Positions 1 through 64,000 of a stretch of 64,000 nt of DNA are shown piece by piece. Under the pieces are notes generated by a model. The model saw only the letters and a list, made by a program, of their open reading frames with translations, was not told the origin of the DNA and searched no databases. The first letter of the stretch is position 1, and each line of letters begins with the position of its first letter. Source of the stretch: Epiperipatus broadwayi (lineage: Eukaryota; Animalia; Onychophora); assembly GCA_028023455.1 (NCBI GenBank), contig JAQFVV010000006.1, positions 9,424,001 through 9,488,000 on the forward strand, read 5' to 3'. The position numbers and the translations under genes were made by a program.

Positions 1-174
1 TATTCATAGATTTATTAACTAAACTACCTTGCTATTTTATATTTCTGTATATAAAAAACAAACAAAGCTTATTCTTTGTTATTAATGATCAGTAACATCA
101 ATGAACGCTAATAGGGCCACTGATATCTGTGACTGAAATTAAAAAGCCTAAACCCAAAACTTAACCTCCATTAT

Positions 175-436
175 TAATTATTTGTTGGACTATTTTCATC
201 ATCCAATATTAAGTATTAAATGGCTTTCAAAAATTTTTCACTTTATTCAAACTTTCCAAATACATTCAACTGTTAGTAATAGCACAACGTTTCAAGTTGT
301 ATTATTCTTCTTTTTTCTTTGGGTGTTGCTGGCCTGACCAGTGACAGTATAAGCACGGGAATCGAACCACAATCTTCAGATTCATGAATATTGAAATTTT
401 AAGGTAACGTAACTAAGCTATTATGCCAAAGGCAAC
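175..436 (-). repeat. 3' pLTR of the Penelope remnant: tRNA-like head (B box GGTTCGATTCC) plus degraded HHR
   Basis: Reverse complement aligns by eye with 55235-55505 and with 900-1085. Confidence 0.7.
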
Positions 437-469
437 GACCAGTAGAAAAGTCATATACTTATCTATGAG

Positions 470-890
470 GGTCCTCAAGAATTTTTTACTTTTTTTTTAA
501 GAGCAAAGTTAATTAATGGCTTCCAGACATTATATATAGTTGACTTATGGGATTAATTGCTAATATTATGTGAGCAGCTCTTTTCAATTTTCCTTGTACT
601 TTTCCGTAATCATCCAATATTTTTGTATTTTTTTTAATCGAACATATGTCCAATGATACATATGTGGTCTGCTAATTTAAATATATATTTTCTGTTTTCT
701 AATCATCAGTTTGGCTCTTTTAATCACTTTTCAATGGGGTGTCTGGTCTCGCCAATATACACTCTCTCACATTGACATGTTATTCCATAAAAGCAATTTT
801 TGCTTTTCAGCATTTCAGGTTTAGGTTTTATAGATGTCAGAATTCCTCTTAGTGTGATATGACTTTGAAATGTTTTGATGTTATGTTCCA
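470..890 (-). mobile_element. Penelope-like element remnant, GIY-YIG endonuclease (degraded)
   Basis: The frame from 888 reads EHNIKTFQSHITLRGILTSIKPKPEMLKSKNCFYGITCQCERVYIGETRHPIEK*LKE, the PLE GIY-YIG signature (Y.I.C.C..VYIGET). It has in-frame stops and frameshifts. Confidence 0.85.
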
Positions 891-899
891 CCACAAAGT

Positions 900-1085
900 C
901 ATGCCAGCAACACTTGGAAAAGAGAGGAGAGTAACACCATTCAAAACATTGGGTTATATTCTAACCTGTGTGCCATTACTAACAACTGAATGCATTTGGA
1001 AAGTTTAAATCAAATATAAAATTTTCAAGACATTCAATATTTAATAGTAGATGATGGAGATAGTCCAACAAATAATTAATACTAA
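900..1085 (+). repeat. Inverted partial pLTR on the 5' side of the Penelope remnant
   Basis: gccagcaacac...ctaacc...gaatgcatttggaaagttt...gatagtccaacaaataattaat is an inverted copy of 175-330. Confidence 0.7.
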
Positions 1086-2995
1086 AACACCATCATATAT
1101 AGAGGCAAACCTCTCCATGTAGTAGTGATCATGTGACATTTAGTGGTTTAAAATGACATCATCACAGACCTTCAGATAAATATGACTTTTATTGTATGAA
1201 ATATGACGTATCCTTACAGTTTACTATTGGATCAACTGACAGTTCTTTTGGGTTCCAAATCAACCTCAAAAAATTAAAATCTTAATTATTCAATACCCGC
1301 TTCTCTTCCATCCTCAGGATTGTAATCTTTTCAAAAGTCTATTTATGTAGTATTTACTTATGATTCATATATAATAATCCTAATTAAAAATAAAATTTAG
1401 ATTAAGAAAGATTAAGTAATAATATCGCCCCTCAACACAAGCCAATCATTTGAACTTTTTGATTACGTTTACAGTTATTATGATTACCTTTTTTTATATT
1501 TTATTATTTAAATGTTATATATGTACAGTGCATAAGTAATTACAAATTCGTATTCTACATTCAAAAACAGTATACATTTTTATTTTGCAAAGTAATTTGA
1601 GATAATAAACTGATTTTAATAATTGTAAATCGGGAAAATTTCATTATTAGGAATAAGCTTGCAACTTAATAACTTCAAATATGCAGTTATCCAAGCAATT
1701 TGCATTCCACATTCCAAAAGATGCAACTGAGTGATAGAAGTATTAAATTCATCGGTCTTTTTCTGATGCGTAATGTCACCAATGCTGAAATAATAAGAAT
1801 AGCCCTTTTCTTAACTTTTTTCCTAATCATTTTGCTGTAACCGACAACCATGTCTGATCACAATCATATACTTGATAATTAGACATGCAAATAAGTATTG
1901 AAGATTATGTACAAACCAATTCAGATGATTTTAACTGACAATTATTAGACCAGTAAATTGATAAGTCAAAAATATAGAATTACTTATTGTATTAATACAA
2001 TCTAGTAACTACATTATTATTGTGAGCTCTAAGGCAGGTGTAGGTCATTTAATACCTAATTCAGCGCATGTATCTTTGGTTGTGGAAATCACCGGTCATC
2101 ATTTTTCTCATGATTTCATATGACGAGCTTCATACAATATCTTTCAGCGGCAATTTTTTCCTCCAACTAATCCTGCTCTGACTCATTCTTTTACGAGCCT
2201 CCATTTCTCAAGATTAATTCCAAAGTTGCGATATTCTAATCAAAATAATTGCTCACAACTTCCTAATAGTTTAACTTATTTTACCAATGATTGCTTAAAA
2301 ACAGTAAATACATTGACAGCTATTCTAATGTTCACTACAGTATTTATATTCTTTTGCCTTTTTGCTTAATCTACTTCGAATATAAATTATGATAAACATA
2401 TGTAATACATGAATTAATAGATCACCATTGCATTTAACTTTTGACATTAAATAATAACTAAATTACAGATCTTTCAATTATTGTCACGTAATCATTATCA
2501 ACGGCATATAAACATATAAAGGTTATATATATATATATTAACTCCCACAATGCACTATTTTGTGTTATTTCCCATACTTCCTAAATTTTCACATTAACTT
2601 CCTCTGTTAACAAATAGTTTATTTTATTCTTCTTTTCTCATTATTCTTCTGTTTGTATAATATTTTTATTTTATCCAAATCAAATAGAAATTGTCATTAA
2701 AGCGTGCAAAATAAATAATGCTCAAACACCTTCAGCATTTAACGGCCATGAAAATAAATGTAATGGATAATTTGTCTGTATTCACTTTGGATAAAATAAA
2801 AATATTATGTAAAGAGAATAAGTATTAATTTTTATTGTAGAAAACAATACTATATATGAGCAAAAAAAATTTATTCTATAAAAAAGATCAAGACATTACA
2901 TAATTTTACATCAATGCAGGAATGTTGCTGTCGACAGGTTCTACTGCATTCATCATGAATACCATTTCCTACGTTTACACTAGCTGTTAAAACAG

Positions 2996-3289
2996 TAGCA
3001 AACTTCTCCATACATTAGTGCCACTCAGTGCAAGCTAGAGTAATCAACAGATACAAGAAGGTTTGTGCATAAATATCTTATCTAGTGCCTATTCGTCCAA
3101 TATTCACCAGACTAGTTTCTAGTTTGTGGCTTTCATCAGTCAGGAGTGTTGGATCTGAGAGCACTGCACCTAGATCTGAGAATATTAAATAAGCAGACAC
3201 TAGATAAGAATTTTATGCACAAATCTTCTTATATTCCATTGATTGCTAAGGCTTCCACTGGGTGGCACTACTGTATGAAGAGTTTGCTA
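2996..3289. mobile_element. Family A foldback; HHR-like motif retained in the left arm only
   Basis: Inverted arms; minus strand CTGATGA aagccacaaacta GAAA CTAG TC at about 3110-3140. A shorter family A hairpin lies at 3566-3682. Confidence 0.75.
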
Positions 3290-4392
3290 ATGTTCTATTG
3301 CATTTCAATAGTTAAATGTGCAAAGATGTAAATATTGGATAAAATCATCAGACATTTGAATCTTTAAAGATTAATCAAGTGTTCTTTTTTAACCTAATAT
3401 AATATTTGTATGTATCTAATGCACGTGTAATAACATCAATCAAACGCTTAAGATTTTCTAGGTTTCCTGGATTAATTACTTCGCAAGATTAAAAATAATT
3501 CAACAATGCATCTCTTATTCCTTCCTCTCATGATCACTATTTTTTATGCTTGCTCTTAACTGTTATTAAAGCAGGCAAAATTCTCTATACATATTGCCTC
3601 TCAATGCACAAGCCTTCTGGTATCCATTGATTACTCTGACTTGCACTGAGTGGTAATATGTATAGAGAGTTTTGCCTGTTTTATTCCTTCCTGTCATATA
3701 AACTTACTATATCTATTCACAGGTTGCAGGAAACTTAATCAAACAGAAAACATAAATAATAGTTATTAATACATAATGGACATATATATTTGGTAAATTG
3801 TTTTTAAGTATTCAATCAATAGATGAAAAAAATATCAATTATTCCCCTACCCTTTCTGTTACTAACTTCATGTCAGCTTATTTTAAAATTAATCCCCTCC
3901 CCAATCTTTCTTTACAGAAATACACCTTTAAAAAGTTTACAGCTGCTACAGCATTTTCCAGAAAAAAAAAATAAAACATTTTAAAAACAAAAAGCATACA
4001 GGGCACTTTTATTCATTAAGTTTAATAACTTCTAAGCATTTATTTTACTTAATTTCAAATATAAGGGTATGATGGTTTATTTTTATTTACTGCTTTTAAT
4101 GCAAGAGTATTCAAAACTAAATAAAAAATATTACTCAAGTAAATCATAACTCATGTTAAAATAATAATAAAAAAGTCTAATGATGATGAACATGTTTAGA
4201 ATCTCCCTCACAATTTTGTACATATTTTAAGTTGTCAAATTTTCAGTACCTAGTTTTAATAGTATTGTATCTGTACAACCACCATTTGAAAACAAAAGTA
4301 AAAATAATGATTACTGATTGCAAAGCAACAATAATTATATAATCTAAAAAAAGAAGCCATATTTCAATAAACATTACATAAGCTATTCTTAC

Positions 4393-4401
4393 CTCTAGAC
4401 C
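4393..4401 (-). CDS. LIMK1: Candidate 9-nt alternative microexon GGTCTAGAG (adds Gly-Ser-Arg after the gatekeeper Thr)
   Basis: Minus strand reads ctttttttttaacAG GGTCTAGAG GTAAGAAT: strong acceptor and donor, frame-preserving, 99 nt after the preceding exon. No transcript support available. Confidence 0.55.
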
Positions 4402-4495
4402 CTGTTAAAAAAAAAGATTTAATTAAATCGGAGTAAAAAAAAACAACAGTGTGTCAAATGTAATTTTTAAATATAGACAATTATACAATAGATTA

Positions 4496-4588
<93 letters not shown>

Positions 4589-5109
4589 CTAGTTAGCAAA
4601 AATATATTACACTGCATTAAGAAAGTAAAAAAAAAAATGTCAGTTTGGTAAAACTGAATAGAAATATGCTTAATATCTCACTTTGACAATCAAATATCAC
4701 ATGACCTCTAGAGCAAATGACTATTTGATTATTTTTCAGTGATTAAAGTTACATTTTATTGAATATTATTTAAGATAATGCATTACGTTTTCAAGACATT
4801 TTATAAAATAGGTATAAAAATGTAGTAATAAAAATATGGAAAAAAAAATAGAATTAAATATTAAAAAAATTATATTAAAAGTTTTCATCTATTTTTTACT
4901 ATTATATTAATAATTCAAATTTACAAACATTTGTTTGTCTGCGTAATGAAGTAGTTTCTTTTTTCTTTATAATTACATGCTAATTCACTTTCGGTAGAAA
5001 TCACTTCATTACATAGACAAATTTGAATTAGAAATACAAACGAAGGAAGAAAAAAAATCAATATTATATTATTAATAATAACAAATCATTCCTTTTTCAG
5101 CTTACAGAA

Positions 5110-5295
5110 TATAGGATAAAAACAAGAGCAACTCTCTACTCTAGCGCCACCTACTGCAAGTTTGAGTATCAGTAATCATCAGATGCTCTATAAGATTTTA
5201 AAATGCAATAGGGTATCTGGTAATCAATGATTACTCAAGCTTACAATAGATGGTGCTAGAGTAGGGGAGATGCTTTTGTTTTACTACTATACTTC
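5110..5295. repeat. Foldback family F with AGCGCCA(C/T)CTA (CTCF-like) motifs in both arms
   Basis: ctctactctAGCGCCACCTActgcaagtttgagt ... actcaagcttacaaTAGATGGTGCTagagtaggggag. Relatives at 6810, 12000, 17180, 37020-37210, 39030, 47790 and 59280. Confidence 0.7.
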
Positions 5296-5605
5296 TAAGC
5301 TACTTAATAATTTGATTTTATTTGCAATTGTTTTTATATTACTTTATCTATAGTTTTTATATGACTTTATCTATATATATGCGTTGAATATTGTGATCTT
5401 ATATTATAGCTATGAAGTGAGATACTAGTCCCTTTTAGAGTTATAATATTAATTTAATTTTACTAAAAATGGTCAAGTAATCAATATACTTTCTGTTGCA
5501 CTAATTAAAAATAGCAATATTTCATTTAAAAAAATAATCAAAACAAATATAAATTTTTTATGTTTACACATATAGAACTCCTGAGTAAAAGTTAACTGGA
5601 AATAC

Positions 5606-5692
5606 CTCTTTTAAAAAGTTTTTCTGAGCCTCTCCATCAACTCGATAGAGCTCTTTTAAAACCATTACTTCACCCGTTTCTCTATGTGTCAC
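5606..5692 (-). CDS. LIMK1: LIM kinase exon: beta3/alphaC ([29 protein letters not shown])
   Basis: [14 protein letters not shown] and FLKE match LIMK1. tttcAG acceptor and GTATTT donor; 87 nt, phase 0 to phase 0. Confidence 0.96.
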
Positions 5693-7862
5693 CTGAAATA
5701 AATAAAAAACCATCAATAATTACAAAAAAACAATCCAATACATTTTTTTAAAAATAATTTTAAAACGGTTAGTCATTTAGAGAGAACATTTGCAATACTC
5801 CTTTTTCCAACCAATCACAATTCAACAGAGTCAGTGATTAGAACAGTGAACAATGGCTATTAAACTAAAATTACTTCAATTCTACCAAAAAAAAAGGAAG
5901 GCGGGGAAGGGATAGAATATATATATTTATTTAACATAAATGAATTATTATTTTTTTTAAACTATTAACAATTATTGTAAAGAAATTCGCTAGCGACTGT
6001 AGGTCATGGTTTGTATTTGACATCTATAAAAATTGCCGTCTTTTACATTCCATTTATGAAACAGATGAACATAATAATAATGGATTTTACCTGCATCTAC
6101 TGAGATTTCAATAATGTTTAGAAAGGTCAAATTCTGCTAGCTCTACTGATGGATTTGAAATAAAAAACTTTTTTGAAATTGCATAAAATTTCCGTTCGTA
6201 AACTATAATTCCTATGTTGTTTGAAGGAATTCTTAGTTGTATACATTCCAGTATTAACACATGACAAAAATATTTCTGTACTATTTAATTAAAATCACTC
6301 TAATTGAAGTACTAACATTCAAAAAATTAAAAGTTCCTACAGCTAATGAATAATTAAATTCATTAAAATCTACCGTTGGCGATTTAGTTGCAGCTCTACA
6401 TAGTTTGGAGAAACAAACTAACTTTGGTTCAAAACCTTAAATTGTAGAAACTTTCAGGTCATTAGCTTAAATAGCTTAATACAAAATAAAAATAGCTGTT
6501 AGATGGATATGTCTGATCTATTAGAATATATTACAAACCAGATTCTAAAGAGCCATGTGTCTATTAAAAACAGTTCTGAAAAGATTTATACAATCTTTTT
6601 TTATATATTTTAAGTAATAAACTTTAAAGATTTATACATTCTTAGATCACTTTTTTATATCTCTTTTTGTTGATAAATAAAGCAGATCGGACAAAGACAA
6701 GTGGGAATTTGTGACTGGCTAAAGAAGCATCAACAACTTTAAATATTAATAATATACCCTAACTTTCTTACTGGCTTTTTCCTAAGCTTTCAATAGCAGT
6801 TCTCTTCCCCTATTCTAGCGCCATCTATTCCAAGTTTGGAATATATACTATAGTGTCGTATCATCCCCATTCCCAGACCGATTTCTATCTTTCACTTTCT
6901 TCAGAGAAGATTAGAATTCAAAGCTGTGACTAATGCATCTATGCATCTAACCGAAACCTTTCATTTCTTTATGCTATTCAAGCTAATAATTTGAAACTCG
7001 TAGAAAAAAAAAATCCTAACATTATAGAAGATAGGTTCTAGAATAGGCTGGTGAGGACTGCTCTTGGAACTTTAAATTTTCCCAAGTCACATAGCTGAAA
7101 ATATAAAAGATCATGAAATTCTCATTAAAAAAGTTAACGTTATTAAATGTGTATAAAAAAAAAAAAAATTGTGATGATAGAATCATAAGCTAACTTCGAA
7201 ACTGATAATAAAAATATAGAAAAGACTGATGATTTTCACTTCCTTGAATCGTTCAGGAACAAAAAAATCCAGTAATTTTGAGACTAGTCGCAAACTAATG
7301 TTGGACAGAGGTGCAATGAAATTAAAGATTTTTAAAAGGAGACGTATAATTTAAAAATGAAGATCGAAATTTTTTAAAACTATGTATGGCATTTTCAGTA
7401 ATAACGAAAAAGCTTATATTATATATATTGATGTTTTAAAGCTGTGCCGCTACTGAAAACTTACGAGAATTCCATGTATGGCAAGGAAACCAAATATGTA
7501 GATATTTAATCATACAAAACTTGAATTCTCACATGATCATACCATGAGACAAATTAAACTCGTTAGTTAAGTGCATAATATATAGAAAAGAAAAAAGCAA
7601 ATGGACTTCATTATTGAAATAACAAGTTTACCACTTAGCAATCCAAAAAAATCAATAGATGATTGACCGGATTCGACTTGGAAATGGCTTCACCAATAAT
7701 AATTAAATAACCAGTGAGACAGAAAAGACTATTTTTCTGATTCGGTAAATTTTCAATTAATTTTACTACTGATATAACTTTTCATATTAATGTACAAGCA
7801 TGGATGTAGATAAAAACTTTATTAATTAAGCCCATGTAATAGAAAATAAAGGGTTTACAAAC

Positions 7863-8031
7863 CTTGAACACCTGTCCAAAGAAGCCCTTGCCCAGTAATT
7901 CTCCTTGAACAAGATCTGAAGGTCGAAAAATTCGATGAGTCTGAGGTTTATACCTAAATGATTGTGCTCGTAATAAATCATGCACTCGGCATTTCATGGG
8001 AGATTCCTGCTGGCAACCTGAAGGACTGCAG
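7863..8031 (-). CDS. LIMK1: LIM kinase exon: linker and kinase Gly-rich loop (...RAQSFR...HRIFRPSDLVQGELLGKGFFGQVFK)
   Basis: HRIFRPSDL..GE.LGKGFFGQ is LIMK-specific. AG/GT flanks; 169 nt, phase 2 to phase 0. Confidence 0.95.
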
Positions 8032-8214
8032 CTAAAATTAAAAGTAAAAAAAAAAAGATTTGTAAAATAGATCCCTAATAGAAAATAGTTTATTTACAAA
8101 ACAAATGTTAATAAATTCTAAAACATTCTTGATAAAACACGTACCTATACTGCCGCCGATTCATTCAACAAGCACATTTCCCACACAAACTTGCAAATGA
8201 TTATCATTTTTATA

Positions 8215-8470
8215 ACTCTTATCTTTCTTATTGCATTGCCAAATCCATGTAATAATAATGTCATCTTTGCTTTAGATTACTTCATACAATGTTTTTTTTA
8301 CAACTATGACGGTTTCGATTGCACCAGCAATTTTCTTCAGAATTTCTATATAAGTAGAAGTTCTGAAGAAGATTGCTGGGACAATCAAAACCATCATAGT
8401 GAGTTGTAAAAAAGCATTGTAAAAAGTAATAACAAACATAGATGATATTAATATTATTAATATTATCATT
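8215..8470. repeat. Family C foldback: one minus plus one plus HHR monomer
   Basis: Minus strand: CTGAAGA A AATTGCTGGTGCAATC GAAA CCG TC. The plus copy at 8363-8395 has GAAA mutated to AAAA. Confidence 0.75.
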
Positions 8471-9745
8471 TTAAATAAATATATTAACTGTCATACTATA
8501 TTTTAGCCTAGATATAGTTATCAAATCTACTTCATTAAAAATCAATATAGAACTAATTATTAACTATAGATATAAAATCATATTAATTTAATATCTTTCG
8601 CCTTTGTTGTCAATATTTAAATACATATCATCTATTCACGGAGCAACCAAGTTCAAAAACGTTACAATGACAATTCACATGCCAGAACCCCGAAGAATCA
8701 TTTACATGAACTTCATTCAAGATTAAAAATGTTCATAATCTAAAGAGTTTTAAGCGACAATGTTTTTAATTCAATCCTTCACATGGTCAATTGTATTCTA
8801 TTTTATAGATGAATCACTTTGGAACACATTATTATCACTACAACAAAGTTAAATTCTCGAATTTAGTAAATTTGAAAAATTTCTTATTTAATTTTAAGAA
8901 ATATAATATATATAAAATATTTTATAAATGTTTTTACTTACTGTGCACTAAAAAGCCAAAAATAATTGTTTTTTTTTAAAACTACAATTGGAATTTTTAC
9001 GTTTAACTTGAAATAATAACAAGGAGTGTCCAGAAATTAATTAATTCAATCAATAGTACAACCCATGATTTTATTTCAGGTTAAATATAAAACCCTCAAT
9101 TGTGATTAAAGAAAACAAGTATTTGTGGCTTTTTAATAGCACAACAAATAAATATGTTTATTTATAAAATATTTTTTATATATACTATTTTTAACTTTTT
9201 AGTATTCGGATATTTTTTAGTAATTATTTTTATCTAAAATGAAAAAGAAAAACAATATTAGAGACTGTATAATACTTGAAAGAAAATTTGTAACGCTTTA
9301 AAAATAGATTCTAATATCTGTTTATGAAAGGAGCGTTTTTAAAAAAGTAACTTTTACAATCAAGAAAAATTAAGATTTGCTTTTATTTCTATTTTATTGA
9401 TATATTAACATTTTTTTAGTGTCAGCAGTTTTTAAATAAAAGCGTTTAAAAAAATATATCAATCTTTTGCATGCATCACCACTTACTGAACGGAGATCAA
9501 TGGACTTGAAATTCAGTCCTCCAACATCATTACAATAAATAAACAACTGGAGAACCCTGAAATATTTCACTGTCATATTGCATAGTGATCGATTTCTAGC
9601 ATATGTACAAAATTTGAAGAAATCTATTTGATAGAAGTATGTTAAAAATCGATTACAAAATTTATCCTAATCAAATAAAAAATTACTATGTTAAATAAAA
9701 GTGTTTCATAATACAAATTTTATACAGATAAAAAAAAAAAATTAC

Positions 9746-9951
9746 CCAGCTAATACTCTTGGAAGTGAGGAAGACCTTTCGCGGCGCATACGGCGATGAC
9801 TGGTTCTTCCTCGAACATGATTATCCTCATTGGAATGGCGGCGTGAGAAGGCAGGACTATCTGAAGCAGAGAACTGCCGGGCAGGCTGACTAGGATCATG
9901 CTCAATAGTAAGCTGTAAAACTTTTGATGTACTCTTGATCAGCTCTTCAAG
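9746..9951 (-). CDS. LIMK1: LIM kinase exon: PDZ end and S/R-rich linker (LEELIKSTSKVLQLTIEHDP...RERSSSLPRVLAG)
   Basis: LQLTIEHDP is the LIMK PDZ terminus. Open frame, AG/GT flanks, locally GC-richer; 206 nt, phase 0 to phase 2. Confidence 0.92.
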
Positions 9952-10754
9952 CTATTATGAAATATATATATATATATATTATTATTTAAATCAAATAAAA
10001 TGTCCATTATAGATTAATCATTGTAATAATAATAAAACAACAAAGTATTAATGGTAATAATAAGTTTTACAAAGAACTATTAGAAAATAGAGAAGTACTT
10101 TTGGTTAGTTTCATAGCCATCTTCAATTGAAAATCTTTTGAATCTGCAGAAGAAAACATTATCATGTGATATCCCATAATTCATGAATTTTAGCATTCAC
10201 ACTTTGTCTAATTTAATTGAAGATTTCTATTTTTATTTATTAAAATTGCCTCTTTGGGTTTTCTTTTATTATGGTTTCTTTCCTCATGAAGACGTCTAGT
10301 ATTTACCAGGTTGAAATTATAAATAAAATCACATTTTTTCATTCTCGAAGAAAACAGATGCTTAGATTAACTTGATGCTATTCTTAATTCTTATTCATTT
10401 ACATAAAGTATTCTTCAATACTATAACTCGATTCACTTATGTACGAAGCCTTGCACTTACATGAAATTTGATAAACAATATTATTTTTTTTGTTTCAAAT
10501 GTATAGACATTTTTTGAATTATTTATTACTATTATGTGAAACAACAAAATTAAGCATTATATAACTGTCTATCCATATTTCCAATAAAATTAGCTTGAGC
10601 ATTTAAAACATATGAAATAGATACCCATTTTTCATTGTTAACTTCCTGCTAAATTGATATAAAGTATAGCAAAGTTGTTTATTTATTATACCTAACTTCA
10701 ATCACAGATATACAATTCATAAAATAATATCTTCACTTGTTTAAGGATATAATT

Positions 10755-11505
10755 AAAAAGAAAGAATTTCCACCTTTAATATATACGCTGCACTGATCTT
10801 CTAATAGCTCAATGATGTCATGTTGAGTACTGAGAATGCTCTCAACCTCAAACAAAAGATAGAGGCTTTTGAAAAGATAAGAACGGCCTTCTTATCTTTA
10901 AACCTACATTTTAATTATGTAGGCCAATCTGAAATGTCTTGGCTTGAGAGCATGAAGACATTTCTCTATTTACTTTTACATCCATTACTTTCTTTCACAT
11001 ATTAACGGTCGCGAAGTTTTTCAATTCACTACATGTTAATATTACGAATTCTTAGAAACTATGTAATATTCAAATGTATTTACTCAGCATATGTAATTAA
11101 AGAGAAGGATTTTCCACCTTTAATATATGCATCGTACTGAACTTATAATAGCTCAACGATGTTATGTTGAGTACTGAGGATACTCTCAAACACAGGAGGG
11201 AGATTTTTGAAAAGAACAGCTTTACACCTACATTCTAATTATATAAGCCAATCTGAAGCTTCTTAGTTTGAGAGTATGAAGATGTTTCTCTATTCATTTT
11301 TACATCCATTATTTTCTTTCATGCTTCAGATTGACCTATATAATTATAATGTAGGTTTAAAGATAAGATGGCCACTATTATCTTTTCAAAAGTCTTAATC
11401 TTGTATTTGAGAGCAATCGTAGTACTCGGCATAACATCGTTCAGCTATTATAAGATTAGTACAGTGCATACATTAAAGGTAGAAATCTTTTCTCTATAAT
11501 TACAT
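10755..11505. repeat. Foldback repeat with a duplicated left arm (family B)
   Basis: 10755-11000 is directly repeated at 11100-11330 and inverted at 11340-11505. Confidence 0.75.
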
Positions 11506-13779
11506 ATGATCTCTGCAGTTAGTAAATAAATTAAGAATATAATGAATAAATGTTTCAGAAGCAGATTTTTTTAATTCTGCCCCAAAACTATCTACTACAG
11601 ACTTGAATAACTAACAGATACTAAATGATAGTACTTTTAAATCTACCTCTCATACTATCTTACCCATAAGAATAATTTCCGTTTATGTCAGTGAGGTTTT
11701 GGACTTCTTTATCAAACCCTTTAACCTATAGTTCCTTTTCTCCACCACCCCTCTGTTACATCTTTTTTTAAAATACAATTATAAAAAAAAAAATTTAAAA
11801 AAAACTCCTTAATATTCTGAATCCACAACTTCTTTAGATATGAATAAATAATTCAAATAACTATTATATTTTAATATCCCATTTTTTGAACGATTTTTAC
11901 TTTTTATTGTTGTTTAGAATGTTGAATACCAACAAGCATTATATGATTACTCGTACTTGCATATAAGGTAAGCTGTTTGAAATAATTTTCTTCACACTAT
12001 TCCAGCGCCATCTATTGTGAAGATGCTATCACCTAATATCCGTGATACTCTTTAAGACAAGATATTCTAGATAAAATGAAAAGAATTGTTTCTAACAGCA
12101 TACATCATATATGCAACCAGAGATAGTCATGTGATATTTGCTAATATATATATCCAGAGAGAAATGTAAACAAATTTTAAATAACTTACTGTAGAATACT
12201 TTCTGATCCACTCCCCCAAAAGAAAAATTGAAAGTGAAGATATTATTCGCTTAAACTAATCAATTCCTTACTAATGGGGATTTTACTGATTTGCAATATC
12301 CTTTTACCAACCAAGAATTAAATGGCTAGTTATACTGGCTGCAAACTAACACCATGGAAATTATAGAATGAAAATATATGTTTTTTTTTATGTATGTATA
12401 AAACTGTGCATTTAGTAAAACACTCTGACTTAAGAACAAACAATGGCATGTGATTACAATATCAACACGTACACAGTATAAATATTGCTTATAATACTTC
12501 TTTCATATACACTTCAATGCAAACAAATTTTCTTAAAAAACTTCTTTATTTTCCTTACAGTTTCGACTGTCCAGCAGTCTTCATCTCTGCTCTGATGAAG
12601 ACTACTGGTCAGTCAAAACTGTAAAGAAAATAAAGAAGTGTTTTAAGAAAATTTGTTTGCATTGAAGTGTGTATGAAGATAAGCAAAGAAAGTGAAAGAG
12701 AAAAATAAGAGAATACTACATGTACACAGTAGCTTGAGTTTTTTTTAACTTCTTTATGCATCATACAACAATATAAATTTGTGATTACTTCTTAATTTTA
12801 AAATATAACAAGAATTGCTCTGAGGTTTATCTTTTGCTGTTCAAAGATTTTCACAAATGTGTAGTCATCCGAAAGGAGGACCATAAGAAAGTCACTTAAT
12901 ATAAGTTCCAGGATCAGATTGCGACCGTGTATCAATTGGACAAGTTCTTTTAGCAAAAAAAGAAAACATCAGAGATGTATTAATTAAAATATAAATTTAA
13001 TATATAAAATAATAGTGGTTTCTGACCCTTAATTATTCAGATCATAGGTGGCATGCAAGCATAAATCCTGGATGTAAATAATGGACAATAATAAGACTAC
13101 CAATAATTATTTAAATGAGCATGTAAATAATTCTACAGCCTATCAAACATGTAACAATAAGAATATAAATCTATTTCTTAAAATAAACAAGGGTGAATAC
13201 ATTTCTAAGACAAATTACAAGCAAGATTTTGACAGAATTATTTAAATAGACTTGTAAATGACAACCGTATTTTATTATATCAAAGCCAATGTATTTTATT
13301 GGCGAAAATATGTGACAAAATAGATTAGCATCGATATAACAAAAGATGTTATTTACAGGTTTATTAATTGATTCCATGGAAATCTTCTTTTAAATTGCCT
13401 TAGTAACGTATTCGAACTTGTGAGATTCATAAAATAGGCAATCTATAAATAAAGTGCTAAAAAGGCTAAAGTAATGTTTAATGGATTTTCTCAGAAAAAG
13501 AAAATAAAAATTGATACAGAAGAACAACTACCAATACCTCGGACAATAACAATGAATGAAATTAATTATAGAATTAAAATTGACTGAAGTGCTTTTCATA
13601 GAAATAACGAAATATTAAATGAAAAATATGTTTGTGTATTTGAAAACAAAGGTTTCCAATAAATGTGTTTTAGCAATTCTCAGATTTGGACACTTAAAAA
13701 AAAAAAAAGAGTACAAAGATTTCGGATCACTCAATGAAGTATGAACAGACAGGGATAACAAGAAGAGATTAAAAATGAA

Positions 13780-14065
13780 ATACATGGATGAGAGAAAAAA
13801 GTAGTTCATCATTGAAAGAGTTAAAAAAACTGAAATAGAGTTGATCTGGACATATTGCTAGATAAGATAATAATAGACGGACATTTGAAGTCTTAAACTG
13901 GATCTCAAAGGATTACAAACAACTTATAAATGGAGAACTTGTGAAGTAGATGGACAAAGTAAGGAAGTTTGCTAGTGTGATGTGGAGAAGCTGGAAATTA
14001 GAGAAACTGGATTAAGAGAGATCTTTATTCTGCAGTCGATTGATAACGGTTCAAAATGATGATTG
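13780..14065 (+). mobile_element. Degraded RTE-like LINE 3' fragment (related minus-strand fragment at about 14540-14750)
   Basis: Similar to 38700-38960 (aactggat..caa.ggattacaaa...agagat..ttat.ctgcagt...aaaatgatgat). Confidence 0.55.
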
Positions 14066-15864
14066 GGTATTCTCTTTCTTTGTTAGACCTACAGTTAATC
14101 AATGGATCAATGGTTTAATGAAAACCATAGAGACATAAACTCAAAGAACTGAGCTGACAGAAAAAAGTAAAAAATAAATTCTTTAGGTTGATTGACGAAG
14201 TGCAATTATAGTATTCAGTCCATCACAATAATGCTCAGATGTCACATGATTTTTCTAACAATCTGATTAATTATTATTAAAATCATTCAAATTTCTGCTA
14301 CGGTTTTATCAACTGGAATAATGACATTCACGTAATAAAGTTTAATCTCAAAACCAGACCCAAGTCTGAACCTGTTGACCAGTTTTGGGTGTGAGATTAG
14401 AATTTTTGATTCAATTATTCAAAAAACTACAGTATTTAAATACAGCCATCAAGACTGTATAAAAACATTTAATATCAACTATTTTAGAAAATATCTTTGA
14501 ATACACAGCTGAGGTTTTTAATACCAATGTGTTATTCAACCACAGAAAGATCTGAATTTAATCCAGTTTCTCTAATATAAAATTTTTCTTCACATTATTA
14601 CAGCAAATGTCCTTATTTTATCCATCTACATGCCTCTTTATAAGTCTTTTACAATCTCCTGGCTTCTACATTAAGACTTCAACTTGTCCTTCTAACATGC
14701 TGGTGACTCGTAAAGCTCAGTTCCTTCTTAGTCTTTTAATTCTTCCAATATACAAAACAAACAAATAGTTAGTTGCTCAGAAGTGATGTGACATTTGAAA
14801 CCTACAGTGATAGATTAAGCTTCAAACCAGGAATATTTAGTTCTTAACTCGGCTAATCTACCACTGCACAAAACCACACAAGGTCATTCTTTCAACAATG
14901 TCTGTGATATATGTTTTGTTTCTCAACTATGTACTTCACTTCTAATTCTTCTTCGTTAATACCAGCTATTTTACATAAATTTAAATTTTCACAATATATA
15001 TATAATGACACACATTATTACACCATCACTTTATAACTGAACGCTATGATTACGAGAGTAGTGTAACTCTCAAAAGCAATCAGCATTATTTTGATATTTT
15101 AATGATAAAGAATACAACTCTCTTCAGCTGCGTATTAACACAAATCTTAACCCATTACTTGTGATGAAGTAGAAGGGTAAACATCATATCATTACATATA
15201 CTTATTATAATATTGGGTAAGTCAATAAATTTACTACCCCTTTTAATTTATTACTCATGTAAAAAAAATTCAATCTTTAATCCTGTACTTATAGAATAAT
15301 TATTCGCCCCAAATTTAATGATTTGTATTAATCTTTTCCAAATTATTAGGTGATTGCTAATATTTTCTACGGTAAATATTTTTGTAAATTAAATAATGAC
15401 TATCCTAAATTAATAAAAAGACATCTGAGTTGACTTTTTCCAATATATAATATTAAAATCACTGAGTTGGCAAACTGCTTACATAATAACAATAAACAAA
15501 TAAAAACAAAACAAAAGGAAATACATATTAAAAATTAAAAGAAAATGTGTATCTTGCTGATTAATATTTCAGCCAGGTTATTGGTTTTCTTCAGAAACAA
15601 GAGCTCTAACTTTCTGAAGAAAACCAGTTCAGGATGAAATATTAAACTGCAAGACAAACATTTATTATAGGTATTTCATTCTTTACATATATAAAAATGT
15701 AAACTATAAATTAAAATATAAAATAAATAAACACTAAGCAAATTCATGCACTTCAGACCAATTCTCTTGATTACATATATGTTTCAGATCAATAGGTTTA
15801 TCGGGTGTGTTAGAAGTCTTAAACATTCACTAATCATTTCAGCATAGTGACCTGTGCTCTAGAG

Positions 15865-15897
<33 letters not shown>

Positions 15898-16035
15898 CCA
15901 AAGATCTTATTTATTTTCAAATGATAAATATAGGTTGTGATTAAATCAATAATTTACATTAAATGCTAATTATGCACTGCAAAAATGATTATGATATGTC
16001 TGCAATCATGCATAAATCAGAAAATATCACCAACA

Positions 16036-16490
16036 TTAGAATAACAGAAGCTAAACTCTCCATACAATAACACCATTCAGTGCAAACCAGAGTAATCGAT
16101 GGCTGAAAGAAGGTTTATGCATAAAATCCCCATCTAGTGCCTACTCGTCCAATATACACAGACTAGTTTCTAATTTGTGGCCTTCATCAGTGAGGAACTT
16201 TGAATCTGACAGCACTGCACCTAGATCTAAGGCTCCTCACTGATGAAAGACAAAAGATCTAGATCTAGGTGCAGTGCTCTCAGATCCAAGGCTCCTCACT
16301 GATGTAAGCGACAAGCTAGAAACTAGTCTGGGGATATTGGTTGAGTAGGTACTAGATGGGGATTTTATGCACAAATCTTCTTGCATCCACTGATTGCTCT
16401 GGCTTCCACTGAGTGGTGCTACTGTATGGAGAGTTTAGCCTCTGTGTATAAGTTTCTGTAAGTATAAAGAATGGTGATCATGTGATGTTT
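16036..16490. mobile_element. Family A foldback (about 400-bp hairpin) with HHR-like motifs in both arms
   Basis: Minus strand: cctca CTGATGA aggccacaaatta GAAA CTAG TC at 16160-16195. Plus strand: ctcctca CTGATGT aagcgacaagcta GAAA CTAG TC TGGGGA at 16292-16334. Confidence 0.8.
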
Positions 16491-16990
16491 AGTGAACATT
16501 AGAATAAACATGTAATAAATGATAAGTAAACAGTAAAGTAGTATAATAAGCAGCAAGCGGATTTTAGTTTACAGTTTAGTTGATATTTACTATATATTTC
16601 TCATTTGTGGAGGTGATATTTTTCTATTTGGCCATAAATTCCAAATGAAGCCATAATAGACTCTGCACTGCATGGTGTGTGTTTAATATCAGCATAATAT
16701 CTAGATGTGAGAAAAAGAAATAGATCCTTTTGACATACCAAACACCAATAACTATTCAAATTTTAGTTGGTAAGTATTCAGATCTCTTGTACACCTAATA
16801 AAGCTGTACACTTCTATTACATATATGGTGTGAAAACAGTCCGTTATTTTAAGTTGCGTGTCAGTTTACAATTTTTAAAGTTTTTATATTCAATAGAATA
16901 TGTTAAATTTCATGCAATGATTATTTACATATATATATACATATATACAGTTATTAAATATATATAAATAAAATAAAATAAACAATCCAC

Positions 16991-17084
16991 CTCCTCTTTG
17001 GACTGATCGCGAACTGGCGTTCCATTAACTTCTAAAATTCGATCACCAACATGAAGAGAAACCAAATCAGGATTTAAATCAACT
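16991..17084 (-). CDS. LIMK1: LIM kinase exon: PDZ core (VDLNPDLVSLHVGDRILEVNGTPVRDQSKEE)
   Basis: Classic PDZ motif LHVGDRILEVNG. ttttgcAG acceptor and GAG|GT donor; 94 nt, phase 2 to phase 0. Confidence 0.93.
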
Positions 17085-20000
17085 CTGCAAAATTAAAAAT
17101 AATTATATTGCAATATTTTTTATTAGTAATAAAACCTTTAATTCTTTAACTTATCCAATAAAGCAAAAGCAGCTCTCTACTTAGCGCCATCTATGATAGC
17201 ACTGAGTAATCAATAATTACCAAGTGGTAGTCAATTCAAATTACATTCGATAGACTGGTTTTCTAAATTTCGCTTTTATCAATAAGGCTTGGGATTCAAA
17301 ACTGGAAATAAAGCAATCATGCATACAGTAACCATTTTGTAAACTAAATGAGAGTGATTTATTATTATTATCATTTCTGGCCAGGTGAAAAAAACAAAAA
17401 GGCTTATGATTAGAAACGAACTGCAGTTACTAAAATATATCGTTAATGATTTAGAGCCAGACCTACATAAAACTTCAAGCATGTAATCTTGGATTCAAAC
17501 CCTAGCATGTTTTAAATTTCAAATTTTTAGCTTAAAGAGAGAAAGAGAATTGAATGGGAATGCTAGACATATGAATGCATTACTTTCAGCTTTGAATCTC
17601 AAACCTTGGTGATGAAGGTAAACACCAGAAATGGTATTAGGGTATTGATTTAAAGACATTACCATTTAAGAATCACTGATTCCTCAGGATTACTACAAAT
17701 TGTGCATACCAAAATAAATCGTTACATGAATCTTCCAGCAATATCTGCATTAGCAGTAATTATTCCCCTACATCACCCTATTCCAGAACCATTTAGACAG
17801 CCATGAGTAAGACATGAATATTAGATAGAAGTCTGAATAAGATCTTCAGGCTAGTTCCAGTTAAAACCCTTTATCAGTCAGTTCTTGATTGCACACATCC
17901 ATCTAGCAGTCATTTTTACTTCTATAGTAATATTCAAGACTGGTTTGGATTCAAAACGCTAAGATATTGAAACTTGCAAGAAATTAGCTTATATAGTATA
18001 AAAAGATCTAGTAGACTTCTAAAGGAATACATGCAACCCAATGCTATTCCCCGATATCCAAAAACTAACCTGGAAATCTGCCTGACACTACCAATAAGTG
18101 TCCACTTACTATTCATGCATACATAAATGGCTTTAGTATAGGATGATGTAAAAAGGAATGGATTACTGTTTTATTACTTACTTTTTTTAATAAAAAAGAC
18201 CTGATTTCATTCTAATTTGGATTAATATTACAGCAGCTCTTCTTTTTAAAACTCGTATTTTATTTCATTGCGAATGTAATTTTACGAAAATATTTTTCCG
18301 GTTATCTACGATCAATAGCTATCTAATGCTGATGCCCTTTGTGATTCAATCACTTAGAATTCACTTAATAAAAAGCTGCACCATGTGGTTAAGATCCGAG
18401 AGCTAAAAGCTTCTGCAAAAACTCGATCTATCAACTCTAGTGGTGGAAGGTCACATGACTTCCCAAATAATTACTGTTCGATTATTATTACTATTACAAA
18501 ATATAAACAAGTTTTGGGTTAGATTAAAATAGTATGGTCATACGGATAGTAAAAAAAAAAATTATCTCGCGGTTTGTTGTTTGAGAGGTCATGTGACATT
18601 TGAGCAATGGGGGTGGCATAATCAAGCTTTAATTACTGGATTTTTTAGCTCTAGAGTTTGTCAATCTATTACTACAATAAACCAGGCAGAGAATGGAGAA
18701 ATGAATTATTGACAAAGAAATATCCAGCTTTAAGAAGAAAATGCCGTGGTGAAGTTTTATATGGAAACGTAACACTTTTAGATATTTTACTTTCAGTTAA
18801 ATGCTTTTGATAATATATTACATGGATTTGAAATTCTGTAAAATTCAATACAAATGATTTTAAGTGGCTCCATCTACTTAAAATAATGAATCAGCATTTT
18901 TAAATCAACTTATTTATTTTAAAATCAATACAGCTTTCTTATCCATTTCTATGTTTGCCTCTTTTTTAACTTGAAATATTCCAAGAAGAGCTTTTGAGAG
19001 AGCAACATTCATTATGGAATAGCTATATAGTAATTTTTTTTTTAATACTAATTCTCTTGAGACTGATTGAACATATGATAGAGAATAACTTGTTTATTGC
19101 ATTTTGCCTACATTTAACATAAATCTAATTAACCCATGCCCCCTCACTCATACCCATACCTAAACCATTTAATGTAAGATGACCGATCTGAAGTATTTTA
19201 GAAAAGTTTCCCTTTTTTTCAATATTTTGACTAGAATCATTATAAATCTTATATAATATTGCTGAGGTGTTAAAAAATAAATTGATTTTAAACACATCTT
19301 AAATAAGTTTTCAGTTAGGAATAATTTTCTTGTTTCAAATGTAACACTCATTATTCTTTGATATAAAGAGAAATTACAACTTGATAATTAAATGCTTAGT
19401 TGCTTGGGAGATCATGTGATATTTGAGCAAGCAGCACGTTGAAATAATACCATTCAATTGGTCAAACTAAAATTATTTTTGTTTTTTCTCCAATCCAAAA
19501 TCTTTAAATCTTTTTGGTTGCCACTTGACAATATTACTTTATATTGCAGAGGGACTAAAAAAAAACTGCAAACAGATGAAAATAAAATATGAATCAGTGA
19601 GGAAATAAAACAAATACCAAATTCCAATATAAGTGAAATTTTCATTAATAATTTTTAATAACATTAACATTTTTTGTTTAGCAAATATACTTCAAAATAA
19701 AAAAAAATACAATAACATATGCATAAGGTACTAAAACCCAACAAATAACTTTTTCTTCAACCACAATTGTGATTGTTATATTTAACTTGAAATAAAAGCG
19801 TGGAGCTTCTATTAATCATTGACTGAATTAATTTATGGATGCTCCATACTTTGATTTCAAGTTAAATATAAAACAAAATTCTAGTTGAAGGAAAAAAATT
19901 ATTAGAACATTACCCATCATATTAAATAAAAGTGCTGTTATATATATATTATCTTTTATTTTTTAATATTCAGATATTTTGCAACGGACTTCTTGTTTTC

Positions 20001-21385
20001 AAGTTTAAAAAGTGTCAATTGAAACAAGTTACCGTATTTCTAAAATTTGAAATAAAATTCGCAAGCATTAAAAAATGTTTACAAAATTTTTTTGTTTATA
20101 TAAGTGAAGTTTTTTAAAAAAAGCAACTTAATCATGAAGAGAAATTAAGATTTTATCCTTCACTTCATTTTCTAATTTAATTAACTGGAAATACTTTTCA
20201 ATGAATTAGTCATGAAACTCAATAAAAATGTGCAGCACTGAAAATTTAATGATCCGATATCTATACGGTTTGAATTTCAATGCACCAAAAACTGTTAGGA
20301 AATATCACATTGTCATATCAATTTCTAACGTGTATAAAATTTTGAATAAAATCTGTTCGATAGAAGTTGAAATGTCTGCGCATATATAAATAAAAGATTT
20401 ATTTTTTGTAAATAGGCACAGATTTCTACACTTTAATAACATTCCCTTTATTGGAGAAATTTACTCTAGAAATTTGCTGAAAAAAATCATCCCAAAATTA
20501 TAGATTAAATTAGAATAGAATTTGTATACAAATAAAACTAGTGCATACAAATTAGATCGTATATATTTACTCCCTGGATAAATAAATGAAGAAGAGGGAA
20601 GAAGTAGTTAAAATGGTTAGACTGAATTAAAGTTGGTGTTGATTTGAAGTGATAACAGATCAGCAGTAAAGAATGGTCAATGGTAGACCAGTAGACCCAT
20701 TAGTAGTGATTACGTTTAAAATGGAGTAGCTACAAGCAAAAAGCAGTTACTTATTTGTGTATTAAAAAGATTACCATCAAAGACTAATTAACTGAAGCTT
20801 AACCAAACCACAAGAGACAAGTTGGAAATGCAGATCAATATATAATGTATATATTGTGTGTGCCGATGTAAGCACTAATATTGTGAACTTTAATAGTTTT
20901 ATTCTATATGTGAAATTATATATGCTCATTTGTGTTTCAAAAGACAATTTGAAAACACAAATACAATGATTGAATTACTTCTGGTGTGAAAGAAGACTTT
21001 TTTCACCTGAGGAAACTTGAACCTTTTTAAGTTGCTTTACCACATTATTATTTGGTATTAAATAAATCTTGTTATATAACATTTTGAAGTATATTGTTTA
21101 TTTATTTAGCTCCCTGACTGATCTTTTGAGAGCCTCAGAGCACAGCAGAAATACGTTAACAATCGGTTACAAGATTTGATCCAAATTAAAAGAATTTCTA
21201 AGTTAAATAAAAACATTTAAAAAGATTAATTATTGTATTTAAGTGTTAAGATACAATATTAAATTGTGTTTAAGAATTGAAGCAAATGTATTTGTATATT
21301 ATGACCGGTGAGAAAGGAATACTTAAAAATATTAATTTAAATAATTTTAATATTCATTGAATAGACATTTATAACACACACCATG

Positions 21386-22040
21386 TATTAATAAGCCAAG
21401 AAGCTAAATACACATGCACTTTGTAGATTTAACTATATAAATGAATACTCTCACTTAGCAAACACAAGATAAAGTCTTTGTGAAAAGATAGGATGAATCC
21501 ATCTATCTTTTGGGCAAATCTTAAGTATTTGGAAATGCGAGCGTGAAGATGTTAATCGATCACTTTAAATTACTTTTTACTATGCCTGAATGAATGACAC
21601 TTGCAAAATTTCTAGAATTTAAGATACGTCATTCTTATTAAATTAAACATATGTAAATAAGACATTTATTTTAGATAGCGCGATGTTTTTATAAACTGTA
21701 ATATTAATAAGCCAAGAAACTAATGCACATGCACTTTGTAGATTTAACTATATAAATGAATACTCTCACTTTCCAAACACAAGATAAAATCTTTGTGAAA
21801 AGATAGGATGAATCCATCTATCTTTTTGACCCAAACGTTTATGTATGGGCAAATCTTAAGTATTTGGAAATGAGAGCGTGACGATGTTAATTGATCACTT
21901 TAAATTACTTTTTACTATGCCTGAATGAATGACGCTTGCGAAATTTCTAGAATTTATAGTTAAATCTACAAAACGCATGTGCATTAGCTTCTTGGCTTAT
22001 TAATATTACAGTTTATAAAAACATGGCGCTATATAAAATA
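21386..22040. repeat. Family G repeat: direct duplication with terminal inverted arms; reverse copy at about 34610-35000
   Basis: tattaataagccaagaa...ctttgtagatttaactatataaatgaatactctcac occurs at 21386 and 21702, inverted at 21955-22030. Confidence 0.75.
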
Positions 22041-23101
22041 AATGTCTTATTTACATATATTATATTAAAAATTGATTTTTTTTATTTTATTCTGGTGATG
22101 TTTGTGTCCACTTCAAATCTGTTTTCTAATTTGATTTTTCTCCCTTTGCTTAATCGAACAAGTCAACTTTCTTCATTCTTCTATTCCTATTTTGTAATTA
22201 CAAATTACAAATTATTGGACCAATTTGTTCTCATTACTAATATCAATTACTCTAATTGTGAAATAAAATAGTACACAATTCTGGCATATCAATTCATTTA
22301 CACTGCAGTATTTATTTTTTAATTTTATTTTAAATATGTGTAATAATTTATTAATAAATACTGCCCATATATTACATTCGCCATTTCTATATAGTGAAAT
22401 ATGATTACGCATGACATTAATACAGGAACAGGGTTTATAGAACTACGAAATCTCTTCCATTGTTAATGAAGACTACATCATATTATGATAATTTTATTTT
22501 TACAATCATTACAACAGACTTCTTTCTTATCGACCCCCACCCCCTTCCTGGATTAACCTAAAAAACTTTATTCTGGATTTACATACAGTATCCAGCAGCC
22601 ATCTTTTACTTCAGTTAAGTTTGTCAAATTAATGAATCTAAAGTTTTCACACACCTTAATGTTTTGAATCAAGTTAGCCCGCTTTTCCAGTTTTATGGCT
22701 TCCACATTAAAATATATCATTGCTAGCCTGATGTCTAATTATAATAATATTATAACACTTACACCTGAAACACACAATTGTTGACTTAGTATCAGATCTA
22801 TAGAAGAGGGCAAGCCAATTGGCTTAGGTTCAAATTCTGAGGGTTTTTGAATGTTTTCAAGTCACTGAGTTGAAATGTATAATAGTATTTAAAAATGGCT
22901 ACTGGAATCCAATGTTCATTGAAGGTCAAAAGTTGAGAAACTAGCCTGGGTATCTTTGGCACTGCTATCTATTTTTCATTGACTACTCGGCCTCACATAC
23001 AATGAAAGATATTTCAACATTGATAAATTTGCAGATAGTTACATAAAATCCAGTTCATATAACAAAAGTCAATTAAAATTCAAATATATGTATATACTTA
23101 C

Positions 23102-23287
23102 TCAGCTATATGTATACTTCTTTTAAATCCATCTCTGGGAGAATGGCGCCCCTTGTCAATGGCTAACTGGATTCCTCTTCGACAATCAGGAGTAGAAGGA
23201 ATTTGAACCAGTTGGATGGAATGTGGTCGTTTTACAAAAGGTGAATTTAATGTTTGGGGTCGCATTCGTTTCTTGTAACATGGTCCA
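23102..23287 (-). CDS. LIMK1: LIM kinase exon: end of LIM2 and PDZ start (GPCYKKRMRPQ...RPHSIQLVQIP...RSIHIAE)
   Basis: TG|T completes the Cys; PHSIQLV.IP marks the LIMK PDZ start. AG acceptor at 23288-23289, GTAAGT donor; 186 nt, phase 2 to phase 2. Confidence 0.92.
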
Positions 23288-23542
23288 CTAATATTTTGCA
23301 AATATATATATAAAAAAATAAGGCTCAGTTATATGGGGCAAAAAAAATTAACTGTTAATTTAAAAACAAACCAAAATATACTGATAATAAAAGGTGATTT
23401 CACACAAATGTATTTCTAAAAAAAAATAAAAAACATAATGAATGCATTTCAAACCAAGTAAAACACATTTCTAAATGACAAGATTTTTTTTTAATATACC
23501 TAATAAATAATATTTAAAGTGCAGTCAATATTGAAATAATTG

Positions 23543-23793
23543 AGAGAGTGCAAATTTCTCAAGCGCTTATGACTACAACTAGCCAATCAAATCTTAAGCA
23601 CTGGGACAGAGAATTTTAATAAGAAAAGAGTGGTTCCACTCTTTTCTTTACTTGTCTTTGGACTGGCTTGGATATATATAAAGACAAGTAAAGAAAAGAG
23701 TGGAACTGCTCTTTTCTTACAAAAATTCTCTGTCCCAGTGCTTAAGATGATTGGCTGGTTGTAATCATAAGCGCTTGAGAAATTTACACTCTC
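23543..23793. repeat. 250-bp palindrome with three nested internal hairpins
   Basis: Outer stem gagagagtg...cactctctc; inner AAGAAAAGAGTGG-TT-CCACTCTTTTCTT, TACTTGTCTTT/AAAGACAAGTA, and a second AAGAAAAGAG hairpin. Confidence 0.85.
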
Positions 23794-24039
23794 TCAATTA
23801 TATCTAATAAACTAATTCTTTAACAAGCTCATAAAAAAGTGTATACTGTGTTTATCAGTCTGATAAAAAATAATTCAACATAAACTTTTAACAAATGTAT
23901 GTGCATTATCATTATCACTTTAACCAGTATTAATCCATTTCAAGACGGACTCTGAATTTAATTCAATTTCTTAAAGTCGTAATTTCTCTTGCCCATATCT
24001 CTTCATCACAATTTATTAAATTCCCATATCCATTTAACA

Positions 24040-24477
24040 CAGGGGATAGGCAATTGTTTTGGCTCAGAGGCCACTTTGTGGAAGAGAAAGTTAGGGGAGG
24101 GCCGTACCTTTTTTTCATAACACAATAAACATACTGCTTTATTTCCTGTATTACCAAAGAAATATTTGTTTGTCCATTCTTCATTAAACACACAACATTC
24201 ATCACCGATTTTACATTTTTTCGGCGGGTTCATGGTTTCACTAAAGTTGGAAATGTATATATGTGTTAATGCAAAAACAAAATTGAAATTAACCAGATCG
24301 ACTGGAAAAGCACTGTGCATCGTATCTACACTGTGCATGTTTATTGATGTGGCCATCATAGTGGAAAATACGAGAATCTTCGGTCGCACACAGGAAGGAA
24401 ATCTCAGTTCAAGGCAGATTTTCTGATTGTCTTGGTGGGCCGCATGTGGCCCTCAGGCCTCTATTTGCCCACACCTG
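24040..24477 (-). mobile_element. hAT (Charlie/GTF2IRD2-type) deletion derivative retaining the transposase N-terminus
   Basis: TIRs CAGGGGATAGGCAA / TTGCCCACACCTG; perfect 8-bp TSD ATTTAACA; minus strand MNPPKKCKIGDECCVFNEEWTNKYFFGNTGNKAVCLLC (BED-finger-like start). Confidence 0.88.
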
Positions 24478-24726
24478 ATTTAACATGTTCTTTTACAATA
24501 CCTTAGTTTAAGGCTTCAATTATTCGTCTACATTATCTCTTCTAATATATCCATTCTACTTCATTTCAGCTTATTAATTATTTCAATGATCTGACATGTA
24601 CTTATTCCTTCACCCATGTATTTTGCTTTCAATTATTTCTTATTAATCCCAACATCTCCATAGTTCATTGTTTGATTTGCCATTTCAGTAGATGTCTATT
24701 TGTGTCACTATGTGTGCATATTGATT

Positions 24727-25385
24727 AAAAAATCAAGTCAGATGTCACACGAGCTAATTTTAATAAAGCTCGTATTTACAAATGTTATGTATAGAGTTCG
24801 CAAAACAAACTCTTAACAAGCTTTGAAAATACTCTCAATCCCTGACCGTTTTCTGCATCTAGCGTCGTCAGTGAGATGTTAGGATATTCATTAGATTAAA
24901 AATACTAGGACTAGCCCAGCACTTTATCTAATGTATAACTAACTATTCAGAAGAAAATCTGAAACTTTCAGACATCCATATGTCTAAAAATCCAGCTATC
25001 TAACTCAAATAGCCATATGGGACTGAACTAAGTTCAGATACACCATATATTAATAGCTCTGGCAATATAAAATCGCCAAAGCCTTAGTAGCAAAAAATAA
25101 ATTGATAAAAAAATCAAATCAGATGTCACGTGACCTAATTTTAATAAAGCTCGTATTTTCAAATGTAAATTCGAGTTAGATAGCTGGATTTTTAGACATA
25201 TGGATGTCTGAAAGTTTCAGATTTTCTTCTCAATAGTTATACATTAGATAAAGTGCTGGGCTAGTCCTAGTATTTTTAATCCAATGAATATCCTAACATC
25301 TCACTGACGACGCTAGATGCAGAAACCGGTCTGGGGTTGAGGGTATTCTCAAAGCTTGTTAAGAGTTTGTTTTGCGAACTCTATA
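24727..25385. mobile_element. Foldback element (family D relative), arms about 24790-25010 and 25165-25385, HHR motif in each arm
   Basis: Plus strand: ATCTCA CTGACGA cgctagatgca GAAA CCGG TC TGGGGT at 25298-25337. Mirror copy on the minus strand at about 24836-24880. Confidence 0.8.
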
Positions 25386-25948
25386 TATAAAATATGTGTG
25401 CATATATACATAATTTTATAATTTTAAATCAATTCAAATACAAACTGACAAAAAACAATTATTATTTTTTTATTATATTTACAGTATCTAATTAGTTTTT
25501 CTTCCATTCAGATTAACTTTTCAAGATGCCTTTAATTTAATAACTTCCTTCAATGAATTAAATTACAACATCTCCCTCCTGTGGTTATTTTTCTAATTAC
25601 AATCAAAAGGCAAGTGTACTTAACACAAGAAGATGTTATACTTCAACTAACTGATGAGATCATCAGATGAAAGCGTTTTGAAAAGTTTTCTGAATGGAAG
25701 AACACTAGAGAGAGTAAATTAATTAAATTTTAAAAAAAGTCTGTCATTTGTCAATTTTTATTCAAAATGATTTAAAATTATAATGTATATAATAGAGTAA
25801 TTAAAAATCATCATTTAAGTTATATATGAATATATGCCTAATTCTATTTTTACACACACACAATAACATATTAGACACATTAGTAAATAAGTATCAATTT
25901 GGCATATTTGATATCCAATTCTTTGTAATTTATTTTTTAGATCTAAAA

Positions 25949-26134
25949 CAATGGCTCTCAACCTTCCTAATGCCGCGATCCTTTAATTCAGTTCCTTACG
26001 TTGTGGTGACCCCAACCTTTAATTTTGTTACTGTTATGAATCGAAAATATGTATTTTCTAATGGTCTAGGCGATCCCTGTGAAAGAGTTGTTCGACCCTC
26101 AAAGGGATCGCGACCCACAGGTTGAGAACCGCTG
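25949..26134 (+). mobile_element. SPIN/URR1-like hAT MITE (186 bp)
   Basis: CAATGGCTCTCAACCTTCCTAATGCCGCG...GTTGTGGTGACCCCAACC...GCGACCCACAGGTTGAGAACCGCTG; TSD ATCTAAAA/ATCTAAAG. Family assignment is from recall of the SPIN/URR1 consensus, not from a search. Confidence 0.8.
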
Positions 26135-26716
26135 ATCTAAAGGGAATCAATACAAAAAATATATAAATGTAATGTAATTGTCAAGAACTTCGCTAACGCT
26201 ATATAACATTTACAATAACTTTCAAAATGGCTGAAGCATCCTTCATTTTTTAAGGAATTAGAAGCCATACCATATGCCATATTTTCATGCGCATTTCCAT
26301 ATAATGCACATCTGATTTTTTCGGTAAAAAATTCAGATGTTTTTTGAAAATTATTATAAAAATCGATAACAAACAATATCCACAACAATAAAAATAAAAA
26401 CAAGTATACTATAAAGAAAGCTGTTTTTTTAAATCATTTTAATCACAAAAACCTAAAAATTCCTCCTCATTTTCATTCATATCACAACTATCTTCCATAT
26501 CTGGCTCATCACTATTTTCTTCATAAACATGTCATCAATGGCACTAAATAAATATCCCACTATTCTTAAAAGATTTTATAATGATTTCTTTCCTAAAGCT
26601 ATCTGACAATTTCTTCACCCAATGGACTAATGTCGGTCTTTTTCTTGTTGGTGTTAAATCATAAACGTTCCGTTATCATGAAACTATTACAACTTTCTTA
26701 TACTCTATATATATAT

Positions 26717-28341
26717 TGTACCAATATTGAAATTGGCACATGATGATTTTGCCTAAAAAATTATTAAATAATAAATAAGTTATAAAAATCTAAAAGGTTT
26801 CTTTAGTAAACAAAACCAGTTTGCTGTCAAAAGTAAAATTAAAAAATCAGAGTTTTAAAATAAAAATCTTTAGTAAAAGTTTTTCAAATAAAAATTACAA
26901 TTAATTAATCAGAGGGGGAGAGGGGTGTTTCGTTAGAAAAGATCAAACTAAGGGTTTTATAAAGGGAAGTAAACAGTTTTTCTTATTAGTATTCGTAAAA
27001 TATAAATAATTTAAAGTTTACAAAATACAAGTCTCTTTTCATTCGAATTAAAAAAAAAGTAATCTTATATATGTGCATATATATATGTGCGATTGTCAAT
27101 AATAGAATAAATGTATGCGTAATAAATATTATAAATAAATGAAAGTTAAAAAAGATTATCATTAAAAAACACGGTAATGGCTATTAATTAATTATTAATA
27201 TAAAACAACACTTCTGCATGGCTATTACTAATTAAACAATCTTCCAAAACACGTTGTCAAAGGATTATCAACAGATATTGCCGGAGGATATCGAAAAGAA
27301 AAACACTTCGCAAGTATAAATAGTAAAATTTTATCGGATAATCAGTTCAGTTCACAAATCAATTGAGTCAGTTAATTTCAATCAGTTAAGTTAATTGTAT
27401 CCAGAAACAAAAAAATGCAGTGTTGAGCAGCTTTTGGGAACACGCGTTTCTCCACAGCCTAAAGTCCGATGAAAACAGCAAGATCTGCCTGTGAAATAAT
27501 GTCAGTGTAACAACTTGGAAATCTCCGTCAATATCTAACTGTCTCCAATAGTAATAATCGTGAAAAATAAAGAAACTCATCAAGGAAGCGTCCCGACCGG
27601 CTGGAAGTATGCGTAATGGAAGAAGAAACAAAGTTCTAAATCTACGTTCAAAATCCTAGGTAAAACATTTGCTTATTTTCATTTATACTGTAATAGCCAT
27701 TGCATTGCATTAATTCATAAAGCCTCCAGAGACAAGTAATTTGAACTCTATTAAGCATGCATAAAATGAACTATTGATGTGCGTGTTTGTGAATGTGAGA
27801 TAGTTTATCGATGTCAAATATTATTTATGCTTTCATAAGATATATATATCATAATGTGTTACTTTAAAATGTGCGTATGTTATATTAGTTAAAAAAAATT
27901 ATAAAGATGTTTAAAATTAGTAAATTAATGTTAGTTAATAAATTGTCTTTAAAATTAAACTTTATTTGTCGGTCAATTCTTTTTATAAATTCCTTTTACA
28001 ATTCTTTTATCAAGTCTTTTAACCACTAATTATGTATAATCTGTTAGTGACTACAAACAACTGAGCTAGTCATGGATGCGTAGGCGTTGAGTTAGTGGCC
28101 ATTGTCCAAAGTGCGTTATTTATTCATCCTTGAATAGATAGCTGGCGCCCGTGTCTACATGAAACAAAAAAAGTACTTTGAACTTGGTGTTGAACTCAAC
28201 AGTCGAGAAGAAGTTATGTCCTGGAAATGTAACACTAGTTATATACTTTATAGCTATCGTTTGGGCATACATATTCTCCGAGTATGTTCTTCTCTGCCTA
28301 AGAGGCTGGTGTTTCGAGGACACATATTCGAACCCGGTACA
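26717..28341 (+). repeat. 5' LTR of element 1 (1625 bp)
   Basis: Nearly identical to 30848-32471. Confidence 0.9.
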
Positions 28342-28618
28342 AATGGCTATACCCAACTTGGGGCTGGACCTAAGAAACAATAGTAATTAAATACTTTGTT
28401 TCTTGTTTGAAAATTTTTTATACAAAAGCTAAATTACGTATGTAAAAGTGTTTTAATTTTAAAAAAAAGAATTGACCGAAAACTTTTTTTTCTTTAAATG
28501 AAAAGAGATTTATGTTATTTACGTTATTTAAAATAAATCATTATGTTAAATCTGAGACAATTGGGTATTATGGGCGGAGCTGAAGCGTTAAGATCAGATA
28601 AAAAAATGGACAAAAGGG

Positions 28619-29296
28619 GTGGTCAGCGTGTGTTTCCATCTTAGTAAGAAAAATAAACAGCTCATATTTAAATATTGTTTAAAAATGGAAAAAGAGAAAG
28701 AAGAAATATCTGAGACGCAGATGATGATGAATATGATGCAGAAATTTGAACAAAATCAGCAAGAATTCAAAGCAGAAATACAAGAAATCAAACAAAGTCA
28801 GCAAGACCTCAAAAAAGAACTGTGTAGCCAGTTAGACCTCAAACAAGAATTGTGTCAGAAATTTGAACAAGGTCGGCGAGAACTTAAAACAGAAATTAAA
28901 GAACTCATAGTAGAAGTAAGGAAAATAAGATGTGAAGTTACAGGAAATGTAGAGAAAAATCGAGAGATCGTAGAAGTAGATTTTGTCAAAGAAAATAAGG
29001 AAGTGGAGGTCATGAAAGAGATAATAGAGTCAGATAGTGGTAAATATAGTAGTTTGGAAATAGAAATTAAATTAGAATCAGATAGCGTTGCTACAGAGAA
29101 AGTAGAAACAAATGTAGACCAAGAAATAGAAGAGAGATATAAGTTCAAGGTAGAAAATAGCGTAAAAGAGTTTTTACAAAGAATTAAAAATAAAAGGTTT
29201 AAAGTAAACGTTCGCATTCACTGTAGACATAGATTTAAAATAAAGAGAAAGCGTAAGAAAAAATATTCACGGTTAGGAAAAATACGGAGTCTGTGA
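28619..29296 (+). pseudogene. E/K/Q-rich coiled-coil ORF, probable decayed gag N-terminus
   Basis: 225-codon ORF shortly after the PBS (M at 28685: MEKEKEEISETQMMMNMMQKFEQNQQEFK...). No zinc knuckle or pol motifs seen. Confidence 0.45.
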
Positions 29297-30401
29297 AGCT
29301 TAAAAGTTTTCTAATTTACAAGGCAGAAAATAGAACGGAAAAAGAAAAAGATAAAATAGATTTTAATCGAGAGATAGATGTGAGAATAAGGAGTGTAATT
29401 TATATTAGTGAGTTAGTAGAAAGAAAGAAGGAACTGCCTGACAGTTTAAAAGTTAGTAAACGGGCGAAATAGTAAAGCAAATAAACAAAAAGGACCGGAA
29501 ATGGATAATGAGCACGAATATGATTATTCTAATGTAAATAAATCTGAAAAGTTTAAATCTGAAACTTCATTTAAAACTAAGATCATAAATTTAAAAATAA
29601 ATGAATAATGATAAATGAAATGTTTAAAGTAATAATGATAACAGAGGCTTCATAAAATAAAAGATTTTGTTTTTTTTCTCAACGCACATATTAATTAAGA
29701 AAGAGGTTCGTAAATAAATAAGTAAGTCAAATAGTTAAAATAAAATAGATAAAATCAAGTTAAATAAATAAGTGTAATATATCTGTAGTAAATAATAATA
29801 AACAATGAATCGCAATAAAGTAAAACATTTTTTTTTTCTGAGTACACGCACGATAAAATAAAATAGTTTTGAATATACGTAAGTTAGTAAAAGGAAGTAA
29901 ATAAATGGTTTAAAGTAATCAAGTCCAATAAAATCTTTGTATAATAATAAAGAGCAGTAAAATAAATAGTTTTCTAAGTACACGTACGTTAATATATGAG
30001 GTAAACAAGTGTTTAAAAATAATATTGTAATATAAATAATATTCGTAAGAGTTTAGAATAGTACTGTAAGATTAAATAAATATGTAAGATAATGTTCGTA
30101 ATAGTTCAGAATAATATAAATAAATATGTTAAAGTAATGTTCATGTGTATTTAAAAATAATATTGAGAGGTTAAAATAATATAAGTGAAAGTCAATCTAA
30201 GTTGTATTAGGAATGTATAAGGGTTCAAAACTAAAAGATGAGGGTAGTGTGAAATGTTTTAGTTAAGGTTAAGTTTAAAGCTGTCGACTGGATAAATTTT
30301 AGTCCCCGTAACGGATTGGTAGAGATCATTCCTCTTTTAAAATGCGCACTGAGGACAAGCAAGTCACTTTTCAGGGGAGAATCCCCATATCTCGTACCTC
30401 G

Positions 30402-30590
30402 TTTTCCAAAGCGTAAGTCGGAAATGGACAGTTGAAATTCCTGCCATTCGCAGCGACCTCTTCTTAGTCAAAGTCCGATCAAGAGAATAGGCAATCGTTT
30501 TTCAGAGCGTAAGTCGGAAATGGACAGTTGAAATTCCTGCCATTCGCAGCGACCTTTTCTTAGTCAAAGTCCGATCAAGAGAATCGGCAG
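30402..30590 (+). repeat. 2 x 96-bp tandem duplication inside LTR element 1
   Basis: gcgtaagtcggaaatggacagttg occurs at 30411 and 30507. Confidence 0.9.
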
Positions 30591-30847
30591 CCAAAGCTTT
30601 GTTTATAAAAGATCCCTGTGCCACAAATTAGTTTGTCCTCGTGGTCACTATCCAGGACTCAGAACATTGTAAACAATGCTGCCAGCATAGAAAGAAGAAA
30701 AGTATCATTGGAGATTGCCCTTGGTATGTAAAGTAAAAGATATCAAAAAAGCAAACTTAGAAAGAATAATAAATTAAGATTTAATGTTGTCAGAGATAAA
30801 ATGGTCAAAAATAGACGCATTTTACTCTCAAAAGGAGGGCAGTGTAA

Positions 30848-32471
30848 TGTACCAATATTGAAATTGGCACATGATGATTTTGCCTAAAAAATTATTAAAT
30901 AATAAATAAGTTATAAAAATCTAAAAGGTTTCTTTAGTAAACAAAACCAGTTTGCTGTCAAAAGTAAAATTAAAAAATCAGAGTTTTAAAATAAAAATCT
31001 TTAGTAAAAGTTTTTCAAATAAAAATTACAATTAATTAATCAGAGGGGGAGAGGGGTGTTTCGTTAGAAAAGGTCAAACTAAGGGTTTTATAAAGGGAAG
31101 TAAATAGTTTTTCTTATTAGTATTCGTAAAATATAAATAATTTAAAGTTTAAAAAATACAAATCTCTTTTCATTCGAATTAAAGAAAAAATAATCTTAAA
31201 ACTAGTAATATATGTGCGTATATATATGTGCGATTGTCAATAATAGAATAAATGTATGCGTAATAAATGTTATTATAAATAAATGAAAGTTAAAGAAGAT
31301 TATCATTAAAAAACACGGCAATGGCTATTAATTAATTATTAATATAAAACAACACTTCTGCATGGCTATTACTAATTAAACAATCTTCCAAAATACATTG
31401 TCAAAGGATTATCAACAGATATTGCCGGAGGATATCGAAAAGAAAAACACTTCGCAGGTATAAATAGTAAAATTTTATCGGATAATCAGTTCAGTTCACA
31501 AATCAATTGAGTCAGTTAATTTCAATCAGTTAAGTTAATTGTATCCAGAAACAAAAAAATGCAGTGTTGAGCAGCTTTTGGGAACACGCGTTTCTCCACA
31601 GCCTAAAGTCTGATGAAAACAGCAAGATCTGCCCGTGAAATAATGTCAGCGTAACAACTTGGAAATCTCTGTCAATATCTAATTGTCTCCAATAGTAATA
31701 ATCGTGAAAAATAAGGAAACTCATCAAGGAAACGTCCCAGCCGGCTGGAAGTATGCGTAATGGAAGAAGAAACAAAGTTCTAAATCTACGTTCAAAATCC
31801 TAGGTAAAACATTTGCTTATTTTCGTTTATACTGTAATAGCCATTGCATTGCATTAATTCGTAAAGCCTCCAGAGACAAGTAATTTGAACTCTATTAAGC
31901 ATGCATAAAATGAATTATTGATGTGCGTGTTTGTGAATGTGAGATAGGTTTATCAATGTCAAATATTATTTTTGCTTTCATAAGATATATATCATGTGTT
32001 AATTTAAAATGTGCGTATGTTATATTAGTTAAAAAAAATTATAAAGATGTTTAAAATTAGTAAATTAATGTTAGTTAATAAATTGTCTTTAAAATTAAAC
32101 TTTATTTGTCGGTCAATTCTTTTTATAAATTCCTTTTACAATTCTTTTATCAAGTCTTTTAACCACTAATTATGTATAATCTGTTAGTGACTACAAACAA
32201 CTGAGCTAGTCGTGGATGCGTAGGCGTTGAGTTAGTGGTCATTGTCCAAAGTGCGTTATTTATTCATCCTTGAATAGATAGCTGGCGCCCGTGTCTACAT
32301 GAAACAAAAAAACTTGGTGTTGAACTCAACAGTCGAGAAGAAGTTATGTCCTGGAAATGTAACACTAGTTATATACTTTATAGCTATCATTTGGGCATAC
32401 ATACTCTCCGAGTATGTTCTTCTCTGCCTAAGAGGCCGGTGTTTCGAGGACAGATATTCAAATCCGGTACA
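30848..32471 (+). repeat. 3' LTR of element 1 (1624 bp)
   Basis: Nearly identical to 26717-28341. Confidence 0.9.
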
Positions 32472-32819
32472 ATATATATATAATGCACCTTTCCATTTTT
32501 ATTTGCTCTAAAAGTAGTGTGTAGTATATGTAAGAAAATATGATACATCATAAAAATTGCTATCCAAATTATCACATGAATATTAAAAATTGTATGACAA
32601 AGAACAAACTGAGCAAACTCAATTCTATTACCTTTATATATTTGGAGGTATATTTATTGAAATATATTCGTAAATGATTTTTGAATAACGTACCACAGAT
32701 ACATGATTCACAATTATAATTAAATCTTTTTAAGACACATGGTAATCAGCTTTATTTCTTGATTGTCCTTTTTTAAAGCAGATCAAACTTTCTCTTCGAG
32801 TGCAAACAATAACAAATGA

Positions 32820-33255
32820 ACATCACATGATCACCATTTCTTATGCTCGCTCTTAATTGTTATTCAAACAGGCAAAAATCTCTATACCTATTGCCATTCA
32901 GTGCAAGACACCAAAATGTATAGATACTGAACTGAGTTCAGACCTATACTATATGACTATATAAGCTGATGAGCTTGGATTGAAAATATTATGGTGTTTT
33001 CAATTTGAGTCTCATAGTTTTGTAGTTAAGGAGAGATAAAAAGTGCTGCTGGAGAATTGCATTAGATCCTAAGATCTAGGTGCAGTGCTCTCAGATCCGT
33101 GGCTCCTCACTGACGAAGGCCACAAGCCAGAAACTAGTCTGGAGATATTGGATGAATAAGCACTAGATGGGGATTTTATGCACAAGCCTTCTGGCATCCA
33201 TTGATTACTTTGGCTTGCACTGAGTGGCAATATATATAGAGAGTTTTGCCTGTGT
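32820..33255. mobile_element. Family A foldback with an HHR-like motif in the right arm
   Basis: ctcctca CTGACGA A GGC-CACAA-GCC A GAAA CTAG TC tggaga at 33103-33145. Confidence 0.75.
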
Positions 33256-33748
33256 GAGTAATAAATGAAAATAAAATAAGAACAGCTGAGATTTCATTTC
33301 AATGTGATTGCAATTTGGTTTCCTAAGATTTTATGCGAAAGCTGTGACGAAATCATTATGAATGTCGGCTATTTTTTATTATTTTATTTTTATACAATTA
33401 TTGTCATGTCTTTAGACAAGTTACTGGTTGGTTTCAAAATACGTAATGAAAAAAAAACAAATTTCTCTTCCAAGAAGATTTCAGTGAAGACGGCAAATAT
33501 TAGTCAAAATAGTTATCAACCATATACATGGTGTTTCTAGTTCATAAAATTATACGCAAATATATACATATATAATATAATAGTAATAATAACAAGTCAG
33601 ATGTCACATGATTTATATATAGCTTGCACTTACAAATATGTAAAATTAAGAGCGTGCTAATAACTCTAAACAAGCTTTTTTTTTTATTTATGATAAATGC
33701 TACTACAAGAGAAGGCATTCAAATCATTTTTATCTTGGATTGTCCCCA

Positions 33749-33789
33749 TCCCCAGACCAGTTTCGACCTATGGGTCTCTTCAGTGAGGA
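33749..33789 (-). ncRNA. Minimal type I hammerhead ribozyme (mirror copy, LIMK-sense strand)
   Basis: Reverse complement: TCCTCA CTGAAGA GACCCATAGGTC GAAA CTGG TC TGGGGA. Confidence 0.8.
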
Positions 33790-33912
33790 GTTGGGACATT
33801 AGATCTAAAAAACCAACTCAAGCAAAGCATTTATCTAAAAGATAATTGTTAGAAGAATATCTTTTAGATAAATGCTTTGCTTGAGTTGGTTTTTTAGATC
33901 TAATGTCCCAAC

Positions 33913-33953
33913 TCCTCACTGAAGAGACCCATAGGTCGAAACCGGTCTGGGGA
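33913..33953 (+). ncRNA. Minimal type I hammerhead ribozyme (canonical core)
   Basis: TCCTCA CTGAAGA GACC-CATA-GGTC GAAA CCGG TC^ TGGGGA: stem I 6 bp, stem II 4 bp with G10.1-C11.1, palindromic CCGG stem III loop, GUC cleavage after 33947. Confidence 0.85.
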
Positions 33954-35290
33954 TGGGGACAATCCAAGATAAAAATGATTTGAATGCCTTCTCTTGTAGT
34001 AGCATTTATCATAAATAAAAAAAAAAAAGCTTGTTTAGAGTTATTAGCACGCTCTTAATTTTACATATATAATATAGTAAAAAGATAACTGATCTTCTAT
34101 TCCAAGCTGTGTGTTGTCTCTGAATCAATGCATGTTCTATGTAGTGACATAGTTTAGCTAGTCATTCAAAAAAACTTTAAGACTCTAAACATCTCTAAAT
34201 CGTAAGTTATGATGCGAAATGTATTCTTTCAAAGCGCTCCTTGAAATCTTGCAAATCACTTGAAAACATAAATTGTGATTCTTACCGGGCACATTTTAAA
34301 TGTTTCAGTAGCAATTTTGCTCCATTTAAAACCAAAACGTAATGCTAGCGCATTGTTCTAAAGTGGGTTAAGGTAGGAAATATAGTATCATGTTTTGTAT
34401 CATGTGATTACATCATGCTAATGCCTTAAAATTTTTGTGACGAATAGCTAAATTCATTAAGAGATGGCATTGCAGGCCACTTGGAGGAAAGAACCAATCA
34501 CTAACCTCCTTTTTACTGAGATAAGCTTTGTATATATTCACATAAAACTTGACAGCACTTCATTCTACTTACATATAACAGGTGACACACTAATGTTATT
34601 ACACTTTAACAATACAGTTTATAAAATCATAGCGCTATAAAAATAAATATCTCATTTATATATGTTTAATTTTTAATAAGAATGATGTATTGTAAATTCT
34701 AGAAAATTTCGCAAGCGACATTCATTCAGGCATAGTAAAAATTTAAAGTGATCGCTTAATATCTTCACGCTTTCATTTCCAAATGCTTAAGATTTGCCTA
34801 TACACAAACGTTTGGATAGAAAGAATAGATGGATTCATTCTATTTTTTCACAAAGACTACATCTTGTGTTTGGAAGTGAGAGTATTCATTTATAGTTAAA
34901 AATCCACAAAGCCCATATGCATTAGCTTAATTAATGGCTGATTATTACTATTACAGTTTATAAAAACATAGCGCTATATAAAATAAATATCTCATTTAAC
35001 AAAGTTAATAAAAATTCTTAATTGTAGATGTTTCTTTTTATAGGTATTTCAAGTCAAATGTAATTTCAGCCAACTATACCACAAACACAATTTCCATAAT
35101 TACATATAATAATCAATCTACCACTTCCAACTACACCTGATAGCTTATCTCATGGGTAGGGAGAACAACTCTTCTGGCTGTACCAGACAGTCTGCCTCAA
35201 GTTGGTAATAGTCTTAGCAGTGTCTGGTCCTTATGTGGACTGGCCCAGCTGCGTGGACACATAGCAAATTGCTATCATAAAAATGCTTAC

Positions 35291-35460
35291 TATTGTTTAG
35301 ATTAGCAGAGCTTCTTCTGGGGAACGCGTACTGTATTTATAGCTTAGACAGACATTCTTTATCTAACTTCACTGGAGTCTTCCGATTCAGCGATCGTACT
35401 TGTTTATTGGCCTGTACTAATCATTGGCTATGTGTTTATCTATGCATCAGCCTATTGGCG
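35291..35460 (-). promoter_or_regulatory. Candidate Pol II promoter: 3 x CCAAT, TATAAATA, short exon, GTAAGC donor
   Basis: ATTGG at 35406, 35423 and 35454; plus-strand TATTTATA at 35334-35341; donor GT at 35290-35289. Motif arrangement only. Confidence 0.4.
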
Positions 35461-37618
35461 AGCAGCAAACAATGCTCAATCTGATCAGATAAAGAAGGGT
35501 TTGAAATAGTTCACTTCTGAGGGAAAGGAGAATTATAACATTACCCAACAATGTAATATATGTTAATGAATATTGAATGAACAAAATGAAAAAGAAGACT
35601 TTTACATATATTACATAACTTTACATATAAATAGAGAGGAATGAATTTCATTATATAAATAATAGAGGGTGAGATACGATTACATCATTTAGTTCGTCAT
35701 ATTTTAAAACTGCACTTAACGTTGCAACAAATACTGGTAGATTAATTATTAATAGCAATAACATGGTTGAATAAAATCTACAAACATGATGTTATAATTA
35801 AAGTGGTGTGCAAATATGGGCCAAATTATACTCATGAGTCAAAACATGTATTAAGAAAAAGAATTCAAAAATATGAATTACTGTAAAAAGAAAAAAAATT
35901 TTATAAACAGATTTAAATCTAGATTTGGGCAACATTGTTATTTGCAATGGATGTTTCTGATTTGCCCGTTTTTCTTTTGTATGCTGAAAACGCCTTGAAA
36001 AATTAAAAATCAGACCAGTTGTATTTTATAAATACGATGGATAATTTATTAAATAAGTAATATACTTGTGAAAATATACGTAAATTATAGAAGAGTGGCC
36101 ATTCACATTAAATGATAATATTGTGCAACTTTAACGAAATTCTAATTTTTAAATTTTAACTCTAAATGCTACTAACGATGAAAGTCGTGCTGTAAACTTA
36201 GCTATAATTGTTATTTATTTATATGGTGATATGTTGAGAATTGCGGAGTTAATTATTATGTTAGTACATTGAAAGAGACCGATCCCTGGGTCAATTTGAC
36301 CCCGATGTACAAAGTATCTTTATTTTAAAAACTAAGTATTCTCCTCCATAAATGAATATATTTTATTCAGGCAATAAGCAATGGAATTAATGGCATTAAG
36401 TATCATCAATGTGTTGCGAATTGATAAACATTCATAAATTTCTTTGCATAAACATTTATTTTCAAGTGCCGCTAAATAAAAACAACCTGTTTTTTTTTTA
36501 ACTGAAGATATATTATGGACTGTAAAAACTATACATTAATGTTATTGGATTTCTGTAACATTCCAAAGTGTATATGCATGTTAGGGGCCTAGGACTTATT
36601 ACTGAGAGCATTTGCAAGTTATTCCTATAACCTAAGATTAAAATGCAGGTTGCGTAAACATGGAATTTTTTTTTCAGGTATAAATAATCAACCCAACAAG
36701 TTATCCAATATTGATCAGAAAATAGGTAATTAGTTATATTTAACAAGAGGATAAAACAATAAAAAAAAAAATACTGCTAAAATACTCACACCCCAATAAT
36801 TAGCAAACCTTCTCCTTGAATGTTCCTCTTGGGGATTGCGGAGGGTCAGTTGGTGAGGCTTTTGCCTCAAAGCAGGCTACGTAAAGGCTTTTTACCTACC
36901 TTGATAAGCTTAAATGTGGGGTTATAATGACTATTATACCAATTTGTTAGTACACTTGAAATAACAGAAGTAACCACTTGGAATTTTATATTTTAATGGA
37001 TGAAAACTCCAAGAACATTTCTCATCTCTCTACTTTAATGCCACCTATTCTAAGCTTGAGTTATCTGATGGCAGTGCAATTTAAATATCCCTAGATCGTT
37101 TCTCACTGATAAAGGCAAAAGTCAGAAATCAAGACTGCGAATGGAGATTAAATTGCACTTCCATTTATTAACTGCTAATAACTCAAGGTTACAATAGAGG
37201 GAGCTAAACTAGAAAGAGGGCAGACAAAATTTTGTTAATATAGTAAAGCCTTGAAAGTCAGGTGATATTATATTAAAGGTTTCAACTGATTTGTTTTCTT
37301 AAATACTAAACTACTTTTATTATTTACTGGATAACACTAGAATTATATATATATGATAAAAGGCTGAAATTTTTATTAATGAGATTTAATCATTAAAAAA
37401 AATTGACACCTTTTTATTATGCTTTGACGTTTTTCTAATATAGCTGAAAACGTAAATAATAAACTTCATATTTTGTCAAAATTAAAACAAAAAGTCAAAA
37501 GGAACATCATCAAAGTTCATTACCATTAGAAACCCTTTGTAAATGACCATGGCCATATTAATTCCAGAAGTAAAGGAGGTGGGGGGAGGGACAAAGAATA
37601 AAAAAAATTAAAATGACA

Positions 37619-38226
37619 TGTAAAATGATTATGCAAATCAAGTTATTTAAATTGACTTATATTGTCAAGATGAGAGTGGTGATATTATGGATTATGTAAA
37701 ATGATTATGCAAATCAAGTTATTTAAATTGACTTATATTGTCAAGATGGGAGTGGTGATATTATGGATTATGTAAAATGATTATGCAAATCAAGTTATTT
37801 AAATTGACTTATATTGTCAAGATCGGAGTGGTGATATTATGGATTATGTAAAATGATTATGCAAATCAAGTTATTTAAATTGACTTATATTGTCAAGATG
37901 GGAGTGGTGATATTATGGATTATGTAAAATGATTATGCAAATCAAGTTATTTAAATTGACTTATATTGTCAAGATGAGAGTGGTGATATTATGGATTATG
38001 TAAAATGATTATGCAAATCAAGTTATTTAAATTGACTTATATTGTCAAGATGGGAGTGGTGATATTATGGATTATGTAAAATGATTATGCAAATCAAGTT
38101 ATTTAAATTGACTTATATTGTCAAGATGGGAGTGGTGATATTATGGATTATGTAAAATGATTATGCAAATCAAGTTATTTAAATTGACTTATATTGTCAA
38201 GATGGGAGTGGTGATATTATGGATTA
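37619..38226. repeat. Minisatellite, 8 x 76 bp
   Basis: Unit tgtaaaatgattatgcaaatcaagttatttaaattgacttatattgtcaagat(g/c)(g/a)gagtggtgatattatggatta starts at 37619 and repeats every 76 bp to 38151. Confidence 0.97.
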
Positions 38227-38599
38227 CATCAGCTGGTATCTATAGATTGCTCAAGTTTAGGTTAGATGGCTTTAGTTTCATCAACTAATTTTGGAATCAT
38301 CCAACTAATAACCAGAACTATTTTGGAAATTAGGTTGACACTACTATCTAGAGTTCCTTGATTATTCAAACTCACAATAGATGGCTTTGGGGTAGAGAGA
38401 ATGGATTACTTACTGTTCTTAGTGCTAATATTGAAAGTAAGTTGAAAGTTATATGGTACTGAGTTTGGTATATAATTCATTTATATCTATGTATTCGTAT
38501 GTTGTTTTTTATTCTATTTGTACAGTAATTTATTTTAAATATTCTTTTCTAAGTTTAATTACTGTTTTCTGGTTTAATTTATTATTCATTATTTAATTT

Positions 38600-38968
38600 A
38601 TTATATAACAGAAGAGCAATGCAAAGACATCAGACCACAGTATGGAGAGATGCACATTAGAAATAACAAGAAGAGATCGAAAACAAGGACAAACAGATGC
38701 TACTGACATCATTAAAAGAATTAAGAGAATGGAGTCAAGTTCAATGTATTTCTAGAAAAAGTGAAAGATGGACAGTTGAAATTTTAAACTGGATTCCAAG
38801 AGATTATAAAAGATGTAGAAAGAGACCACAAATGAAATGGATGAATGAAATAAGAAAATATGCAGGGATATGGAGAAGAGGCTAGAGATCAGAGAAGGTG
38901 GATTGAACTTAGAGAGACCTTCATCTTGCAGTGGACTGATAATGGTCGAAAATGATGATGATGATGAC
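38600..38968 (+). mobile_element. RTE-clade LINE 3' fragment with (ATG)n tail
   Basis: RWTVEILNWIPRDYKR...RPQMKW resembles the RTE ORF C-terminus; ends in aatgatgatgatgatga. Confidence 0.7.
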
Positions 38969-40468
38969 TGTTACATTGTTAATCATAATTTGATATATTC
39001 TCAAACAATAAGCCATTAAATTATCCTATTCCAAAGCCACCTATTGTAAGCTTGGGGAACCAATGGCTATCAGATGATAACAGGAAGCATATAATATCTT
39101 ATATATATTTTTTTATATTATCCCAAGTTTAGAGACCAAGATGTGTGGGTTTTGATGAACTGATCTGGGCGTTTGGTTCACACTGCCACCTAGTGTTCAT
39201 TTAATAGTCAAGCTTATGATAGATGGTTAGCGAATAAAGAGTTCAGATTACTGATCCTAATTCAGAAGTTGAAAACAACCTTGGAATCATGTGATGCTTA
39301 GCTTAGTATACAACTTATTTATTTAAAACATTTTTTTTCTATCTCAAATTTTTAAACAAATAAAAAATATTAGACATTCAATAATAAAAATGATAAATTA
39401 TATATACAATGCAAAGCAAAAAAAAATAAAGGAATAGATTTTAATTAAATTAAAACTAATAAAACACAGAGACGAGATGTGGTAATTTAATTCCTGGAAT
39501 GCCTCTTTCATAAAATGCATGTGTGGAAAAGTACACTAGTGGCTAGCATCACCTTCAAAGTAGTCCCCTTGTGAATCTAAACATTTCCATTTCTGGAGGC
39601 ACACCTGGAACACATTTTCAGGAATATTGTTAAGCAGCTGTCTCACATTCTTTTGGATATCAATTTCCTTTCAGCACAGTTTTTAATTTTGGAAATAACC
39701 AAAAATCACAGGGAACTACGGTCTGGTTGTATAATTGATTTTTTGGCCAAAAAGTCTCTCACAATGAGCGCATTATGACCATTTTTATACCAAAGTGTAT
39801 ATACAGATATTTAGGGTCTTCTCAATAGCTAACTAACAATTAGTTCTATCTGTTTAAAATTTACACATGTCAGCTTAAACGTGTTCAAACACGAATGTTC
39901 AATACTCATGATTTCGATACAAGCCATTCCAAGAATTAAATGTCACACCTAGTACATATACAATATTTAAAATAACTTTTGTTCTTCACCACATTTAGGC
40001 CCCCTAGTGTAAGTTTTAGTAACCAATTGATGCCAGATGATAGTGCTTATTAAATTCCTCTCCAGGGCTATACTATTCCATATCCCAAAACTAGTTTCTG
40101 GTTTATGGTTTTCACCAGTGAAGAGTTTTTGGATCCTGGGCGTAGTACATCTAGCAGTCATTTTTTATTAATATGAAAGACCAACACAAATATCAGTTGA
40201 AACTTCCTGGGCTACAAACTCATTCAAAATATCGGTGACTTAAATCACTTTCTTTTCCCCCTTTGGTTTTTCATTTTTTATATTTCTTTACTCATACATG
40301 TGTATTGAATAGAATAGTCCTGGATAGAGGACTTAATAAGCATTACTATCTGGCATCTATTGATTTCCAAAGCTGACACTAGGTGGCATAAATGAGATAA
40401 AGGAAAAAAGGAATTTAATAAAAATATCTTGTAAAAATAATTTAAATAAATATATATAGTGTCTATAT

Positions 40469-43400
40469 TGTAACGAGCACAGACGTTCGTTACATTGTTT
40501 TTTTTTTTATATTATTAAACAAATTAAAATAAGAAGTTCGCATTTAAAAATTTTCTTTTAGAATTAAAAATTGAAATTAAATATCATGTTAAACTCGTAT
40601 ATCTTAAATCGCACAGATAAAAAAAAATTATTAAAATAAAACTGTATTAAAAATAGAAAAGGTATTTTAAAAACAAAAACTTAAAAAGATTTGGAGATAA
40701 AATTATATCTTTAAATTTATCTTTAAATATATATTTGATTTGGAAAACAGATTAATTAATCAGAAATGGAAATGATTGTTAATTAGTTAAATGTAAACCA
40801 GCCTTGGTTATTTAAATGTAAAAACATCAGTCAGATAGGAAAACAATAGAAACTTTTAGCAAATGAAATAAATCCATTGGGAAATCGGACCTCAACGAAA
40901 AGGATCATCGCATCGATGACGTAATGTAAATGCAATCCTTCAAATGAATATAAAAGGACAAGGTTGAAAATTATTAGGGATTGGAAATTGATTATTACGA
41001 TGTGACTATATGTATTAGTACGGAGTTGAGGTGAAGGAATTGACAGACGCACGGTCAATTCTTTCAGCTGTTAAAGAAAAGAGAAATGAACTATCGTTTC
41101 CTACATTGAGGACCAATTGAACTAAAAAACCTCCGAATGAATAAATAAAACAACGGCTAAATGGATACCAATCTTTTGAGGACGGCGTGGGAATTCCCGT
41201 TCAAACTTACAAACGACAGATAAAGATGAACTGTTTAAAACCGTAAGAACTTTACAATTAATGAACATTAAATTAAAAACTTTTCGTATTTAAAATAATT
41301 GCATTAGTTTCCTATCTGACTAAAGTAGTTAAAATGTTATTTGATGTATTTTTTATTTATTTGTGTAAAATCATTTCCATTTATTTAATTTTGTTCTTTA
41401 AGTTTATTTATGATTTCTGTTTTCCGATAAATTAAAATATATCAATGTTAAACTTAAATCGGGCATGAATGGCTGTATAGATTTGTAAAGTTATATTAGG
41501 GGAGGGTAATCTTGGTTTATTTGTTTCGTGGTTAAATTGGCTCAATGGATTGGATATATTGGTGTGATTAGTAGATGTAATATTGATTCGCTACGGGCAG
41601 AATCGCTTCATATGCCGCACACTTCAGTTTGCCTATGGAAGGAATTATAAGTCGGATACCGCAGTTCCTTTCTATGGAGTTTTTTGTTTTATTGCTCTTC
41701 TTTGCAGATAGATGTAATATTCCTATCTCATGAGAAGCAATTTCTTCTCTTAACTTTTTGTGCTGCCGTATTTTATTTCATTGAATACATCGATATATCA
41801 GATGAATTGATGCCGGTTTGACTACGAATTTTAACCTAAGGTTAAATAGGGATAGAATGTTTATTTCAAAAGCAAATTTATGTGGTCTATTCATACTCGA
41901 CCTTAAATAGAAATGCATTAAATTTAAGTTGTTTATAGACGCTTGCATGGATTGTTTATTGGTTAACTATGTTTGCGTTTCCATATTTGATCAAAATATA
42001 TAGACATTCGATAAATAATGATACCTTACGGTGAGTATCAAAAATGTATTTATTCGGATGTCTTTTAAGTTATTGGTGACAATGCAAGTATCTTATGGTG
42101 AATACTATTGGGTTACGTATAAATTTCCCTCCGCAATTGTCAGTAATCAATAAGTTTGTATTTTGATCGTTTATGTTTACTTTGAAATGTGTTTAACCGT
42201 TGAAATCTATGTAACCGATCTATAGCAACATATTATAACAAGTTTTTATAATCCCATCTGTGCGAACTTAATTAAAATGTAAACTGATAATATAATAGGA
42301 ATTAAAATGTAAATTAAAATTAAAAATAATGTTAAATTTTGAAATGAAAATCTGATACTAAAACAATTTTAAATCTTATATATATATGTGCGTAAATAAA
42401 TTTTTGTATGTTAATTACTGGCAGTGGCTTATTTTATTCTTTTTTTTTATATATACTCTTAGATTATATTATTAAATCTCTGCTATTCCACTGAGCTAGT
42501 GACATGGGCTAACGACCGGAACCAAAATATTAAAAAAAAAAAAAAATTTTTTTTTTTTGACTGACGTATCTGCCTACTTTATAAATTTTTCTAGGTTCAG
42601 ATGCCTAGATGTCGCCCCGTAGTGCAGATTACGTTAAGTCGACCTTCTCCGTATCGTTACAACTGGCTTTCCCAATCTGGGGCCGATCTTTAATAAACCA
42701 CATATACCCTGAGCAAATTTTATCAAAATGAAATGTTTTATCTGTTTACATAAGTCGTATATTTTAAATCTTATAAAAGCACTGCCAGAAAGAAATTGCG
42801 CATATATATTAAACACGAGAAAGGATAAATAATTTTAAACTGTATTTTGTTGAAAAGAAAGTCAAAAGGTTGCATTTGATATGTTTTTTTTGTTAATATA
42901 TATTATGCTTTTATGTGTATAGGTGCGCACAGCCACGTAAGTTTATGATCGAAATGTGGTGCCTTACGATGAGTACCTTTGGGAATTACTTCAGTGTAAC
43001 CCTATGTATGCATTTCAATCAGTCATAAATAAGTTGGTGGTATTTATAATTGTGCTGCAAATATACACGTATAAATCCATTGTCTTTCAAAATATATTTA
43101 CTTCAATGCAACCTTCTTAAATAAGTAATTTATAAAATAACTTGCTTGTCATGCCGTGTGTAAAAAAATAAAATGTATAAAATAAAATAGAATTCTCGGG
43201 GGGAGGAGGTGTAAACGTAAATGGTCCTTAGGTAAGCGATAGTCAACATTTTCTTTTTCTTTTTGTATTTAGTCTTTATACTAACCGAATGTTTGTAAAT
43301 TTTGTTAATCGTGTACCGTAATTACTAACCCTGAGTAAAATATTTTTTTTTTTTGATCATTTTTTTTTAAGCAACTTTACTGATATGTAACGAGCACAGA

Positions 43401-45575
43401 CGTTCGTTACATTGTTTTTTTTTTTATATTATTAAACAAGTTAAAATAAGAAGTTCGCATTTAAAAATTTTCTTTTAGAATTAAAAATTGAAATTAAATA
43501 TCATCTTAAACTCGTATATCTTAAATCGCACAGATAAAAAAAAATTATTAAAATAAAACTGTATTAAAAATAGAAAAGGTATTTTAAAAACAAAAACTTA
43601 AAAAGATTTGGAGATAAAATTATATCTTTAAATTTATCTTTAAATATATATTTGATTTGGAAAACAGATTAATTAATCAGAAATGGAAATGATTGTTAAT
43701 TAGTTAAATGTAAACCAGCCTTGGGCATTTAAATGTAAAAACATCAGTCAGATAGGAAAACAATAGAAACTTTTAGCAAATGAAATAAATCCATTGGGAA
43801 ATCGGACCTCAACGAAAAGGATCATCGCATCGATGACGTAATGTAAATGCAATCCTTCAAATGAATATAAAAGGACAAGGTTGAAAATTATTAGGGATTG
43901 GAAATTGATTATTACGATGTGACTATATGTATTAGTACGGAGTTGAGGTGAAGGAATTGACAGACGCACGGTCAATTCTTTCAGCTGTTAAAGAAAAGAG
44001 AAATGAACTATCGTTTCCTACATTGAGGACCAATTGAACTAAAAAACCTCCGAATGAATAAATAAAACAACGGCTAAATGGATACCAATCTTTTGAGGAC
44101 GGCGTGGGAATTCCCGTTCAAACTTACAAACGACAGATAAAGATGAACTGTTTAAAACCGTAAGAACTTTACAATTAATGAACATTAAATTAAAAACTTT
44201 TCGTATTTAAAATAATTGCATTAGTTTCCTATCTGACTAAAGTAGTTAAAATGTTATTTGATGTATTTTTTATTTATTTGTGTAAAATCATTTCCATTTA
44301 TTTAATTTTGTTCTTTAAGTTTATTTATGATTTCTGTTTTCCGATAAATTAAAATATATCAATGTTAAACTTAAATCGGGCGTGAATGGCTGTATAGATT
44401 TGTAAAGTTATATTAGGGGAGGGTAATCTTGGGTTATTTGTTTCGTGGTTAAATTGGGTCAATGGATTGGATATATTGGTGTGATTAGTAGATGTAATAT
44501 TGATTCGCTACGGGCAGAATCGCTTCATACGCCGCACACTTCAGTTTGCCTATGGAAGGAATTATAAGTCAGATACCGCAGTTCCTTTCTATGGAGTTTT
44601 TTGTTTTATTGCTCTTCTTTGCAGATAGATGTAATATTCCTATCTCATGAGAAGCAATTTCTTCTCTTAACTTTTTGTGCTGCCGTATTTTATTTCATTG
44701 AATACATCGATATATCAGATGAATTGATGCCGGTTTGACTACGAATTTTAACCTAAGGTTAAATAGGGATAGAATGTTTATTTCAAAAGCAAATTTATGT
44801 GGTCTATTCATACTCGACCTTAAATAGAAATGCATTAAATTTAAGTTGTTTATAGACGCTTGCATGGATTGTTTATTGGTTAACTATGTTTGCGTTTCCA
44901 TATTTGATCAAAATATATAGACATTCGATAAATAATGATACCTTACGGTGAGTATCAAAAATGTATTTATTCGGATGTCTTTTAAGTTATTGGTGACAAT
45001 GCAAGTATCTTATGGTGAATACTATTGGGTTACGTATAAATTTCCCTCCGCAATTGTCAGTAATCAATAAGTTTGTATTTTGATCGTTTATGTTTACTTT
45101 GAAATGTGTTTAACCGTTGAAATCTATGTAACCGATCTATAGCAACATATTATAACAAGTTTTTATAATCCCATCTGTGCGAACTTAATTAAAATGTAAA
45201 CTGATAATATAATAGGAATTAAAATGTAAATTAAAATCTAAGGTAAAGTTAAAAATAATGTTAAATTTTGAAATGAAAAACTGATACTAAAACAATTTTA
45301 AATCTTATATATATATGTGCGTAAATAAATTTTTGTATGTTAATTACTGGCAGTGGCTTATTTTATTCTTTTTTTATATATATACTCTTAGATTATATTA
45401 TTAAATCTCTGCTATTCCACTGAGCTAGTGACATGGGCTAACGACCGGAATCCAAATTTAAAAAAAAAAAAAAATTTTTTTTTTTTTTTGACTGACGTAT
45501 CTGCCTACTTTATAAATTTTTCTAGGTTCAAATGCCTAGATGGCGCCCCGTAGTGCAGTCTACGTTATCGTTACA
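40469..45575 (+). mobile_element. Non-autonomous LTR retrotransposon 2 (2.2-kb LTRs, 724-bp non-coding interior)
   Basis: Direct repeats 40469-42661 and 43386-45575 with TGTAACGA...TCGTTACA ends; ATAT TSD; PBS-like TGGCTTTCCCAATCTGGGGC at 42664-42683; purine tract at 43198-43209. Confidence 0.88.
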
Positions 45576-48483
45576 ATATATATATATAACATATTTAAAA
45601 AAAAATTAAATAATGAGTAATAGATTAAACCAAAAAACAGTAGAATATTAGCAATTTCACTCATCAGGATCAAATACATAAGGGGCCCTTAAAATTACAC
45701 AACTACTAGACATTTATTAGCTTAACAATAATTATTATTTATTTAAATAACATTTTTAATCTTAAATACACACATACTTAAAAAATAATAATAAACAGTC
45801 AAGTAATATTATAATAAATTAATACATACATATATATATTTAAAAAATTACTTTAAATACCTTTACTAATAAGTCTAATTGAGCGAGTTCTATGTCATTA
45901 TTCTTTTAAAAAGTAAGTTTTATTTCATGTAGTTAAAAAAAACTGTTAACTTTCTTAAGGAATGTAATAAATAAAGTCTTTTAAAGAGTAAAAGATTATG
46001 TGGGTGAACTTATCTCTAAATCAGCTTGCCATACAAAATTGCAATAAAATGGCTTATTTTTTTCTTAGAATTACCCATTCCCTATTCCAACATTAAATTC
46101 ACCTTTTTGTTCACACACACACACAAAAAGACATTCTTCCTCATTACAAAACTAATCTGAGAAAAAAGGCTACCAGAAAAATGCATAATTCTCAATGAGC
46201 TTTCATTATATGGCATTTAGATTACTAAATATAGATAAGTCTCCATTCTCATCCATTTCTACAGGCAGCCCACTATTCATTAAGAATAATTATGTTAGAA
46301 TATTAATTAACCTCATAACCATGCACATAACACTCATTCACAATTGCTTCTTCATCAAGATTAAACAGTGAGAAGCAATATACAAAACAAAAATAACATC
46401 AAATATCATCTAATCTTTTGTATTATTCAACAACAAATACATTATAAGGAAATTGAGACATTGGCACCTGAATTGCAAATTTCCTTAAATTTTAATTAAA
46501 ATCAAGGTTAAAGCCCTTCCCACCAATTCTTTTCTTTCTTATAAATGGCATCTTACAAATAGTTCCATTTCCATGAAATATTTCCTGTTGGAATACTCCT
46601 CTCTCCAATCATATCATACTCTCGTCATTAATGTTTCTCATTCAAATATACAAATACTAATCACCTTCATTGATGACATATGGAAAGGGCTTTTTTCCAA
46701 TATAAGAATTCTCACCATCATTGTTTCACACTCAGATTTAGAAGATGCCCCATATTCTTTAATCCTATATCTCCCAATTATAAAACAGTCCTAAAAAAAT
46801 TAGGTGATATTAAAATCACAGACAATCATGGACCGGCAGATATTTTTGCAGCTTCCTGAAATCTGGTCTCATTTACAGCATCACAGTGACTTAATCCACT
46901 TTCTTTTTGCTTTTTGATATTTCTGTACTTATAAAAGTATATTGCAAATATTGAAGAGTCTTAAAATATAACCGATGTTTGATGTGTCCAAAAATAAAAG
47001 AACAATTTCAATTACATTAAAGCAACGGAATGGAAATCTTATAAGTAAATTTATATTCTTATTTAATTGTTTTTTAATTAATATACAATGTGTGTGTTTG
47101 AACAATATATATTAAAATTAATGGTTATAATATTTATGTTCCTAGCAATAAATGGGAACTCTGAAAAGAAAGTTTGTAATAAGAAGAGGGTAATAGGTTT
47201 ATTAAGTGAATTATTCTTAATTTAGGAAAATCGCTAATAAGTAAAGGCTTGACAATTAATGGTGGCATATTAATGATAATTCCATCTACTTAACATTTAT
47301 GTGCAGAGAACTTCAAATATAACTTCAATGCTGCAAATTAATTTAGAAATACTAACTTGAATTATACAGTGAATAAAATAAAAACCATTTTATATATTAT
47401 GAAATAAATAAGTACAGCTTATTAATATATAACCACAAAAATAATTTTTATATTTCATGTTCTTTACATTTTCTTATAATTTTAGATTTACATTATTTTT
47501 TTGTTTGTTTATCTCAAATTGATTTTTAATCTCATATAACGTTGTTTAGTTTGTATAGTAATACTTTACATTATTAATGTTTTGATTCCTAATGCACAAT
47601 AAAAATATTAAAAAATGGATTATTAAAATAAAGGATAAACTGAAAAATTCAAATGCATTAGATCGAGGTCTAAAAGCTCCTCATTGGCAAAGTCATACGC
47701 CAGAAACTAATCCGAGGATAGAGATAATATTGGATAGCGATTTAATAAGAACTACTGTCTGGAATCTACCGATCACTCAAGCTGACAATAGGTGGCAGAA
47801 CTGTAATAGTGTACATTGAGTTTACTCCTGAAAAACATGTGTAGGCAGAAATCATGCAAAAAAAAATTTGTGCTATAAAAAATAATTGTCATTTAAAAAA
47901 AAAAACTTTATGGTATATATTTTTGTTTTTGAGTGAATTTAATTTGTTTATTATTTAGTTTATATTCTATCAAATTACTGAATTTTGAAAAGTATACCAT
48001 GTGGACAGAGCATTCCTAAATTGTAAGACTATTGAAGCATACAATTATTTAACACGAGTAAAACTTTTTTACAAAATCCAGTTCCATAAAACTCTTTCAT
48101 AAATACATAGTAAAAATTTAGAAAATGATATAATACTTTAATGAATTGTTTTTTGTTTTTTATAAATAAAAAAAATATTAGATTTAGTTTTAGACATAAA
48201 TTAACAATGTGTCAAAATACTTCATTTCAAAATAAAACAAGCATATAAATAATGTTTATATATTTTGAAGCAGAATAATTATTTAAACATAATTTTCTAC
48301 TGGCACCGTTGCCTGCAAAACAAACAAGTTTCACCAAAAGCAGCTATATACTACCCCTTAGCTAAAAAATTTGTTTAAAGTGAAATACTGAAGCAATATT
48401 ATCAAGCAAAGTTCATATATTCCAAGTATAAATATACTTAATACTATATAGAAATTTTAAAAAATACTTTAATTCTCTTAAAT

Positions 48484-48943
48484 CAGGGGTGGGCAATTGT
48501 TATGGCTAGGGGGCCGCTTTGTGGAAGCGAAGGTTAGTGGAGGACCACACCTTTTCTTCATGACACAATAAACACACTGCTTTACTACCTGTATTACCAA
48601 AAAAATATTTGTTTGTCCATTCTTCATTAAACACACGATATTCATCACCAATTTTACATTTTTTCAGAGGGTTTATAGTTTCTACTAAAGTTGGAAATGT
48701 ATATATTTGCTAATGCAAAGACAAAATTGAAATTAACCAAATCAACTGGAAAAGCACTGCACATCGTATCTACACTGCACATGGGTATTGACGTGGCCAT
48801 CCTAGTGTAAAATACGAGACGAATCTTCGTCGCGCATGGGAAGGAAATCTCAGTTCAAGGCGGATTTTTCTGATTGTCTTGGTGGGCCGCATAAAAATTC
48901 TTAGCAGTCTGCATGTGGCCCTCGGCCGTTATTTGCCCACCCG
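48484..48943 (-). mobile_element. Second copy of the same hAT deletion derivative
   Basis: TIR CAGGGGTGGGCAA / TTGCCCACCCG; perfect 8-bp TSD TCTTAAAT; colinear with 24040-24477. Confidence 0.88.
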
Positions 48944-49359
48944 TCTTAAATGAATTAAAAAGCAAAAATAATTACTTTTTTTTAAAAAACATTCACAAAT
49001 AAAAATATAGGTCACTTATGCTTAGAAATAATTATGCTTTACATAAATAGAAATTAGATTCTAATGACTTTAGCAAGTCGATAAATAAATTACAATAATA
49101 CTTAAGTCAGATTCCTAAAATAACATTATAAATAACATCCACTTCCTTGTATTAAAGTCAAGCTATTCTTCAGATAAAAAAAAAAGAAAGATAATTTTTC
49201 ATCTGATGAATAGAATGGCAGTGATAGAAGAAAGTAGGTGTTGATTTCAAGATTATTTACATGATTCTATGGGAATTTAATTTATGAATTATTGTAGCAA
49301 CCTTTTCTGAATAATTGTATCATAAATAGGTCTATAGAAAATTTTTTTTTCATATACAC

Positions 49360-49450
49360 CAGGGGTGGCCAAACTTTTAGACGTTGGGGTGACTTTTTTT
49401 AGTGAAAGTGGACCTGAGGCGACATCTTTTTCAAGGCTTCAAATCGAAAC
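49360..49450 (+). mobile_element. hAT-type terminal fragment
   Basis: CAGGGGTGGCCAAAC is a typical hAT TIR; the partner end was not located. Confidence 0.45.
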
Positions 49451-50007
49451 CCAGGAAAAAAAACATTTTTACGAAAATGAAAACTGGAACAGAAAAAAAA
49501 TAATAGTTTGAAGTTTGGGGATTATTTGCTAGCTAGACAAAGTGTTTTAAAAGTTCATAACTTCTTTGTTTTAAAATCAGTTTATTAAAATCCTTGTTTT
49601 TTCAGGACAAAATTATTTTAAAACAACAAATATTTCTATGAATTTTAGCTCTAGCATCACACAAAAATAATTTAATTCTTTTCAACTTTTTCCAACCTGG
49701 GTTTATTTTTGAGATCGACAATAATGAACAGGTGTTATTTTAAATTTATTTTTAAACGAGAATAATTTTACATTTTTTACCTTTTTTTTTTATTATTTTT
49801 TATATTCAAATCAGCTCTGAATTTATTATTATAATTTATCAATGTTCACATCATTTTCATGGTCAACTGGTTGACAACAGTCGACATCTTGGCTACTTCT
49901 TATATACACAGTAGCAAAATGATGAAGAATATCAAGTTGATAAGAAGCTCATAAAAATTGATGGAAAGTAGAATTAAGATTATTTTTGAACATGAGCGCT
50001 CCAAGCT

Positions 50008-50143
50008 TTTATTTGTATCAAACTAACAGTTTCGACTGTCCTGCAGTCATCATCAGAGCTCTTGACAAAATAGAAATAGGATTGTCAAGAGCTCTGATGA
50101 TGACTGCAGGACAGTCGAAACTGTTAGTTTGATATAAATAAAG
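50008..50143. mobile_element. 136-bp palindrome (family E) with an HHR in each arm
   Basis: Plus strand: gagct CTGATGA T GACTG-CAGGA-CAGTC GAAA CTG TT agttt at 50089-50130, with an exact mirror of this core on the minus strand. A degraded relative lies at 12555-12625. Confidence 0.8.
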
Positions 50144-50309
50144 AGTATTGATAAAGTGTTTAAGAAAGGTGGAAATGGTATGGCATGTTAAAGTAGAAAT
50201 CAATACATAGGAAAAGGAAGTAGAAGTAGAAAATTATATTACTTTTAACTAATATGTTTGAAGACATTTATAGATATACAGTGTGGGGTACAAACAAAAA
50301 AAAACTTAC

Positions 50310-50419
50310 CAATATAATTTGGAGCGTTCTACTAACGCATATGTTTCACCATCACCGATGAACATGGAACAACAAAAACACTTGAAACATTCTGGATGAA
50401 ACTTGTGTTCTCCGGCCAC
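50310..50419 (-). CDS. LIMK1: LIM kinase exon: LIM2 ([37 protein letters not shown])
   Basis: Matches the LIMK LIM2 motif VAGE.K.HPECF.C..C..FIGDG.TY.LVE.SKLYC. Poly-T AG acceptor and GTAAGT donor; 110 nt, leaving in phase 2. Confidence 0.95.
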
Positions 50420-50502
50420 CTAAAAAAAAATATTTACATAAAAACACTTCTCGCAATTTCAAACTGGTATTATAAAATGTCAAGTGAATTTTGAAAACTT
50501 GC

Positions 50503-50638
50503 CATAACAGGTCCTGTGATGATATGGGCACATCCATGACATGCTTCACCATACCGAGCCCAGTAATCGTGTTTGCAGAAGAGCATTCCATTTCTTTCAA
50601 AGTACCAGTTAGAGAGGGAAACTTTGCACACAGAACAT
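50503..50638 (-). CDS. LIMK1: LIM kinase exon: LIM1 second half and start of LIM2 ((R)CSVCKVSLSNWYFERNGMLFCKHDYWARYGEACHGCAHIITGPVM)
   Basis: LIM Cys/His pattern matching LIMK1 (FCK.DYWARYGE.C.GC). Acceptor cccatctcaaatAG at 50639-50640; donor GCAAGT at 50502-50497. 136 nt, entering in phase 2 and leaving in phase 0. Confidence 0.93.
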
Positions 50639-51369
50639 CTATTTGAGATGGGAAAAAACATATTTGTTAAAAAAAAAATAACATTCGATACTTTTAACTA
50701 ATATAACCCTACAACTTAAATCAACATTTAACAATTGCGAATCCATGAAGCAGTAAGCCTCTAACGAAATTTGACAGATTGACAAAAAATACTTTGATTT
50801 TTTTTTTTTAAATTTTAAATCCATTACAATAAAAAAACCCTTTACTGAAATTTGAGTTAAAAAAAACTAGAAATAAAAAATATTTAAATAAAATAACTTT
50901 TAAGCAATATATATATATTAATTTATTGTTAAAGTAACTAATCCATAGCCTTCAATTCAGGACAAATCAAGTCCTTGCAATCAAAACAGAAGCAAGACTG
51001 GATCAGCAAAAAATTATTTGACTTTAATTGATGTTCGGAGGGGGGGGGGTTAAAAACAATGATCTAAAACCATTAATTATTTCATAAGCTTAATCTAAAA
51101 GTTTCTAATAAAAAAAAAAAAAAAATTAAATACAATAAACTATAACTAGCACGTTTTCTATTTACATTCGTTAACTTTGAAAAATTATTCATTTTAAATT
51201 ATTTATTTTGTAAAAAAAAAATAATATTTTATCATAAAAACAAAATCACTAACAATCTATGTAGACAACCTTTATGTGGAATGTGTATAAAATTTTTCAT
51301 CTGAAGGGTGGGAGGTTAGAGCAACCAGACAATAAGAAACTACGATCAACTAACGACTTTGACGGTCGT

Positions 51370-51590
51370 TTGATATTAAATGCCATCATTCCCCTTCCTA
51401 TCTCAAATTCAGAAAAACACCATAAAATACTAATGCTTGAATATCATAGCACCTCACTGAAGAAAGCCTGAAGTTAGAAACCGGTCTAAAGTTAGGGATA
51501 TTCTGAAAAGTTTGTTAAGAGCTATTGGCACACTCATTAGATAACATTTGTAATACAAGCTTATTAAGTCACATGATATATGACTTGATT
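51370..51590. mobile_element. Degraded family D copy with HHR core
   Basis: cctca CTGAAGA aagcctgaagtta GAAA CCGG TC at 51452-51486, followed by aaagtttgttaagag...gtcacatgat shared with the other family D copies. Confidence 0.6.
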
Positions 51591-52809
51591 TCTTAGCAAT
51601 GCAACATATTCATGTATAATGCCAAAATAATTTTGTGCCTTTAAAAATATACATTTTTTTTTTTAAGATGATATATTTAAAAAAAAATAACCAATTGGAC
51701 AGCCCTGGGAAAGTCATGTGAATACTGCTGAGACAAGGAGTTAATTGTTACTTGAATTGTAATTTTACACTTCAAAAAATAGAATTATTACTGCTGCCTG
51801 GTATAATTTAGCACAGTAGTATGACCTTGTATTTAGAACTCCAGGTTTTAGGATGAATTCTCTGCTGAGTAATGCACAAAAACCCAATGTAATGGTTAAA
51901 TGCTTAATCTGCCAACAGGGGGGGCTTCAAATGTCACATGACTTTTAATAAAATTGTTCATACAATCACTAATATTATCATCATTGTTCAATAAATTATT
52001 GTACAAATTTTAAACAAGAACAATAAAACCATATATATATATATTTGGGGGGAACTTGCGTATAGTCTGGATCTGATGAAAGTTGCTAGCAACAAACTTA
52101 TGTGTACATAATGACTAAATTAAAGATATTCACGATCTTCTAAGAAAATAGCTGAAGATATATAGATATATTCTTTTTTGGTTTGTTTACCATTTGTAAC
52201 AGATTTATATTGTTAAAAATCTACTTGTTGAAAGATTATTTCTCACAAAAAAATGTTAATGCTTGTTTGTTTTTCTCCCAGTAAATAGTTATAGACGGCC
52301 ATTTTGAAAAATAAATCTATAAGTTTACTTGGTGGAAAATAATTTCTCACAAAAAATGTGAATGTGTGTTTGTAGTCGTTTGTTTCAGATCCACTAAATA
52401 AAATTATAGGTCATCAGTTTGCAAATAAATCTTTGATTGGAAGTTTGTCAGTAAGTTATTTTCTGAGATCAGTAAATTAAAAAATTAGTGCCAGACTAAC
52501 ATATGTGACATGTTATTGCCAGTCATTAATACGTAAGTACCATTTTTAACTCATAAAATGTTAATATTAGTAATAATCATTTAATAACATCAAAATACGT
52601 TTTGTTTTGTTTTTTTTTTTAAAAAAAGACTACTACTTTTTAGTCGTTATTCATATCTTCAAATGAGACTTTTAAATTTTTAAGAATCATTTAGATATAT
52701 TTTTTCTTTTCGAATTGAGCAAAGAAAAAAGGAGTAGTCGTTTCCAGAAATAACTAATCAGAGATAATATTTTAAATACATGCCTAGCATTTATATTGTA
52801 AGCTAGGTG

Positions 52810-53790
52810 TAATTAGAGGAGATTTGAACCCAGATTTTCAAGCTCCCTTTAGTCATCTACTCCATTTTATACAACCCATACACCTGACCAGATATATGTG
52901 AAAAAGATAAATGATCTTCAATATATGTATTGTGTGTCGTCTTGCATTGGTGGTCGAGAGGTCAGCGCGACTGCCTTGCACTAGCAGGCAGTTGCCCGGG
53001 TTGTGGGTTCGCGTCCCGGCCGATGCTATGACACTTAAAAAAATTATATATATGTATTGTGCTGAACCAGCACTCATAAGTTGGACCAGATCATCATCTT
53101 CCACATATATATACAATTAGTACTCTGTTTATATTAAGATAGCAAATTCCCAAACTTTAATGGACATACATCAATCTTCTCCACTCTACAACTCTTCAGC
53201 CATCTATATCAGTGAAAATCTGATGATAGTGCATTCAAATCCCTTATTTGCCAATTTTTGTTGTGCCATATCCAGGTTGACCATAAATCAATCTGACCCC
53301 TCATATATAGAACCTTAAGCCCATTTAAATACACAGAAGGGAGATAGGCAGAATACATGCTGAATATGTAATATTTTAAATACATATTCAACCTGTATTC
53401 TGCCAATCTCTCTTTTGTGTATTTAAATGGGCTTTAGATCCTACATATGAGGGGTCAAATTGATTTATGGTCAACCTGGATATGGCACAACAAAAATTGG
53501 CAAACAACGGGTTTAAATGCACCATCATCAGATTTTCAATAAATATGGATGGCTTAAGAGTTTGAAAAGACTGAAACCTGTCAATTAAAGTTGGGGCATT
53601 TGCTATCTTAATATAAACCGAGTACTAATTATATATATATATGTGTTGGAGATGATGATCCGGATCAACTGATGAGTGCTGGTTCAGCATGAAATACATA
53701 TATTGGAGATCATTTATCTTTTTTGCATGTATGTGGTCATGTGTATCGTTTGTATAAAATGGAAAGTCTGGGTTCAAATCCCCACTAATT
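52810..53790. mobile_element. About 980-bp foldback element with an HHR in the right arm and a degraded, SINE-disrupted HHR in the left arm
   Basis: Long inverted arms centred near 53375. Plus strand: TCAA CTGATGA GTGCTG-GTT-CAGCAT GAAA TACATA TA TTGG at 53665-53706. Confidence 0.8.
52935..53047 (+). mobile_element. Short tRNA-Gly(GCC)-derived SINE with 14-bp TSD
   Basis: GCATTGGTGGT...CCCGGGTT...TTCGCGTCCCGGCCGATGC resembles eukaryotic tRNA-Gly-GCC; A-rich tail; TSD ATATATGTATTGTG at 52921-52934 and 53048-53061. Confidence 0.8.
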
Positions 53791-54555
53791 AACCAAACAT
53801 AAATAAATACATTAGAATCTTCAATTTTATAAATTAACCCCCTCTCCCCATTGAATCTTTAATACCAATAAAATGGATTTTGAACTTTTAATATGTTCTT
53901 ATTTATATATACATACATTGAATTTTCTATCTAACTTTCGAAGAGGTTGACATATATTAGATATGATAAACCAACAGTCAAACATCTATTAAAAGTTGTA
54001 GATAAAACCAATTTTATGATTATTCGGTGAATTGCTGTATATGTAAAATATAATATAATAATTAATCTTACATACAATTTGGATATTAGGGATCGACTAC
54101 TCTACATTCGCAATAGTATTTACAGACTGGAATAAATAGTGAGTCTGATGTATCTGCTGTCGAAATAAAAATATTCAAATAAAATATAATAAATAAATGA
54201 TAGATTTGTGGACAAAAAAAAAAATGTTAAAATTCACATTTGTGATGGCATGATTCTTGGGTTTTATATTACAACTAATCAATTTAATATCAGATAATGT
54301 ATCTTTTGCATTTTATCATCAACAGTTTTCATCGCCCTGCATGGTCTGGGCAATGGCAGGACATGAAACTCTGGACCTCAAAGTTCAAGGATCGCAACCC
54401 AATTGATACTTCCAATAGTCAAATTTCTTATAAACTCCTGAGAAACAAACCATTAAATTATTACTAATCATAAGTATTATTTGCAAAATATGAATGCACA
54501 TAAACACTTTTAATATTATAATGAGTGATAATAATAATTATAATATTAATATCAT

Positions 54556-55000
54556 TTATGTTCTTTATTACTTTTTACAATGCTTTTTACAACCCACTAT
54601 TGATAGTTGCTCCAGCAATCTTCTTCAGATCTATTATTACTTTTTATAATGCTTTGTACAACCTACTATTGACAGTTTCGATTACCCCAGCAATCTTCTT
54701 CAGAACTTCTACTATTACTTTTTACAATGCTTTTTACAACGCACTACTGACAGTTTCAATTACTCAGACAATCTTTTTCAGAACTTCTATTATAAGAAGT
54801 TATAGTATAAGAAGTACTAGTAGAAGTTCTGAAGGTGATGCTGGGGCAATCAAAACTGTCAATAGTGGGTTGTAAAAAGCATTGTAAAAAGTAATAGTAG
54901 AAGTCCTGAAGGGAAGATTGCTGGGGTAATCGAAAACATCAATAGTGGGTTGTAAAAAGTACTGTAAAAAGTAATAAAGAACTTAAATGATATTAATATT
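54556..55000. repeat. Family C array: three minus plus two plus copies of an about 78-bp HHR-containing monomer
   Basis: Unit starts at 54568, 54637 and 54715, then inverted copies. Monomer core: CTGAAGA A GATTGC-TGGG-GCAATC GAAA CTG TC. Confidence 0.8.
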
Positions 55001-55234
55001 ATATGTATTTGGCAATGCAATACAATTATAGTGATTAAGTATAAATACAGTATTTTTTCCTTAATTTACAGGACTTAAAAAACTCTTATTTCCGGTGTTT
55101 TCCTGAAGGTTTGTGATGATAGTGTTCTAGTTGTATTTTTATATTGGACTATTTCCGTCAAATAATATATGTATTGAATGTCTATAGAAATCAGGAGGAA
55201 CCTCATAGATAAGTATATGAAATTACTATAGACT

Positions 55235-55505
55235 GTTGCCTTTGGCATGATGGCTCAGTTGGTTAGAGCATTACCTTAAAATTCAAAACTCAAGAATCTA
55301 AGGATCCAGGTTTGAATCCCATGCTAGTACTGTCACTGGTCAGGCCAGCAACACCTGAAGAAGAGGGGAGACTAATACCTCTCGAAACGTTGAGCATATA
55401 CTAACCTGTTTGATGTCACAGTTGAATGTATTTGGAATATTTAAATATAGTTATTTTTTCTAAAAGACATTCAATACATACATTAGATGATGGAAATAGT
55501 CCAAT
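55235..55505 (+). mobile_element. Solo tRNA-headed SINE/pLTR with HHR motif
   Basis: A box TGGCTCAGTTGG at 55251-55262; B box GGTTTGAATCC at 55309-55319; CTGAAGA-A-GAGGGG/CCTCTC-GAAA-CGTT at 55355-55391. Same family as 175-436. Confidence 0.75.
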
Positions 55506-56629
55506 ATAAAAATACAATCTTATTTGCAGTGTTTCAATTTAAAGTTTTCTTTTTTTTTTTTTTGGCCTCCATTGATTTAATGAAAATGGGGGGGGGGGTT
55601 TCTTCCTAATTTAGGACCTTTAAAGCATTATCACATAAAAAAAGATGGCTTTTAGCAATTATTTTGATTCTATTCCATAGAAATTTGAAAAAAAATTGTA
55701 TATTTTTATTAATTATTAAGACTGTGTGTATTGTACTAATTTTTAAATTAAAAAACATATATAATCAAAAATTATGCCCAATAAGTTACCATTGTAGTAA
55801 ATAAGTAGAGGATATTTATGTAGGAATACAAAATACTTTTGACCACAAAAACATTTGAACAGTCATGGAAGACCTGATGGTAGAATTGGAAAACAATTAT
55901 AAGATGAAAGTGTTGTAATGAAATTTAATTATGGTGACACAAATGAAAGAAAAACAAAAAATTTGTAGAAAAATTGTATATTACGATTTTTTTCTTTGAA
56001 AAAAATGCTAATCGGAAATAGATGTGGAAATATTCTAATGAAAGCCAACAGAATTGAACTTTATGCTAACTATGAGAAAATATGTATTTCACGATTGCAA
56101 TGTTCTTAACAAATTCATCACAAGAGGTGATCATTAATTAGTAGGATGCAAGATACAAACCAATGCAAAATAGAAGACAAAAACTATAAAAAAGTATAAA
56201 CAGTTTATATTCCTAAACTTCAAAAACACTTTAATGAATTTAAATTAAAATTTATTAATGATTTTTGAACCCAAACAGATTTTGGAGCCGGTTCAAACTT
56301 AACAGACATCAATAAGATGATTGATACGCTATTGTGAACTGCAACAAAGATAATACAAAAATTGAGCTATGTAAAACGTAATAAAAATTCCAAAACTTAA
56401 ATATATCACCGAACGTAAAAATAATTCCATTTCCATAATTTAAATAAAGTATATAACCCAAAAACAGCTCCAAGTAAAAAGTCAGAAAGCTAGTAACCTT
56501 AGAATATATCATTATGATATATAAAACTACATATAATCATTAGTTTTAAATTCCTGCTGATATCTATGGTTTACTCATTACAAACCATATATAAATTTTT
56601 TCCAATGGATTATAACTATAATATTAATA

Positions 56630-56930
56630 TTATCTATATTCTTTATTACTTTTTACAATGCTTTTTTCCAACCCACTATTGACAATTTCGATTGCCCCAG
56701 TAATCTTCTTCAGAATTTCTACTTATATAAATAGAAGTTCTGAAAAAGATTGCTGGGGCAATCGAAACTGTCAATAGTGTGTTGTAAAAAAGTATTGTAA
56801 AAAGAATATAAGTAGAAGTTCTGAAGAAGATTGCTGGGGCAATCGAAACTGTCAATAAGTATGTTGTAAAAAGTAAGAAAGAATATAGCTGGATATTAAT
56901 ATTATATAAATTTGGCAATGCAATAAAAAA
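56630..56930. repeat. Family C array: one minus plus two plus HHR monomers
   Basis: Intact core at 56821-56853: CTGAAGA A GATTGC TGGG GCAATC GAAA CTG TC. Confidence 0.8.
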
Positions 56931-57509
56931 GATAAACTTAAGGATTATAGCTACTGATACTAACAGTCTGAAAGAAATTTGTAAACAAAGCAAAAGAGCC
57001 AAATGTCTCTTTCTTTTTTTTAATTAATAAATCCAAATGGAAAAGGTTTCACTTCTTTCAAAACTATCCTTTACAGAACCATCATTTCTTTTTTTTTTTT
57101 TTTCTGAGAAACTGTTCAATGTTTATATGCTTCATAATCCATTTGCTTTTGAAATAAAATATCCCTACAAACAATTTATGAATTCGTGGATATTCAGAAT
57201 GATTTACAAACTTTTTCTAACCAGATTAAATGATAATCAATTTGTGATATTTGAATATGTAAATAATTAATGAAGATTTATTTTTATGTTTATATTAAAT
57301 AAAATTATTTTCTGTTCCTATTTTAAAAACTTTTAGTTTCAAATTATATATATATATTTATAATTTATGGAACCATAAATCAGTACGTTCAAGCATTAAA
57401 TATTTATGTTCTCATGAAATACATGGAGTCTATTAGTACAGAATCATTGAATTTAAATGGATATACAAAAAAAAAAATTTGGAGAAAGGCAAATGAGATA
57501 TAAAACATC

Positions 57510-57845
57510 GCATGATCATTTCCTATGCTTACAAGCTGTTAAAACAATAGCAAACTCTCTGTGCAATAGTATCACCCAGTGCAAGCCTCAGTAATCAATC
57601 AATGGAGGCAAGAAGATTTGTGCATAAAATCATTGTCTAGGACCTACTCATCCAATATCCTCAGACTATCTAACTTGGGCTTTCAGTAGTGAGGAGACTT
57701 GGACCTAAGAGCAGTGTATCTAGATCAAGGTTCTTAGATCCAATGCTCCTCACTGATGAAAGCCAAGAAGATATTGGATAAGTAAGCACTAGATAACGCT
57801 TTCATATGCAAATCTTCTTGCATCCAGTACTATTGTATGGAAAGT
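57510..57845. mobile_element. Family A foldback (degraded)
   Basis: Shares the tttgtgcataaaat, ctaga and ctcctcactgatgaaagcc motifs in inverted arrangement. Confidence 0.65.
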
Positions 57846-59744
57846 TTTAACTGAAAATTTTGTTTAAAGTAAAGGCAAAATTTACTTTAAATGCAGTGCA
57901 AATTTTAATAAACAGATTTCTGAATCATTTTAGGATTTCTTTCTATTTCTAAAACAACAGCTGGAACTAGCGACCCAATCAAAAAATTGCAATAATAAAA
58001 TAATTACATGGTTAATTGGTTGAGAGAGCACAATATACATTTGCGCAATCAAATGGCAGAATGAGCACAAGTTCTACTTGAGCGAACCAAAAGAGATTTC
58101 TTTTTAAACTTACTTAGCTGAGAATTGAATCAGAAATCTTTTGTTTTCAAGTCAACCATTCTAACCACTGCACTCAGTACAATGCAATAATCAGACTTAT
58201 ATACTCCAATTTTGTTAACAGTCACTTGGATTGAACATTATTTTGGCTCGACTCCAATGTATTCTCAAATATCATTCAATTTTCAATTGTGTATCAAATA
58301 GCTCCTTCAATTTTACATTCAACAACTACATTAACAGCAGTAATCTGTTTCATTCCAGAGCCATTTATGTAGACAAGAGTAATCAAAAAGAATTTAAATA
58401 AATAAGTGAAATACAGAGCTCCTCACCGATGATGGCTAAAAGAAGAAATTAGTCTGGGATTTGGTTTGAGTTCCCTCTAATGCTCACGGAATAATACTCA
58501 TGCTTGCATAAATGGCTTTTGAATAACGAATAATGAAGACCCCACTAATTGGAGCTTTCATCTGATATATTCTATATAGTTTGTTACAGTGCTGGAGTAT
58601 AGGCCAGCTCTATGATTTCTGGTTCTTAAACTTCCTACAAACTCCAGAGAATTAAAACATCCAATTATTTTTTTGCCCAGGCAGGGTTAGTTTGGTGGTA
58701 AAATGGCAGATCCTGGAGTTTCAAGTCTATGGATCATGGCTCAGCTGTTTCTTCTGATGCATGAACTTCATATGAATTCCTGAAACTGTTATTAACTGCT
58801 GAAAAATAGCACATCCAAAGATGAAAATCCAAAGGGAATTATATAATCCCTATCGTATCTTCTCTTTTCCCTCTCACTCTTGAGATTTTGCCCAATTTAA
58901 TTTGTTAAAACATCTTCCATTATGGAAAATCAAATAACTACTACATTATGCCTTAATAGTCAATTTAAAAATAATATATCGTGATAAGTAGATATCAAGA
59001 ATTATTGTATATACATATACCCTTTGTAGTCACTTAAATGTAGAAATATAATTTCGAATCTTGCAACTATACAATTAAAATTACAGAGAGAAAAAAATTG
59101 GAAATGATTTTAAAAAATAAAAAGCTACCCAAAGAATTAAAGATTAAAAATAACAGCATTAATTCCACTGGGATGGAAAGACCCAAGACAATCCTAATAA
59201 AAAAATAACATGATCAACAATACTTGACCTAATTCCAAATTAAACATAGCTATTCATTAGCAAATTCTTCTATTCTTTCTACTCTTACGCCATCTAATGT
59301 AAGTTTTCGTAATCAAGATACCATAGTAGGGCCTAATAAACCCTTATCTAGTGCTGCCCCATTATGGCTCTTATTGGTAAAAAGCTTTTTGGATTTTTTT
59401 GAATCATGTACTTGAATCTAATGGACCTTTCCTACAATTGCCATTTTTACTTTCAATTATATTATCAAGCTATCGGCTCAAATTGAAAAACTTTTTAATT
59501 CTGACCAAAGAATAAAGGGAACTAAAGTTATAAAATCAAAAATTACTCTAATATATAGAAAACAGGTTTCAGATCTATATAACTATGCATGCAAATAGGC
59601 TTGGATTGAAAATGTAAAAAAAAAAAATGTTGCTGAAAGAAAAGTACATTAGATCCAAATGACCTGATCAAAATTCCAAAAATTATTCATTGATGGAAGC
59701 CATAAGCTAGAAACTAATAAGGAATATTAGGATAGAAGTGATTT

Positions 59745-60075
59745 CAGAGGCAAAACTCTCCATACAGCAGCACCATCAATACAAGCCAGATTAATCAATG
59801 GATGCAAGAAGGTTTGTGCATAAAATCCCTATCTAGTGCCTACTCATCCAATATCCCCACATTAGTTTCTAGCTTGTGGCCTCCATCGGTGAGGTGTCTT
59901 GGGTGTATTCTCAGATCCCAAGACTCCTCACTGATAAAAGCCACACACTAGAAACTAGTGTGGGGCTATTGGATGAGTATGTACAAACCTTCCTGCATTC
60001 ATTGATTACTCTATTGTATGGAGAGTTTTGTCTCTGTGAAAGCAGCTTGTGTAAACATAAAGAATGGTGATCATG
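59745..60075. mobile_element. Family A foldback (degraded HHR motifs in both arms)
   Basis: ctcctca CTGATAA aagccacacacta GAAA CTAG TG tgggg at 59924-59965, with a mirror on the minus strand. Confidence 0.7.
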
Positions 60076-60589
60076 ATGTAGGATAGAACTGATAGTGATT
60101 TAATAAGCATCATCATCAGTCATCTACTGCTTACTAAAGCTTACACTAGCTGAATAAACACATTTTTCTGTTTGGAGAATTGAATGAAGTATTAGTAAGA
60201 CCAGTCAGTACCTTTCGAAATAACATTATTACAAATAATGGTATTTATACTCCACTGATCCAAAGATTCAAAAAAAAAACAACTCACTGATAAAAGCTGC
60301 AAATTAAAACCAATCTGGCTGTATTTAAATAGACCAGCACTGGTTATGCCTATCTGGCATCTATTAATTATAAAACTTATATTAAATGACATAAGATTAG
60401 AAAGAGCAAAAGAGTATACTAACATAAGAGAAAATGAGATACAGACGACACATGCAATATGACAGAGATACAAACTTACTAATCAAGTGATTAATAAATA
60501 TATGGAAAAAAAAGTCAACTATTTTAGAAACATTACTTTGTCAAATTATAAATAAGGAACTTGATCATGAATTGTCAAAAACTTTGAAG

Positions 60590-60770
60590 ATTAAAACAGG
60601 CAAAACTGTCCATACAATAGTGCCACTCGGTCAGTGCAAGCCAGAGTAATCAAAGCCTTCTGGCATCCATTGATTACTCTGGCTGGCACTGAGTGGCACT
60701 ACTGTATGGAGAGTTCTGCCTGTTTTAATAACAGTTATGAGCAAGCATAAGAAATGGTGATCATGTGATG
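60590..60770. mobile_element. Short family A hairpin without the HHR segment
   Basis: aacaggcaaaactgtccatacaatagtgccactc ... gagtggcactactgtatggagagttctgcctgtt. Confidence 0.7.
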
Positions 60771-63170
60771 TACTTTGAAGATGTAATAAAATGATTGTAG
60801 AATAGTCTAAAAAGTTAAATAAATCCATCCATATTCATGATTCCCATAACCACACTTTCGATTATCCATGATTTTAAAAATATATTAAATAAAAAAATAA
60901 TTTAAGTTTAGCTTTCAAAGCATTCACCACATATAAATCCTTATAACAATTTGGATTAGAAATAAAAGACAACCTCCTTTTATTTCTATTCAAACACTAG
61001 ACAAAAAAAAAGCTATTACTGGATCCTAAAGTAAAAAGTAATTTCATCATAAGAATATTAGAGTTGATTGATAGTTTCCCTAACAACTTCACTCTAAACA
61101 TATTTTAGCTTATTTACATGTTACAAAGGATCCCCTACTTCATTCTGTTTACATCATACTAAATCCATAAAAATATTTAATCTAACTCCTGCATATATAC
61201 ACACATTTTCAGCACGTATACACAGTACATATACACACTCATAAATTTATGTTAGAAATTCATATTATAATACAATTCATTATTGTCCATAAATTTTGGT
61301 ATCTATGACAAAGCTTGGTACCAAATATTAGAAATACGACATTACATAAAAAGTAAAAACAGGCAAAAAAATATGGAAAGTAAATGATTTTTCATGTTAA
61401 AACAGGCACACACTGCTGGATAAAAAAAATTATTCGGATATCACGGATGGATTTCCAATTCCCAAAATTTTTTCCACACTTTCGTGTTCACTATGACCAA
61501 CAACTCATAAACGCGTGTGGTACTCTAAATCCAGAAACAAAAGCAACAATAGAAAAACAAAGAATAGGAAGCTTTTAAAAATAAATAAATTAAACACGAG
61601 TTAATGTAATCGGTATCATTCTATCGATAATGAAAGGATGGAAAATGAAAACGTAGTTGCACGAACTCGTTGCCGCAAACGGAGCAAAAAGATGATTGAT
61701 AGATAGTACAAGATTCTCACGGCGACCGGGACGCAATGCTAAGCTAAGAGGCTGAAGACGGAATCGGAGAAATAATAACGGGTTATAAATTTTACTGATA
61801 ATTTCCAGCATAATATTTTGCGCGTCTTTTCCGAGAATATGGTTTTAATATTGTCTTTAATTTATGACACTTCGGCAACGAAGTTACAATTGGTTTAAAA
61901 TATAACTTTTATCCGTATATATATTTAAAGTCAGACTAAATCACATTAAAAAATAAAATTGAAAATCAGCCCAATTTATTTCAATCTAAGTAATAGGTGT
62001 AAAACCTTGTTAAAATATACATATAGGTTAATATAATATATAAACAAGATTTCAATTTCACGTTATTTATTTTTTAAATAAATGATTTCCTTTAGCAAAA
62101 AAAAAAAAATGTTTACATTAAAGTCAGATATACCAAACCATTCGATACCACCCAGATTTCCAAAAGAAACAAATAATTAAGCTAGAAGAGTAGAGTAATG
62201 TAATAGAAAAGATAATAAACCAATTTTAATTAAGTAAACAGAAAATAAGAGATTAAATAAAACATCAAACAAAATCAAAATAGTAGTTTCTAATAATACC
62301 TGCAGTTGCAGTAACTTTTGGTCAGACAAAACCGCCTGAAAATATGAAGAATTTTGGCAATAAATAAACCCATTTCTTTGCGATAGTAATTTATTTGGCT
62401 CCCTTACTGTCTACGGATTTGTGTTCTATTTCGAGTTCTCCGATTTACCATGCTGGCATGTCGGTTTCGAGTAATTGACGATACAAACAGAAAAATACTT
62501 ATGCCCGTCAGATAGCTAGACAAAAAAATAAGATCCCACATCGAACAATAATACTCGGCTTCATTTTTCCTGCTACAGACTTCTGATTATTTACTCATTT
62601 CAGGAAGTTAGTTGCGAAGGAAATGAATGATACTCTTCCACATATAACACGTTAACTATAATTAACAAATGTTACTAAATTTGTCAAAATTTAATGCAAA
62701 GTTAAAAATGATGAAGCAAATAAGAGGAAGATAGAGCGACATGAAAGTCAATAAATTTCCATGTCACCATTCAGGGCAGCGAATAAAGATAATCTAAAAA
62801 TTTAATTGGCTGTTTTTCTTTTAAATAATTCTTTTGTATTTTTATTTTTAAAAAAAAATACAATTAATAAATAATTGAAAATAAAAATAAGTCGTAGTCC
62901 AATTAACAAACAGTGTCTGCCTTTAGTTCCTTATTTCCTTTCTCCCCCCATCTCTTTAGTTTGTAAAACCATAGCTGGAAAATTTATGACTTGTACAAGC
63001 TAATGTCTATGACTGTCTGAAAATCCTTTTAAACTTTTATCCCCCCTCCCCCAATCATTGATCAAGTTTATAAATAAAAATAAAATCTTAACGTCAAATT
63101 GTATTAAAATCAGTTCTTTTTTTTTCAATCCATAAAATAATTCTAATAACTTTTTGAAAATATTTAACAA

Positions 63171-63455
63171 AAAATCGTTTTACTACTAAACTAATAAAAC
63201 CAATTCTAGTCGTAATGTAAGTTGCTCGGGAGGTCATGTGACGTTCGATCAAAATCGTTTTACTACTAAACTAATAAAACCAATTCTAGTCGTAATGTAA
63301 GTTGCTCGGGAGGTCATGTGACGTTCGATCAATTTAGTGGGAAGTTTTTGAAAATATGCAACAAAAAAATCGTTTTATTGCTCAACTAACAAAACCAATT
63401 CTAATCGTATGGTAAAATGCACGGGAGGTCATGCGACATTAGAGCAATTTAGTAG
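63171..63455. repeat. 2 x 80-bp exact tandem repeat plus a diverged third copy
   Basis: aaaatcgttttactactaaac...ggaggtcatgtgacgttcgatc at 63171 and 63251; diverged copy from about 63365. Confidence 0.9.
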
Positions 63456-64000
63456 AGTACGTCACTACAGTACCATTCCATTGAGTTGAATGGGGCTTCT
63501 TTTTTTTATTTAATTAACTGAGAATTAGTCCTGAAATCTTTATTCTCCAATTTTCACCCTCTCTCTAATCAGTGCTTTTTAAGGGCCTCATGCTGCTGGT
63601 AGAATGAGCCATGTCCACAATCTGGATTCAAATCGCTGATAGGTAAAACTTTGAAAAATATTTTTTGTTATTGGTAACCAACACATGGACGATTCCGATA
63701 ATCATCTAATATTGTTTGTGCTTGGCTAGAACATAAAATATAAGCGGAAATCTGCTCAAACTCTTACCTCCTAGCAATAACGAAATTTTATTTTTTTTAA
63801 CCAAATTTGGTACGCAGTATTTAGTTTTTCACAACAATAATGAGGTGTGAGATAGTTCTTCGCCCTGAACCAGGTTATTTAAAAGACGTTTTAGATTGTA
63901 TTTAATAATTTACAAAGCATTATTATTATTTTTTTTATTTATAAATGAGTTCTAGCACAACTGTCATCTCTCACTTTGCCTTCAAATAATGGGCTAGCCC

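Follow-up and report, generated by a model that had tools for sequence, protein, structure and literature searches.

Head-to-head hammerhead-bearing insertions with a Penelope-type footprint in a 64-kb stretch of the Epiperipatus broadwayi genome

Insertions in the window

The stretch of DNA analysed here, referred to as the window, comprises 64,000 nt of the Epiperipatus broadwayi genome (GCA_028023455.1 JAQFVV010000006.1:9424001-9488000) and contains 17 inverted-repeat insertions and one solo copy. The insertions fall into about six sequence families, designated A, C, D, E, F and P, the last of which is a coding Penelope remnant. A minimal type I hammerhead motif is present in every insertion, or in the unit of which the insertion is a truncated copy. 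All the palindromes listed in an initial annotation of this DNA were recovered by minus-strand self-BLAST, at or near the coordinates it gave. The families were described there as unrelated; about six can be told apart, but A and D share one hammerhead architecture and C and E a second. The insertions, in window coordinates, are:

172-1081, minus strand: Penelope-like fragment P1; minus-sense arm from 172 to about 898, inverted plus-sense arm 898-1081.
1100-1147: A8, a tiny double insertion; 27 nt of minus-sense short end, then 18 nt of plus-sense long end (…ATCATGTGACATTTAGTG), read against the family-A ends of other copies.
2951-3293: A1, head-to-head; TSD TCTAyTGCATT at 2940-2950 and 3294-3304; tail on the left; decayed hammerhead at 3113-3139(-).
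3527-3680: A2, head-to-head; 12-bp TSD TTATTCCTTCCT; tail at the left end only; both arms truncated downstream of the hammerhead.
8211-8461: C1, one minus and one plus unit; 11-bp TSD ATTATCATTTT; tail (…ATTTGGCAATGCAATAAG…) at the left end only.
12502-12677: E2, a palindrome resembling family E; the hammerhead core is cut through by the centre, and neither motif is intact.
16045-16494: A3, head-to-head; 13-bp TSD AACATTAGAATAA; 50-nt tail at the right end only; both hammerheads decayed.
24722-25392: D1; 13-bp TSD TATGTGTGCATAT; minus arm 24722-25166, plus arm 25169-25392 with the short end; hammerheads at 24844-24871(-) and 25304-25331(+).
32813-33256: A4; 95-nt minus arm with tail, 143-bp spacer, 206-nt plus arm with a complete hammerhead.
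33580-34061: D2, the youngest foldback; 15-bp TSD TACATATATAATATA; tail at the left end only; one difference between the arms in 202 aligned positions; a complete hammerhead in each arm.
50008-50142: E1, a 135-bp palindrome with two complete hammerheads, one on each strand.
51440-51585, plus strand: solo D-related copy, 5' limit uncertain; decayed hammerhead at 51457-51486; long 3' end with homology to the D tail; the sole copy without an inverted partner.
52782-53803: F, a 1-kb head-to-head palindrome; 9-bp TSD TAAATACAT.
54531-55022: C2, tandem units of about 75 nt each, three in minus and two in plus sense; tail on the right; a complete hammerhead on the minus strand.
55131-55517: P2, second P-family pLTR copy; 60-nt inverted arm, then 327-nt direct arm.
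56619-56941: C3, one minus and two plus units; 12-bp TSD GGATTATArCTA; 37-nt tail on the right; hammerheads at 56681-56713(-) and 56821-56853(+).
57510-57852: A5, an old head-to-head insertion; tail on the left; both hammerheads decayed; no clear TSD.
59743-60079: A6, head-to-head; TSD AGGATAGAAsTGAT at 59729-59742 and 60080-60093; tail on the right; both hammerhead cores mutated.
60592-60771: A7, head-to-head; 11-bp TSD ACTTTGAAGAT; 42-nt tail at the right end only; truncated downstream of the hammerhead.

Only family P is tied to coding sequence; families A, C, D, E and F are non-coding and have no detectable sequence in common with the only coding Penelope remnant of the window. In agreement with the initial annotation, the element at 172-1081 has the same geometry as the other loci and contains a Penelope GIY-YIG remnant, which is on the minus strand (YGITCQCERVYIGETR). 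The minus arm of P1 runs from the endonuclease remnant (about 511-900, with a stop near 511) through a pseudo-LTR (pLTR), the repeat that flanks the element, to the 3' end at 172. This pLTR contains a decayed hammerhead as well as a tRNA-like segment, and the remnant is placed directly upstream of it. A piece of the GIY-YIG-type remnant matches residues 670-723 of an 834-aa reverse-transcriptase (RVT_1) protein with 54% identity. A Pfam search with the 58-aa endonuclease piece gave no match, no RT was found in the 64-kb window, and the closest full-length RT protein is encoded on a 2.6-kb contig without flanks. A terminal motif that seemed common to P1 and family A (1117-1147) is in fact a separate 45-bp family-A mini-insertion beside P1 and therefore provides no link from A to P.

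In both the coding fragment and P2, the tRNA-like segment faces outward and precedes the hammerhead. The direct arm of P2 carries it at 55244-55326 (18.8 bits with a tRNA model; ARAGORN reported no tRNA), followed by a hammerhead-like motif at 55355-55391(+). Short retroposons with a Pol III-type tRNA-like segment upstream of a hammerhead are known from schistosomes as the SINE-like hammerhead repeats of Sm-alpha type. Unlike in these repeats, the segment of P1 is located directly behind the Penelope endonuclease ORF remnant and therefore appears to be part of the pLTR. Family F has a hammerhead-like core at 53669-53700(+) with a decayed partner in the left arm, and its outer ends are unequal, extending 28 nt and 12 nt past a common CTAATTA. 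An unrelated GC-rich tRNA-like insert occupies 52931-53048 of the same palindrome.

Hammerhead motifs and their decay

Seven complete hammerheads are found in the window by a strict descriptor, which requires helix I, CUGANGA, a helix II of 3 bp or more, GAAA, a short helix III and UH; 200 dinucleotide shuffles yield 0.015 on average. They are located at 33110-33139(+) in A4, 33755-33783(-) and 33919-33947(+) in D2, 50025-50056(-) and 50094-50125(+) in E1, 54671-54703(-) in C2, and 56681-56713(-) in C3. About six further motifs are near-complete and most of the others are decayed. The presence of hammerhead-like cores in the palindromes, noted in the initial annotation, is thus borne out, but several of the listed copies have lost the core ascribed to them. 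The copy at 59745 has mutations in both cores (CCGATGG, CTGATAA), and the one at 16036 has CTGATGT in its right arm. In the copy at 12555, AAAA replaces GAAA in one arm and the other arm is cut within the core; in that at 2996, helix II has decayed. What was taken for a CTGANGA motif at 52810 reads ATGACTA and belongs to the outer part of the 1-kb palindrome 52782-53803, the canonical core of which sits at 53669.

Rfam gave no match in the window at the gathering threshold. Hammerhead_1 (RF00163) matches D2 only (the 33636 element), with 31.0 and 30.6 bits, which is below the gathering score of 34; the other hammerhead families go unreported even at E up to 10. Many miRNA-precursor matches appear at relaxed thresholds and are generic hairpin matches. 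Families A and D have helix I, the core and a GAAAC-NNGG-UC shape in common, and C and E share one unpaired nucleotide, a helix II of 5-6 bp and then GAAACUGU(C/U). Minimal hammerheads are carried by the repeats of Penelope-like elements (PLEs), including dual min-HHRs on opposite strands about 100-700 bp apart (Cervera and de la Pena, 2014; PMC4209133). The motifs predicted here resemble these in the CUGANGA…GAAA core, in the short palindromic helix III (ACCGGU, ACUAGU, AACGUU) and, in C, E and P, in the unpaired nucleotide before a long helix II. They differ in that helix III of C and E (ACUGU) is non-palindromic and that the pair at the base of helix II is A.A in family A.

The completeness of the motif follows the age of the insertion, complete ones being confined to the youngest insertions. 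Mismatches between arms affect 29 of 333 hammerhead positions (8.7%) and 123 of 1251 positions in the remainder (9.8%; p = 0.6). Once inserted, the motifs probably decay neutrally.

Ends, target sites and a Penelope-type mode of insertion

An inverted 5'-truncated copy adjoins a direct copy at 17 of 18 loci. In all 17 inverted loci the copies are head-to-head, with the sense copy on the minus strand to the left and on the plus strand to the right (binomial p about 8e-6), and the sense 3' ends face outward. The orientation rule of the initial annotation, which placed the plus-strand motif in the right arm and the minus-strand motif in the left, thus applies without exception to the inverted loci of the window. 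The outer ends are constant and the centre, i.e. the 5' truncation point, is different in each copy; in family A, arm length ranges from 18 to about 240 nt. Partial tandems occur in two families. The minus arm of D1 comprises about 1.17 tandem units of about 381 nt, such that the tail segment is found twice (24721-24790 and 25102-25166), and the arms of family C consist of 1-3 tandem units (1+1, 3+2 and 1+2 minus and plus units per insertion).

TSDs are seen at 10 insertions, and their length varies between 9 and 15 bp. At 6 of the 18 loci searched, the two ends have in common an exact word of 11 bp or longer that is not of low complexity, versus 2% of random position pairs. A tail of 37-50 nt is found at exactly one end in all 13 A, C and D insertions, which accordingly have one long and one short end; the probability of this is at most 1.2e-4 if each end picked its start site independently. 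Neither E1, E2, P1 nor P2 has a detectable TSD or tail, and families E and P are therefore assigned from orientation and hammerhead alone. No conserved tail hairpin that could serve as an RT entry structure was found, the tails of A, C and D2 having no significant fold; that of D1 alone folds significantly (z = -4.1). The right arm of A1 begins at the hammerhead cleavage site, a single case of a kind expected by chance among about 30 arms.

Elements of DNA-transposon origin (MITEs or foldback elements) with incidental hammerhead-like sequence, or chance hammerhead matches, would fit the small size and AT-richness of the insertions and the many miRNA-precursor models that their hairpins match. 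Palindromes without hammerheads, which may be real MITEs, are also present in the window (23529-23809, 10747-11508). Such an origin is nevertheless scarcely credible for the hammerhead-bearing loci. The DNA-transposon signature that the initial annotation had named as contrary evidence is absent from them, there being no fixed-length TSD and no common terminal inverted-repeat sequence. In addition, the ends are asymmetric, the centres variable and some arms partial tandems, the complete motifs far exceed the number expected by chance, and the same layout recurs in the Penelope endonuclease remnant.

Insertion units of PLEs have reportedly been described by Evgen'ev and Arkhipova. Published PLE insertions comprise an inverted 5'-truncated copy and a tail of 30-40 bp that is frequently confined to one end (Craig et al., 2021; PMC8557442). 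The insertions in the window agree with such units in the head-to-head 5'-truncated copies, the partial tandems, the tail at one end, the variable TSDs, the hammerhead shortly upstream of the RT entry site and, in one copy, the GIY-YIG remnant. Unlike PLE units, most families here lack coding sequence and measure only 50-1000 bp; inverted pairs make up 17 of 18 loci rather than being found 'often', and the tails (37-50 nt) are somewhat longer than the published ones and single without exception. The foldbacks thus display the ordinary footprint already published for PLE insertion and do not constitute a new kind of element. This footprint is diagnostic and therefore supports a Penelope reading in the sense of "Penelope-mobilised"; for families A, C, D, E and F, 'non-autonomous, Penelope-mobilised' is the defensible label. 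The initial annotation went further in regarding these MITE look-alikes as Penelope retro-products made of an inverted and a direct pLTR. The PLE footprint sustains the inverted and direct copies, but derivation from a pLTR is seen for family P only. The window has no full-length autonomous Penelope with the 3' end of A, C, D, E or F, and the partner enzyme is therefore deduced from the footprint.

Animal retrozymes have been described as PLE derivatives (Li et al., 2026, preprint; bioRxiv 10.64898/2026.07.22.740005), and metazoan non-LTR retrozymes are head-to-tail repeats of a 150-450-nt hammerhead unit with a circular RNA (Cervera and de la Pena, 2020; PMC7229834). The insertions resemble these in being non-coding, AT-rich units with type I hammerheads, possible tandem organization and a proposed dependence on PLEs. 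The D unit falls in the published size range, but is present in only 1.17 copies, whereas the C unit of about 75 nt, with 2-3 copies per arm, does not. Rather than long head-to-tail arrays, the window has mostly inverted pairs of truncated units.

It is very probable that the loci are independent insertion products of short hammerhead-bearing retroelements (non-coding ones and one coding remnant), mobilised by a Penelope-like RT/GIY-YIG endonuclease. The enzyme would nick the target with a stagger of 9-15 bp, and both exposed 3' ends would act as primers for copying into cDNA the 3' portion of an element RNA that may be more than one unit long. Each synthesis would start from either of two internal entry sites separated by 37-50 nt, and the two antisense cDNAs would extend toward each other and be joined at an arbitrary point, leaving two 5'-truncated copies head to head between TSDs with a 'tail' on one end. 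Priming on two strands and the two start sites are suggested by analogy with the literature: a PLE protein cuts both strands and extends them, and its reverse transcription begins at two internal positions downstream of the hammerhead, by which the tail is defined, with no strand difference in start-site use in vitro (Frangieh et al., 2024; PMC11167929). The strict one-tail rule is not explained by the in vitro work because no strand difference was seen there. The joining of the two cDNAs is only inferred, as is any influence on the activity of the ribozyme. With the hammerhead 20-160 nt upstream of the entry site, it would come to lie near each outer end, facing outward, and the orientation rule would be a by-product because the insertion mechanism alone gives this geometry.

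Alternatively, the foldback itself could transpose, a hairpin-shaped master being copied whole via RNA (or excised), and orientation and the single tail would then simply be inherited. Such inheritance would explain why each insertion, whichever way it lies in the genome, combines exactly one long end with one short one. It also predicts that the outer end of the first arm is lost and that the centre is constant, and the opposite is observed: the short and long outer ends are constant and TSD-bounded, and the centre is different in each copy of A, C, D and E. Whole-foldback transposition is consequently highly improbable.

With independent Penelope-type insertion, the window represents a compact and well-resolved set of double-ended events, 18 in 64 kb from about six families, with exact boundaries for ten of the 18. 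The catalogue is useful for the annotation of elements that are easily mistaken for MITEs or miRNA hairpins, and provides material to test models of Penelope integration, a step that is still poorly understood.

Self-silencing and transcription context

The initial annotation proposed that the outward geometry is self-silencing. As a selected device, it would ensure that the antisense arm is made first during read-through and sequesters the ribozyme, such that active hammerheads persist in introns, and transcripts begun inside an arm would run outward with a free ribozyme. The geometry and thermodynamics of this proposal are sound. Whichever way read-through proceeds, the antisense arm is transcribed before the sense arm, and the predicted hairpin of the whole D2 foldback RNA has -356.5 kcal/mol compared to -283.1 kcal/mol with the hammerhead helices enforced (about 73 apart); 51 of 52 D2 hammerhead bases pair with the opposite arm in the predicted minimum-energy fold. 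The outward-pointing tRNA-like segment upstream of the family P hammerhead is in line with the proposal. A depletion of vertebrate retrozymes from introns has been reported (bioRxiv 10.64898/2026.07.22.740005), so a tolerance mechanism would explain something.

It is conceivable, if doubtful, that the head-to-head layout acts as a transcription-context switch, with outward RNAs carrying a free hammerhead and read-through RNAs locked in a hairpin, and that, separately, the one-tail rule (13/13) reflects coordinated RT events. With such a switch, the long read-through hairpin may also feed small-RNA pathways, and introns would be expected to tolerate foldback insertions better than solo or tandem copies. 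If the one-tail rule is real, the two RT events at one target would be coordinated and use different entry sites.

Selection for self-silencing as such is unlikely, and nothing in the window points to it. The insertion mechanism alone yields the geometry and there is thus no alternative form for selection to reject, which makes the self-silencing hypothesis unnecessary. Between arms, divergence is as rapid in the hammerhead region as in its flanks, and complete motifs are restricted to the youngest insertions. Several complete or near-complete motifs have no antisense partner to be sequestered by, namely those of A4 (33110) and P2 (55355) and that of one of the two sense units of C3. Furthermore, such minimal hammerheads reportedly have almost no activity as monomers (PMC4209133). 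In contigs from two small RNA runs, depth is near 0 over unique stretches. Ends do not accumulate at the predicted cleavage sites in these contigs, a signal that contigs are unable to reveal, and families A and D have a high summed depth there, with DNA carry-over possible.

Arrangement of the copies and footprint of their insertion

About six sequence families of hammerhead-bearing inverted-repeat insertions (A, C, D, E, F and P) were defined by all-against-all BLAST, and sense-strand family references were then searched back against the window, giving the following loci.

Loci of the hammerhead families in the window, with target-site duplications (TSDs)
A1: family A; TSD 11 bp, one mismatch
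A2: family A; TSD 12 bp
A3: family A; TSD 13 bp
A4: 32813-33256, family A
A5: family A
A6: family A; TSD 14 bp, one mismatch
A7: family A; TSD 11 bp
A8: 1100-1147, family A, 45-bp mini-insertion
C1: 8211-8461, family C; TSD 11 bp
C2: 54531-55022, family C
C3: 56619-56941, family C; TSD 12 bp, one mismatch
D1: 24722-25392, family D; TSD 13 bp
D2: 33580-34061, family D; TSD 15 bp, TACATATATAATATA
E1: 50008-50142, family E
E2: 12502-12677, family E
F: 52782-53803, palindrome; TSD 9 bp
P1: 172-1081, family P, with a coding Penelope remnant on the minus strand
P2: 55131-55517, family P

The initial annotation had placed plus-strand motifs in right arms and minus-strand motifs in left arms, and this holds throughout: at 17/17 inverted loci the sense copies run minus then plus, a head-to-head arrangement in which the 3´ ends face outward. 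Convergent pairs are absent among the inverted loci of the window, and a single solo copy, D-related, lies at 51457. A8, a family-A double insertion adjoining P1, consists of a 27-nt minus arm and an 18-nt plus arm and illustrates how far both arms can be truncated at the 5´ end.

Direct repeats of 9-15 bp flank 10 insertions, while a shared 11-mer occurs in an equal search span at just 2% of random position pairs. At E1, E2, P1 and P2, neither a TSD nor a tail (extra sequence on one outer end) is visible. The outer ends fixed by the TSDs are constant within a family and the centre is unlike in every copy, as in D1 and D2. In family A the arms are between 18 nt and ~240 nt long, and both arms of A2 and of A7 end downstream of the hammerhead. 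Family-C insertions hold 1+1, 3+2 and 1+2 units of ~75 nt each, and the D1 minus arm comprises 1.17 units of ~381 nt, so that its terminal segment is present twice in the same orientation. The family-C monomer, a hammerhead plus ~30 nt arrayed one to three times per arm (54531-55022, 56619-56941, 8211-8461), is far shorter than the 150-450 nt unit reported for animal retrozymes.

Each of the 13 insertions of families A, C and D pairs a short end with an end that is 37-50 nt longer and terminates at a “long” site, homologous from copy to copy (family A, …AATGGTGATCATGTGATGT; family D, …GTGACATCTGACTTG…; family C, …ATTTGGCAATGCAATAA…). Under independent choice per end, such uniformly mixed pairs have a probability of <=1.2e-4, which suggests that the two reverse-transcription events at each target are coordinated. 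One tail per copy would also be expected if the foldback itself were the transposing unit; this would, however, predict constant centres and variable outer ends, the reverse of what is seen.

The Penelope connection

P1 carries on its minus strand a broken GIY-YIG endonuclease reading frame (YGITCQCERVYIGETR) with 54% identity to an 834-aa RVT_1 protein (residues 670-723), and, as originally described, this remnant has the same layout as the foldbacks. Some 35 nt past the P1 endonuclease stop codon lies the same hammerhead-bearing sequence as makes up P2. With their variable TSDs, constant ends and variable centres, partial tandems, one-sided tails and this coding remnant, the repeats are retro-insertions and not MITEs, and the Penelope interpretation first proposed for these MITE look-alikes is correct in substance. 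Families A, C, D, E and F share no sequence with family P detectable by all-against-all BLAST of the window, and an autonomous partner of these five families is absent from the window.

The window agrees point by point with the published description of insertions of Penelope-like elements (PLEs). These are highly 5´-truncated partial tandems (Craig et al., 2021; PMC8557442). A PLE protein, once purified, is reported to cut both target strands and extend each of them; reverse transcription then begins at two neighbouring internal sites, which lie ~100 nt 3´ of the hammerhead and are spaced by the length of the tail (Frangieh et al., 2024; PMC11167929). Outward-facing hammerheads would follow directly from such an insertion, as the motif sits 20-160 nt 5´ of the cDNA start. 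The in vitro work saw no strand preference for the start sites and leaves the strict one-tail rule seen here unexplained. Opposite-strand pairs were recorded earlier as [quoted passage not shown] (Cervera and de la Pena, 2014; PMC4209133), and animal retrozymes have been argued to derive from the pseudo-LTRs (pLTRs) flanking PLEs (Li et al., 2026; bioRxiv 10.64898/2026.07.22.740005). What the window adds is breadth, in many families with exact boundaries; the kind of element was already known.

Immediately 5´ of its hammerhead, the pLTR of family P includes a tRNA-derived segment (55232-55330 and, on the minus strand, 340-440), whose D-arm is perfect (GCTCAGTTGGTTAGAGC) and which also has a B-box-like GGTTTGAATCC. 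The segment scores 18.8 bits with the Rfam tRNA model against a gathering score of 29. Since it begins ~70 nt past the endonuclease stop codon in P1, a Pol III-type promoter may, judging from the sequence, reside within a Penelope pLTR. A T-run (55548-55560) lies beyond P2.

Detection and decay of the hammerhead motifs

The window is AT-rich (GC 27-32%) and dense in short palindromes. A CTGANGA…GAAA regular expression finds hammerhead-like strings within most palindromes for which the initial annotation listed a hammerhead core, an observation that is largely correct; the motifs at 59745, 16036, 2996 and 12555 are decayed, and 52810 was rejected as a CTGANGA motif, belonging instead to the outer arm of the 1-kb palindrome F. 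Seven motifs satisfy a strict descriptor (helix I, CUGANGA, helix II of >=3 bp, GAAA, short helix III and UH), compared with a mean of 0.015 and a maximum of 1 in 200 dinucleotide-preserving shuffles, and ~6 more are near-complete. Rfam gives no match in the window at gathering score; below it, Hammerhead_1 matches only the two arms of D2 (31.0 and 30.6 bits, threshold 34), so assignment of A, C, E, F and P is based on the descriptor together with agreement with traits published for the minimal hammerheads of Penelope, namely a helix III that is short and palindromic and a long helix II preceded by an unpaired nucleotide (PMC4209133).

Complete motifs are confined to young insertions, with arm mismatches at 1/202 positions in D2 (99.5% identity) and 1/61 in E1. 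The sole D2 mismatch, CCGG versus CTGG in hammerhead helix III (33941 versus 33761), is a CpG transition, as would be expected with CpGs that are methylated and deaminate. The left arm of F contains an ATGACTA…GAAAATC string, possibly an A3-U8 core variant by its sequence, with a deletion at the corresponding place in the right arm. This left arm is broken by a GC-rich, tRNA-like and SINE-like insert (52931-53048; …GGTGGTCGAGAGGTCAGCGCG…GGGTTCGCGTCCCGG…), and the outer ends of F (53760-53795, 52808-52840) resemble a tRNA 3´ half, GGGTTCAAATCCCCACTAATTAACCA.

Self-silencing and other repeats

Any read-through RNA carries the antisense arm first, the geometry from which self-silencing had been proposed. 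RNA of the whole D2 element is predicted to fold into a hairpin of -356.5 kcal/mol in which 51/52 hammerhead bases pair with the opposite arm, and enforcing hammerhead helices I and II carries a predicted penalty of 73 kcal/mol. Arm-to-arm mismatches amount to 29/333 in the hammerhead region versus 123/1251 elsewhere (Fisher p = 0.60), and complete or near-complete motifs stand without an antisense partner in A4, P2 and one sense unit of C3. Minimal motifs of this type are reported to be essentially inactive unless dimeric (PMC4209133). Depth over unique stretches of the window is near 0 in two small RNA-labelled runs, which hold contigs only and are uninformative on RNA ends. These data give no sign that self-silencing matters, and self-silencing would be a hypothetical by-product.

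Palindromes at 23529-23809, 10747-11508, 8894-9194 and 19733-19903 lack a hammerhead motif, resemble none of the hammerhead families and may be true MITEs, usable as an internal contrast. Two direct-repeat pairs are also present, one of 1.6 kb (26714-28342 and 30845-32472), with high depth in RNA-labelled contig runs, and one of 2.2 kb (40465-42636 and 43383-45567). A repeated ORF fragment (24006-24389, minus strand, and 48478-48892) with a zinc-finger-like CxxC…CxxC stretch gives a weak Spin-doc zinc-finger match (E = 0.083) and is probably a piece of another transposon.

Follow-up and report, generated by a model that had tools for sequence, protein, structure and literature searches.

The stretch of DNA analysed here, 64,000 nucleotides in length and referred to as the window, carries at positions 25949 to 26134 on the forward strand a 186-bp element which, by direct reading of the sequence, starts with CAATGGCTCTCAACCT and ends with AGGTTGAGAACCGCTG. 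The arms of its terminal inverted repeat (TIR) agree at 13 of 16 positions, and the 8-mers bordering it, ATCTAAAA to the left and ATCTAAAG to the right, match at seven of eight positions as copies of a target site duplication (TSD). The GC content of the element is 44.6%, compared to 27.2% and 25.1% in the 1-kb flanks and 29.2% in the entire window. The length of 186 bp, the hAT-type TIRs, the 7/8 TSD and the GC content above that of the flanks had all been pointed out in an initial annotation, and each was re-read in the sequence. The end motif occurs twice in the window, against a chance expectation of 0.02; the element is no chance match. Its features are the following.

25941..25948, no strand: left TSD copy ATCTAAAA, in agreement with the family target consensus NTYTARAN
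25949..26134, + strand: SPIN-family MITE, 186 bp, non-coding, 5.4% diverged from the MITE family consensus
25949..25964, + strand: left TIR arm CAATGGCTCTCAACCT, differing from the published SPIN TIR CAGYGGTTCTCAACCT at two of its 16 positions
25949..26025, + strand: block A, homologous to positions 1-78 of the 2.7-kb element
26020..26046, + strand: block B, homologous to positions 103-129 of full-length SPIN
26040..26134, + strand: block C, the final ~95 bp of full-length SPIN, 86-88% identical to bat copies
26119..26134, + strand: right TIR arm, whose reverse complement CAGCGGTTCTCAACCT is exactly the published SPIN TIR
26135..26142, no strand: right TSD copy ATCTAAAG, adjoining the right end of the MITE

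Block A is 88.5% identical to the consensus of the autonomous elements residing in the same genome and 84.6-85.7% identical to the bat copies. A deletion of about 25-30 bp separates blocks A and B, and the alignment places an ATCG microhomology at the junction between blocks B and C, the site of the large deletion. In the 2.7-kb copies, the end that corresponds to the left arm of the MITE lies downstream of the stop codon of the transposase. Short and non-coding, equipped with TIRs and a TSD, present in high copy number and derived from an autonomous element by internal deletion, the element has the characteristics of a MITE.

The host is Epiperipatus broadwayi (Onychophora, Peripatidae), the sequenced specimen of which was collected in Trinidad and Tobago, and its genome comprises 5.6 Gb. 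The initial annotation had placed the element in an invertebrate genome, and E. broadwayi is indeed a velvet worm. A first-look search of this genome with the window element yielded a family of at least 1,649 candidates, and the 40 copies that were scored are 88-91% identical across the full length. A 25-mer from the 5' end of the element has 613 genome matches at no more than one mismatch and a 23-mer from the 3' end has 673, the control giving 0 in both cases; the copy numbers given for the MITE and for the autonomous element are lower bounds. Among 30 aligned MITE copies, 14 are bordered by a perfect 8/8 TSD and nine by one matching at 7/8. The target consensus derived from these copies is N-T-Y-T-A-R-A-N, with T at TSD position 4 in 28 of 30 copies and A at position 5 in 25-26 of 30. 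The copies diverge from their consensus by 6.8% on average (n=30), the value being 22.7% for CpG sites and 5.3% for all others. As a side observation, change at CpG sites is thus 4.3 times more frequent than elsewhere in these 30 copies, an excess suggestive of CpG loss through methylation in the germline of the velvet worm.

Among metagenome contigs scanned with the 3' end of the element, one designated L066 contains a related MITE of 225 bp, the flanks of which have 54% GC. The segments that this MITE has in common with the velvet-worm MITE consensus are ~96% identical, and it is 96.8% identical to a copy from the bat Cnephaeus nilssonii. Probing the E. broadwayi genome with the L066 MITE identified copies that agree with it across the initial 158 bases and continue beyond them. 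These are elements of 2,464-2,808 bp with the same ends as the MITE and with TSDs of their own, e.g. TTCTAAAG/TTCTAAAG, in which a Buster-type transposase lies in broken pieces on the opposite strand. Twelve copies diverge by 5.4-7.8% from their consensus, which is 2,718 bp long and contains an open frame of 615 codons. The initial annotation had advised looking for a full-length SPIN transposase; what is present is a decayed 2.7-kb family, the consensus of which restores the 615-codon frame. A protein search of the genome indicated at least ~80 autonomous copies at 50% identity or more. Of the 10,643 protein candidates, 150 were scored, and no open frame in these transposase copies is longer than ~343 amino acids. 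The broken transposase pieces gave no Pfam domain at E<=0.01, and their family was assigned via homologues with DUF4371, FAM200-ZBED5 and hAT-dimer domains. The MITE corresponds to positions 1-78, 103-124 or 103-129 and the last ~94-95 bases of the autonomous element and is, accordingly, a double-deletion form. Since the divergences of the MITE copies (6.8% mean) and the 2.7-kb copies (5.4-7.8%) are alike, both were probably amplified at about the same time.

Other hAT sequences were encountered in the course of these searches. Genome searches with the Pfam hAT-dimer and DUF4371 domains led to 30 loci, none of which has SPIN ends. An unrelated and very abundant ZMYM1-like hAT (TTF zinc finger, DUF4371, hAT dimer) is present in very many near-identical copies with intact frames of 834-850 amino acids, for example at L116:1486-3990 on the minus strand (G000:C7092), and is likewise without SPIN ends. 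Its best matches outside the velvet worm are at 64% (Logan contigs) and at 52-60% in Pseudophryne corroboree and Ctenocephalides felis. This element appears young and may be active. The window itself also harbors an orphan N-terminal fragment of another Buster/FAM200-type transposase, a 127-amino-acid frame at 24006-24389 on the minus strand (…CCVFNEEWTNKYFF…AVCLLCYE…), which gave no tblastn match to the SPIN consensus.

hAT elements are defined by an 8-bp TSD and short TIRs starting with YARNG (PMC3014272). Within this superfamily SPIN has been placed in the Buster group (PMC12637253); in Anolis it has the 16-bp TIR CAGYGGTTCTCAACCT and the target NYYTARRN (PMC3014272), and SPIN_Og is 2,836 bp long (PMC10162687). 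In the velvet worm, 23 of 30 MITE copies have a TSD at 7/8 or 8/8 and the ends begin with CAGTG or CAGCG. The Buster target is said to follow the rule nnnTAnnn, set out by Arensburger et al. in 2011, and the central TA is present in the 8-bp target of the aligned copies. The right TIR arm matches the SPIN TIR exactly, and the left arm agrees with it at 14 of 16 positions in the window copy, at 15 in the MITE consensus and at all 16 in the 2.7-kb consensus, while the target NTYTARAN corresponds to the published NYYTARRN. The similarity extends beyond the TIRs, as seen in the comparisons with the L066 MITE and with the bat Hipposideros larvatus, and the 615-codon consensus frame provides an autonomous partner with a SPIN-clade transposase. 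The label SPIN for the bat, snake and Rhodnius copies used throughout denotes agreement with the published TIR, target, length and host list, as opposed to comparison with a labelled reference.

For comparison at the DNA level, the sequence around named transposase genes was fetched and one copy per outside species was aligned. Over 2,686 bp, almost its full length, the 2.7-kb consensus shows 91.2% identity to the copy of Hipposideros larvatus; the corresponding values are 87-91% to that of Cnephaeus nilssonii, which has an insertion of ~830 bp, 87% to that of the snake Crotalus tigris and 81% to a deleted copy of 1.1 kb from Rhodnius prolixus. Against both ends of the full-length H. larvatus element, the MITE consensus aligns in three blocks of 92.9%, 96.3% and 92.6% identity. 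The likeness to SPIN, or to URR1, its mouse equivalent, which the initial annotation had proposed for the 5' and 3' parts of the window element, is borne out by these ~93% matches to the bat element ends, which reach beyond the TIRs. Additional SPIN-like sequences were noted elsewhere. Two contigs of ~2.9 kb each from an ENA freshwater metagenome (L138 and L139, PRJEB23036) comprise a near-whole SPIN-like element with frames of 429 and 168 amino acids, 88% identical in DNA to the velvet-worm consensus, and a fragmented copy in Hydra vulgaris (CP147949.1, L137) is 81-88% identical to it. Dozens of further contigs (L067-L115), mostly from metagenome Ga0081606, match SPIN over no more than the final 30-42 bp of its 3' end; in some, SPIN-like ends enclose longer elements of 650-1,190 bp that are AT-rich and non-coding. 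These are probably related families with ends in common. A scan of viral contigs for the element gave no match.

A similar picture emerged at the protein level. A search with a 249-residue verbatim piece of the transposase found relatives in the bats Cnephaeus nilssonii (82%), Molossus molossus (79%), Myotis myotis (83%, partial) and Hipposideros (71-79%) as well as in Crotalus tigris (75%), Rhodnius prolixus (76%) and Hydra vulgaris (69%), the next family following at ~40%. For the consensus frame, identity reaches 86-92% with the fragments from bats and a snake as well as with the best cluster representatives, 83.5% with the Rhodnius prolixus fragment and 79% with the representative of a cluster containing a murine rodent protein; here, the next family stands at ~41%. 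The clusters represented at 86-92%, formed at 90% identity, also contain frog, lizard, snake and land-snail proteins; members of the 90% clusters include proteins of Pelobates cultripes, Bufo gargarizans, Podarcis lilfordi, Micrurus paraensis, Apodemus speciosus and Bradybaena similaris. This distribution corresponds to the patchy host spectrum known for SPIN (PMC11614815, PMC4350176, PMC3014272, PMC5440852). It was also observed that single 90% clusters (around P0280, P0269, P0256 and P0242) unite proteins of the snail B. similaris, the toad B. gargarizans and the snake M. paraensis, while others hold proteins of Pelobates, Podarcis, Apodemus and Hipposideros; such mixed-host clusters illustrate how widely SPIN-type transposases have spread.

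The split between onychophorans and vertebrates predates the Cambrian. The intronless HSP70 of the host is at most 79% identical to any named protein, the relatives being from ticks, horseshoe crabs and oysters. The non-coding SPIN ends of velvet worm and bat are ~93% identical and the transposase reaches 86-92%. A decayed transposon is therefore nearer to bat sequence than a host HSP70 is to that of any named animal, which argues for a horizontal origin. Maximum-likelihood analysis places all 12 velvet-worm copies in a single star-like clade with support of 100/100, the end branches measuring 0.047-0.079 and the stem 0.042. The clade is sister to the bat and snake group, and its copies carry lineage-specific substitutions. 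With consensus-to-consensus identity estimated from the branch lengths of the tree, the common ancestor of the velvet-worm copies was at about 95% identity to SPIN from bats and a snake. The topology agrees with one entry, a subsequent burst of copying and neutral decay thereafter, and it also agrees with a donor outside the sampled species.

The identification as SPIN has to be weighed against an unrelated, vertically inherited hAT family that resembles SPIN in its TIRs only. Several distinct hAT families have CAGTGGTTCTCAACC-type ends, such as hAT-N1_AC and hAT-N3_AC in Anolis (PMC3014272), and many of the metagenome contigs match across the terminal 30-42 bp and no further. However, the initial annotation had itself named similarity confined to the TIRs as the finding that would speak against SPIN, and all 186 bp of the MITE align at ~93% to the ends of the bat full-length element. 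In addition, the resident 2.7-kb element is 91% identical to the bat copy over 2,686 bp, and its transposase shares 86-92% with proteins of SPIN hosts versus ~41% with those of the next family. These near-full-length DNA and transposase identities refute a relationship by TIRs only, the probability of which we regard as negligible. Contamination of the assembly with vertebrate or insect DNA comes to mind merely since the nearest relatives sit in bats, and nothing else speaks for it. Against it, the copies are located on hundreds of large scaffolds, many of them megabase-scale, the aligned copies each have their own 8-bp TSD and AT-rich flanks, the window copy lies within a region of 29% GC on a scaffold of more than 14 Mb, and the velvet-worm copies form a separate clade with substitutions of their own. 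The insertion contexts refute contamination, to which we likewise attach hardly any probability.

A more serious alternative, if still an improbable one, is that the velvet worm was invaded on two independent occasions, by the lineage of the 186-bp MITE and by that of the 2.7-kb element. Positions 93-120 of the MITE consensus (26041-26068 in the window) match bat SPIN and not the resident 2.7-kb consensus, and position 7 of the TIR is C in the MITE and T in the autonomous consensus, both of which speak for two arrivals. On the other hand, the MITE and the 2.7-kb consensus have common substitutions that are absent from the bat copies and from the L066 MITE (TTCCTTATG in the velvet worm versus TTCCTCATG in bat and L066, GGGTTGTT versus GGGTCGTT, and CCCTCAAAGG versus CCCCCAAAGG), and their divergences from the respective consensus are equal. 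A single entry, followed by change or loss of the variant that gave rise to the MITE, is the simpler explanation. Because the block at 93-120 is bat-like and unlike the resident consensus, the direct parent of the MITE is absent from the sampled autonomous copies and is a variant that is either unsampled or extinct.

Taken together, we consider it highly probable that the element in the window is a dead MITE of SPIN, a member of the Buster group of hAT transposons, and that it belongs to a family which was acquired horizontally by E. broadwayi and is now extinct there. On a single entry, one SPIN lineage would have reached the velvet-worm germline by horizontal transfer. Its transposase, presumably binding the 16-bp ends together with subterminal sequence, would have moved full-length and shortened copies in trans by cut-and-paste into NTYTARAN targets, each insertion duplicating 8 bp of the target. 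Two internal deletions would have created the 186-bp form, which, judging by the known behavior of hAT/Buster elements, may have spread better than its parent and come to outnumber it. The family would then have died out, every scored transposase copy being broken and the copies having drifted about 6-7% from their consensus. If a rate of 2-6 x 10^-9 substitutions per site per year is assumed, this drift would translate into roughly 10-35 million years. The copy in the window is, by this account, likely to be an immobile fossil insertion, and a present function is not evident.

A literature search returned no paper linking Onychophora with SPIN or with a comparable transposon transfer, and the E. 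broadwayi genome paper (Sato et al. 2023, PMC9985152) mentions neither hAT nor SPIN nor horizontally transferred elements. The extension of the host range proposed in the initial annotation therefore stands as far as this search reaches, which gave no report of SPIN from an onychophoran. We are inclined, with some reserve, to regard the family as the first record of SPIN in Onychophora and as a lineage ~5% distant from the bat and snake lineage. If true, a lineage ~5% removed from bat and snake SPIN would imply an unsampled intermediate host or vector, and a Neotropical soil-dwelling predator would join bats, opossum, squirrel monkey, Rhodnius, squamates, frogs and snails in the list of hosts. 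In itself, the element is an ordinary dead MITE, which is of note through its host alone. SPIN transfers among Rhodnius, opossum, monkey and bat have been traced to the Neotropical region (PMC11614815). The invasion of the velvet worm, complete and datable, would add an unreported phylum and a different ecology to these, that of a Neotropical leaf-litter predator that does not feed on blood, and it bears on the hypothesis of host-parasite vectors. SPIN is a textbook case of a transposon that crosses between distant animals. For the host, the family might serve as a marker of copy number and age in the repeat-driven gigantism of the 5.6-Gb genome. As a separate observation on this genome, the nucleus contains 97 or more copies of mitochondrial COX1 pieces, located at L031-L034 and at some 90 further sites. 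These copies read TGA as tryptophan, so that the invertebrate mitochondrial code is needed for their translation, and several of them are recent insertions, as they are interrupted by TGA codons only.

SPIN and its SPIN_NA MITEs have reportedly been described from tetrapods by Pace et al. in 2008, from Rhodnius prolixus by Gilbert et al. in 2010 and from squamates by Gilbert et al. in 2012. The velvet-worm family resembles the SPIN of tetrapods and Rhodnius in its TIR CAGYGGTTCTCAACCT, in the 8-bp TSD at NYYTARRN, in a length of ~2.7-2.8 kb and in the Buster-type transposase; as in known SPIN, short deletion derivatives far outnumber the autonomous copies, and nucleotide identity to the bat and snake copies amounts to 87-91%. 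In contrast to known SPIN, its host is an onychophoran, its copies form a clade of their own on a stem of ~4%, all scored copies are dead, and the dominant MITE is the 186-bp double-deletion form with C at TIR position 7. A second invertebrate parallel, likened here by description only, is the SPIN-like hAT of Biomphalaria glabrata, which has about 1,000 copies and no intact transposase (PMC5440852); it shares with the velvet-worm family an invertebrate host and a copy number of about a thousand, although the two hosts belong to different phyla. Similarly, as far as a comparison by description goes, the insect elements TcBuster and AeBuster and the reconstructed SPINon are members of this hAT subgroup and likewise show TA at the center of their 8-bp target (PMC12637253), but these elements are active or have been reconstructed, whereas the velvet-worm family is extinct in the copies scored.
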